A stretch of 63,945 nt of DNA, counting the filler, from Reclinomonas americana ATCC 50394 (Eukaryota), in assembly GCA_048213135.1 (NCBI GenBank). It is 15 parts of 15 records of this genome, joined end to end, with 100 filler letters (N's around TTAATTAATTAA, not from the genome) between each part and the next. Parts side by side here need not be neighbours in the genome. Positions count along the whole stretch, not along the records: positions 1 to 10,751 come from AFZH01021350.1; 14 more parts are not named here. One strand, given 5' to 3'. This document shows, one piece after another, positions 1 to 63,945 of the stretch. The position numbers and the translations under genes were made by a program. Within the stretch, counting starts at the first letter, position 1, and every line of letters starts with the position of its first letter. The notes under the pieces are model-generated. The model saw only the letters and a list, made by a program, of their open reading frames with translations, was not told where the DNA came from and made no database searches.

Positions 1-453
1 CAAGGGAGGAACGTAAAGACAAAGAGGAACACAAAGAAGGGCAAGCAAAGCGAGAATGCAAGCACAGAGAGAGAGAGAGAAAGCAGAGTCTGTGAAGAAT
101 GCATTGAGAGGAAGACAGGAAGGGAAACGCAAAGACAAAGAGGAGCGCAATGCTAGGAAGAGCAGCGACAGCGCAAGAGAGCGAGCGTGCAAATAGGGAG
201 GAACGCAAAGACAATGAAGAACATAACGAGAAGGGAATGCAAAGCGAGAATGCAAGCACAGGGAGAGAGAGAGAGAGAGAGAGAGAGCAGAGTGTCTGAG
301 GAATGCATTGAGAGGAAGACATGAAGGGGAACGCAAAGACAAAGAGGAGCGGAGAGCAGCTACAGGGCAAGAGAGTGTACATGCAGGAGAGGAAGAGAGA
401 ACAGCAAAGACAGAGAGGAACATAACGAGAAGGGAATGCAAAGCGAGAATGAC

Positions 454-484
<31 letters not shown>

Positions 485-650
485 AGAGTCTGTGAGGAAT
501 GCATTGAGAGGAAGACAGGAAGGGAAACGCAAAGACAAAGAGGAGCGCAATGCAGCGACAGCGCAAGAGAGTGTACATGCAGGAGAAGAAGAGACAACAG
601 CAAAGACAGAGAGGGAGACACTGTGAGGCATGCATTCAGAGGAGAGGAGA
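1..650. repeat. Purine-rich degenerate tandem repeat (~200-bp units) with GA microsatellites, probably intronic
   Basis: The block GCAGAGTCTGTGARGAATGCATTGAGAGGAAGAC recurs near 84, 287 and 483; AACGCAAAGACAAAGAGGAGCG also recurs. Confidence 0.75.
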
Positions 651-694
651 CACTGCATGCACACACACAGAGTCAAGTCCCACCAACACCGCAC

Positions 695-1029
695 CTGCAT
701 CATCCTCAGCGACTGCACGCACACACACGCACAGTGAGAGACAAGTGAAGAAATGAGAGGGAAAATCACACTAAACACAATGCACGCAACTGATTCGATT
801 GACTTCTGCTCTCATCTCATGTCGCACAGAGTCGAGGTCTTTGCCAAGGCGCTGCTCGACCTCTTGACGCACCTGTTTTGTGAAGAGAGAGAGTCAGAGA
901 GTGAGAGAAGACGTTCTTTTCTCTCTTTGTGTGAGGGTGACTGACCATGCGAAAGGTGACTTCCACTGCAGGATCTGCGCGCAACTCGCGCACAACAGCG
1001 CGCAGCACTGTCACTGTCTCCTCGTCCAT
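695..1029 (-). CDS. DEK C-terminal domain protein (UAF30/SWIB-type N-terminus), first exons only
   Basis: Exons 1029-946, 872-791 and 712-695 joined by GT-AG introns give MDEETVTVLRAVVRELRADPAVEVTFRMVRQEVEQRLGKDLDSVRHEMRAEVNRIIAEDDA, which fits the DEK_C pattern (T.r.VR..vE..lg.DL). Confidence 0.7.
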
Positions 1030-1066
1030 TGTGAAAGAGACAGCGATGAGGAAAGAGTGAGACTGA

Positions 1067-1814
1067 GGGTTACCGAGCGCGGATTTTCACAAAACGCGAG
1101 GTAACTCTTTAGCAAAGCATGGGAAAGTGTTTGCTGAATTAAGAGGATTGGGGAGAATACGCGCAGTGAACAGAAGGCGGTGAGCGAGCGGGTTGCCACA
1201 AGCCGGGGCGTGCACAAGTCGATTTTCAAGCTCTGTAATTAACCCTTACAGCAGTCGCTGTTCAATTGTGAAAGCGTTCCTTTTCATCAAGGGTGGTTGC
1301 CTAGATGCTACATCGATGTGCCTCTCCGTTAGCTACTCGAAGGAAACGAGTTGCCATGGATTTCAAGCACGGCAACCCTCACAGCAGTCGCTGTTCAATT
1401 GAGAAAGCGTTTCTGTTCATGCATAACTGTTTTGTATGTGCTAATGGCGAGTATGCCTATGTGCTTCTTCGTCAGCCGCGCTTAGAAACGGGTTACCACA
1501 AGGTCCTTTCACGGTAACCCTCATAACAATCGCTGTTCAACTGGGAAAGTGTTTCTTTTCGCGCATAACTGTTTTGTATGTGCTAATGGCGAGTATGCCT
1601 ATGTGCTTCTTTGTCAGCCGCGCTTAGAAAACGGGTTACCAAGGACTTCAAGCTCGGTAACCCTCACAGCAATCACTGTGCAATTGATAAAGTGTTCCTT
1701 TTCGCCCAGAATTGCGTAGGTGCTTTCGGTGAGTTTCCCTATGTGCTTCTCCGCCTGCCACGCATGGAAAACGGGTTGTCTCGACTGGGCGCGGAATTTC
1801 ATGCAAGGTGACCC
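1067..1814. repeat. Array of six ~125-160-bp units, each with an inverted GGGTTRCC...GGYAACCC pair, filling a bidirectional promoter
   Basis: Left arms at 1067, 1190, 1348, 1490, 1633, 1773; right arms at 1100, ~1238, 1371, 1513, 1656, 1807. A shared body resembling AACCCTCACAGCAGTCGCTGTTCAATTG-GAAAGYGTTYCTTTTC is present in four units. Confidence 0.85.
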
Positions 1815-1829
1815 TCAATCACATCACAA

Positions 1830-2954
1830 ATGATCAGGTGAGCGACCGCGCATCCCCTCCTCCTCCGCTGACGCACTGCTCTCACGCCATCCACACACAC
1901 AGTGAGCAAGTCATATCATTCCTCGGTCAGTCCCTCTCTCCCTCCCTCTCTCTCCCTCTCTCCCTCTCACTCTCACTCTCAATTACTCAGGCTGCGGCAA
2001 CATGAGCGGCGCACTTGTCCGCGGCCTCGTGCGCGCAGGCACCGTGGCGCCCACCCAAATCCACATTGTCGGGCGCACCGAGGTACACACCGCGCCACTG
2101 GCCGAGGAACTGACGGGCGTGCACGTGGCACCGTCCACAGTCGCCGCCTGCGAGGCCTGCTCCGTGGCCGTCATCGGTGTCAAGCCAGACGCAGTCGCCA
2201 CACTGCTGGACGAGTGCGGTGGCAGCTTGAGCGGGCGACTGGTGATCTCGATTGTGGCGGGCATGTCGATTGCGGGTCTGGAGGAGCGGTTGCCGGAGGA
2301 TGCGCGCGTGGTGCGCGTCATGCCGAATGTGTGCTGTCAGGTGGGCCAGGCGGCGACAATGATTGCGCCGGGGAGTAGGTGCACGGCGGAGGATGTGCAG
2401 ATGGCCAAGGCGATGTTTGAGAGCGTGGGCACGGTGCATCTGCTGGACGAGTACAAGATTGTTGCGCGCGAAGTATCGGAAGTTTCTTCGTGGTTGAGGT
2501 GTGCTTGCTGACGTGTTGTCGCAGAATGTGTTTACGGGGCTCGTGGGCAGCGGTCCGGCGTACGTGTTCACGTTCATCGAGTCGCTGGCGGCTGGCGGAG
2601 TGCTGCGTGGCCTTCCGCCGGCACTGGCCACCGAGTTGGTCACCCAAGTCGTGCGTCGCGTGCTTGCTGCGTGCGAGTGTGAGTGTGTGTTGAATGGGTG
2701 CGTGCAGGTCCTCGGAGCGGCGACCATGGTGAAGAGCTCGGGACAGCACCCTGCGGCGCTGCGTGATGCAGGTGCGCCATGTTGCCTGTGTATGGTGTGC
2801 ATTTGGGTGAGCTAACGACGAGTTGCGCGCAGTGACGAGTGCCGGTGGAACCACGATTCACGGACTGCATGCGCTGGAGGAGGGTGGCTTTAGAGCGGCG
2901 TGTATGAATGCGGTGAATGCGGCGTCTGCGCGTGCGGCTGAGTTGTTCAAGTGA
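1830..2954 (+). CDS. proC: Pyrroline-5-carboxylate reductase (multi-exon)
   Basis: Spliced protein [19 protein letters not shown]...IGVKP...ISIVAG...VVRVMPN...[19 protein letters not shown]...[25 protein letters not shown]; stop TGA at 2952-2954; five GT-AG introns. Confidence 0.95.
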
Positions 2955-3157
2955 AAGCGAGTGGATCAATGCAGGGAATTATCGAAACAGCAGCAGTTCA
3001 CGGGTTAGCACAGGCAGGGGGCATAGTCTAAAGGCCAAATGTTGTGCTGTGTCAGCCTGGTCCACCAAGCACTTCGAGCCTCCAAGGGGTAACCAACGCG
3101 ACGTGTCCTGCAGTCACACTCGTCATTCAGGCCATCCGTCGCGTGTGCAGACGACGG

Positions 3158-6100
3158 ATGTCGGGGAAGAGAGGCCCATTGGCTGCCGCTGGTGGTACTG
3201 CTTCCTCGGCAGCCCGAGGGTTGTCATCGCCACAGTTTCACGTTGCTCCTATTGCCGAGGGTCCGCAGCTGGATGAGACACAAATTGACACGCGAATCCC
3301 CCGCTCACCTGGACTACGCGAGGACGATCCTGTGTTGGCACATGTGCGCGTGGCAGTGCATGGTGCGAGTCTGGATATGCAGGCGAGCATGCGAGCGCTC
3401 ATGATTGCAATGATGCTTGCGATCTTACTCGTTTCTGCTGTGACCAGAGTGTGATTGACAAGGTGGGCGACTACGAGGTTCTGCAAGTTGAGGCTGCATT
3501 CATGGCAGCGGACTTGGAGAACATCGATCGAGCGCGGAAAGTGCTCCGGTTGCGTCACTGCGTTTGTGTTTGTCCGTGTTGCCGTGCTCACATCCGCACG
3601 CATACGCAGTGCGCTGATCTACAAGCACGGAATGCTGCACAGTTGCGTTCGCAACGGTGAGCCGTTGCTGCACCGCATCGTCATGCGGAACAACAGAGAC
3701 GTGAGTGTCTGCGTTTCGGCTTCCTCTGTTATGCATGGACGCTCACTCTTGCCTGATCAGCTTGTCCACGAGATGCTGTCACTCGGAGGCAATGCCGACG
3801 AAACCATCAAGGAGGCCATTGTTTCGTGCATACCATGCACCCACAGCGTTCGTGCTCGCTCGTATGTTGACGTCGTTTGTGTCGTGCAGCGCACTGGCAA
3901 CGAGGAGGCAGCCCTCGAATGCACGCAGATGGGAACGAACTTATACACGATTGTCGAGAGCGACGGCAACTCGCTGCTGCAGTTGGTGAGCCTCGCAGTA
4001 GCTCGTTGAGAATGCTTGATCGCGTCGGACTCACTTGCCTGTTGTGCAGACTGCGCTCTACAAATTGCCGAAACTGTTCGAGGCAATGGCACGGCGACTG
4101 ACTGACAGTGAACGCAACCCATTCGGCACTGTGGCTGCGTATCTGGCACACAGGAACTTTACTGGCGGCAATGTGGTGCACTGCATCGTCGAGGAACGGT
4201 AAGGTGCCCGCGTTGGCGAAAATGGTCAACAACGTCTGTCTACGCGCTGCTCACGGTTCTGTTCAGGTCGCTGATGGAACGATTCGACGATTCGCTTAGC
4301 ACTGCCGCCACAAGTGCTGCTGCTGGATCGTCCTCTTCTCCACAGGTGCATATGCTGCGAACACTGAAACAGCTGGACGAGAAACAGTTCGGCGACTTGG
4401 TGAGTGGATGCAGATTCTGAACAGTTGCCAGGAGAGCATGCTGATGACTACTTTTCGCTCGCATAGTGTAACTTGGAGGACAACCAAGGATGTGTGCCGT
4501 ACGAAGTTGCATCGATGGAGTACGCCGAGATGTTGGCGCCGTACACTCACAAGGTACACACGGCCCCCTTATACACACTCCTCTTGTTGTGAATTGTCGA
4601 CATGTTCATCTGCTGCTTTCCAGCGACCTCTGCGTCCGCCATCACATCAGTCGCCAAGCCGTCTGCGAAGCGGTGAACAGCACCCTCTGGATCCGTTCAT
4701 CCACTCACGGCAATACAAGGTCCGTGCATCGTGCGACCCACATGATGGAAGCGCTGATCTGCTTACCGTTCGCCGTCCACAGTACGTGCTGGAAGTTTTG
4801 GAGATGCCGAAGAACGCAGGATCGCGGGGTGAAGTCACGTTGATTGCATCCGGCAGCGACAAGCATGAGCCATTGCTGAGGTTTGTGAGTAGCCGACCAC
4901 ATGGTGATATCTCACTTCCAGGTCTCCTCACAACACCATGTAAAACAGAGAGCTTTTGAGGCGCTTCGTGGACTATGTCGAATGGCGCCGAGACGATGAC
5001 TTCCAAGAGACACCACTTCATGTGGCAACTGCATCCTCGGCACATCAGGTAGCGTTTGCACTCTCTTCATTCTCTTCATCTCACGGCTCTCTGCCTACAA
5101 TGACGATGTGCGTGCAGTGTGTGGCGACGCTGCTCGAGTTTGGTGCAAATGTCGACGCTGAAGATTCACAGGGTGATACGCCAGTATCGTTCTCTGTCGA
5201 GCTGGGCGACGAGCGAATGTTTGAGATGCTTTCCGTCAGAAGTGCGTGTTTGCCAAGTGACTGGCCACGCAGACCCTTCACTAACTCTCACGGTGATGTG
5301 ACATGCACATAGGTCGGCGCCTTTACGAATATAACAACTCGCACGAAACACTGCTGCATGAAGCTGTGGCTACGGGCAGCCTTGGAATCATGCAACGACT
5401 TCTCAGTGGATTCAAGAGCAGCACCAGCTTCAAGACGGTTCACGACTTTGTGATGGCCGGCGATGAGGACAACGTGACAGTATTGCACTCGGCCATGTTT
5501 GCGGCGTTGCGTAAATCGTTGCAGTTGTGCGCATGCTTCACTGCGGATTGCTGATTGATGGTCTGAGGACGACAGGCGGACGCTAAAGGTGAACAGCTGG
5601 CGCACACATCGACTAACCGAGGCTCCACTGTCACCGCGTAGCCGAGAGTCACTGTTGGAGCGATTTGGATCTCCGCTCTCGTCGCCCTTGGGCGACTCAA
5701 TGACCAGTGAGGACATGGACGGTGAGTGCACAGCTCGCTCTGTTGCGTTCTGTTGCTCACAACACTGACGCAGGTGCTGATGCACTGTACAAGGTGGACG
5801 TGGATCCTCTGCAACCCGCAGATGTCGAAAGACAGATAGAACTGTTGCGCGCTCTGTGGACAGGTGGACGATGTGGACCGGCAGATGTGAGTCCAAAGCA
5901 CCGATCCACGCTTGTTGTCTTTTCAAGAGCGGATACTGATACAGTGCGCGTATCTTCTTGTTCCTCCGCGTGTGCTGTGCAATCAATAGCTGTTGCATAG
6001 CGATAACAGCGGCAGTCTGCCTATTCACTACGCAGCCAAAGCAGACGATGCAGCTTCTGTGGAGTTCATGCTGGTCACGGGGCGACTGAACCCCGATGTT

Positions 6101-9100
6101 TGCATGATGGAGCCGGCAAGAGTCGGGGCGACTCCGCTGGGCATCGCGGCTGCGTTGCGACACGCAGAAGTCTTGCGTGTGCTGCTGGATCATGGTGCTG
6201 GCGTGGATGTGCCGGATGCCTCGGGTCGACGTCCTCTGTACCTGGCGTGCAAGTCTGGTGCGTCTGCAGGGTATTCACTTGCTACGAGGTTTAGCTGCCC
6301 TTCTCATTTTCCGCATGCAGGAGCAATCGAGTGCGTGCGATTGTTGCTCGAGGCCGGTGCCGCAATCGAAGCGACCGTGTCACGGAAGAAAGGCGGAGAG
6401 TTGACGGCAGTGGACGCGTGTGTGCAAAGCCGGCATTCGAACGAGGCCAGCACGTGCCTCGAGATGCTGCTTAGGCAAGGTGAGATGCAAAGTAAGATGA
6501 TGACATATGTGCTCAAACTCAATTGAGGGCTTCTCCTCGGGCGCCTTCTAGGTGTTCCACCCAGCATTCGGGCTAGAGTCATGGATGCCGACACTGGAAA
6601 AATTGTTGAAGACGTGAAGCGTACGTTGCTCTACACCCGAAACGGTGCACATGAGCTCGTGAAGGAAATGGAGGTGCGTGACACGTTATTCGTGTGCAGA
6701 GGCCTGCACATGCGACAGGGAAGCACGCATTGCCAGACTTCAGCGCGATCTAATTTCATCACAGGACGAATGTGACCAAGCTCAACGTTTCACTGAAGCG
6801 CTCACCGTCACTACCCAGCAACTGAGACTGGAACTGTCATCCACCACCGCAGACCGTAATCGTCTCCAGAAGGCGTTCGCTGACGTTGAAATCGCGGCTG
6901 CCATCTCCGCCGCCGAGTGCAGAGACCTACGACAAAAGGTGGAGGAGATGGAAGGCCAGCTGCGTGCTCTCTTCCTCATGGATTTTCTCAGGTTTCTTGT
7001 TAATTACGTCGATGACGCTCCTGTATTTGACGTTTCACTTTTCTGTCAAACGCACAGCGACCGCCGTCCAATCTTGATGCTCACCGAAATCGTGCATGAG
7101 ATCATTCCTCTGGCACTCGGCTCTCTGCTACAACAACTCGTCAGTCGGTTCTTTCCTGGCGAATATGATATTGAGCAACTCTGCCTTCCTGCTCCGCCGC
7201 CGAGGTTGCAGTCGATTGCCTTTCCGATATGTTAGTTACCGTCACTTACATTCCGATTTGCAGATACTGTCGGATGACACTGGATAGACGCGGAAACATT
7301 CGCATGCGCTCTGTCGAGTTATATCCTTCCAACTACAAGGCAATCCGCGAATTCAAGCAAAGTGGAGTGACGACGGGCATGGATGTGTCGTTGCTGAGTA
7401 CGCTGCTGCTGTACACAACTTTCGTCTGTACCTCCACTTGCCATGATGGCGATCTGATGGACAGCCTCGTACGCCTCGATCGTGGCACACACAAAGACCG
7501 ATTGGCTGTGCCACTGCTCGCTGACCCGGCTAAAGTATGTCTCTGTTGTCCATCGGATGATCATCTTGTTTGACACGTTTCTCTGTAGATTCGAGCCGTG
7601 GAGAACTTGCGAGACGTGCGGCATCGTGTGTCTCACCTGGCCCGTCTGTCAGCATTGGAAGACACGGAGTACGTGAGCGTAATGCGGTTGGTTCGCGATT
7701 CACTTCACACTCTATTCCCCGATGGACAACACGAGAGCATACGACTCTTGTTCCGAGCATACGACAGTTCCGAATGCGCTCATCACAGCTCTGCGTTGTC
7801 GTTCATTTTTACTCATCCTTCAGTGCAGATGTTAGTCGAATCAATGTGACGGCCGAGTTGGTGAGGGAGAGAACTACCAAGTTCGCAATTCGAGCGCCGG
7901 TAGTGCCGTTCTCCGATTTGATGACTTCAAGACAACTTGCAATCGGTGACGCTTGTGTATGTGCTCGTGTCAGCGCCTTCCGGTGGTATGCATTCTCATC
8001 GCGTTGAGCTTCTGCGTAGGCCAAAATGCGATTTTTCATGCCACGCTTCGTCTCGGCGGTGTGCCGCAAACCGTTGCCTACAAGCGATACCTGGTGAGGC
8101 GACAGGCACGTGAGTTGCAGTCGGCGGACTGGAGACGCATCTACGAAATTTTCGAGAACGAGCACGCACTGTTGATGCAACTCGAGTTTCGTTGCTGTGC
8201 GATTGGTGTGCTCCATTGCCATCCATGGTAGTCATGAATCTGTGTTCGAGTTGTAGTCACCCACACATTGTGAAGCTGATGGCCGAGTGCAACGACGATC
8301 CAAGTGGTCTCGGTCTTGTTCTTGAGTTTGTTGGACGGGAAGAGGAGGATGGCGATGCCGAGACGCTGCATGATCTTGTGAGAGACGGGCAATTGACGAC
8401 CCTACAGCTGCTCTGTCTGCTCTTGCAAGTGGCGTCGGCGGTGGTCTACATGCATTCGCGTCGAGTTGTACATCGTGATTTGAAACCGCAGAGTTGCGTT
8501 TTGTGAGAACTGAGAATGATCATGGCAGAACAATAGTGCATGTGGAGAGAGTGCTGCGAGAAACTGAAAGAGGGAGTTCGTTCTGGCGACTTAGAGCACC
8601 TGTATTGCTGACGTCGATAGGTGACCAAGCTTCTCCCCATGTCGATGCTGGTGTCAGTACTCACCTCACACCTGGCATACAGATATTCTAATCAGCGACG
8701 ACCGAAGTGTTGCAAAGGTGTGCGACTTTGGGGAGGCAAAAATCCATGGGACACTTGGAAAAATGCAGTCGAACCACGGCACAGCTGCGTATGCAGCACC
8801 CGAGGCCATGCTGGACCAGGAGGTATGTGTTCCTCCGTGGTGTGTTGCAGTCTGTCGCACTCTTGCGTTATGAGTGGTTTTGTCAAGTGTTTGTTTGCCT
8901 CTCGCAGTACGACGAACGAGCGGACGTGTATGCACTTGGTTCACTTCTCTGGTTCATTGCCACTCGCCGAGAACCTTTCAGTGGAGTGACGCTGCCAGGC
9001 ATCATGCGCAACATGCATGACAAGGTCTCGCCTGGCAACCTGGATGATGAGGATGTGCGAGCAGCCGTGTCGGAGGATATTCGCAGTCTGATTCGCCAGT

Positions 9101-9277
9101 GCTGGGTTCCGTGTGGGTGCAGAGTTCATAAGTGTCTGGCGACGTGCGCTAATTTCTCTTTTGTTACAGAGGCCTCAGTCTACACGCGTGTCGTCGTCGT
9201 ATGTGCACGACGAACTGAAGCGCATTCTTGAGGCGGCGGGAGAAGCTGACGCAGCGCCGGCTGGGCCGTCACAGTGA
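3158..9277 (+). CDS. Ankyrin-repeat / coiled-coil / HEPN-like / TKL-type protein kinase (~20 exons)
   Basis: Ankyrin motifs QETPLHVA, GANVDAEDSQGDTP, GSLPIHYAA, GATPLGIAA, GRRPLYLAC; coiled coil at ~6700-6970; kinase motifs VAYK, HPHIVKL, HRDLKPQN, VCDFG, GTAAYAAPE, ADVYALG, LIRQCW; stop at 9275-9277. Confidence 0.9.
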
Positions 9278-10464
9278 ACTTCTGAGGAATCCGAAATGTT
9301 AATCTGCTCGCTGCTGCAATGCACAGCGGTGCAAGAAACTGAACAACACCAGTACACAAGTTTGAGCATTAAGTGTGCTGTAGATATACGCATGGTGTAC
9401 ATTGTTCCCCAAAGGCACACTGAACACCCGGACAGTCCTGCTCGCCGACTGTTAAAGGGGGTGGGGGGGTGCTGGTCAACTTGCGACGGCCGCCGGTGGT
9501 GCATTTCATGGTTTAATTCAGCACGGTGAATTGGTATGCGTAGATTGACTCTCGCCCTACAGGTATGCAAAGCAAGAAGGCGAACGGAGTTGGCACCGAT
9601 GAACGGCATCGCTCGGTCGGTGGCTCTACGTTCACTGGTTTTTAGACGCGAAGGTGGTGGCGGGAAGCCGCAGGAGTGCAAGGAGTGCTGCCTTTTGCAG
9701 GAGACAGCTTCCACATGGGTCGGTACAAGTACCTAGACGGGAAGAGAGGGATGGACACGCTTGCTGCGTGATCTGTGGTCACCGAACACAGGTGCACTTC
9801 GCACTCCTGGATTCTCCGGGATGCGTCGCAAAAGATGCGTGGTGCGCCGCACTGCACAGACGATATGCGGCATCGATGCCAGGCACGAAGCTGCGTCTGC
9901 AGGTGCTGCTGTGATCGCCAGTGCAAACGGCACAGAGCGGGTACACCCCAAGTGCTGCGTGGAAGAGTCGGAAAATTACGCGATCCCGGAAGCGGGACGC
10001 TGATTTCTCTGTGCCATCGTTTATCACGCGCGCTTCTTGCTTGCAGTGCTGTGACATGATGCGAGGAGTGCTGCTCTGAATGACTGTGCACTCTGCATTC
10101 TGTGTGTGACATTCACAGAAATGCGGTCGGCATCTCGGTCAGGTGTGTGTGTGGGTGAACTTTGTCACCCGCGTGTGGCGCTTGCTCCGCCACGCAGCAG
10201 CATCACACGTGCTGCATATTCCCACAGCGTGCAAGAATGCATATACACGGAGGCCGAAGAAATAAGAGGGCTGAGAGAGAGTGAGGGAGAGCGAGAGAGA
10301 GATGCCGAGGATGAGGTAGGTCGCCTCTCTCGATCCACAGTGAGGTGAGTAGCAGAGAAACACATGGCTGGTGGGTCGCTATGAGAGGGTTGTGCACAGC
10401 GCGAAGAGCGAGAGAAGGTGTCTCATGCATTCAGCTCTGAGAGGAGAGATGGCATTGGTCTCAC

Positions 10465-10751
10465 AGTTGCATGTGGAGAGATCGACTCAGAGAGGGAGAA
10501 GGCGGTGAGCGAGAACAGGAGTCGACACAGCGAGGAGGGAAGGGTGCTGCAGTGGTGGATGTATCGCATCTCAGCACACAGTGAGGGAGGTATCTCCGGT
10601 TCCTCACTGTTGCATGTGGAGATCGACTCAAGAGAGGGATGGGGCGGTGAGAGAGAACTGGAATCGACACAGCGAGAGGGGGGAGGGTGCTGCAGTGGTG
10701 GATGCATTGCATCTCAGCACACAGTGAGGGAGGTATCTCCGGTTCCTCACA
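10465..10751. repeat. Tandem duplication of ~143 bp at contig end
   Basis: GTTGCATGTGGAGA...GGGTGCTGCAGTGGTGGATG...CAGCACACAGTGAGGGAGGTATCTCCGGTTCCTCAC occurs twice. Confidence 0.7.
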
Positions 10752-10879
10752 NNNNNNNNNNNNNNNNNNNNNNNNNNNNNNNNNNNNNNNNNNNNTTAAT
10801 TAATTAANNNNNNNNNNNNNNNNNNNNNNNNNNNNNNNNNNNNNNNNNNNNTCTCTCTCTTGCTCAGTCGCTCAGCACT

Positions 10880-12463
10880 CACCAATATTGACATAGATAA
10901 TGGTCGGAATCAGCAGCCCGTTGGTGAGGAAAACGGCGAGTGTGTGCTTGCCCCTGTAGTTGGCCATCTTGGTGCGCTGCACCGCCGGGCAACAGCGGCA
11001 CAAGCAACCGAATGTGTCGATCAGCGCCAGTCCAATGCCCTTGAAGCACGGCTGCGCCACTACCGGCGCATCCTCGGCCTTGTTGGGCACCGGTGCCGAC
11101 GACAGCAGAGCGTTGCCGCTGCGGGAGGCGCCGGCGCCGGTCCGCTCGCCCTCCTCACGGCCGTCACCCTCATCGCCTTCTGCATCGGGTGCGCGCATCA
11201 TCTCCGGCTCCACCTTGCTGCTGCCCTGCTCCTTGTTCTCCTCTCCTTCTCCTTCCTCCTCGGCGTCGCTGTCGACCTCGTCGCCGTCCACCAGACTGCT
11301 GAGTGAAACCGTGCGCATCTCCACATCTTCGGTGGCGGCACGCGACGCCGGTGCCGACTTGGCGAATTTGGGACTCTCGCGCAGCGTGAACACGCCGAGC
11401 AGCACGGCCATACTTGCCAGTGTGGAGGAGACCACGGACGGCAGCAGGAAGGGGAAGGAGCGGAAGAATGCATTGTCGAAGAGCGCCCAGTGGGCGGCGG
11501 GGTTGGCCAGTGCGCCGCCGACGAGCGGACCGGCCATGAGGCCTACATAAGTGGGTGAATGAGTGAGCGGGAAGGGATAAGGGAGAGAAAAGAGGCCATG
11601 TGGACTCACCCAACCCCCACATGCCCGACATGACGGAGAAGCCACGAGCCTGCGACAGAGACAATAAAATCGCAAGCAGATGCCGGTGCCACCACCTGTG
11701 TCACTAACCTGATTGGTGCTGTCGGTCAACTCGGCTGTGCCACACATGGTGGTGAGATGAAGAAGCATTGAACGAAGAACAACAGGGTGCATCTCACCGA
11801 GATATGTCTTGGCTTGTGCGACATTCCCGCTGAGCAAGCCGGCCAGGGAGCGGAAGACGACAGCCGACGCAAAGTTCACTGCCGCAACACGAGGAATTTA
11901 GTGGAAGAGAATTTGTGCAACAAAGCAAGTGCACGACTCACCAGAGAAGCCAAAGCCGAGCGAGGTAATAATGAGTCCTGAGAGCGGATGGGGTGAATGG
12001 ACAGAAAAGAGGAAAGGAGTTGGAGAGATCACGCACCGGTGGTCCCAAAGATGAGCACCGGCCGCCTGCCCACTCGATCTGCCAGCGAGCCAAAGTATGG
12101 GCCCGAAAAGAATTGCGACATGGCGAATGATCCGGCCAGGAAGCCTGTGAGGGTGGGGAGGGAAAGGATGGGAGTGAGGGAGAAGAGGGTGGAGGGGGAG
12201 GGCGGGTGAAGAGGAGAAGAATGGGGAGAGAAAGGGGTTGAAAACGCAGCACAAGACGGGCAAGAAAAGCGGAAGAGGAGGAGGAAGAAGAAAAACAAGA
12301 TGAAGAGGGAGGAGGGGGATTGAAGGGGGAGGGAGATGAGAAGGAGAGGAGAANNNNNNNNNNNNNNNNNNNNNNNNNNNNNNNNNNNNNNNNNNNNTTA
12401 ATTAATTAANNNNNNNNNNNNNNNNNNNNNNNNNNNNNNNNNNNNNNNNNNNNTCCTCTCTCT

Positions 12464-12525
<62 letters not shown>

Positions 12526-12934
12526 CCCTGTCTCTTTCCCTTCTCTCCCTTCTCACGCACCTGCCCAATAACCAATCGCACTCTTCTCATGCGCCATCCC
12601 AAAGAACTCAATCATACTCGGCAAGTACGGAAACACATTCGTCTTCACAAACCAACAGAGAAAGAGAGAGAGAGAGAGAGTGAGTGCAAAAGAGAAAAGA
12701 GAACACACATCATTTGACACAAACGCAACATAGTTGAATGACTGCACAATAAGAGTGAGAGGAGCAGTGAGAGAGAGGTGCATGTGTGTGTGTGTGTCTC
12801 ACCTCGCAAAACTGAATGAGTGCAATCACAAGCAACTGCTTCAACGGAAGTGGTGTTCTCTTCACTGAGGTGGGCGAAGAAGAAGGAGAAGAAGAAGTGA
12901 CGGGAATCGCCACTTGAGAGGCTCCGCGTAGCAT
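10880..12934 (-). CDS. MFS transporter, ZIFL/DHA1-like (3' end truncated, spans a gap)
   Basis: TPLPLKQLLVIALIQFCE, VFPYLPSMI, IGYWAGFLAGSFAMSQF, MFS motif A GSLADRVGRRPVL, RSLAGLLSGN, AELTDSTNQARGFS, GPLVGGALANPA, FPFLLP. Confidence 0.9.
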
Positions 12935-25367: not shown

Positions 25368-27126
25368 CAACACGTCGAGGTCCTCGAGGAGCGGCAGCTT
25401 GCGCTCGACCAAGTAGTTTTCGATCTTGGCCCGGTTCTCCAACTCTGCAAACACGTCACCAAATCTCGTGTGCCACACGCTCGTCGTTACGGTGAAGAAA
25501 CACTCACCACTGGCGAGACTCGGCGTCAACGACTGGGCGAGGTCGTCGGCCGTCCGTGTGGAGTACAAGCTGCTGAGGCTCTTGCGCGATGTAGACATGG
25601 CCGAGGTCGGTCGGGCATCCACCGACGAAGCGGTCGACAGCCGGCCAAGCATGTCCAGTGTTGGCGGCAGCACTGCAGAAGAAGACGAGCGGGGGGCCGC
25701 GCTGGGAGGACGAGAACCGCCACTGATGCTGCCGTCGTCGTCCTCATCGTCGTCGTCTGCGAGCAGTATGATACCACCGTCGCTCTCCGGCACCTCACGG
25801 CGGTACCGCTTGTACAGTTCCTGATCGCTGGTGGTCGTGTGTAGTTTGCATGTGTGAGGAGGAGGGGGAGAGGCACGACGACAGAGAGAGAGAGAGACAA
25901 CGGCGAGAAGACGCAACACCGTGGCTCCACAGTACATGCGTTCCTCTTTGCTGACCTCCACCTCGTCCAACGACAGCAGCTGCGTGAAGGAGCGCACCAG
26001 TGTTTCTCGATAGTTTGGCAAGCTCGTCACCGGATTGTTGTGCATCATCAGGTAATGCAAGTTGCTCGGCATCTGATCCGTCTCCACCTCCTCGATGCGA
26101 TTGTACGACAGATCCAACACACGCAGCGTGTCCATGGAGAAAATGCCCTCCACTCGCTCAATCTCGTTGTGCGACAGATCCAAGAAGCGCAGATTGTACA
26201 GCAGCTCCAGGTTCTCGATCCTGCGAATGCAATTCTGCAGCGGACACTCGTGGGTCAACGATCGACTGCAGGTATGGCGGCGACGACAACAACAACGCAC
26301 GTGCTGCAGGTACAAGTTGGTGCACTCGGAGAAGCACTCGAGATTGTCAATGGCACGGATACGTCGACCATCGAGACGAATGTGCGTGATGCGGATCGAC
26401 TGCTCCACCAGATCCAACTCCTCCGGTCGCTCGCCGTCGGTGGACAGTGGAAAGCTCGTCTCAATCACCAACGAGGGCGTAATGGTGGTGTACGACGACC
26501 CCAGCACTCCCGACGACGCCACACGCTGCAAATCCGGTCGCTCAGAGACGATATCTTCACAAGCAGTGAGCGGCACAGTGAAGAGAGCACAGAGGTGCGT
26601 GCACAGACACACACCAGCGTACAGCTCATCCGCCTGCTTCTCCATCAGAACCTGCTGACGAGCGGCCCAGACATCGTCGTCTTGCAGTCGCGACATGCTG
26701 TCCTTCATGGCTGCAGACGAGACAAGTGAGACAGAGAAAGTAACAAGAGAGTGGAGCAGCACGCGTACCATTCGCCACCAGTTCGTCCACCTCACCACTC
26801 AACGCAGCCGCTGTGACGAGTGAGCGCGCGCGCGTGATCAACTGATGGAGAGAGACAACTGACTGACCACGATCATCCTCTTCTTCTTCGTCATCGCCTT
26901 CGCGCGCAGGCCTCAGTGATAGCTTTGGCATGCCCAGACTGGTCGCTGTGACCGAGGAAACACCCACAATCAGTGCGTCATCGGCTTCCTCGCGTCGTTC
27001 CTCGATTTCGCGCGCTGCTCTCTTCACATCGCGCGTGGCCGGGCCCAGGCGGCGACCAGCACTGCCTGGACGCGCCTTCTTGCCTCCACTGGCGGTGGAG
27101 GAGGCGGTGGGAGGGCGACTGCTCAT
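25368..27126 (-). CDS. LRRC46-like leucine-rich repeat protein (3' truncated)
   Basis: SDS22-type LRRs ITHIRLDGRRIRAIDNLE, NLYLQHNCIRRIENLE, LRFLDLSHNEIERVEG, LDLSYNRIEEV, and an LRR cap NNPVTSLPNYRETLV..LLSLD. Confidence 0.8.
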
Positions 27127-27350
27127 TGCTCTGTCTCTCTTGTATGTGGATGATGATGCAACGGACAGAGGACAGAGAAGATGTACAACAAACAAAACAC
27201 TTCATTCTTCTTTTTCTTCTTTCTTANNNNNNNNNNNNNNNNNNNNNNNNNNNNNNNNNNNNNNNNNNNNTTAATTAATTAANNNNNNNNNNNNNNNNNN
27301 NNNNNNNNNNNNNNNNNNNNNNNNNNCCGTCCCTCCCCGTCCCCTCCCTC

Positions 27351-27404
<54 letters not shown>

Positions 27405-27431
27405 CCCACTCTCCCTCTCCCATCTCCCTTC

Positions 27432-28468
27432 ACGCAACATGGCAGTGCGAATGGGCACGAGCGGGAAGAACGCGAGGCGGGCGACAAAGAATGAAATGGC
27501 AAAGACGATAAAGGTGACGTCGACCAGCTTCTCCAGCCTCAGGTAGCGGAACGACTTGGCCGAGTACAAGAAGATATCCGACACATCGTGCAACAGCAGC
27601 AGCAGCAGTCCAATTCGATGGTACCTGTGCGTGTGCCGCAGCGCAATGAGCAAGATCTCGCAGCAACAACTAAAGCGTGGCAAGGCGAGCACGCACCGCG
27701 CCCACGCCGAGAACAAGATCAGCATGATGGTGGTCACGTGATGCACGACATACACCCAGAAATCGTCGAGTCGTGTCTCGAAAAAGTGCGACACCAGTGC
27801 CTCCACGTAGAACGCCAGCTCCAGCAGGTAGTACAAGAGGAACGCCGGCCTGTGCAAAAAACACGAGTGAGCAGGCACGTCGCGACGAACTGCAACATTG
27901 AGACAGTGCGGAGTGCACCTGAACGGTTGCAGAGGCCAGTTCGCCCAGATATTTGAGATGGGGAAGAGGGTCCACTCCTCGGTCATAAACACCCACATGG
28001 CCATGGAAAACGCCAACGTGTAATACGTGGCGTACCACGAGTTCTCCATAAACTTGCGCTCCAATTTGCGAAACGATGCATCGTACGTGGCACGATCCTT
28101 CTTCTCGCCGTGCCATCGCCGGAAGAAGCGCAGTGCGCAGAAGCGGAAGGCGTTCTTCACGACGAAGAAGCCGAGGGCGAGAATGCAGACGGGAACGAGC
28201 GCGCGAGCCTCGTAACCGACGCGCTGCGGGTCGCTAATGTAGTGCTCGTTGGCCGCGCGAGCCACTGCATCGTGCGTGTAGGTGCTCACATCGTCGCCTG
28301 CGTAGTCCACTGATAGCCTGTGTGACGCACACACACAACGCATATTTTTTATGAGGATGCGCATACACACACACGAGACACGCATTTCATCGCCTCTCTC
28401 TCTGTGCACACACACACACACACTCACGGTTCGAGATACCACGAGATACTCGACCACGGAGAAGACAT
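27432..28468 (-). CDS. Ceramide synthase (LAG1/TLC domain), 3' truncated
   Basis: KFMENSWYATYY, IWANWP, YYLLELAFY, and the Lag1 motif RLDDFWVYVVHHVTTIMLI...RIGLLLLLLHDVSDIFL. Confidence 0.92.
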
Positions 28469-29424
28469 TCGTTGTGTTGTGTCCACGTGTGCGTTTGTGT
28501 GTGTTGGTGTGATTGTTTGGGGCGCGTGCTCGCGAAAAACATATTCTCTTTTTTTGTCGTATTTGGCGAGAGAGGGAAGCGGACGGCGATCCCTGGTACT
28601 GCTATAGATGGCGATGGCGAGATGGTGGTGGTGTGTCTGTCTATGTGATGATTGCAGGTCGAGTCGTGATCGGTACACGATCGATATATCGATAGCGACA
28701 TATATTGAATGTGTACATGCAGGCGCACACGCAGATAAAGCGAACGGATCGCGACTATGTGGTGTCACGCCACGTCGTCCGATCACCATGGCGGGGCAGT
28801 GGAGAGCGGTGAATCGAAAAGAGAGGAGGGCATTTTTTGGCCGATCGGAGTTGCCTTACATAAGCGCCGGTTTTGTGCAACGCACGGCGGCGGCAGCGTG
28901 CGTTCGTTGCGCGTGTATGCGCGAGAGGTTGAGCAAGTCGATGTTCTCAGACTCCACACTCTTTGCAGGAGTCTTCGACTCTCGGAGACGTGCATGGGTC
29001 CAGATTTGTGACTGGTGGAGAAGGAGACAGCGCCCTGCTTCCACTCGCAGCAACCAGCTGCTGTGGTGCTGCGGTGATGTTCAGTGTCACTCACAACTCG
29101 GCTGCCATCTCGCTCCTCCTCCACCGCATACGGTGACGCCTCACTCGATTTGCCTTCCCGCCGTCACTGACGCCAACCCCACCAACATGCAGAGCCTCGC
29201 TGCGGAAGCCACTTCTTGCAACCTCAATGAACTCCAGATCCACTCCCCCCAGCAGCTGAGAGCTCCCACACCACGCGAGCCTCTCCACTCACCTCCAGGA
29301 TTTGCATGACGCGTGGATCGTCACCGCTGCGCCAGCTACTGCACCTGCTTGTGGAACCTCACCATCGCTGTCGCCTCATAGTTGCTGCGACCATGTCACA
29401 AACGCTTGTGCAGTGTACATTCGC

Positions 29425-30505
29425 TTACTTTACCACCGCAGTCACTCGTCCCATGTGCGCGCGACGAATGGAGGTGCGCGAGCGCTTGCGCGCCGTGGCC
29501 ATCACCGCCGCCGCCGTGTCATCCAGATCCGCCGTGTCGACATTGTCGGAGCCGAGGGCGCCGCCCACCGCCGAGCAGGCCGAGGAGGAGAGACGCTTGC
29601 GACGCCAGCGCGCCAACTCGGCGCTGGACTTTTGCGCGGTGCGGAACAGGCGCTGCTCGATGCGCGTCAACTTGGCCAGCGCCGCCGACTCGGCCTCCGT
29701 GTGACCCGTAGTCATGCGCGACATGGAGCAGCCGCCAGCGCGCAACCCCGACGTGTGGAACGTGTCGAGAATGCGACGGAAGCGCTCGATGAACAGCGGC
29801 AACAGCATTCGCCTCATCTCCCCATCGCCAGTGCTGTGCATGCGCGATCAGCACGTGCGCTCATGGTGTGGGGCGACTCGCTGCAGTAACAGACGCAACA
29901 GATTCGCCACGCGGGCGCCCATCTCGAAAAAGTGCGGGTTGGACTGGTTGAGATTGTAGAAGGCTGGGTCGGCCTCCAACCCGCGCAAGTACCGCGGTCG
30001 CAGATACGCCGGCACATCGACGTCGACATAGCCACGGCGACACACTGCGCTGACCAGCCAGAACGGCATGTCAACTCGCGCGCCCTCTCGCAACTGTGAG
30101 TGTGATCAGTTGGCCCCAAATCGTCATGACATTGCGCGCCAAAACACACAAAACAATCATGCGAGACGGTGAGCGACACGCAACGTCCTTGTCTTCCTCC
30201 TCCTCCTCGTCTTCGTCTTCGTCCTCCTCCTCCTCATCATCGTCCATGTTGTCTCCCGCCTCTGCTCTTCTTCTCATCCTCTCCTCCTTCCTCTGCAGTT
30301 GCTTCTCATCCTCGCGGTATGAGGTGTCCAGGAAGCCCAACTCAAACGACGCAGTGCGCCACACCACACTCAGTTTCTGTGTGAGAGAGTGAGAGCAGAG
30401 AGAGACAGTGAGTGAGAGGCAAAGAGAGTGACAGTGAGAGTGCACGCGCATGCAGACCTCCTCCTCAGCCAACAGCTGATCCAAGTCATAGTACTGTCCC
30501 TCCAT
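29425..30505 (-). CDS. PSF3: GINS complex subunit 3
   Basis: MEGQYYDLDQLLAEEE, LGFLD, GARVDMPFWLV, LEADPAFYNL...HFFEMG, FIERFRRILD. Confidence 0.9.
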
Positions 30506-30694
30506 GAATGATGATGATTGTTGTGCAAAGAGTGTTGTCTCTGATGTTCGTTATCGACTGAGGGTTTGCTTGGCAGAAGGCGCGCGCGGCCGGTNNNNNN
30601 NNNNNNNNNNNNNNNNNNNNNNNNNNNNNNNNNNNNNNTTAATTAATTAANNNNNNNNNNNNNNNNNNNNNNNNNNNNNNNNNNNNNNNNNNNN

Positions 30695-32145
30695 GGACTC
30701 GGTTGTTCTCTGCCTGCGCGGTCGCACATTCGATGTCAAGGAGGTACATGCACGTTGGTCAGTCGCTCCTCCTCAATGCGTGCTACTGATTGTGTGATCC
30801 AAGGTGGAGACGTCAAACACGCTGCTGTTTGTGTCGCCCGAGTCGGTGCAAGCAAGTGGATTCGATGTGATTCAACCGGAAGCCGATGCAACGGTTGGTG
30901 TGGTGTCACTGTCTGTCTCGCCCGCTCTCTTGTGACTCTGACGAGGGCGCAGCTGACGGTGAGCTTCTCGGCGGGATCGTACTTGGAGCTGGTGGCCGCA
31001 CTGCCACGGTTGCATCAGCTGCGGGAGTTGCTGCAGCGTGCGGCGTTTGCGGGCGAGGAGTCGGAGGTCGATGAGGATGGGCAGCCGAGACCGCTCGGCC
31101 ACTCGTTGGAGGAGCTGGAGGATCGCGTGCAGGCCAGTCGTGATGAGATTCTGAGAGGGCTGCACGAGTTCCGTGCGTTCAAGGTCAATGGTGAGGCCGC
31201 TCCCTTTCCCCTCTCTCTTTGTCTCTCATTATCAACGCTGGCGCGCCTGCAGGCAAGTACCGCGTCTTTGAGAGTGAGCATCTGGCCACCGTGTTCGACA
31301 CAATTCTGGCCGACATTCTCGCCGCCAGTGGCGACATTGAGCGAGTGCGCTTGTCGGTGCTTCGTCTCGCCATCCCCGACATGAGCGACATTGATCTGGC
31401 CAACTGTCTCTACGTGTACGGCACTCCACACGATGCGGCGATCCAGTTGTTGCGTACTACGAAAGATGTGCTGTTCGCAGTCCTCTTGTACTCACGCGCC
31501 TCGCTTCACTGCAGCGACGAGGACTTTGATGCCACGAAAGTCGAGTTGTGGAAACTCGATCGGCGACTCATCTGTCGGCACCGAGCACTCGAGTTTCTCA
31601 CTCTGCACGAGGTTGGCTCGCTGTCTCTCTGCTTCTCTTTGCCTTCCATGTCACTCGGTCGCTCACTGCGCGCAGTCGTGGGGTCTCGAAGAGTTCATGC
31701 AAGTGTGGTCGGAGCAGATGCCCAGCTCGTGGAGAATACAACCGTCGTTGGACATGATTGCTGTTGCGTCGCGCACGGGTGCTTGGCTGGTGGCGATTCT
31801 CTCTCATCTCACCCCCCTCATCAGGACATGATGGTGGTGATCACGCAAGGCCTGGACACGCACGTGCGATATGTGGATTCGGCGCAGTTGCCGGTGACCC
31901 TCAAGGCGCGCGTACGACACCTCTTTGGCCTGAAACCCAAGTGGAAGCTGGCTGAGTTGACCCCGTTTGTAAGGTGCGTGTGTGTGTCGCTGCACATTTC
32001 CCTTTTCGTCCCGACCCACCCCAATCTTCCCGACCACAGAAAGCTCATTCCACCCAGTGTCAAGGTGGAGGAGAGCTTGCGCCCATTCGTTCGCATCCAC
32101 GCCGACGAAGCCGACCCATCGCTGCTGTGGTTTACGTTGCGGTAA
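30695..32145 (+). CDS. DCC1: Sister chromatid cohesion protein DCC1 (Ctf18-RFC subunit); 5' end in gap
   Basis: DSVVLCLRGRTFDVKEVETSNTLL, PRLHQLRELL, VQASRDEIL, WGLEEFMQVWSEQMP, LPVTLKARVRHLFGLKPKWKLAELTPFV. Confidence 0.88.
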
Positions 32146-32199
32146 ATATATCGATAATTTCCTTAATTTTTCTGTATTACATGCCACCCACGCCGTTTG

Positions 32200-34112
32200 T
32201 CATCTTCGTCGCCGCATGCCGTCGTCACTGCTGTGAGTGCTGTTGTTGTGGCCGCCTCTACTCGTACTGCCGCTCCGTAGTGATTGCAATGGTGGTGGTG
32301 GCGATGGCCGCCGCTGCTGGTGTTGCATGTCGGCGTCGTCGTCTCGCTTGAGGAGTGATGGGTTCCACTGGACGCGCCACTCATCGACACACAGCTGCAC
32401 TCGGCTCGTGTCCCACCCGGAAGCCGCCACGGCCTCGATGAAATCGTCCACCATGGCGCGATTCTCAAACGCCTCGTCGGCAAACAGCTCGCCCTCTAGC
32501 GCGAATCGACGCAACAAGGCGTGCGTGTACGCCCGCAAATGGTCCAATGGCGTCGTGCCCTCCTCAAACACCACATACGCCGTTGGACCGCTCATGTCCA
32601 CGGAGAGGAGCCACCGGTGCTCCCGTGCCACACTTTCGTGCAGGCGATCCACAGTGAGGCGCACGGCGCGCAGCGGCACACCGAGGTGGATGCGGAACGC
32701 AGACTCGTGCACGGCATCCCACCACCAAACGCTCTCGACTTTGGCCAACTCCGCCGGACGGGAGAGTGCCTTGCGTCGGCGGCTGCCAATGAACTCGCGC
32801 AGCAGCAGGGTGACGCGCTGACGATTCAGCGATTCCAGCTGCCGTCAGCAAAGAGTCAGCAAAGGGGAAAGGGAGCAGGAGGTGCCTGTGGGACAGCACG
32901 ATACGGCGCACCTGCAACACGCGAACCGCGCGGTAGTTGCAGAACAGATGCATCGCGACGAGTGCAAGAAACACCGCCCAACAAATCGCCGCGCTTTTCA
33001 CAATGGCCGGCGTGACCAGCAGACCAACTGCGGAACCCACGAGTCCGACAGCAATCTCCTGCGAGCCATCCTTGGCGCTCACCTACAAGCCACAAACGGC
33101 ATTAGACGATTCTCTTTCTCTCTTTCGCGCGCGAGCGTGTAGGTGGGTGGTGGAGATGTTGCAATTAGCGTACAGCGGACACAAAGAGCCACCACCAACG
33201 CAACATCGGCCATATTATGCGCGCGAGCCTGGTGTTGTGTGATGGCCGCGCGAGTGGCACCCCCCGCCACATCGGTGACCGCCCGCACCAGCGCCGCCAG
33301 GCAAGTGCACGCGAAAAACCTGTGTTCGGAAAGAATCACCAAAGATGGACACACATGCATACGGGGGAAGGGCCACACACGGACCATGTTCTCCGTCCTT
33401 CGAAGAGCGCCCCACCCGCCAGCTCCACCAACATTGCCACATCGCACGCGATATCCGCCACCAACCGCCACGTTTTCGGGTTGGCGTCGAGGCCCGCCGA
33501 CTGCACCCGGGCCCACCCAAACCAAATCTTCCCAATGCGTGAACAACCGTCGCTGACAATCCACGACAAGGTGACCGCCAAAGGCGTGCTGCTGGCGTCG
33601 CCCACACCCACTCCTTTCAGCATCGCGTGTGTCGACAGGATGCCCGCCAGACAACTGCACAACGCCTGCATCGTGTCCCACTGCGATATGCAAAGTTAGA
33701 GTGAGCAAGAGGAGGAAGTGGACATCGTCAGCCACGTCGTGTGCATGTGCGCGCGCCCCCTCACCAACTGGTACTGCAAGTAGTCTGGAGACACAGAGTT
33801 GGGGAAGCCCGCTGGCAAGAAGCACGAGGCCACAAAGGCGGCCAGACGAGTGCGTGGGCGATCGAGTGACGAGTGTTGGCGATCGGGTTGCACGCTGTGT
33901 GCGGGGAAGAGAGAGATGGGAGGAGAGAGAGAGAAGGAGGGGGGAGAGCGTGATGAGATCGGTTGGGCATGTCGCCAAACGAGAACCGAGGCAACGAGTG
34001 TGTGTGTCAGTGAGTGTGTTTGTGTGCGCAACATCCGGTTGTCGGCCACAGCATAAGATCGTGTGTGGTGGGTAAGTGGCGATCGTTCACTGGCAATCAC
34101 GTTTGCGTCCAT
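32200..34112 (-). CDS. RUS1: RUS1/DUF647 family protein (RUSF1-like)
   Basis: FLPAGFPNSVSPDYLQYQLWDTMQALCS, AMLKGVGVGD, LDANPKTWRLVAD, VAGGATRAAITQHQARAHNMADVSAKDGSQE, HLFCNYRAVR. Confidence 0.93.
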
Positions 34113-34458
34113 GGTGCAGGTCACGCACTTGCGCGTCACACACAGTGAAAAAAGGAGAAAGGGAAAGACGTAGCTGCGCACACGCCCACGACACTCAAAA
34201 AAGAACGAAACCGCAATTCCTCGGCTCGAGGCAACTAGTTGATTTTTCCCTTTTCCTTCTTCCACGCATGTGCGGGAATTGGAGTTTGCCGCTCGAGGTG
34301 AGTGGTTATGCAATGCTGCGTCGAACACGAGACCACACCAGTTCTGTTATACTCTCTCTCGCTTTCCTGCGTCTCCTCGCCACATCGACGAACTTTGAAA
34401 ACACATCATCATCAAACAAACAGTACAAAACACAAAACACAACACGAACACCACAAAC

Positions 34459-37345
34459 TCAGCCGTCGGGGAAGTAGAGATTGTAGAGGCCCTCGCCGAG
34501 GTACTCTTGTGGTGTCTTGGCTTCGGCCTTGAGAATGGCACGAAAGTGCGGAAGCACTTCGTCGCGTTGGGGTTTCAGCGTGAACTCCAACGCCGACATT
34601 AGCGGTATCTCCAGGTCCAACACCTTGCGGCGACTGACTCCCATCACCGTGGCAATGCGCTGCAAGGCACATTGAGCACCACACGCTTCAACTGAAACAA
34701 GCAATGCACACACACACCTCGATACTATCGCGCAGACTCAGTGAATTGAGCGGCTCATTCATCTTGACGGCGATCACCAGCGACACGGCTGGCAGCGACA
34801 GGTGAGGACACAGCAAGAAAACAGACATGCAACCCACACACACGCACCCATGGCCAGCGAGGCATTGCTGCGAGTGACCAAATTCTGCGTGCACGCCCGA
34901 ATTAGTGGACATTGGCCAACAGCACACACCACGCACCCCCCACGCCCCGCATTCGCTCGCCACGCACCCGCAGTACCAGGCCCTCAAAGTAGACATACGA
35001 CAATGCCACAGTAACGAGCTCGAGGAATGCGCCCTGCGCACATGGACGCACAAAAAAGAGAAACACAAATCAGGAAAGCAGCATCAAAAAGAAGAGTGTG
35101 TGTGTGTGTGGCGTCAAAGCGCAGCGACGAGGCGTACCGGTCCGATGGCCAACTGCACAGCCTCGCGCTTGACTTTTCGAATGCGGGAGAGCGTAATGTC
35201 GACACGCAGCCATTCCTCGTGCTTCTCCCTGAACTGCGCCTGCAGTTCAGCGCGAAGATCCTGCGGCCTCAGCCACGGAATCGTCGACGACTGCGCGCAG
35301 AATCACCACACGTCAGCTTCCACCATGGCCGCACCGCGACGATGCGTAGGTAACTGACCATGAATGACGGCAGAGAGCGGACGGAGCGGCGGCTGCCACC
35401 GCGCATGTCGGGATCGTCGAGGAAGTAGGGATCATATGGAATTCTGCACAACATGGCGCACCCGCGTGAGGAGGCCACACCAACTTTGCCAGCATGCCAC
35501 ACACACACACACACACCTTTCAGTCTCGAGCGAGCCACGGAACGACAGCTTGTCGTAGCGATCGTGCAGCGCCAGCAGATCCTCCAGAGGGTTCTCAGAG
35601 GGTCGCGAGGGACTGCCGAAGGTGTCGCCGCCAGTGCGCCGCCGCAGCACGCTCGACACCATCAGGCAGCCGCCCTGCGGGGTGATCCAGAAGACGGTCG
35701 GATTCTGGCCTTGCAGACGCACGAGGTCCTCGGGGCGGTTGGAGCTGTGTGGTGTGCGGAGGGGAAGGGTGAGGGGCTGGANNNNNNNNNNNNNNNNNNN
35801 NNNNNNNNNNNNNNNNNNNNNNNNNTTAATTAATTAANNNNNNNNNNNNNNNNNNNNNNNNNNNNNNNNNNNNNNNNNNNNGGGGAGGAAAGAGATACAG
35901 GCGGAGCACACGAAACATGGTCGCCAGCGATCCTTTTCTGCTCACTGTTGAGCTCTGTGTGCATGCATTCGTTCAGATGCTGCTAAGCGCCTGGCAACAC
36001 CGAAAAAACATACCCGACGACGCCGGTGGTCCTCGAATGATCCCGCGCCACCGCCCTCCTCAACCACCACAGCACCGGCGAAAACGGCAGTGGTGGACAC
36101 GGCGGGAGTTGCACCTATGCTCGGAGTGCCACTCAGGGTCGAGCTACTGGAGGCACCGAGAACCACCGCCGGCAACACCGTGGCCATGGCTGTCACCGCC
36201 GCACCGGCGGCAAGACTGGACGCCGCGGCGACCGCGGGGTTTTGCAGCACGCCGCTGCTGCCGACACCGACGGCACTGTTGACGCCACTGCCGTACACGG
36301 GTAGAGACTGCGTTGGGCGCAGCAGGTCGTCGGTGGACATGTCCGGCTGTGGGAGTGGTGAGCGAAGAGAAGGCAGAGGAGAGCTTTGGAAAAAAAACTC
36401 ACATCACCAAACGTGTCACCCTCCGTCGGCGACATTGGCTTCATCGTCAACGGAATACTGCTGAGAAAGGCCAGGGCCGCATTGCTCTGCTTGACCTTTT
36501 TCTTCTGCACTGGCACTCGATTCGACACCGTCGATGCGCTGGCTGTTGCCGCCAGAGTGGAGCTGCTAGAGCCACCGCCGGCCGCAGCTCGCCTACTACT
36601 TGCGGCGGCGGCGGCGGCCGTCGCTGAAGACGGCATGCGTGTGGTTGAGTCGCCGGACGGTGGTGATAAGGCGGATTGAGAGCCGAATCGGCGGGGAGCG
36701 CGCTGTGGAAAGGGCGGGAGGTGAATGGGGAGGAGGAGGGAAGGAGAGGAGAAGGGAAATAAATTGACAGAAGACACAGGGAAGATGGAAGGCGGCCTAT
36801 ACAAGGGCGAGATACTGACACAGAAAGCACTCTGGCACCAAGACCAACAACTAAACTCGGAAGGAGACTGAGCCAGATTGACCCACGAAGAGAGTCCTTC
36901 TCGCACGCCAACGAGTGCCAAGTCATTCCCAAATAGGTCAGTAAGAGAGCAGACAAGAGCAGGTTCCACCGACACAGAAGATTGTCACACAAGCGGAGAC
37001 GAACTCGGAAGCAGACTGAAACAGATTCGCCTCTCGCCAACGAGTGGGAACTCAACCACCGACAAGATCAACAAGAGACAAGAAGACGGAGGAGGGAGAA
37101 TGTGTCGCCGACGCAGTGACAGCCTCCCGCAACCCAAGACGAAGAACTCGGCTGAAGCGGACTGAAACAGAATCACCTCTCGCAACAAGCGGGAACTCAA
37201 CCCTCAAGAAGTTCAGCAAAGAGAAGGCAAATGGAATGTTCCACCGACGCAGCATGACGACAAGTGACCTCACGTGCACGCAGTGTAGCAGCACCAACTC
37301 GACAGCGAAACCAAGCACGAACAACCCTCACAACACACACACAGA

Positions 37346-37420
<75 letters not shown>

Positions 37421-37711
37421 CTACTACTACGTACGTACCGTACCGTACCGTACCGTACCGTACCGTACCGTACCGTACCGTACCCGTACCNNNNNNNNNN
37501 NNNNNNNNNNNNNNNNNNNNNNNNNNNNNNNNNNTTAATTAATTAANNNNNNNNNNNNNNNNNNNNNNNNNNNNNNNNNNNNNNNNNNNNGTACGACCGA
37601 CGACGGACGTACGAACGTAACGACGTACCACCGTACGACGACGACGACGTACGTACGTACGACGACACACACACACACGACGAACACACACACACACACA
37701 CACACACACGA

Positions 37712-37770
<59 letters not shown>

Positions 37771-38795
37771 ACCTGCATCATAGCATCATCAGCCGACGCC
37801 GGCACTGCCGCCGCTCCCGCCGCCGTCGCAGAAGACGAAGACGCCGTCACGATATCCATGAGCAGCGGACTCAGTTTTTTCTTGCGCTTCTTCTTCATTT
37901 GCGTCGGTTCTATTATCGCAGTCGAGGCTGTGGCACCAGCAGAGAGAGAGTGAGGCCAAAGTGAATTCATGCGCGATCAAAGTGCATTCAAAGTGGGCGA
38001 TCTACACATGGACGGGGGATGAGAAGGAGAGAAAGTGAGAGGGGGAGAAAGAGTGTGTGAGTGTGTGAGAAGAGAGAGGGAGAGAGAGAGAGAGAGATGA
38101 GAGAAGGAATGAGAGTGAGACCAAAGTGCATTCGTGCGCGATCAAAGTGCATTCAAGTGGGCGATCTACACATGGACGGGGGATGGGAAGGAGAGAAAGT
38201 GAGAGGGGGAGAGAGTGTGAGTGTGTGAGAGAGTGAGAGTGAGATGAGAGAAGGAATGAGAATGAGACCAAAGTGCATTCGTGCGCGATCAAAGTGCATT
38301 CAAGCGGGCGATCCACACTTGCGAGTGCGCACCAAGAGTATGCATGTGTGCACAGGGGGAGAGAGACAGAAAGAGAGAGAGAGAGAAGGAATGAGACTGA
38401 GACCGAAGTGTTTCCGTGTACGTTCAAAGTGCATTGAAGAGGATGATCTACACTGCGAGTGTACACCATGTGAAAGAGAGCGTGTGAGTGTGTGAGAAGA
38501 GAGAGGGAGTGTGTGTGAGACAGCGAGAGTGAGATGGGAGAAGGAATGAGAATGAGACCAAAGTGCATTCGTGCGCGATCAAAGTGCATTCAAGTGGGCA
38601 AACTACACCAGCCGAGTGTGCACTTACAGAGAGTGTGCGTATACGTGTGCAAATGAGCGAGAGAGTGAGAAGAAACACGAGACGAATGAATCATGCGCAG
38701 CCACTTGAACGTGAAAGTGTGCTCGACCAAAGTGCATCACACACACACGAGAGACACACAAAGCACACGCAACACTTATCAGCCGCGTCACCCAT
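34459..38795 (-). CDS. CABLES-like cyclin-box protein; spans two gaps
   Basis: N-terminal AALAFLSSIPL motif, YDPYFLDDPDMRGGSRRSVRSLPSFMVS, DLRAELQAQFREKHEW..ITLSRIRKVK, TVALSYVYFEGLV, IAVKMNE. Exons 38795-38774 and 37928-37773 are phase-compatible with the exon starting at 36702. Confidence 0.82.
36895..37270. repeat. Intronic degenerate repeat, about three units of 130-150 bp
   Basis: CTCTCGC(C)AAC(GA)GYGGGAACTCAACC-like blocks near 36899, 37031 and 37177. Confidence 0.55.
37955..38610. repeat. Intronic tandem repeat, five units of 135-165 bp
   Basis: CCAAAGTGCATTCGTGCGCGATCAAAGTGCATTCAAG and variants recur near 37956, 38121, 38268, 38403 and 38558. Confidence 0.85.
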
Positions 38796-38872
38796 TTTAC
38801 AACAAGGCAAACACACAGCAATCGGATCATCGACCAACAGAACCATACACACTTATCACAGGCGGAAGTGGC

Positions 38873-41800
38873 ATGATGCGACCTCCGCCGCCACCGCCGC
38901 CACACCAACGATCGGCCTCATTATCCTCGGCCTCCGCAGCAGCACCAGCACCACCACCCGTCGCACCAGCAGCCGAGCAAGTCGCCGACATGGCCGCCTC
39001 TGCTCCTCCTCCTCCTCCCACCGCACCACCTTCCGCCGCCGCCACTGCTGGCGTGTCATGGCCGCGACCGCCTCCTCTGCGCCACCCGCCCCACCACGCG
39101 TACTCTCACAGCGAGCACGAGCCTCAGTCTCCGAGCAGTCGAGTTCCGCCGCCTGTGCCGCCTCCGCGCTCCTCACGCCCGCCGCCACCGCCGCCTCCAC
39201 CGCTGCGCAGTAGGCAGAGTGTGGCTGTCATGGTATGCGCGTGTGTGTGTCGGGTCAATACATTTTCTCATGTGTGTCTAGTCTTGTGGTGTTCTCGCAC
39301 ACACGCGCGCGTGCGTATGTGTCTGTCTGTCTGTCTATTGAGTGTGTTGCGCGCGTGTGTGTGTCTTGTTGTCTTTCTGTGCGTGCGCATTTTGTGATCT
39401 TTTCTTCTCGCTTGCGTGTCCGTGTGATTCTTCTCCTCTCACTCTCCCCGCTCTCTTTGCTCTCTCTTCCTGTGCGCATGTTTTCCGCCATTCCGCGACT
39501 CCTTGTGCACTTCTTACATTCCGAGTGCATTTTGTGCCGAATGGTCACCAATACCACACACGCGCTCTTCGTCACTCTCTCTCTCTTTCATCATCATCCA
39601 CCCTGCGCATGTATTGCCTTGTTCCCGTGTGTGTTTCGTGCGTGTTTGCTCACAGTCCGTGCTTCATTTCAGGCGTCGCCTCTTCCGCCAGTCGTCGTGC
39701 AGGAAGAGCCGTCACCACCACCACCGCCAGCACCTCCAGAGGAACCGGAGCCTGTCACTGTTGCTGTTGTAGCTGTTGTGCACGAGCAACCGCCGCAGCC
39801 GCAGGAGCCGGAGCCGGAGCCGGAGGTGGTGGAGGAGGTGATGGAAGCGGAGAAAATCACCGAGGTGCATGTGCCGGTGGAGGAGCACCCGCAAGAGGAA
39901 CAGGAGCAGGAACAGGAGGTGCACTACGCTGAGCCAGTCGCAGTGGAGCCTGCGCCTGTGGAACCTGAGCAGGAAGAGGCAGCGCCTGCTGCGCCATCCT
40001 CATCTTCATCCTCATCATCATCCTCATCCTCATCGTCTGCGTCACCTGTTCCGGTTGAAGCGGAGCCGGCGCCGCATGGTGAAGACGACGAGGAGGAGAG
40101 GCAAGAGGAGGAGGAGAAGGAGGAGGAGAAGGTAGTGGCGCTGCCAGAAGAGCCAGTTGCCGAAGCCGTTGTGGTGGAGACGGTGGAGGTAGTGGAGGAG
40201 GAGGACAGTGATGACGACGAGGGATTGGTGCCGCCGTCGCCACCGTTGGTCGCCGCACCTCCGCTTATTCCGCCGCCACCACCACCTCGTATGTTTGTTC
40301 CTGTGGAGCAGCCAGTGTCGACGCTGCCACCACCGGTGCGCTTGATGGTCGTGAATGATCTGGACATGCTGAGTTTGCTGCCGGCTGCGAATCGTGTCGG
40401 CGCCGGCAGGGAGAGTGTGGAGATTCTCATGACGGGGCGTCGCGAGTCACACCCGATGCTCGCCACCCGCGCGCCACAGTATCAGTCGGATGACAGTGAC
40501 ACTGGTGAGTGCATGCGCTTTGTTTTCGTGCTCAACGCTTATCGCTGTGTCTCATGATGGTGGTTCAAGAAGACGACGATGACGACGACGATTCAGGTGC
40601 GATGAGTTCACCGGTGACGCCGAGTGCGCTGGTGGTGGAGACGCCAGAGGCCCGTCGCCAGTCATGGTACTTTCAGACGAACCCCGCCGCCATGCTGCAG
40701 CTGCAGTCTGCCATTGGCGACGTTGGCGACCCTGCTGTGGATCGCGGTGCGTGCTCCATTGTGTGTGCTGTGCCTTTCAGTCCTTTTACTTATTTCCTTC
40801 TCCGTTCCAAGCAGCTCTCGAGTCATACCAAGCTCGTCCGCCGCCGCCCCAGTCAAGACCACCTCCACCGCCGCCTCCGGCCAATGCCAAACCGCAACGT
40901 TCCATGTCACAAATCAGTGATTTTGATCCAACACCACCAGCCGTGCCCCCGAGACCGGCCGCCAAGACCGTGTCGTCGGTGGCTCCCGTGCCACCCCCTC
41001 GGCAGCCGACCATGTCGCCGCCGCCTGTATCTTCGCCGCAATCCACCACACCCACGACGCCCACTTCACCCGAACCCGTTCGGGCTGCAGAGGTGCACAC
41101 CCCACCGCCCTCTGTGCCGTGTCCGGTCGCTTCCTCTCCAGCGCCAGCACCTATTGTAGCACCTGTACAAGCACCAGCACCCGTACCAGCACCAGCACCA
41201 GCGCCAGCGCCAGCACCTGGTTTGTCAGCCGCATGGCGTGTCAGACACATCAGTGTGATTACTTATTGACCTCCCCTCTTCATAGCCCCCGAGCCAGCAT
41301 CGTCAGTGTCGCGCCTTCGCAGCATGTTTGAGAGCAAGCCGGCTGCGCCGGCGGTACCACCACCGCGCCCCGTGCCGAACAAGCTCAACCCAGGCATTCT
41401 CGCCACGGCAGTACCCGTACAACCGTCGCCCACGGCTTCCGGTCGGCCACCACCACCACCGAGACCACAAATGGCTGCGCCTCCAGTGCCTCCACCCAGC
41501 AGCGAGACGGCGACTGTGCCGCAGCCGGAGGCCCCGTCTCCTGTTGCCGAGCCTGTCCCCGACTCGAAGCCGTCGGCTGTTGCGCTGCCGTCTATCGCCG
41601 CCGCCATGGCATCCGCTGTCAGCGTGGGCTTTGCGGTGGCGGCTCAACCGCCGGCCGCTGCGTCGCCGACGGCGGCGGCAGAGGGCGACGCGAGCACGGA
41701 CGCTGCTGCCTCTCCAACGCTCCCACCGTCGTCAGCAGAGGAGCCGGAGGCCAGCGCACCGGCGGCAACGCAAACGGCGGTCACGGACGACCAGCAGCAG

Positions 41801-44800
41801 GCACAAGACGACGCCGAAGTGGAGGTCGTGTCGCCGGTGCCGCAGACCGGCATGTCGCTGTCCGATGTGTTTGCCACGGCCGCTNNNNNNNNNNNNNNNN
41901 NNNNNNNNNNNNNNNNNNNNNNNNNNNNTTAATTAATTAANNNNNNNNNNNNNNNNNNNNNNNNNNNNNNNNNNNNNNNNNNNNGCGTTTTGGCTGACGC
42001 TCGAGGTGATGCGTAGTTGAGCGCCGAGAAAAGCATCGAGCGCATGTGCTGAAGGAGATTCGTGACACCGAGGACAACTACGTCAAGAGCCTGCAATTGG
42101 TCGACGAGGTGTGTATGTGTGTGGGTGAGGGGGAGTGACAAAGAGTGGGCGAATGGGTGGCTGAGTGCACCTCCACATCGCAGCTCCTTCACAAGGCGTT
42201 CTCCGACTGGGCCTCGATCGGCATGCAGTTTGGCAATCTCGCCATCACACCGCAGATTGTACGCGACATTTTCTCCGATCTGAAGGTAGGAGGAGTGTGC
42301 ACATTGTTGGCGTGAGAGAGAGGGCACTTTTCCTCACGATGCACCCACGCAGGTTATCCTCAACGTCAATCGTCGTCTCCGTGACGATCTGTTGTCGCAC
42401 GACGACCCCACTGGACTGGCCACCGGGCAAGTTTTCGTCACCATGGTGCGTCGTAAGCTAAATTTGCGATTTTCCGGTCTCTCTCGTCAATCGCTAACTC
42501 GCTCTCCTCCGTCGCAGGCTCCGTATCTGAAGACCTACTCGACCTACTGCAAGAACTACGACACGTCACTGTCGAGACTCGCGTTGCTGAAGAAGAACCC
42601 CGAGTACTGTGCCACCGTCTCGGTTTGTGCACACTTTCTCGTTGCTTGTAAGGCTGGTTGTTCTTACCGCGCCGCGCCACAGCAAATTGAGCGTGATCCT
42701 CGGTTCCGTGGACTCGATCTGTCTGCGTACCTGATCATGCCGATCCAGCGCATTCCGCGTTACCTACTGCTTCTCGGTGACCTGTACAAGCACATGCCGA
42801 ATTACCTGCGCGAAGCCCGCGAAATGGTGAACAAGGCGCTGACAGCGATTCGCGAGGTCGCCGGGCATCTCGATTCGAGCGTCAAGGCCGCCGAGAGTGT
42901 CCTCAAGGTGGCCGCCATCCAGGAGCAGCTCAGCGGTCTCACGGTGCGTTCTCACTTTAACGCACACACACAGAGCGATCGGTGTGGTGAATGAGCTGAC
43001 TTGCATTTCCGATGCCACAGGAGCAACTCTTCCAGCCGCATCGTCGCTTTGTGCGCGAGGGCACACTCTATCGGTGGCCGGTGGCTCGCGGATCAGCAGC
43101 CACTGCAGCCTCGTCGACATCACCACCACCAGAAACCGAAAAGTTGTGTGTCGACACACTGCACTGTGTTTCCTTTTTGCATCGCTCACTCAACATTTCA
43201 TGCTCCGTGCGTGCAGGACTGAAAAGACGCGCCTGCGCTTCTTCCTCTTCAACGATCTGCTTCTGTTTGCGAGCAAGGCGCTCGGTCGACTGCAGTATCG
43301 CGGTTCGCTGATGCTGACGCCCACGTCAACGGTTATCGATGACGAGCCGTCGTATGCACCTCGCGAGGCCCGCGACATGGGCGCGTTTTGTGTGCGTCCT
43401 GTGAAGGGTGCCGAGGGCGACACGCTGGTTATTGCGCACGAGGAACGCGATGAGACGCTGGCGTGGAGAGCCGACATTGAGACGACGATCGAGCAGAATA
43501 GTGCCGAGTCCTCCAAGGCCGTCACCATGGAGGATCGTCGCAAGACCAAGTTTCGTGCAGGGATAATGGGGGTAGGAAAAGGGAGGCAGTGTCTCACCTG
43601 CGCCTGTTTCCTTTGCAGGGTGGCCAAGCAACAAGCGACGTTCGACACGACGCTGGATGTCGCGCTGCAGACCAAGGACACGACGAGCACGATGAGCATT
43701 GAGGATGCCATCAGCGTGCTGTTGCACGGTGCGCCGCTTCTCAAGTTCCCGCGCACGGGCGCACCGCAATTCCGCGAGTTCTCCGTTGCGTGTGCATTCG
43801 AAGCCAGGAAACAAGTTGCTGCAAACTCACCTCCTCTACAGTTGTCCCCGAATCGCCGCTTCCTGAACTGGGCGACGACGAAGAAGGGCAAGAACAGCAC
43901 TGTGGACCTGTTGCAGGTGGAGCGTCTGATTGAGGGGCAACATACACAAGTGTTCCGCAAGCATCGCGACCCGAATCTGGAGAAAGTGTGCTTCTCGCTC
44001 GTGCTTCGTGATCGGTGAGCGAGGGGAAAAGGAGTAGTAGTCGACAAGGAGTTGTGTGCTCATTGCGTATTGTGTGGTAGGACTGTGGACATTGCGTGCA
44101 AGGATCGCAGCGAGTACGACATTTGGCTTTTCGCGCTGGTGCATCTGATTCGCTTCTGGAAGGCGTCACCCGATGCGAATGAGGCTGCACGGATCTTCGA
44201 GTCGGGTGGCCGATTCGACTCGCCGCTGTCGGCCTCGTCGCCAGTATCGGCGCCGGGCACACCGAAGGCAGGGGTGCGTCGTATCCCCGAAGGGAGATTT
44301 GTACGTTTTGACTGGCTCACTGTGTGGTTGGCAGGAGATGACACGGGAGCGCGGAGCATCTGCCTCTGGCGGCAAGTCGCAGACCTCGACGCTGACCAAG
44401 GCCTTTGAGAGTTGCGTGCTCCGGTCTATGCCGTGTCGCGCGCCTTGTCGAATGTGCACTCATTGCATCCTCTCTTTTTTCCACATAGACATGATGGACA
44501 TTTACTTGTGGGGCCAAGGCGAGTCGGGAGCACTCGGCAATGGCCGTGAACAGGACTCGACAATCCCGCTGGTCGTCAAGGACTTTTTGTTCCTCGAGGC
44601 GCAGTCGGTGGCGTGTGGATCGCAGATTGCCGGCGCCTGCACAAGTTGCGTCTCTGCGTGGGTCGTTGGTAAGGCATGGGTTGTCTGCTCACTCTATGAT
44701 TTCGTGCAGGAACCGGCCAGCTGTTCACGTGGGGCAGTGGACGCAGTTACCGACTTGGTCACGGCGACATTGAGAGCCAGTTCCGACCAGGTGCGAGAGA

Positions 44801-44964
44801 GGGGCGAAGGAGAAGGGGAAGGGGAGAGGGAGGGAGAGAAGGGGAATGGGAGGGAGGGAGAAAGAAGGAGGAGAAGGACAAGAAGAGCAACAACAAGAAG
44901 AAGAAAGAAAGAAAGGAGAGGGAAGGAGAAAGAAAGGAAGAAAGGAGTGGACACAGCGTGCTTG

Positions 44965-45059
<95 letters not shown>

Positions 45060-46680
45060 NNNNNNNNNNNNNNNNNNNNNNNNNNNNNNNNNNNNNNNNN
45101 NNNTTAATTAATTAANNNNNNNNNNNNNNNNNNNNNNNNNNNNNNNNNNNNNNNNNNNNACCGATGGTGTCGGAGGGTGGTACGTGACTGCGTCGCATGT
45201 TTGCACTCTGTAAGTGTGCGTGTTTGAAATCTCACTTTTGTTCCCGTCGCAGGCTCGAAGACAGTGGTGGCGCCGGTGGAAGTCACTGCTCTCAGCGGCC
45301 ATCGCATTGCACACATTGCCGTGGGTGACTGGCATAATGCGGTGTTGACGAGTTGCGTGCGTGGGAGAAGGATAGAGAAACAGGTTGTATTAGTGCCACC
45401 CACTGCGTCTGAGAGCGCGAGAGTTCATCGTGACAGCTAAACTAGAATAACTTGCTTGTGGTTGAGCAAGTGGGTGCATTTTCAACTGCTGGGGTGTGTT
45501 TCCGAGTCTGACAGAGAGAGAGAGAGAGAGAGAGAGAGTGAGTATGAGTGAGCGTGTCGAGAAGAGCCAGAGAATGAGTGAACACACAGCATTTAGAGCT
45601 TAAAAGCGTACATGTGAAGTCTGTGAGTGGTCGCGTTATTCGTGTGAGCGCGCTGTGCTGCTCTCTGTCTTCGCCACTCACATTTTCTTGCCGCCATCAC
45701 AGGCGACTATCGTGTGTTCACGTGGGGCGCCGGCTCGGAGGGCCAACTCGGTCACGACATGCAGCCACTGCACGACATTTCGCAGCCGACTGAGGTGCAG
45801 CAGTTGTCGGAGTGGGGCAAGCGCATCAAGCGACTGGCCTGCGGAACGTGGCACACAGTGGCTCTCGATGGTGAGTCGCACCACCCTTCCCCTGACGCAT
45901 GTGTGTGTGGATGTGCTTACTTATTTGTTCGCTCGTGCAGAGGACGGCCTGGTGTTTGTGTGGGGAAGTGGCTCGTTCGGTCAACTGGGCGTGTTGGTGT
46001 GCGACTCGCGCGACGTGCCGATTTGCGAGGAGCTGGTCGTGCCGACGCCGATTGTGCTCGAGTTTTTCCAACGACACAACATCATCGTGGATGAGGTGGC
46101 GTTGTCCTTGATTTGTCTGTTTGTGTCATCGTTCATGCCTTGATCCTCACCCATTTATTGCCACCAACAGGTGGCATGCGGCAGCTGCCACACCGTGGTG
46201 CTTTCGCGCAACGACTGTGTGTACACCTTCGGCAACAATATGTACGGTCAGGTTGGTGCCGGCTGCCACAAGCAGCGCGGCGAGGATGTGTACGAGAATT
46301 TGTGGCTGCCGATTCCGGTGATTTTGGATCCAACAATTCCAGGGTGCGTTAGGGGAGAAGGGGAAGACAAGGAGGAAGAGAGGGAAGAGGAGGAGAAGAG
46401 AAGAGGAGAGCAGACTGCGATTTGAGTGAAAGTGAGGAGTGGGAATGGGGAGAGACGCGATAGATCAAGGGGAAGAGTGGTTTGTGAGTGTGTGCAGTGA
46501 TAGGAAGGGGAAATATGAATGAGTGCAGAGAGTGAGTGAGCGTGAGCGAGTTTGCGAGTGTGCGCAGTGAGAGGAAGAGAAAGTATGAGTGAGTGCAGAG
46601 AGTGAGTGAGAGGGAGTGTGTGAGAGGGGAGTTTAGGGAGAGAAGGAGGAGACGAGAGAGAACTGAGGAACGGGGACTGG

Positions 46681-46727
<47 letters not shown>

Positions 46728-47283
46728 GGTGGACGGAACTAGAACAGAATGAGATTAGAGTAACACGAGGCAGAGAGATTGTGAGCGAGTAAGTGCGTGA
46801 GCGAGTGACTGAGGGAGAGTGCAGATGAAGAAGACGATGAGAAAGAAAGTAGACGACTCACTTGGTGTTGTGAGCAGTGAGTGATTGTTCCTTGCGATTG
46901 TATGACTGAGTGAGCGATTGCACAATACGCAGGTTGCTGAACAACGAGCCGGCCATTGACATGACGTCCATGTGCAAGAGTGATGTGATGGCACGGCATC
47001 AAGGCATTTTGGCGCGCTACGTGCCGTTCACCGAATCGGTACCTCGTTCAGGAGCCAATTGTTGCGTCGTCCGTCCGTCTGTCCTGTACCTGCATGTTAC
47101 GGAATGTGGACTCACCCGTGCGGGTTTGTAGTTGAGGCAAATAGTTTTGATCGCGCTTCGCTGGGTATTCGGAGAGTACGCCAGGTTTCCTCGGGTGCCA
47201 ACCATACCATGGTGCTGGTGGATCTCAAGTCTGGCGAGCGAGTGGTGTTTGCTTGGGGATACGGATTGTATGGAAGACTCGGT
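38873..47283 (+). CDS. Pro/Glu-rich N-terminus + RhoGEF (DH-PH) + PLC-type PH + RCC1-repeat protein (partial, spans gaps)
   Basis: DH motifs HVLKEIRDTEDNYVKSL, YSTYCKNY, LSAYLIMPIQRIPRYLLLL; PH FFLFNDLLL; second PH GAPLLKFPRTGAPQFREF...EGQHTQVF...DIACKD; RCC1 repeats DIYLWGQGESGALG, VFTWGAGSEGQLGH, LACGTWHT, VACGSCHT, VSSGANHT. The link to the Pro-rich exons across the 41885 gap is inferred. Confidence 0.85.
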
Positions 47284-47747
47284 GAGTGCGGGAAGGAGAG
47301 AAAGGGGGTGACGGGAAAGAGATTGGGGCGAAGGTGCGACAAGTTAAGGGTGAGCGGAGTGAGAGCGGCGAGATGATTGTTATTGGTGTGAGTGCACGGA
47401 GTTGCATCGAGCGAGGGAGCGTTGGGACAGGGAAGTGAAGAGAGCACTTCAACAAGATGTGAAGCAATTCAGTGGTTCGTGAGTGGAGGGGGAATAGGCG
47501 CGGTGCAAGAAATAGAGGTGGAGAAAGCGTCAGCAAGAAATAGGAGCAATTGAGTCTCGATGAAAGCAATGCTATCCTCCTCTTTCTCTCTCTCTTTCTC
47601 TCTCTTCCCTCTCATTGCCCGTCACCCTCACCCCTTGCCCTCTCGCANNNNNNNNNNNNNNNNNNNNNNNNNNNNNNNNNNNNNNNNNNNNTTAATTAAT
47701 TAANNNNNNNNNNNNNNNNNNNNNNNNNNNNNNNNNNNNNNNNNNNN

Positions 47748-50700
47748 GTACAGCTATTATTGTTGTTCGGCAAATGATACAGTGGGGGTGGAAATGCGCG
47801 AGCGCGAGGAGTGCAGAGGAGCATCGAGTGCCGAATCGTCTGGCATCTGCAAATCCCCGGCCGACTGGTGACCAACTCGTGGCGGTTCTGCCTGGGCGGC
47901 AGCCGATGCCGTGATCTCCGAGGTGTGTCTGTTGAGCATGCGGGCGAGAGGGCCGCGACCAGCTGCGTGTGCGTGTGTGTGCAGAAGAACGATGAGTGAA
48001 TTGATAGAGGGAAGACGAAAACGGAGGGCGACGCAACGAGAAGGCAGGCGTGATCCTCTTGACATCATCGTCTCGGCCATGTACATGTGGTAGTTGGTTT
48101 GTGCGCGCTGCTGTGTGTACCACCTCTCCAGCGCCTTGTACTCGGAGTGCGGGGAGTTGAGGAAGTAGTCCACTCTGTGTGAAGGGGAAGAGGGGCGGAG
48201 TGAGGAGGAGAGGGAGAGGGAGAGGGAGAGGGAGAGGAGAGGGAGAGGGAGGAGAGAGAGAGCGCAATCTCTAATTTGCATTTCCACTCTCATTCTACGG
48301 TACGCAACTGAATCTGCGTCTTGGCCTCAGTGGCCGAGCTCGGGGTGAATTCAACTTCGCTGATCAAGCTCCGCTTGTAGCGCCCAATGGCATTGTCTCG
48401 CCGTTGATCCTGTTGAGGAGAGCAAGATGAGCTTGTGCGCGCTCACGGACAGCGCACTCCCTCCTCTGCCACGCACCTGTTCCGCAGCATCGAACGGCGA
48501 CAGATGGTTGACGTACACTTTCGGCGATGCAATAACAGACATGCCGGCGGCTGATGGGTCACCCAGGCGCTTCGGCACCATGTCGGGTGTGTTGAGAGAG
48601 ATCATGGCCTGCGCGGTGAGGAGATGAGTGGGGGACAGGGAGAGGAGAGGAACGGAGAGTGATAAGGACATGGAGAGGAAAGGAGAGGGGAGAGAGTGAC
48701 GACATAAAGGAAATGAGAAGAACTGCTGCAATCACAAACCTTGGCCTGCGCTGAATTCGACGGCGCAAACGGTGGTCGGTAATCCACTTGCGGATACCTC
48801 ACTGGCGACAGACTGCCTCGCTGCTCAATGAGTGCCGCCATGGCATCCGTGTCCCTGCGCGCACATCACAATGAGTCCGAGTCGCCCAACTGCATAACGA
48901 GAGAAAACATTTTTCGCAACTTATCCAACACGGCCTCCACAATGGCCGGGTCAAAGTTGGCCGCCGGCACCTCATCAATGGTGCGCGGCGTCATGGAGCT
49001 GAACCGCGGTGTCGCCACGTCCTCACTCGATTTGCGGGGAGTGGATCTGTGTGAGAGAGTGGTCGATTCAGTACACTTGCGCGCAAGTCCCTTTTCTTTC
49101 AAGGTAGACGCACTGCAACATGGGGCTGGCGTCCACGTATTGAGCGATGCGGTTGTGCGGGATGTTCTTGAGTCCAGGGAAGCGTTGTGTGAGCAGCTCG
49201 TCTTTGAAGAGGCCCTTGGAGCGCGTTCGTGGTGTGAGGACGCGCTGCAGGGCGCGGACGCCTATGGGGAAGGGGTAAGAAGGGGAAGGGAAGGGAAGGG
49301 AAGGGGAAAGAAGGGAAAAGGGAAAGAAGGGGAAGGGGAAAGAAGGGAAAGGGGAAGTAGAGGGGAAGGGGAAAGAAGGGGAAGGGGAAAGGAGGGGAAG
49401 TAGAGGGGAAGGGGAAAAGAAGGGAAAGGGGAAAGAAGGGAAAGGGGAAAGAAGGGGATGAGGGAGGGGAAGGGGAAACGAGGGGGAAGGGTGATGGGAG
49501 GAGGAGTGAGGGGAAGCGGGAAGTAAGAAGTGTGAATTAAGGGGACAGGAAGCTGGGAAAGGGGAAGGCAGGTGGGGTGAGGGGAAAGAGAAAGGAAAAT
49601 GAGGTGAAGGACGAATGTACATAAGTGACGGGTGGAAAGGGAAGCGTGAAAAACGACGATTGAGAGGGGGGAAGAAATAATAAAGGTATCAGAAGAGAGA
49701 AAAGCAGTGGCGAGAGTGGAGAGACACGGAAAGGATATAAATCAGCAACGCATGGGAAAGAGAGCGCTGAGTCGACACAAGAGTGCGAGAGGAGGCCACT
49801 CAAATGAGAAAACCCAGAAAGCGTCTCCTCACCTGCAAACCGCCCGCCCAAACACTGCGACTGCACCAACATGCGCTCTGTCACCGATCCACTCTCCGCC
49901 CCCGGCGGTACCACATCCAGCATCGCTGATCGCTCCGTCATCGATCCCAGCTGTGGTGTGCCGCGTCGCCGGCCGCTCGGCACCACAACGTTCTCCAGAG
50001 CGAGTGGTGGTACGGGAATAGGCTGCGCGGAGAGAGAGAGGTCAGTGGGGATAAAGGGGAGGGTGAAGGGAAAAGAAAAGAGAGGAAGGAAGGGATGCAC
50101 CCACAGAGAATAGAGAGAAGAATGAGGAGCCAGGAGACGAACGGATGACCCTCAGAACGTGCAAAGACGTGAGAGAGAGAACGGGAGAAATGGCCAGGAG
50201 TCGATCAGAGAGTGTACAGAGGAAGACGGTAGGGAAGAACAAGAGGCGAGGCTGCGCAAAGAACGCCTCTGAGAGAAAACTGAAGCCAGAAGGCGCCTAG
50301 CGCAGGCACACACCAACTTCACGATAATGAGGAGAGTGTGTGGATCCAGGAAAAGAGAAAGAGGGATGGGATGACCGAGAAGCGCACAGAGCTCGAGGAG
50401 GCGTGTGTGAGAGACCTGAAGTGAGATCCACAGCGCAGGCGCAACACAGTCTCTCAATGGAGAGAGATAAGAGTGCGCGGATCCAGGAGTCGAACAGCAA
50501 GAAGAGAAAGAGGGATGAGATGACCGAGAAGCGCACAGAGCTCGATGAAGTGCGTGTATGTGTGAGAGGGCTGGAAGCAAGAAGGTCCATAGCGCAGGCG
50601 CAACACAGTCTCTCGATGGAGAAAGAGTGTGCGGACCCAGGAGTCGAAGAGAACGAGGGATGAGATGACAGAGAAGCGCACAGAGCTCGAGGAGGCGTGT

Positions 50701-50756
50701 AAAAGAGAGCTGAAGCAAGAAGGTCTACAGCGCAGGCACAACACAGTCTCTCAATG

Positions 50757-50787
<31 letters not shown>

Positions 50788-51411
50788 GAAGAGAGAGAAA
50801 GAGGAAGAGAGAGAGAGAGAGCAAGGCACATGGGAGGCTCAAATCATGACACATACACATCATTCAGTCTCACCAAACGCCCAAAGAGGAGAGAGAGAGT
50901 GTGTATGTGTGTGCGCGCGCGTGAGAGAGAGAAAGCAGGAAGGCAACGATCACAAAACACATCAATCATCTCTCAATCACCCTCTCTCTCCATCTCTCCA
51001 CGCAACAGTAGTCACATTCAACGGCGGCTCCCCACCCATCGCATTCCTCGTCATGATCGGACTCAACGGCAAGCGCCGCACACCACGCACCGCCTCGGCC
51101 ACAAACCCCTCCGCCACAACCACCACCTGCTGTTGCGCAGGATCACTGCCCGTCACCGTCAACTGCGGAAGCACCATCTGTCGCCCACTCACACTGCGAC
51201 GCGCAGCTGCCGCGCGGCGACGCCCAAACCGCGGCGGCGATGAGGATGAGGGCGAGGAGGGGAGGAGATCGTGCGCGTGCGTGCCGTGGTGGTGACCGCT
51301 GGATTTGCCGCGACTGTCGTGCGTGCGTGTGTGTGAGTGGCAGAGAGCAGGCAGAGGCAACAGCAACAGCAGCGCGCGTAACATTTCAGTGGTGTGCAAC
51401 ACGAGATCCAT
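47748..51411 (-). CDS. Hypothetical multi-exon protein (3' truncated)
   Basis: Series of coding-like blocks bounded by GT-AG (51411-51007, 50023-49832, 49262-49080, 49030-48870, 48610-48477, 48175-48060); no family recognised. Confidence 0.55.
50340..50760. repeat. Intronic tandem repeat, three units of ~140-155 bp
   Basis: GAGAAGCGCACAGAGCTCGA...AGCGCAGGCRCAACACAGTCTCTCRATGGAGA occurs three times. Confidence 0.85.
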
Positions 51412-52273
51412 TGTGTGTGTGCGTGCTCCGAGAGCTGCTCGCAACTAATTGGTGGATCAGTGGTTTTCCACAGTTGCAATTGCGCCCGGAAGCGGAAACG
51501 GTGCGAATGAGATGCGGTGACTGATGAGTGGTGTGAATCTGACGTGTTGTTGTGGTATCCTAACGGGGGTGTGATCGTCGTGAGTGTGAGCGTGTGACGT
51601 GGTGCAGCGTGCTTTCTCGTCGTGCGCCTGGTGTGTTCGGATTGGCGAAATACTCTCATTCTAACGCAACGAGTTGTCCACTATATGGAGTTGCCGCGTG
51701 CCTTACTCTTTGCAAATATACCGGTGAGTGCTCGTGTGTTGCGGTGATTGATTCGAATATTGCAATAAACGCAACAATCGGCGCCGCCTGTTTGCCCAAT
51801 TGCAACCATCACCTGCGCGGCTCGTTGTGATTGCCGCATGCGCACTGTGTGTCATGCGGAATCCTCCCGAGCCGTGAGACGCAGGGTGTTGAGATCGACG
51901 TCGGTGCACGCACAGCGATACCGATGCACCGTATTTTTGTGCGCTGCGTTTCCGGACGTCAGTTTTCTGCTGGTCTCCGATGTTTAAATCCTCGTTTTGC
52001 TTCGCTCAAGTGGAGGGAGGAAGACAGGAGAGGAGGCAAGCTGGAGGACGTGTACTTGGAAGGGCGACGACAGATACCATCATCAGTGGCAACCACTCAA
52101 CTGCACCTCCGGATCTGCTTACTCCCCGACTTACTGTTTCCGTGATGTCTCAGCTGTTGTTGCTGTTGGATTAGTAAAGTTATTGTTGTTGCTGTTGGCG
52201 TACGGTCGTCGCCTGTCGGCAGTGTCACAAGAGCCCCTCTTCTCAACCACAACTTCACATAATCAAAAGTTCA

Positions 52274-55200
52274 TTAGTGTTTCATCCCATATGTACACCC
52301 GAAGTTGCTTACGAAGATCCAACCGCCGACCACGTCACCGACACCGATTGCACTGCGCCGTCGACGACACACACATGTGAGAAAATCATGAACAAAAACA
52401 ATCACCCCAGCAAATCGCATCGTGGCACACGCACCATTGGCACTGCCGGTGACGCACACTTGCAGACCGCCGCCGACAATAGCCGCAGTCGCCGTCACAC
52501 TGAACGTGGTGCCACTGGCGGCGGCGGCCGCTTGCCAGCCACTGGCAAACGCAGACACCACCGGCGCGACACCGAAAGCGGGAAGTGCAGTGACGAGTTG
52601 GCACTGGCCGCTGGCCACGCTGACCACGCCCGAGGCCATGGTGTATGTGGGCGCTCCTGTCGTCAACGACGCGTTGGAAAGCGCCAGCCAGCTGTACTGC
52701 AGTTCACGGATGCGTGTGTTGGCGTACGTCCGTGTGCTGTGTGGCGTCACGGAAGCAAATAAGCCCAAAGCATACAAGCGGAACAAGAGGAACAAGGCAC
52801 TCACCGGTGATTGAATCCGCCGGCCACAACGGACGTGACTGCATTGTCAAACCGGGATGCCAGGCTGCCGCCGCGTCCCCACACACCCTGCGGCGCAAGC
52901 AACACCGCCGCCGTCGCTGGCATGCCGGTGACACCAGTGATGGTGCGGAACTGTGACCGGTTGCCGACGCTGGTGAGGTCCATGGCACCGCCGCTCATAA
53001 AGTAGGAACCGGCTGCCGTGAACGCGTACTGTGTCGGGGCCGCCACCGCCAGCCACGTCAAACCAAAGCCGCGCACAGCCACCGTGTCGGGTGACGTGCA
53101 CACGATCGATACGCTGGTGGTCGTCGTAGATGGTGAGGCGGCGCAGAAAATGCTGAGGTCGGATCCACCGTCGGCCTGCAGGCCGTTCAGACCAACCACG
53201 ACACGAGGCACGGAGGCTGGCAGGAATTGAAATAAAGTGAGTGTGAATGACTGACACAACAGAGGGTGGATATGAGGACTCACCGAAAGTCTCCGGATAC
53301 GCCAGCTGCATGCTGAAACTGCGCATTCCCGACGTGGTGACCCATCCACCGCTTGGCACGTCGACACGACCAGATTGTACGTCTGCAGAGGGCCAGAGTG
53401 AGACAAGTGATACACAACAAACGGGTGGAAGAAGAGTGCAGCGGCACGAAACGATTTCCAATCGCAAGCGTTCCGCCAGTCACGGCAACCGCAGCTTCGC
53501 CATCACGCCGCGCGATGCAGGCCTTGAGAGCGTGCCCGCGAGTCGTCTTGACGCTGATTTGCAGCTGCGTGCACAGTTGCACACCGCCCGAGGTCGTGCA
53601 CTTGAGGGCGCAGTAGCTGGTCGCCGCCGAAGAGCAGTCGGTGCGGGTGACCACCACCGACGGGTCGGAGGTAGTCGAGCAGGAGGCCGCCAGTGGCACA
53701 AACGACACCACATTGGTGAGCGGCCTGAGGTTGGTACCAGTAAAGGTGATCACGGTCGCCAGATTGGCATGCACGGTCACAGGCGACATGGCCGTGGGCG
53801 ACGGCTGTGGGTCCGCAGCTGTGACACAAACCAGCTCATGTGAGCACACGAAAGCAAATACAGTTGGAAACACATTGTCGACAAGACGCACTAGTGCAAG
53901 AGGCTCCAGTCCAGCCCGCGGCACACGAGCACACAGCTGCTCCACTGTCGNNNNNNNNNNNNNNNNNNNNNNNNNNNNNNNNNNNNNNNNNNNNTTAATT
54001 AATTAANNNNNNNNNNNNNNNNNNNNNNNNNNNNNNNNNNNNNNNNNNNNGGAGAAAGAGGGAGAAAGAGGGAGAAGGAGGGAGAAGGAGGGAGAAGGGG
54101 GAGATGGAGGGAGAAGGGGGAGAAGGGGAAGGAACGATGAGCGAGAGAGAGGGTGCAGGCGATGGATTGTTCCGCGCGATCGGTTGAAGCTCTCTTCGTG
54201 CGTTTTAAAGAGATAGAGAAGTGGAAGTGTAGTCAATGATATGAAGGGTGAGTGCGACATATTGTCACGCGCTGCTCTCTCCTCTATCGTTCTCTCTGCG
54301 CGCGTGTACACGTACCATCGGTGTGGTGGAATCCACCTCGCCAGTGAGCGGAACTGCAGCGTTGAAAAGAGTGGCGCGAATGAGCGACGAGCGCGCCGCC
54401 AGACCCTGTCCGCTGCTGTTCAGAGTGCCCGGATCGTTGGGGTAGAATCGGCGGTAGTATTCGCGCAGCACGGCAGAAACACCAGCGGCGTTCGGCGTCG
54501 CCATACTCGTGCCCGAGTACGCCACTGTGTGTGCGGTGAGGTCGTTCAAATTGCTACGCGCACCCTGCCCACAAATGTCGTTGGTCGCCAGCGACATGGA
54601 CGAGTAGCTGTCGACACAGGAAAGTTAGTGGGAAGGGAAGCAAAATTGGAAAGAAGCAAGGGGAGTGCAACGCAACAGCGGGTTGCCAGGCATCGCAATG
54701 TCCACTCCCATGCGACCGTCGCTGGCGGGGCCTCGAGAGCTGAACGAGGCGATGTTGTTCGATGGACCCGAGTCGAGCGTCACCGAAGCGCCGACACTCA
54801 GCACGTTCTTGGCGTGCGCCTGCGTACTGTTGTTGCAATGGTAAAAAAAAGGATGAGCGCTGAGTAATCCACGCGGCTCGAGCGTGCTGGTGGAATCACC
54901 TGAGAGTGCTGGCGCCCGGACCGCTGTTGGAGGCGGCGAAGAGAATCTGGAAGTCGCGGTGCTGGTTGGCGAAGCGGTCGGTGAGTTGCGCCCACGAATC
55001 GTAGGCGCCAACACCACCGCCCCAGGAGTTCGTGCTCAGACGTGCGCCAGCTGTCAACACAGAATGTCAGGAGAGGGAGGGAGGGGGAAAGGGAGAGAGC
55101 ATGGCTCACCTCCGTACTTGACATTGTAGTACTGTCGCGCCGAGAAACACAAGCGTGTGAGCATTCAGCAGAGGAGAAGGAGGGAGAGGGAGGTAGGGAG

Positions 55201-57489
55201 AAGGGAGGAGGAGGGAGGAAGACAGAAAAAGAGACCTTGACACATAGTCAAGAATTGTACAATGCACAAAGCAGAGCAGAAAAGGAGAGAGAGATAGTGA
55301 GATAGGGAACAAAGGACAGGAACCAGGCGGTATGAGGCACAGGACATAAAGCGTCGAACAATGAAGAGAGTGGAACATACGGATTTGAAACAAGAAGAGA
55401 GCATAAAGCAGAGCAAAATGCAGAGAAGTAGAGAGTAGACGAGCAGAAACACGAGACTCGGAATCAAAGAACAGAACGCAGAGCAGAAAGGGGAGAAAGA
55501 GAAAGTGGCAGGGAGGCACCATCCCACCCGGCGACATACCGTCTCCGGATCAGGCACGCTCAGGTACTGCGCGCTGCCAGTGCCAATGTCGGCCAGGAAG
55601 CTGCACACAACACAGTTCCGTGTTGAGCGAAGACTGCCCATCTCAGGCTACGCGCGCGCGCGCGTGGGACTGCGACATAACATCTTGGCCTTCTTCGCCA
55701 TGCCGTTGTGGGTTGTCTGCGTGCCACCAGCAGCGTCGCCGTTGCCCGCCACACTGCCACTGACGTGCGTGCCTGAGAAGCGTTTACGCGTCAGCACGAC
55801 AATAATAATGTAAGGGTGCCAGCGGAGACACCCGCTCACCGTGACCGCCAGTGGTGTTCTCGCCCGAATCCGCAAAGCTCCAGTAGCCAGCGACCTTCCG
55901 ATGCGCCACCTTGCCGGCGGGCGGAGTCGTAAAGTCGGTAGTGGTGTCGGAGCTCAGCTTGAAGCCGGCGTTCGGGTTCGAGTCGTAAAAGTAGCAGTGA
56001 TTGTACTGACGACACACACACTCATCAGCGCACTGACGAAAAAAACGGGGCATCGCAAGCCTGGTACGCACATCAAGACCCGTGTCGCCAACGGCCACAA
56101 TCTCGCCGTCGCCGGTGAGGATGTTGGTGAACGGCTCCGAGCCGGGGACGCCGCTTTGGTAGTTGAATCGTGCACGCGAGTTGAAGATGGTCGGCTGCAG
56201 CGGCACGTCAGCAGCTGTCGAGATAGACAGTCACAAACAAAGAACACTCACCGGAATGTCGACCTCCACCCACACCACACGCGGGACCGAGAGCAAGAGC
56301 TGCGAGGCCGCGCCAAGACTGGCCGGCTGCACGAAAGCCACAGAGAACGCATCGTGCGACAGCAGCTTGGTCTCGCGCACGTCAAGTCCGCGGCCGGCGA
56401 GGAGCGCTACCACAGACGACACAAAGTCGGTCAGCGATCGCTCCTGCGGCGACAGCATGACGTGCACGTTGAGCTTGTTGGGCACCGGCGCATCATTGTC
56501 GCTCGACTGCGTGTGGAAACCGCTGCTGCTGCTCGCCACATCACTCGTCATGCTGTCGACGTTGACGAGGTTGCGCGAGGCCTTGAAGGCCTCCTGGAAC
56601 GGCAGCACGTTGATAACGAGGTCGGCCAGGGCCACTTGCACCAAGTCCACTGCCTCGCGCGTGGTGAACACGAGGTAGGCGCGAGTGGGCACGAAGCGCA
56701 CGTCGACCAAGGAGGCGTCGCTCATGCCCGTGGCCTGTGTGTGTGTGTGCCGGTGAGGAGAAGGAGGAGAAGGAGCTCGAGGAGGAGAAGGCGTACCTGA
56801 GCAATGGTGTTCTGCAGACGACGGCGCACTTCGGGGGAAGTGACACGCATGGCGAAGAGGAATGCGTGGTTGAAGGCGGAGGTGGAGGAGGCAATGGCAG
56901 CAGAGGAGGTGGACGAAGGCATCACCGTCTGCAGTGCGCTCACAAAGGGACTGCACGGACGTGGGCGAGTGAGAAGACAGCAGAGAAGCAACAGAAGAGG
57001 GTGCAAAAGTGTGCAAAAGTGTGTACAAGTGAGTGCAAGTGTGTGCAACAGTGAGTGCAAGTGAGTGCAAGTGAGTGCAAGTGAGTGCAAGAGTGTGCAG
57101 AAGTGTGCATATGTGCAAGTGAGTGCAAGTGTGTGCAAGTGTGTGCTAGTGAGTGCAGAAGTGTGCGTAAGTGTGTGCAAGTGTGAGCAAGTGTGTGCAA
57201 GAGAGAGTGAGCTTGTGCACGCAACGGAGTGTCGGCATCGACTGAGCGCAGTGACTCTGCAGCTTGCACCGCAGTGTGCGGGTCAATGCGGAAGCCATTG
57301 ATCAGGATCTGCTCTCAAACGCAGAGTGAGATGTGAGAAACTAGACAAGGGAGACGCAAATGCACTCACCTTTCCGCGATCGGCGTCGTGCGAGTCGAGC
57401 TCAGCAGAGGCCAGTGGGAGGAGGAGAGCACAGGAGAGGACAAGGAGACAGAGGGTGAAGACAGCGAAGGCGCGCGCCCGACGCTGCAT
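52274..57489 (-). CDS. Secreted subtilisin-like S8A protease (KP-43/TagC type) with C-terminal IPT-like and H-type lectin-like domains
   Basis: Signal peptide; catalytic triad VAVGDTGLD, GHGTHVSGS, SGTSMATP; STNSWG, FAASNSG, AKNVLSVGA, FSSRGPASDGR. After the gap come VQSGRVD...F..VPRVVVGLNGL...TWLAV-type repeats. The 3' end is uncertain. Confidence 0.88.
57000..57200. repeat. Intronic 10-bp minisatellite (GTGWGTGCAA)n
   Basis: Directly visible tandem 10-mers and variants. Confidence 0.85.
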
Positions 57490-58380
57490 GTTGTTGTTTG
57501 ATATATGTCCGATGAAGAAGGAGAAAGAAACAGAACGCGAGTGAGAGAGGTTGTGTTGCTCTTGAGTGTGTGCTGAGGAGAGAGACAAGGTGGGGTTGGT
57601 TGCCTTGGCTCACAACGAGTGTTGGAAGGTACGGTGAGGGATCCAGACGGCATTATGGAGACATGCATCGAAATTGAAGCTGCGGGTGGCAACCGGCGGG
57701 CCCGCGTGGACCAGACTGCAACCGACGCAACTGTGCACGCCCTGCAGGGACCTAGCAGTGGCCACGCGGTTGGGAGGCATTATTAGCTCACACGTGGTGC
57801 GGCCAGCACGCGAATGCTGAGGGGTGGTGGTCGAAAGAACGTGCGTGTGTGTGTGCGGTGAATATCGATTTGGAAATACGACCGGTTCGATATCCGGACT
57901 CGCGCACAAACAGAGGCGGTTGCGGTAACACACACACACGCAGCGATGGTGCCATAATGTGGATCGCGAAGGGTCGAGGGGTGGAAGGGGGAAAGAGAGG
58001 CGCTGACAGAAGCGTGGATGTTGTCGATTTTGAAACCGGACACATTGTTCGAAAACATGGTAGCATACGAAAACTGCATTCGCCGCAAGACAAGCAGGAT
58101 CTGTGCATCTGCATTCGTGATGTAGCTCGACCGTTTTCGAGAGATTAACGCGAACATCAACCTAGACGGCTGCCGAAGACACAGATTTTCACGTGTAATT
58201 GCAATCTGCTGTGGCGCCCGCGCGAATAACAAATTGATCGCATAGCGGCGTGGCTGAATGGTGGAAATAGATGGTACGCAGAAGAAGCGAACAGGGTGCT
58301 GCAAAGAGATGCAGTCACACATGCAAAAAAGAGAAACCTGACAAATCCTGTCATGCACGAATGACAGGATTTTAAACACC

Positions 58381-58385
58381 AAAAA
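58381..58385 (-). terminator. RNA polymerase III T-tract terminator
   Basis: TTTTT three nucleotides after the tRNA discriminator base. Confidence 0.7.
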
Positions 58386-58388
58386 GTA

Positions 58389-58461
58389 TGGACCCTGCGA
58401 GACTCGAACCCGCGACCTTCGTATTACAAGTACGACGCTCTGCCAATTGAGCTAAGAGCCA
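58389..58461 (-). tRNA. tRNA with anticodon UGU (Thr by anticodon) and an atypical acceptor stem
   Basis: TGGCTCT TA GCTC AATTGGCA GAGC G TCGTA CTTGTAA TACGA AGGTC GCGGG TTCGAGT CTCGC AGGGTCC A; 73-nt cloverleaf with A and B boxes, followed by TTTTT. Confidence 0.92.
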
Positions 58462-58908
58462 TACCAGACGGCGGGTTTAATCACCGCCTGGCGAAAAACA
58501 GTAGTGACAGCAACGAGGCCTGGATTGCAATTCAGAAAAATGCCGAGACTCTCCACTGTCTGCTGCATACGCAGGCAGACAACACATTGCCGTGGCTCCA
58601 TAGCATGCCGTCTCATGGCTCAGACATTGGCGTGCATGATGATATGCACCTGAATCCGAATTCGAACATATATGTGCATGCAAATGCCCAGACAGTGATC
58701 AGGCACGGCAGTTGCAAACTTCCCCTGTGCTTCACCAGAAAGAGCAGGGGGATAGGGTGCTGGGAAGAGAGGCAGTGCACGGACGCATGAAAAAGAAGAC
58801 AACCTTTACGATATCGATAGGCGTGTACAGTACCGCGATTTCCCGCCAAAAGCCGATCGCTCGCGAAGCGATATCCGCCCACACCCGTTGCAAATCTTCT
58901 TTTTGCGA

Positions 58909-59334
58909 ATGAGACCGTCGACTGCTGCCGCGCACCTCCTTCTGGCGCTTCTCATTGCTTGCATTGCGCTCCTTGCCTTCACCGCAAACGCATCAGAAGC
59001 GTGCGTAACACAGAGAGAGAGAGAGACACAGAGAGGGAAAGTCACAAGAGACACGCGCGTGCATGCACAGAGTGAGTGAGTGAGTGAGAGAGAAAGAGCA
59101 CGTAACACTGACTCGCCTTGCACTCACTCACACACGTTGTTCTGTCTTCTCTCTCGTTCTCTCTGTTCTCGCTCACTCGCATTCTCTCTCACTTCCCTCT
59201 GTTCTCTCTCACTTTGTACTCACCTTCTTTCACTTAAACACTCACTATCCCTCACTTTGCAACTCTCCCACTCTCCCACTCCTCTCTCACTTGCACTCAC
59301 ATGCCCTCACTTTGCAACTCTCCCTCGTGTCTCA

Positions 59335-59369
<35 letters not shown>

Positions 59370-61844
59370 TCACTCCCTCTACACTCCCTTTGCACTCACG
59401 TTCCTCACTCTCCTCACCTTCCCTCACTCTCTCTCTCTCCAGTGAAGACGATGCGGAGCTGTCTGTGACGCTGAGCAACGCGCCACTGGCGGCCAGTGAC
59501 AAGGCCGCCAATGCGCTTCCGCAGTGGAGCGATGAGGAGTCGCAGCAGCAGGAGAGCGACGAGCAGGAGCAAGAGTGGATGGAGGAGCAAGATGAGGGCG
59601 AGGAGGAGGAGGAGGAGGAGGAGGAAGAGGACGAGGACAGTGGCGAGTTGAATGAGTTGTTGGTGGGTTGCTGGAGGAGGGAGATGGCAGGGGAAGGAGA
59701 GGGGGAGACAGGGGAGGATCGACACCGTGTTTGCAAGGTGGACAGGGCAACCCTCTTCTCTCTCTCTCTCTCTCTGTCGCACCGCGCTGGGCTGTGGTCG
59801 CAGAAAGGGAGGGTGAACATTGCAGTGTTCACATCACGTGCAAGAGAGGTTTACGATGTGTTTGCAAGTGGGACAAGTCAATCCTCTCCTCTCGCACCGC
59901 AGTGCGCTGTAGTAACACAACAGGGGAGAGTGGAGAGGATAGTTCTTGAGAGGGCTGACGAAGTGTTTGCAAGGTGGACAAGTTACACGAGTCTCTCTCG
60001 CCCTGCTGCAAGCTGTAGTCACGCAGGAAGAGAGGGTGAAAAAGACAGTAAGGGTGAGGGTTGACGATGGAAAAGTCAATCCTCTCCTCTCGCACTGCAG
60101 CAAGCCGTAGTCTCACAGGCAGAGAGGGCGGAGAAGACAGTTGTGGAGAGGGTTGACGAAGTTCTTTGCTCGTGGACAAGTCTCATACGAGTCTCTCGCC
60201 CTGCTGCAAGCTGTAGTCACGCAGGAAGAGAGGGTGGAAAAGATAGTTGTGGAGAGAGCTGACGAAGTGTTTGCTTCTTCTCTCGCACTGCTGTGAGTTG
60301 TCGTTCAGAGGAGAGAGAGAGCAGGTTGTGGACAGGGAGGGTGGGAGGATGACTCTGTGCACTGCAAGCCAACCCTGCGTGGCTACAGTTCGCTGCAGCG
60401 AGAGAGCGAGAACAGAGTGCAACCTGTCCATCATTCACCTCCCTCTTGACAACTCGTGGCAGGTGTCGAAAACACCGCATTGCATGGCATCCCTTCGCGT
60501 GAGACTACAGTAGTGCGAGAGAAGACGAAGAGCGCGGGCAGGGCAGTGCTTACGACACGTGCTGTTAGATGTCAAGAGAGAGGCTGACGATGTGTCTTGC
60601 GACAAGTCAATCCTCTCCTCTTTCACTGCAGCGAGCTGTTGGCTGGGGTTATTATTGGGTGGACAAGGTAGAGCTCACAATACGTGTATTGAGTTGAAGA
60701 CTTTTGGATGACACATGGACGAGAGTCACACGCCCTTCCTGGCGTGGATGAGTTCTGCAGCAAGTTTAGAGGGAGAAACGAAAGTGGGAAGGACTGTGTG
60801 AGCGTAACAGAAACGGTAACACCCGTGTTGCGTGAGATTCCTTCCCGTCCTTCTCTTCTCTGTTCTCGTCTCCTCGCAATGATCGTCAGTGTTGTCTCTT
60901 CTCTTCTCGTCTTCTGTTTGCCTCCCTTCTTCTCCTTTCTCTGCTCGCCGCTCTTCTCATCCTTCAGTTTTCTTCCCGCTGTGCTTGTTTGCGTTGACTT
61001 ATCTCTCACACCTCCCCTCTTCATTTTGTACTCTTCATCTCTTTCTCTCTGCTTTCCTTAAGTCTCTTCCGTCTTTCTGCCTCTCTGTTGATTTCATCGT
61101 CTCATCTTCATCTACAATCAGTTTGCCTCCCATCACCCACCTTCTTTTTCTCTCACACTAACCTTCCCTCTCTCACTCCCTCCCTTCCCCCCCTCCCTCC
61201 CTTCCCCCCTCCCTCCCTTCCCCCCTCCCCTCCCTTCCCCCCACCCTCCCTTCCCCCCTCCCTCCCCCTTTTCCCTCCGCCCACCCCAGCTCCAGCTCGA
61301 CGAACTGGAAAGCTCCCTCGACGACGACATGGACGACCAGCAGGACGAGGAGGAGGAGGAGGCCTCCGCCGAGGCCGAGTCCACCAACATCAAGCGCCTC
61401 ACCCCGCGCACCTTCCGCCCCACCGTCGTCAACAACAACAAGCTGGTGCTGGTCCTGTTCTACATGCCGAGTTACGTCGTCGTCGTCGTTGCTGCCCCTG
61501 CTGCAGTGACGTGAGCTCACCCCCGTGTCGCACACACACACAGCCTGCCCGCACTGCCAGAACTTCATGCCCACCTACAACCGCCTCGGCCGCATGTTGG
61601 GCGACGTGGACGGCGTGGTGCTCACCAAGGCATGTCGATGACGTGCATCTGTTTTTCATTGTTGCGTGCCCACTCACGATCGAAACAGATGGACATTTCG
61701 CAGTACGAATCACCAGTGGACGGCGTCGACTCGGTGCCGACACTCGTGGCCTTCCCGCCCAGTGACAAGTCGCGCGCGGTGGAATACCAAGGCGACCGCA
61801 CTCTGGCCGACTTGCGTCAGTTTGTCGCGCAACACAAGGAGTGA
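58909..61844 (+). CDS. Signal-peptide, acidic-region, single thioredoxin-domain (PDI a'-like) protein
   Basis: Signal MRPSTAAAHLLLALLIACIALLAFTANA; D/E-rich exons; LVLVLFYMPTCPHCQNFMPTY...VDSVPTLVAFP...VEYQGDRTLADLRQFV. Confidence 0.88.
59720..60640. repeat. Intronic degenerate repeats
   Basis: AAGTCAATCCTCTCCTCT at ~59875, 60073 and 60604; GCCCTGCTGCAAGCTGTAGTCACGCAGGAAGAGAGGGTG at ~60000 and 60198. Confidence 0.7.
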
Positions 61845-61987
61845 GAGAGACCATGGTTCAAAAGAAAAGCCGCTCCCTAAGAGAAAGAGAGCGAGTTGTT
61901 GTGTAAACAGGCTAAAACATGGGGGAAAAAAAGGCAGGGACCAAGTTGTTTTCATTCTCTTTAAACCTGCACAGCCGAGTGGGGTTT

Positions 61988-62790
61988 TTAGCTGGGCAGC
62001 TGCAGCCAGTACTGCCGATTTTGCATCAGCTGCGCCATCCACGGTTCCAGAGCCGGTGACAAGCTGACGAGGGCCTCGAACAGCGGTGTGGCCATGTGGT
62101 CGATGAAGCCGAGCTGGCTGGCGCGGCGGCCGACCTGCGGGGGGAGGAGAGGTCAATAGGGGAAGGGATTTTTGTGCGAAGCTCCTCTTCCCTGTCTACT
62201 GCTGACACTGGCAGCGTTCTCCTCTTCTTGCCGCATCGATTCTACATGAGTGCATTGATCTGTAGCAGCTACTTCGAGCAGACTCTCGAGAGCAAGACGC
62301 GACCGCTCCTCTCTCTCTCTCACACTGTCACTGCTTGTCTGCGTGTCTGCCTGTTAGTCAGTTTGCATGCGTGACTCGCTGACTCTGTCTCCCTTTCTCT
62401 CTCTCTCTCTCTCTCTCTTTCCATTTTCCCTCCTCCCCTCCTTCCCCCCATTTCCACGCAACTGTCTGATGTCTGTCGAGCATCTGCGGCACGGTCATCC
62501 CGAGCTGCCGCTGCATGTCGCCCTCATTCCAAAACTCCTCCTCCACGCGGTGCGACCACTCCAGGTGCAAGTGGAGTGGCTTGGTCGGGTGCGAAATGTC
62601 GGCGCCCTTGAGCAACAACTTGAGGGCCAGCATGCGACTCCGATCGGTCGACAGCATCTCCGTGAGGGCGGTCTTGCCGCGCTGCTGCAGCTCGGTGACC
62701 TCGGAGCGCAGCTCCTCCACCAGCTCGCGGTGGTGCGCCATGTCGGTGGCCAGCACGAGATCGAGAATGGTTTTGCGGAAGCGCTTCCAT
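61988..62790 (-). CDS. Class I cyclic nucleotide phosphodiesterase, C-terminal exons
   Basis: FRKTILDLVLATDMAHH, LLKGADISHPTKP, WSHRVEEEFWNEGD, SQLGFIDHMATPLF, NRQYW. Confidence 0.93.
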
Positions 62791-62936
62791 CTGCGAGGTA
62801 AGGGGAAAGGGGAAAAGGGGAAAGGGGAAAAGGGGNNNNNNNNNNNNNNNNNNNNNNNNNNNNNNNNNNNNNNNNNNNNTTAATTAATTAANNNNNNNNN
62901 NNNNNNNNNNNNNNNNNNNNNNNNNNNNNNNNNNNC

Positions 62937-63945
62937 ATCCGCCCCGGCGCGGACGGAGCGCTCGCCATGGGCGCGATCCGCCATCTCCTGACGAACCGCA
63001 GCGATGACGACGCCTTCGTCCGGCAATGGACGAACGCGCCGATGCTGGTCGACCTTTCGACCGGGCGCTTGCTGCGGGCGCGGGGTCTCTGGCCGGACGG
63101 CGCGAACGAAGCCTTCGTGCTGTTGCGCCCGGACGGCACAGCGCGGGCCTATGACACAGCAGAGGCATTGGAGCGGCCGCACGACATCATCCTCGATGGC
63201 GAGGCGGAACTGCGCGGCGCTGACGGCCGGACGATCACCTGCGCCACCGTGATGCGGCTGCTGACACGCGAGGCCGCTGCCTTCACGCCGGAGCACGTCG
63301 CCGGGATCACCGGGCTCGCCATCGACGACCTCGCGCGTTTCTATGGCCTGTTCGAGGGCTCGCCGCGGCTCGCCTATCACTCCTGGACCGGCGTCGGCCA
63401 GCATTCCAATGCGACCATGATCGAGCGCGCCATCGGCACGCTCTATGCGCTCACCGGCGCGAGCGACCGCATCGGCGGCAATGTCTGGACGAGCGCGCCG
63501 CCCTTCCGCACCGTCAACGACTATGCCCTGCTGCCGGAATCCCAGCGCCGCAAGGCCCTCGGCCTCGCCGAATTGCCGCTCGGGCCACCGAGCAAGGGCT
63601 GGGTCACCGCCCGCGATTTCTGCCGGTCCGTGATCGAGGGCGAGCCCTACCGCGTCCGCGCGCTGATGAGCTTCGGCACCAATTTCGTGGTGTCGCAGGG
63701 CGATTCCGGGCGCAACCGCGCTGCGCTGCAGGCGCTCGACTTCCATGTCCATGTCGACATGTTCATGAATCCGACCGCCGAGCAGGCCGACATCGTCCTG
63801 CCGGCGAGCATGCCCTGGGAGCGCGAGGCGCTCCGGCTCGGCTTCGAGATCACGCAGGAAGCGGTCGAGCACATCCAGCTGCGCCAGGCCATGGTGCCGC
63901 CGCGCGGCGAGGTCCGGGCCGATTACGATATCGCCTTCGAACTTG
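62937..63945 (+). CDS. Bacterial-type molybdopterin oxidoreductase (DMSO reductase family), internal fragment
   Basis: Uninterrupted, intronless, GC-rich frame IRPGADGALAMG...FVRQWTNAP...LYALTGASDRIGGN...ALDFHVHVDMFMNPTAEQADIVLPASMPWERE. Confidence 0.9.
   Translation, partial: MRPGADGALAMGAIRHLLTNRSDDDAFVRQWTNAPMLVDLSTGRLLRARGLWPDGANEAFVLLRPDGTARAYDTAEALERPHDIILDGEAELRGADGRTITCATVMRLLTREAAAFTPEHVAGITGLAIDDLARFYGLFEGSPRLAYHSWTGVGQHSNATMIERAIGTLYALTGASDRIGGNVWTSAPPFRTVNDYALLPESQRRKALGLAELPLGPPSKGWVTARDFCRSVIEGEPYRVRALMSFGTNFVVSQGDSGRNRAALQALDFHVHVDMFMNPTAEQADIVLPASMPWEREALRLGFEITQEAVEHIQLRQAMVPPRGEVRADYDIAFEL

Follow-up and report, generated by a model that had tools for sequence, protein, structure and literature searches.

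Two kinds of GT-AG intron start co-exist in Reclinomonas americana, one of them resembling the canonical signal displaced by one base

What reads the starts of those introns of Reclinomonas americana that begin with GTT and carry a C at +5, when other introns of the same genes carry the usual G? The question arises in the stretch of DNA analysed here (63,945 nt, hereafter the window), which consists of 15 joined contigs of a fragmentary assembly of strain ATCC 50394, 14 of them eukaryotic and the final one bacterial (a contaminant). An earlier note had listed 24 donors with T at +3 and G at +6 as a shifted class, set apart from ordinary GTGCGT and GTGAGT donors, and had proposed either a bulged register or variant U1/U6 snRNAs. 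All the listed coordinates (for minus-strand sites, that of the +1 G) carry the motif (24/24), and 23 of them, of the form GTTNCG(T), remain in the class described below. The other one, GTTGTGT at 43143..43149 (+), is ambiguous and was kept outside the class, since the reading frame also allows a canonical GTGTGT donor 3 nt further on (43146), the one chosen by the models. Every gene model used here is an ab initio prediction, and the junctions rest on these models together with protein homology.

Two kinds of GT-AG intron start co-exist in this eukaryote, often within the same genes: firstly the canonical one (class A, consensus G-GTG(A/C/T)GT, the hyphen marking the cut), of which GTGAGT and GTGCGT are the main forms, as the earlier note had said, and secondly class B, with the consensus W-GTT(G>T)CGT(S). 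The predicted models contain about 34 class B introns, all of them GT..AG, vs 79 canonical ones; 12 of the 14 eukaryotic contigs carry class B, and A and B introns alternate within individual genes. Class B thus makes up ~30% of the predicted introns with a classifiable donor and roughly a quarter overall, a share that is only rough because the last run of a noisy gene finder left 67 of its 180 introns without a classifiable donor, many such donors being false. In a model whose sole donor requirement was GT (the donor-blind model), 21 of the 162 predicted introns belonged to class B, a minimum share of 13%.

Six class B junctions are set by homology (P5CR, kinase, RUS, RCC1, the PDI CxxC site and PDE), and frame and residues continue across all of them. 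In the P5CR gene, the form spliced at 2461..2524 (+; GTTGCGC..CAG, 64 nt) outscored its alternatives on an HMM built from 60 homologues (288.2 bits vs 283.0 and 278.4), and the next exon matches the P5CR_dimer profile from position 6. The intron at 8493..8682 (+; GTTGCGT..ACAG, 190 nt) interrupts the catalytic loop of a kinase, HRDLKPQ-N-ILIS, where one exon ends at position 127 of the Pkinase profile, the split codon a-at gives N, and the next exon follows from 129. A PDI-like thioredoxin domain is divided at 61471..61543 (+; GTTACGT, 73 nt) as FYMP, a split-codon T and CPHC, which align with PDI FYAP-W-CGHC; the upstream exon ends on FYAP and the downstream one matches CGHC from its first Cys (E 9.6e-5). 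These two proteins fix the cut before the GT, as had been claimed. In the RUS/UVB_sens gene, the profile runs from 164 to 165 over the intron at 33083..33204 (-; GTTGCGT, 122 nt), and in the PDE gene from 203 to ~203-204 over a (GA)n-rich intron at 62135..62462 (-; GTTGCGT, 328 nt), PDEase_I positions 100-202 reaching the last residue of one exon and 207-237 starting at residue 5 of the next. Finally, the intron at 44645..44709 (+; GTTGCGT, 65 nt) separates two RCC1 repeats (profile positions 4-48 of 50, then 2-26); its acceptor is misplaced in the Viterbi model. Among the 23 listed GTTNCG sites, 12 were called by the donor-blind model and nine more in later model runs; sites 61471, absent from the Viterbi models, and 62462 were missed by the gene models and placed through homology.

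The other listed members called by the donor-blind model, with GTTGCGT unless stated, are those at 713..790 (-), in a short gene fragment without homology support; 3549..3609 (+), in an ankyrin/kinase gene; 3821..3889 (+; GTTTCGT); 5506..5575 (+), following an ankyrin exon with weak Ank matches; 7767..7828 (+; GTTCCGA); 8186..8256 (+; GTTTCGT), preceding a kinase exon that matches Pkinase from position 57; 14676..14753 (+; GTTTCGT); 15790..16015 (+), with a less certain acceptor and a low-scoring gene model; 30094..30184 (-), in a Sld5-like gene; 38704..38773 (-), in a weak gene model; and 43550..43618 (+; GTTTCGT) and 43785..43841 (+), both in a RhoGEF-PH-RCC1 gene. Model runs it3 and mix gave the introns at 9106..9169 (+; GTTCCGT), where the kinase domain ends and the upstream exon covers Pkinase positions 174-244; 12643..12729 (-); and 44411..44488 (+), before the exon with RCC1 positions 4-48. 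Two sites are known as donors only, from the mixture run alone: 45352..45358 (+), with a poor intron score, and 51000..51006 (-).

About 12 members come in addition to the earlier list. The donor-blind model placed them, again mostly with GTTGCGT, at 25828..25917 (-), after an LRR exon (LRR_4, 1.3e-19); 29834..29899 (-), in the Sld5-like gene, with the Sld5 match in the downstream exon; 31449..31514 and 31763..31824 (both +), in a Dcc1 gene whose profile passes from ~270 to ~269-271 over the second; 33895..34032 (-; GTTGCGC), in the RUS gene; 47963..48037, 48175..48308 and 48855..48920 (all -, the last with GTTGCGA); 53383..53452 (-; GTTTCGT), in an H-lectin-like gene; 54608..54676 (-), in a subtilase gene where Peptidase_S8 reaches ~209-211 upstream and resumes downstream; and 56951..57225 (-; 275 nt), which contains a 20-nt tandem repeat. 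Two further putative members, 50445 and 50604, lie inside a 145-nt tandem repeat.

The motif is in excess and is predicted to be used. The two strands together contain 37 copies of GTTGCGT, vs 12.73 ± 3.29 expected from 100 dinucleotide shuffles, none of which reached 37. The donor-blind model called as donors 162 of 8057 GT sites (2.0%), with 13 of 37 GTTGCGT and 18 of 58 GTTNCGT sites among them, vs only 2 of the 85 control sites GT[ACG]NCGT (Fisher, p = 1.3e-6; p = 2.5e-17 vs all other GT sites). For the class A forms, the same model called GTGAGT at 14 of 103 sites and GTGCGT at 15 of 98. The neighbouring heptamers GTTNAGT (0/15, including GTTGAGT 0/7), GTTNTGT (0/45) and GTTNGGT (0/13) were never called by it. 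C at +5 is invariant in class B, and T at +3 is required. The earlier note would have been refuted by a G at +6 that is no more frequent after GTT than in the background; this is not the case, GTTNCG being found in 21 of the 40 donor-blind GTT donors vs 128 of 1491 GTT sites.

Set side by side, the two classes look alike once the canonical signal is displaced one base downstream to give class B. Its positions +4 to +8 (G 79%, C 100%, G 100%, T 76%, G 41%/C 26%) mirror positions +3 to +7 of class A (G 87%, A 42%/C 37%/T 18%, G 100%, T 61%, G 53%/C 32%), the G, T and frequent S of class A positions +5, +6 and +7 occupying +6, +7 and +8. If the U is skipped, GUUGCGU becomes GTGCGT, a main canonical form, although no shifted counterpart of GTGAGT, which is just as common, is in use, and GTTTCGT, used at 5 of its 11 sites, becomes GTTCGT, a form used at 0 of 24. 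The canonical register itself, with G at +5 and at -1, is not what class B introns show: all have C at +5, and G at -1 is depleted (3/34 vs 54/79 in class A). The exon side carries little consensus (0.32 bits over -3 to -1, vs 0.80 in class A), and the intron side is rigid, with 8.1 vs 4.8 bits over +3 to +8, a difference partly due to the definition of the class.

Downstream of the donor both classes are alike. Branch motifs (yTnAy) located 10-40 nt upstream of the 3' end were recognised in 28 of the 34 class B introns and in 56 of the 79 class A introns; CTCAC is the most frequent in both (14/28 and 23/56, respectively), and the median distance from branch to 3' end is 18 in both. CAG ends 24 of 34 and 61 of 79 introns, median lengths are 73 and 67 nt, and the interior composition is equal. 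Sharing the branch motif and its distance, 3' end, length and composition, the two classes are, therefore, probably read by one type of spliceosome.

The invariant +5C, the required +3T and the avoided -1G do not follow from pairing with canonical U1 and therefore the 5'-splice-site reader of this lineage is probably altered, a step that we infer. One explanation, to which we give about an even chance of being right, is that the major (U2-type) spliceosome removes both classes with an altered reader that takes class B one base further in. The snRNA contacts downstream of the GU would shift one base inward on the G-U pair, those of U1 first and those of the U6 ACAGAGA box next, with the extra +3 U looped out and cleavage staying before the GT. 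If the U1 5' end presented a G opposite the C, and a C opposite the G before it, GUGCGU would be matched in full, and with such a U1 the only bulged form strong enough would be GU-U-GCGU. Nearest-neighbour duplex energies (RNAduplex), which leave out pseudouridine and proteins, go some way in this direction, a hypothetical GC-adapted guide giving -7.3 to -8.6 kcal/mol for class B vs -4.9 to -6.5 for the unused variants. Used and unused heptamers are nevertheless only 1-3 kcal/mol apart, such a guide gives no account of the obligatory +3T and would favour the depleted -1G, and GTTTCGT pairs poorly under all guides tried. Whether by a U1 paralogue or by a remodelled U1 together with U6, it is possible, on a clearly more tentative footing, that the major spliceosome works here with two codes, a second reader matching GUUGCGU and serving about a quarter of introns. 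If this were true, the 'invariant' +5G position would be set by the guide RNA that hands over the site and not by the catalytic core.

Taken alone, the more specific idea of a second U1-like paralogue, whose 5' end would pair with the whole heptamer GUUGCGU without any bulge while ordinary U1 reads class A, appears rather unlikely. In its favour, the seven-base consensus is rigid where the exon side has none, +3T and +5C are both obligatory as Watson-Crick partners should be, and a guide complementary throughout reaches -11.1 kcal/mol on class B vs -4.2 to -9.2 for unused variants; there is also a precedent in a diplonemid, which is reported to have U1 copies with differing 5' ends (PMC12621601). 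However, the window (63,945 nt) contains no snRNA gene, this paralogue included, GTTTCGT and GTTCCGT would be mismatched (-4.4 kcal/mol), -1G would be favoured, and the same guide pairs well with GUUGUGU (-9.2 kcal/mol) although GTTNTGT goes unused.

A canonical U1 that bulges the U at +2/+3, or pairs in a register shifted by one base, would make class B a commoner version of a human minority class, and this we regard as improbable. It has in its favour that the motif reads as GU + U + GCGU, that class B mirrors class A one base inward, and that registers of this kind have been proven in human cells, although the +2/+3 bulge class there has just 68 predicted sites among 201,541 (PMC4856993). 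Here, such pairing predicts that +5A should work no worse than +5C, the opposite of what GTTNAGT shows, and -1G, expected to be enriched to make up for the weak pairing, is in fact depleted. With the canonical U1 5' end, class B is predicted to pair at only -0.6 to -1.4 kcal/mol, more weakly than unused heptamers such as GUUGAGU (-3.8), and members with U or A at -1 would form a helix of only 3-4 bp, a non-canonical register bringing no clear gain in stability over the canonical one. The bulged register put forward in the earlier note thus keeps its one-base mirror, and it is the simple bulge on canonical U1 that misfits, because of the obligatory +5C, the depleted -1G and the weak predicted pairing.

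A diverged minor spliceosome (U12-type-like), with U11 and U6atac of changed specificity, could also bring a rigid intron-side motif without exon-side consensus into genes shared with the major class. We consider it very improbable. U12-type introns have conserved donor and branch motifs, with the branch near the 3' end and no pyrimidine tract; the class B donor, GTT[G/T]CGT, is unlike theirs, the branch motif, its distance from the 3' end and that end itself are indistinguishable from those of class A, and a share near a quarter would be extreme. Least credible of all is an artefact (misplaced donors, homopolymer errors by which GTGCGT would become GTTGCGT, or a family of mobile introns with one end in common), a reading which the noisy gene finder, the fragmentary assembly with its contaminant contig and the two putative members within the tandem repeat might invite, and which is largely refuted by the six homology-fixed junctions, by an enrichment that is donor-blind and controlled, by the fact that sequencing errors would neither alter the -1 base nor yield GTTTCGT, and by an all-vs-all blastn of the 113 A and B interiors in which the 23 rows with E <= 1e-3 were all low-complexity runs or copies of the 145-nt tandem repeat.

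Among known systems, the human sites with a bulge at +2/+3 or a shifted register resemble class B in that the GU is kept with cleavage before it, the extra U comes directly after it and the +5/+6 G-U lies one base inward. In humans, all validated non-canonical U1 registers together account for 1.5% of 201,541 sites (Tan, Roca et al., 2016, PMC4856993), and next to the 68 predicted sites of the bulge class, the ~34 class B introns beside 79 canonical ones represent a far larger class. Class B also differs in its obligatory +5C, its unused A-containing form, its depleted -1G and a predicted pairing to canonical U1 that is negligible. Another protist, the diplonemid Sulcionema specki, is reported to have U1 gene copies with different 5' ends, and an alternative U1 sequence pairing with the 5' splice site has been proposed to match unusual donors, (G)/GTATG-like donors being reported in several species; in that case the variant U1 is seen in the genome and a discrete shifted donor class is not described in the cited portion of PMC12621601, whereas here the window shows the donor class and no U1 gene. 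U12-type introns, finally, are likewise a second class found in the genes of ordinary introns, with a rigid intron-side donor and no exon-side consensus, but class B has a different donor, an ordinary branch site and 3' end, and a far higher frequency.

An earlier note had listed 24 donors with T at +3 and G at +6, mostly GTTNCG(T), and this observation is confirmed and extended here: there are two kinds of donor in one genome. We refer to canonical predicted introns, mainly with GTGAGT or GTGCGT donors and G at +5, as class A, and to those with a GTTNCG(T) donor (T at +3, C at +5, G at +6) as class B. All 24 listed coordinates show the motif attributed to them when checked against the sequence; 43143 (GTTGTGT) has its motif too, but its standing as a donor is ambiguous: 3 nt downstream there is a canonical GTGTGT donor in the same frame. 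Counting both strands, GTTGCGT occurs 37 times in the window, a count reached by 0 of 100 dinucleotide shuffles (12.7 ± 3.3 expected).

Use of these sites was estimated with a Viterbi gene finder that, to avoid circularity, was blind to the donor, GT being the sole requirement; codon usage was seeded with Pfam-supported ORFs, and introns were scored only on length, interior composition, branch motif and acceptor. This donor-blind run placed donors at 162 of 8057 GT sites (2.0%), and the commonest single donor heptamer was GTTGCGT, used at 13 of its 37 sites. GTTNCGT was used at 18/58 sites, as against 2/85 for GT[ACG]NCGT (Fisher p = 1.3e-6) and none for GTTNAGT (0/15), GTTNTGT (0/45) or GTTNGGT (0/13) (p = 7.6e-8 against GTTN[AGT]GT); against all other GT sites, p = 2.5e-17. 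The values for GTTCGT, GTGAGT and GTGCGT were 0/24, 14/103 and 15/98, respectively. A comparison of +6 G after GTT with its background, set beforehand as a possible refutation, did not refute the class, GTTNCG making up 21 of 40 GTT donors versus 128 of 1491 GTT sites. When self-trained without anchors the gene finder mixed up strands, and 7-mer donor tables within it re-learned only their own singletons, leaving the results unchanged. A predicted donor at 5049, in the ankyrin gene (GTAGCGT, with G at -1), resembles class B with A for T at +3; GTAGCGT was called at one of three occurrences in the donor-blind run, and this donor may be a rare class B variant or a false call.

When all model runs and the 24 listed sites are taken together, donors fall at 33/58 GTTNCGT sites (24/37 for GTTGCGT) and 8/70 GTTNCG[ACG] sites, and 12 of the 14 eukaryotic contigs carry such donors. 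Some 12 solid members are absent from the earlier list: 31449 and 31763 on the plus strand and 25917, 29899, 34032, 48037, 48308, 48920, 53452, 54676 and 57225 on the minus strand, 24259 being less sure. Two of the 41 sites (50445 and 50604) are doubtful, as they lie within a 145-nt tandem repeat, and a few more stand in weak gene models. This repeat (50353-50769) holds repeated donor-like copies of GTTGCGC and GTGCGC that the models took as introns. A final run with a mixture donor model, counting genes above 30 bits, gave 79 canonical (GT[AG]NG), 34 class B and 67 unclassifiable predicted donors, many of the latter false. Among introns whose donors can be classified, class B thus accounts for roughly 30%; its share of all predicted introns is at least 13% (21/162, donor-blind). 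Both shares depend on ab initio models that are imperfect: 61471 was misplaced by them, as were the acceptor of 44645 and the long intron at 62462.

The 15 contigs, each between 1 and 10.8 kb long, are joined by linkers (N44-TTAATTAATTAA-N44) at 10752-10851, 12354-12453, 16166-16265, 18106-18205, 25268-25367, 27227-27326, 30595-30694, 35782-35881, 37491-37590, 41885-41984, 45060-45159, 47648-47747, 53951-54050 and 62836-62935, so that genes on either side of a linker are not genomic neighbours. Fourteen of them come from an intron-dense eukaryote (GC 0.54-0.60, median predicted intron length about 68 nt). The last one (62936-63945; GC 0.69, without introns) carries an incomplete bacterial gene for a molybdopterin oxidoreductase/ferredoxin-reductase fusion. 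This contig is probably a bacterial contaminant of the assembly, since its product matches 1136-aa proteins encoded on bacterial contigs of megabase size at 90-91% identity; the named relatives are Methylobacterium and Bradyrhizobium (61-69%). Pfam matches on stop-free ORFs anchored genes for P5CR, an ankyrin-kinase, MFS, a second kinase, LRR, TLC, Sld5, Dcc1, RUS/UVB_sens, RhoGEF-PH-RCC1, H-lectin, subtilase and PDE. In a database of 5.8 billion proteins, no homologue of P5CR (2002-2954, three spliceosomal introns) exceeds 43% identity, and most of the closest ones come from bacteria or metagenomes. The database seems to lack a close relative of this organism; relatives of the PDE in the Atlas belong to generic eukaryotic PDE clusters only. 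A single multi-domain gene (42223-46140), divided by a linker across two contigs, encodes RhoGEF (DH), PH, PH-like and RCC1 repeats and has at least 11 short introns with both donor classes. Tandem repeats, their units 21 to 290 nt long, are frequent within and between genes (e.g., 66-614, 1364-1777, 17096-18090, 38076-38599 and 59871-60274), as are (GA)n and (CA)n runs. The sole Rfam family above its gathering score in the window is a tRNA gene (58389-58461, minus strand, 56.3 bits); Rfam models found no snRNA genes in the window even at E <= 1, the remaining matches being low-complexity noise.

Cleavage before the GT, as the earlier note had proposed, was borne out by protein homology at six class B junctions (kinase, RUS, PDE, PDI-like, RCC1 and P5CR). 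In the kinase, the last residue of the upstream exon (8258-8491) falls on position 127 of the Pkinase profile and the first residue of the downstream exon on 129, with the split codon a/at supplying the catalytic-loop Asn between them; the intron is therefore 8493-8682. The RUS profile is continuous (164/165) at 33204, and that of the PDE covers positions 100-202 up to the residue just before donor 62462, resuming at about 203-204 past a 328-nt intron. The upstream exon of the PDI-like gene ends as the FYAP of PDI chains (a weak match, E about 1, with 4/4 matches being PDIs) and its downstream exon aligns with the CGHC site from the first Cys (E 9.6e-5), exactly one residue, that of the split codon, separating the two. 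RCC1 repeats run unbroken across the intron 44645-44709. For P5CR, the splice form 2461/2524 scored 288.2 bits with an HMM of 60 homologues, a modest margin over two alternatives, one using a GC donor 3 nt farther downstream (283.0) and another scoring 278.4 bits.

Both classes look alike away from the donor. CTCAC leads the branch motifs of each (23/56 in A, 14/28 in B), branch and 3' end are a median distance of 18 apart in either class, the 3' end is CAG in 61/79 and 24/34 introns, median lengths are 67 and 73 nt, interior composition is equal and phases are similar. These common 3' features, together with the alternation of A and B inside single genes, point to one major spliceosome that probably handles both. 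The donors differ: class A has A at -2 (39%), G at -1 (68%) and +3 (87%), A/C/T at +4 (42/37/18%), G at +5, T at +6 (61%) and G/C at +7 (53/32%), whereas class B has T/A/C/G at -1 (44/29/18/9%), T at +3, G/T/C at +4 (79/15/6%), C at +5, G at +6, T at +7 (76%) and G/C at +8 (41/26%). From +4 to +8, class B mirrors what class A has from +3 to +7, except that the A, C or T at class A +4 becomes C only. A G at -1 is found in 54/79 class A versus 3/34 class B introns (p = 2e-9), the latter also falling under the G fraction of predicted coding sequence (0.316, p = 0.002).

The G-U(-S) signature displaced by one base fits a donor read in a register moved one base inward, in which the U at +3 would be looped out. 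The earlier note had suggested a bulged register or variant U1/U6; the displaced register is supported, but a simple bulge on ordinary U1 is not. A human-type bulge or shift on canonical U1 fits poorly and is less likely, because it predicts GUUGAGU better than GUUGCGU, yet GUUGAGU is never used; because the duplexes predicted for class B with the canonical U1 end are weak (-0.6 to -1.4 kcal/mol, against -3.8 for the unused GUUGAGU); and because the -1 G expected to compensate is avoided. On this evidence against plain canonical U1, we prefer the view that the reader of the 5' splice site has changed in this lineage, whether through a modified U1 end or through an additional U1. A hypothetical guide adapted to GUGCGU gives -7.3 to -8.6 kcal/mol for class B versus -4.9 to -6.5 for unused variants, and one fully complementary to GUUGCGU gives -11.1 versus -4.2 to -9.2; neither explains GTTTCGT or the -1 G depletion, and all these energies are a rough guide that leaves out pseudouridine and proteins. 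A diverged minor spliceosome serving class B is also less likely, and a reading as U12-type introns is rejected on class anatomy, the branch motif, branch distance and 3' end being those of class A. A mixture of organisms is rejected on the alternation of A and B within single genes, and homopolymer sequencing error by reasoning, as it can neither alter the -1 base nor produce GTTTCGT. Nor are these mobile introns: where their interiors resemble one another, the resemblance lies in low-complexity runs or in copies of tandem repeats.

A genome in which about a quarter of introns displace +5 G by one base under strict rules of their own (T at +3 and C at +5, with G avoided at -1) is a natural experiment on the coupling between the binding of U1, the transfer of the site to U6 and the selection of the bond to be cut. 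It also predicts a change in an snRNA or in a protein reader, for which a direct search can be made. Any gene finder that relies on one donor matrix will miss or misplace class B introns, as our own model did at 61471, 62462 and 44645, so annotation of this lineage would be systematically wrong without a second donor class. The class should interest splicing specialists and annotators of the lineage alike.

After GU itself, no intron position is better conserved than the +5 G, and its displacement by other registers is, to our knowledge, known only as a human rarity. Literature on shifted, bulged or unusual protist donors, covering few subscription journals, yielded no description of a GTTGCGT-type class. 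U1 gene copies with differing 5' ends are reported in a diplonemid (PMC12621601), showing that 5'-end variation of this sort is possible; the diplonemid donors given there are GTATG-like, so class B is not the diplonemid pattern. For human, PMC4856993 puts all validated non-canonical registers at 1.5% of 201,541 sites and the +2/+3 bulge class at 68 predicted sites. These shifted and bulged U1 registers are the closest known cases, and class B is like them in geometry, but canonical U1 is predicted to form no clearly stabler helix with it in the non-canonical register, and it follows other sequence rules and is far commoner.

Follow-up and report, generated by a model that had tools for sequence, protein, structure and literature searches.

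A predicted ankyrin repeat and protein kinase gene of Reclinomonas americana with a candidate HEPN-type middle domain

The window analysed here, a stretch of 63,945 nucleotides from Reclinomonas americana ATCC 50394, holds what its sequence indicates to be an intron-dense eukaryotic (protist-type) gene for a large signalling protein of ~1364 amino acids, located on the plus strand at positions 3158–9277. The predicted product carries ankyrin repeats, a coiled coil, a helical middle domain and a C-terminal kinase, in that order. Our best explanation, to which we assign a rough probability of 0.45, is that the middle domain, an orphan and all-helical, is a very divergent HEPN four-helix domain of the DZIP3/CXorf38 kind set within an ankyrin, coiled-coil and kinase protein. 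Membership of HEPN in the broad sense, as suggested by the sequence, is close to an even matter. Seen in the sequence are ankyrin repeats, coiled coil, kinase and motifs and, by sequence logic, the exon structure; we infer the HEPN fold, an RNase activity, activation as a dimer and any role in immunity or cell death.

The middle domain is predicted to be encoded by three plus-strand exons, a, b and c, which when spliced give a peptide of ~200 residues (199). Exon a (7058–7204) was read as a candidate N-terminal amphipathic helix, possibly helix 1 of a HEPN domain. Exon b (7264–7534) contains LYPSN (7319–7333) and DVSLL (7382–7396), after which the sequence is probably loop-like, and exon c (7589–7766) contains RDVRHRVSH (7610–7636) followed by a predicted short loop and another helix. 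The R-x4-H motif itself is RHRVSH, at 7619–7636 in exon c. The introns on either side of and between these exons (6992–7057, 7205–7263, 7535–7588 and 7767–7828) are all of GT-AG type, and upon their removal the peptide strings quoted in the initial annotation, including RHRVSH and DVSLL, were recovered as they had been given. By eye, no Ex3[KR] motif is seen in the candidate helix 2.

The HEPN_DZIP3 signature is taken here to pair a D-[IV]-[ST]-L-L helix with one reading R-x-x-R-N-x3-H. In the gene model RDVRHRVSH is the sole instance of R..R....H and DVSLL the sole instance of D[IV][ST]LL; the two are separated by 58 residues, with His in the position where the signature has Asn. The combination of D[IV][ST]LL, a gap of 30–120 residues and R..R....H arose in 5 of 20,000 shuffles, a figure which applies to a post hoc pattern, chosen after the sequence had been seen and modelled on that signature. 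Bare R-x4-H occurs three times in the 1364-residue model against 3.8 expected (20,000 shuffles), no more than chance, and because 3.8 per protein are expected in this way the motif is necessary but not sufficient for HEPN. According to the HEPN survey, the motif takes the form R-x4-6-H, its Arg being followed by a polar N, D or H (PMC3710099), and an R-x4-H with a polar His after its Arg is what is found here. The substitution of His for the usual Asn, raised earlier as a possible objection, is therefore not a problem, as the residue is described in the same survey as "mostly N, D or H" (PMC3710099). In that account the motif stands at the end of helix 3 ahead of the loop to helix 4, helix 2 carries an acidic residue, and a long insert often separates helix 2 from helix 3 (PMC3710099). 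The motif layout proposed for the middle domain fits this description.

Profile searches returned no HEPN family. Exons a and c and the b+c read-through matched no family at E≤10 in Pfam (PF18738, PF15112 and PF18731 included), NCBIfam or PADLOC, exon a had no PHROGs match at E≤10, and exon b, searched against Pfam only, gave just the unrelated MotCF (E 0.21); single exons and the b+c read-through served as queries in place of the exact spliced peptide, and the majority of matches weaker than ~E 0.1 are lost to the HMMER filters. For PF18738, the DZIP3 profile, nothing at E≤10 was available to set against its gathering score with exons a, b or c or the b+c read-through. The initial annotation had named the lack of a HEPN profile match as grounds for giving up its reading, and so far, for the exons and the read-through, this is the outcome. 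None of the solved HEPN structures was matched by sequence. Exon c had no match at E≤0.001 among 1,835,955,588 representatives, homologue searches with exon b, metagenome and viral contigs included, found none, and no relatives of the middle domain were found by word-index search, in metagenome loci or in viral loci, nor was there a paralogue in the window. The search of solved structures gave only PCNA matches, which are spurious (a 798-residue chain at E 9.7e-5 without any single stretch passing, the rest at E 0.45–1.2). The b+c read-through, which covers the domain downstream of exon a (candidate helix 1), was also modelled by AlphaFold2 without an alignment, and the resulting model is unusable (pLDDT 35.8, pTM 0.23); its helix pattern, compatible with HEPN but unreliable, shows the motif and the part beyond it as helical and a long non-helical stretch ahead of them.

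In a language-model search of the Atlas, the Pfam-named neighbours listed for exon c were DUF4559, HEPN_DZIP3 or HEPN_Swt1, all of HEPN type. The highest were DUF4559 (0.87) and HEPN_DZIP3 (0.85), with 177 of 256 features common to each, followed by HEPN_DZIP3 with DUF4559 (0.76) and HEPN_Swt1 (0.75); same-family pairs in the Atlas usually share at least 170 features, and scores below 0.9 are leads only. DUF4559 we take to be the CXorf38 HEPN family. The two best neighbours of exon c (0.91) are unnamed phage clusters, and with 3 of the 10 best family-bearing matches sharing the family or clan of the best one, the consistency flag marks the top family as "probably wrong". For exon b recognition was poor (1231), and its best neighbour is unnamed at 0.78. 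The earlier assignment to the DZIP3-type HEPN family is favoured by the Atlas neighbours of exon c and by the motif layout, but not by any profile match, and its standing is that of a candidate identity.

A quite possible alternative, though one we would not favour, takes the middle region for a helical linker specific to the lineage, or for a domain that regulates or dimerises the kinase; it would lack nuclease function, and RHRVSH and DVSLL would be chance resemblances. Such a helical bundle could position or autoinhibit the kinase. The empty results from four HMM libraries, the orphan status of the domain in all searches, the chance frequency of R-x4-H (~3.8 per protein), the Pfam-named Atlas scores below 0.9 and the failure to recognise exon b all count in favour of this explanation. 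It accounts less well for the listed Pfam-named neighbours of exon c being HEPN-type throughout and not a mix of helical families, for DVSLL and R..R....H standing in the right order and spacing (5/20,000 shuffles), and for the match to the helix-3 to helix-4 arrangement in the survey (PMC3710099).

It is also conceivable, if very unlikely, that the domain has the HEPN fold but binds RNA or protein without catalysis, which would leave the kinase as the sole enzymatic output. Inactive families and families with altered motifs are noted in the survey, where the DZIP3 family motif is called only "mostly conserved" (PMC3710099), and the present domain has His for the usual Asn and lacks, by eye, an Ex3[KR] in candidate helix 2. 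Against this, R-x4-H retains both its Arg and its His, His after the Arg is an accepted variant, and the sequence gives no sign of inactivation.

On either side of the middle domain the predicted parts are better recognised. Ankyrin repeats with Pfam support extend over 4944–6523 on the plus strand, and their Ank-family matches exceed the curated cut-offs: the ORF at 5990–6523 matched Ank_2 at E 4.6e-14 (53.2 bits, curated cut-off 27.3) and also scored 47.3, 42.4 and 41.0 bits for Ank, Ank_5 and Ank_4, and the ORF at 4944–5309 matched Ank_4 at E 4e-7 (30.6 bits). A weak Ank_2 match (E 0.007) was obtained for the ORF at 5297–5551, and the ORFs at 3158–4417 had no Pfam match. Visual inspection finds ankyrin-like cores upstream of this array as well, starting at about 3640, and a regular expression located three upstream (model residues 123, 202 and 252). 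The exon at 6765–6991 on the plus strand is a coiled-coil exon, with matches to ADIP (E 0.0015), CENP-F_leu_zip (E 0.0036), KIF21A_4th (E 0.013) and Filament (E 0.053), all under the curated cut-offs and typical of generic coiled coil.

Five plus-strand exons at 7829–9105 encode a linker and a protein kinase domain, with Pkinase matches on three of them (8258–9105). The exon at 8258–8491 scored 42.9 bits (E 5.3e-11, cut-off 31.7) and the next two 28.7 and 19.9 bits (E 1.1e-6 and 5.5e-4), and Pkinase outscored PK_Tyr_Ser-Thr on all three. The catalytic motifs are VAYK (8073–8084), an intron-split HRDLKPQN (8471–8684), DFG (8724–8732) and APE (8796–8804), with the alphaC Glu in ENEHALL, so that membership of the protein kinase superfamily (PF00069) is given by a profile score above cut-off together with K, E, HRD, DFG and APE. 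The glycine-rich loop (G-x-G-x-x-G) reads IGQNAIF (7942–8036), keeping the first Gly alone (1/3), and by eye other splice choices at this junction do not restore it; the two N-lobe exons had no Pfam match at E≤10. The kinase had been called intact-looking, which holds for the retained catalytic K, HRD and DFG but not for the degenerate glycine loop or the unmatched N-lobe exons. The nearest solved structures are the CAMK-type AMPK and DCLK1 for the central exon (29 bits) and TAK1 for the C-lobe exon (E 0.0017, 22 bits). On these scores, the TKL membership given in the initial annotation stands as a candidate assignment. The domain reads as a divergent C-terminal protein kinase of Ser/Thr type.

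The joining of exons across 3158–9277 was deduced from sequence logic by a script gene model, which runs from an ATG at 3158 to a TGA ending at 9277 through 26 exons, the last of which (9170–9277, plus strand) comprises a short C-terminal tail and the stop codon. All 25 introns are GT-AG and 52–190 nt long, T is richer in introns than in exons (0.297 and 0.217), and G+C is 0.558 in exons vs 0.514 in introns. The order proposed earlier for the parts, from ankyrin repeats through coiled coil and helical middle domain to kinase, is borne out in that they lie in a single GT-AG spliced frame with Pfam matches for ankyrin and kinase, and a continuous reading frame is supported by the predicted junctions. 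The model is approximate in its 5' half, for which a simple script was trained on the gene's own 3' half, and several junctions have other in-frame GT-AG choices; these points, and splicing deduced from DNA alone, would suit a model in which ankyrin, middle and kinase exons are spread over two or more transcripts, or certain middle exons are unexpressed, and the architecture is an artefact of DNA reading, which we consider improbable given the unbroken 26-exon chain and its intron composition, the lack of any gap between ankyrin, coiled-coil, middle and kinase exons big enough for a promoter or terminator, and the need for the kinase to take its start codon from upstream exons.

Ankyrin repeats and a kinase in one chain are common and by themselves unremarkable, and the predicted protein resembles in this respect the ILK, TNNI3K, ANKK/RIPK4 and DAPK types of protists and animals, where the repeats accompany a Ser/Thr or TKL-like kinase. 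It differs from them in the extra coiled coil and the orphan 200-residue helical domain between repeats and kinase, and in the divergence of the kinase (best solved matches of 22–29 bits per exon). RNase L has N-terminal ankyrin repeats, then a pseudokinase, then a KEN-type HEPN RNase, and IRE1 has a kinase followed by KEN. If the middle domain is HEPN, the types of part known from RNase L would be present here, namely an ankyrin array, a domain of kinase fold and one with R-x4-H, but in the order ankyrin, coiled coil, candidate HEPN, kinase. KEN RNases carry their KEN domain immediately C-terminal to the kinase fold; Pfam gave no Ribonuc_2-5A match anywhere in the tested exons, and the protein ends ~35 residues past the kinase, so no KEN domain follows it. 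The likeness of the candidate domain is to the DZIP3 type and not to KEN. HRD and DFG, which the RNase L pseudokinase is not known to retain, are both kept here. Activation by dimerisation is established for RNase L and IRE1 and may plausibly apply to this protein.

The DZIP3/hRUL138 (PF18738) and CXorf38/DUF4559 families are expanded in cnidarians, molluscs and Capsaspora. With them the candidate domain would share an all-helical extent of ~150–200 residues, an R-x4-H after a second Arg and, by the signature given above, a helix of D-[IV]-[ST]-L-L type upstream, and it is these families that appear among the Pfam-named Atlas neighbours listed for exon c; it is unlike them in that the Pfam profiles gave no match at E≤10 and in having His for Asn after the Arg. 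Ankyrin fusions, as predicted here, are listed for the DZIP3/hRUL138 family in Table 1 of the survey, together with expansions in Capsaspora, a unicellular relative of animals (PMC3710099).

In the proposed HEPN reading, helix 1 would come from exon a and helix 2, with its acidic residue, would be the DVSLL helix. The long insert would come next, helix 3 would end in RDVRHRVSH, where a metal-independent RNase would have its R-x4-H site, and the last helix of the domain would be helix 4. The ankyrin array would act as a binding or sensor surface and the coiled coil as a dimeriser. A ligand or partner on the array, together with coiled-coil pairing, could bring two middle domains into contact and so, in the manner of other HEPN enzymes, create a composite RNase site, and the adjacent kinase might undergo trans-autophosphorylation or serve as a nucleotide-bound regulatory scaffold. 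An antiviral or cell-death role may be envisaged, as speculation.

The wider interpretation, which we regard as rather unlikely, is that a unicellular eukaryote has independently built an RNase-L-like effector from other parts in another order, in which sensing by the ankyrin repeats and pairing by the coiled coil would drive an HEPN RNase of DZIP3/CXorf38 type, fused directly upstream of a catalytically competent kinase, in an antiviral or cell-death response. If this were true, RNA cleavage and phosphorylation would be switched on together, and a DZIP3-type HEPN domain would occur in a kinase fusion, a combination absent from the table of the HEPN survey (PMC3710099).

The gene at 3158–9277 on the plus strand appears to be a single intron-dense eukaryotic gene, running from a start ATG at 3158 to a stop codon ending at 9277, with 26 exons and a predicted product of ~1364 aa. 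The exons of its 3′ half (6765–6991, 7058–7204, 7264–7534, 7589–7766, 7829–7945, 8020–8185, 8257–8492, 8683–8822, 8908–9105, and 9170–9277, all on the plus strand) were selected on the basis of an open frame and GT-AG intron ends. The model was extended to the ATG by a simple dynamic-programming script that took its codon-usage and splice-site parameters from these exons, and its 5′ half is thus approximate. All 25 introns are GT-AG and 52–190 nt in length, with a T content of 0.297 compared with 0.217 in the exons, while G+C content is 0.558 in exons and 0.514 in introns. The predicted intron at 6992–7057, which separates the coiled-coil exon from the first exon of the middle domain, is 66 nt long, in frame and free of stops, and its retention would add 22 residues.

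The G+C content of the window is ~0.55 and the neighboring ORFs look like ordinary nuclear genes of housekeeping type. Pfam scanning identified ORFs resembling pyrroline-5-carboxylate reductase (F420_oxidored/P5C-reductase-like, 1906–2508), Dcc1 (31195–32142), and RCC1 (44149–45108), and on the minus strand LRR (25323–26798), TLC-domain (27282–28601), and UVB_sens_prot (33082–34086) ORFs, with no mobile-element, viral or defense-type families among the 16 large ORFs scanned. A second kinase-like ORF of 647 aa (16218–18158) matches Pkinase (E 2.9e-23) at residues 96–186 alone. A 21/42-bp tandem array at 17096–18090, in which the 42-bp unit recurs ~24 times with 76% matches, holds several frames open on both strands, so that the length of this ORF is inflated. 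Intergenic tandem repeats with units of ~140–290 bp, many of them GA/CT-rich, were found at 66–614, 1364–1777, 10460–10751, 38076–38599, 50353–50810, and 59871–60274, together with long CT/AG microsatellites (e.g., 12456–12547, 37348–37422, and 44968-55), and these account for the strong local GC/AT skews.

Ankyrin repeats were identified in the ORFs at 5990–6523 (Ank_2, E 4.6e-14, 53.2 bits) and 4944–5309 (Ank_4, E 4e-7), with a weak ankyrin match at 5297–5551 (E 0.007), all on the plus strand. ORFs between 3158 and 4417 gave no Pfam match, and ankyrin-like cores were seen there by eye and with a loose regular expression. The coiled-coil exon (6765–6989) matched generic coiled-coil Pfam families alone, at E 0.0015–0.05 and under their cut-offs. 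Pkinase was matched on three exons (E 5.3e-11, with 42.9 bits against a cut-off of 31.7; 1.1e-6; and 5.5e-4), and direct reading shows VAYK, the αC Glu, HRDLKPQN, DFG, and APE to be kept. However, the description of the kinase as intact-looking in the initial annotation is just partly right, since the intron-split glycine loop (IGQNAIF, 7942–8036) is degenerate with one of its three glycines left, and the two N-lobe exons (7834–8183) gave no Pfam match even at E ≤ 10. Catalysis is possible, but nucleotide binding may be atypical. The central kinase exon is closest to AMPK and DCLK1 (29 bits) and the C-lobe exon to TAK1 (E 0.0017); a word-index protein search with a kinase exon at longer lengths returned 618 candidates, none at E ≤ 0.001. 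Past the kinase there is a short tail and nothing more.

Between the coiled coil and the kinase lies the middle domain, encoded by exon a (7058–7204), exon b (7264–7534), and exon c (7589–7766), in which the peptide strings quoted by the initial annotation were recovered after splicing. Those read from the spliced model on the plus strand include LYPSN (7319–7333), DVSLL (7382–7396), and RDVRHRVSH (7610–7636), the last of which contains RHRVSH (7619–7636). The bare R-x4-H pattern is worthless as evidence for HEPN, occurring three times in the gene model against 3.8 expected per shuffled protein. The patterns R..R....H and D[IV][ST]LL each occur once in the whole protein, and both together, in the right order and 30–120 aa apart, were obtained in 5 of 20,000 shuffles, the compound test being post hoc. 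The pair is modeled on a presumed signature of the DZIP3-type HEPN family, as given in the initial annotation and not derived with a tool. A possible order of elements is a helix in exon a, a DVSLL helix, an irregular stretch of ~40 aa, the RDVRHRVSH helix, a short loop and a last helix.

This order can be fitted to the HEPN fold as described in PMC3710099. There, helix 3 ends with the motif and is followed by the loop to helix 4, the position next to the Arg is occupied by "mostly N, D or H," an acidic residue is often present in helix 2, and long inserts are frequent between helices 2 and 3. For the DZIP3/hRUL138 family, Table 1 of the same source records fusions to ankyrin repeats and an expansion in Capsaspora, and no fusion to a kinase (PMC3710099).

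Among the ESM Atlas matches listed for exon c, the sole Pfam-named sets were DUF4559 (0.87, 177 of 256 features shared), HEPN_DZIP3 (0.85, 177 shared), HEPN_DZIP3 with DUF4559 (0.76), and HEPN_Swt1 (0.75). On this scale values below 0.9 are leads only, and same-family pairs usually share at least 170 features. DUF4559 is presumably the CXorf38 HEPN family. The consistency flag for exon c was 3/10, with the top family "probably wrong," and exon b was unrecognized (best match 0.78, unnamed). The two best matches to exon c were unnamed phage (Uroviricota) clusters of 53–64 aa, with a score of 0.91. The sole match in PHROGs was phrog_12594, a 55-aa profile of unknown function (E 0.04 with exon c and 0.23 with P0001, the peptide read through exons b and c). 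These phage likenesses may be mere generic resemblance between helical hairpins.

The DZIP3-type HEPN RNase proposed in the initial annotation was not borne out by profile searches. At E ≤ 10, nothing in Pfam, NCBIfam or PADLOC was matched by exon a, exon c or P0001, the last of which reads in frame through the 54-nt intron, each of the two stops there being written as X. Exon b alone, compared with Pfam only, gave just the unrelated MotCF (E 0.21), and none of the four queries matched PF18738. HMMER filters conceal most matches above ~E 0.1, and the queries were separate exons and an intron-bearing read-through, so the null result denotes a domain that is not a recognizable Pfam member rather than one that is not HEPN. 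Searches for relatives were equally blank: an exhaustive HMMER search with exon c (a 59-aa query of limited power) gave no match at the reporting threshold of E ≤ 0.001 among 1,835,955,588 representatives, and word-index searches gave 132 candidates for exon b at longer lengths (none at E ≤ 1) and 88 for P0001 at near lengths (none at E ≤ 10). Pattern matches to exons c and b in metagenome contigs (588 and 301) and viral contigs (21 and 6) yielded none confirmed, and no paralogs of the middle domain were found within the 64-kb window. A likeness of exon b residues 24–82 to PCNA in a PDB sequence search was weak and judged spurious, with one fused 798-residue chain at E 9.7e-5, in which no single stretch passed, and ordinary PCNA chains at E 0.45–1.2. 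AlphaFold2 without an alignment gave an unusable model of the b and c read-through (pLDDT 35.8, pTM 0.23).

We tentatively read the middle domain as HEPN-type, divergent and bearing a candidate RNase site, at a probability of roughly 0.45. It is also quite conceivable that it is an unrelated, lineage-specific helical regulatory domain bearing the motifs by chance, a reading compatible with the blank searches and less easily with the rarity of the compound motif among shuffles. A HEPN fold that is non-catalytic is improbable. A faulty gene model is similarly unlikely, given the uniform intron ends; the joining of exons is a prediction from sequence logic. A death-fold or MLKL-type helical bundle was dropped, with no Pfam match to support either, as was homology to the KEN domain, the HEPN-type nuclease that follows the kinase fold in RNase L and IRE1. 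The gene lies outside the KEN family because it has no post-kinase domain and no profile match, and with regard to DZIP3/CXorf38-type HEPN proteins it at most "works like" one.

If the HEPN reading holds, a ligand or partner would bind the ankyrin array, two chains would be paired by the coiled coil, and the paired middle domains would form a composite HEPN active site, with the adjoining kinase undergoing trans-autophosphorylation or providing a nucleotide-dependent scaffold. By analogy with RNase L the protein might act in antiviral defense or cell death, which is conjecture.

Ankyrin-plus-kinase proteins are commonplace, and possible novelty is confined to the inserted middle domain and the order of parts. 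The titles and abstracts searched held no account of such a fusion, which does not prove its absence from the literature. Should the middle domain not be a HEPN RNase, the gene would count as a further ankyrin-repeat kinase whose linker is an orphan domain, something ordinary among protist kinomes. A HEPN RNase in this position would represent a second case, arising independently outside the IRE1/RNase L lineage and with another order of parts, in which a HEPN nuclease has been fused to a protein kinase and ankyrin repeats. Such a case would bear on how easily immune effectors of the "sensor, nuclease, kinase" type can be reinvented and on the reach of animal-type DZIP3/CXorf38 HEPN families into protists.
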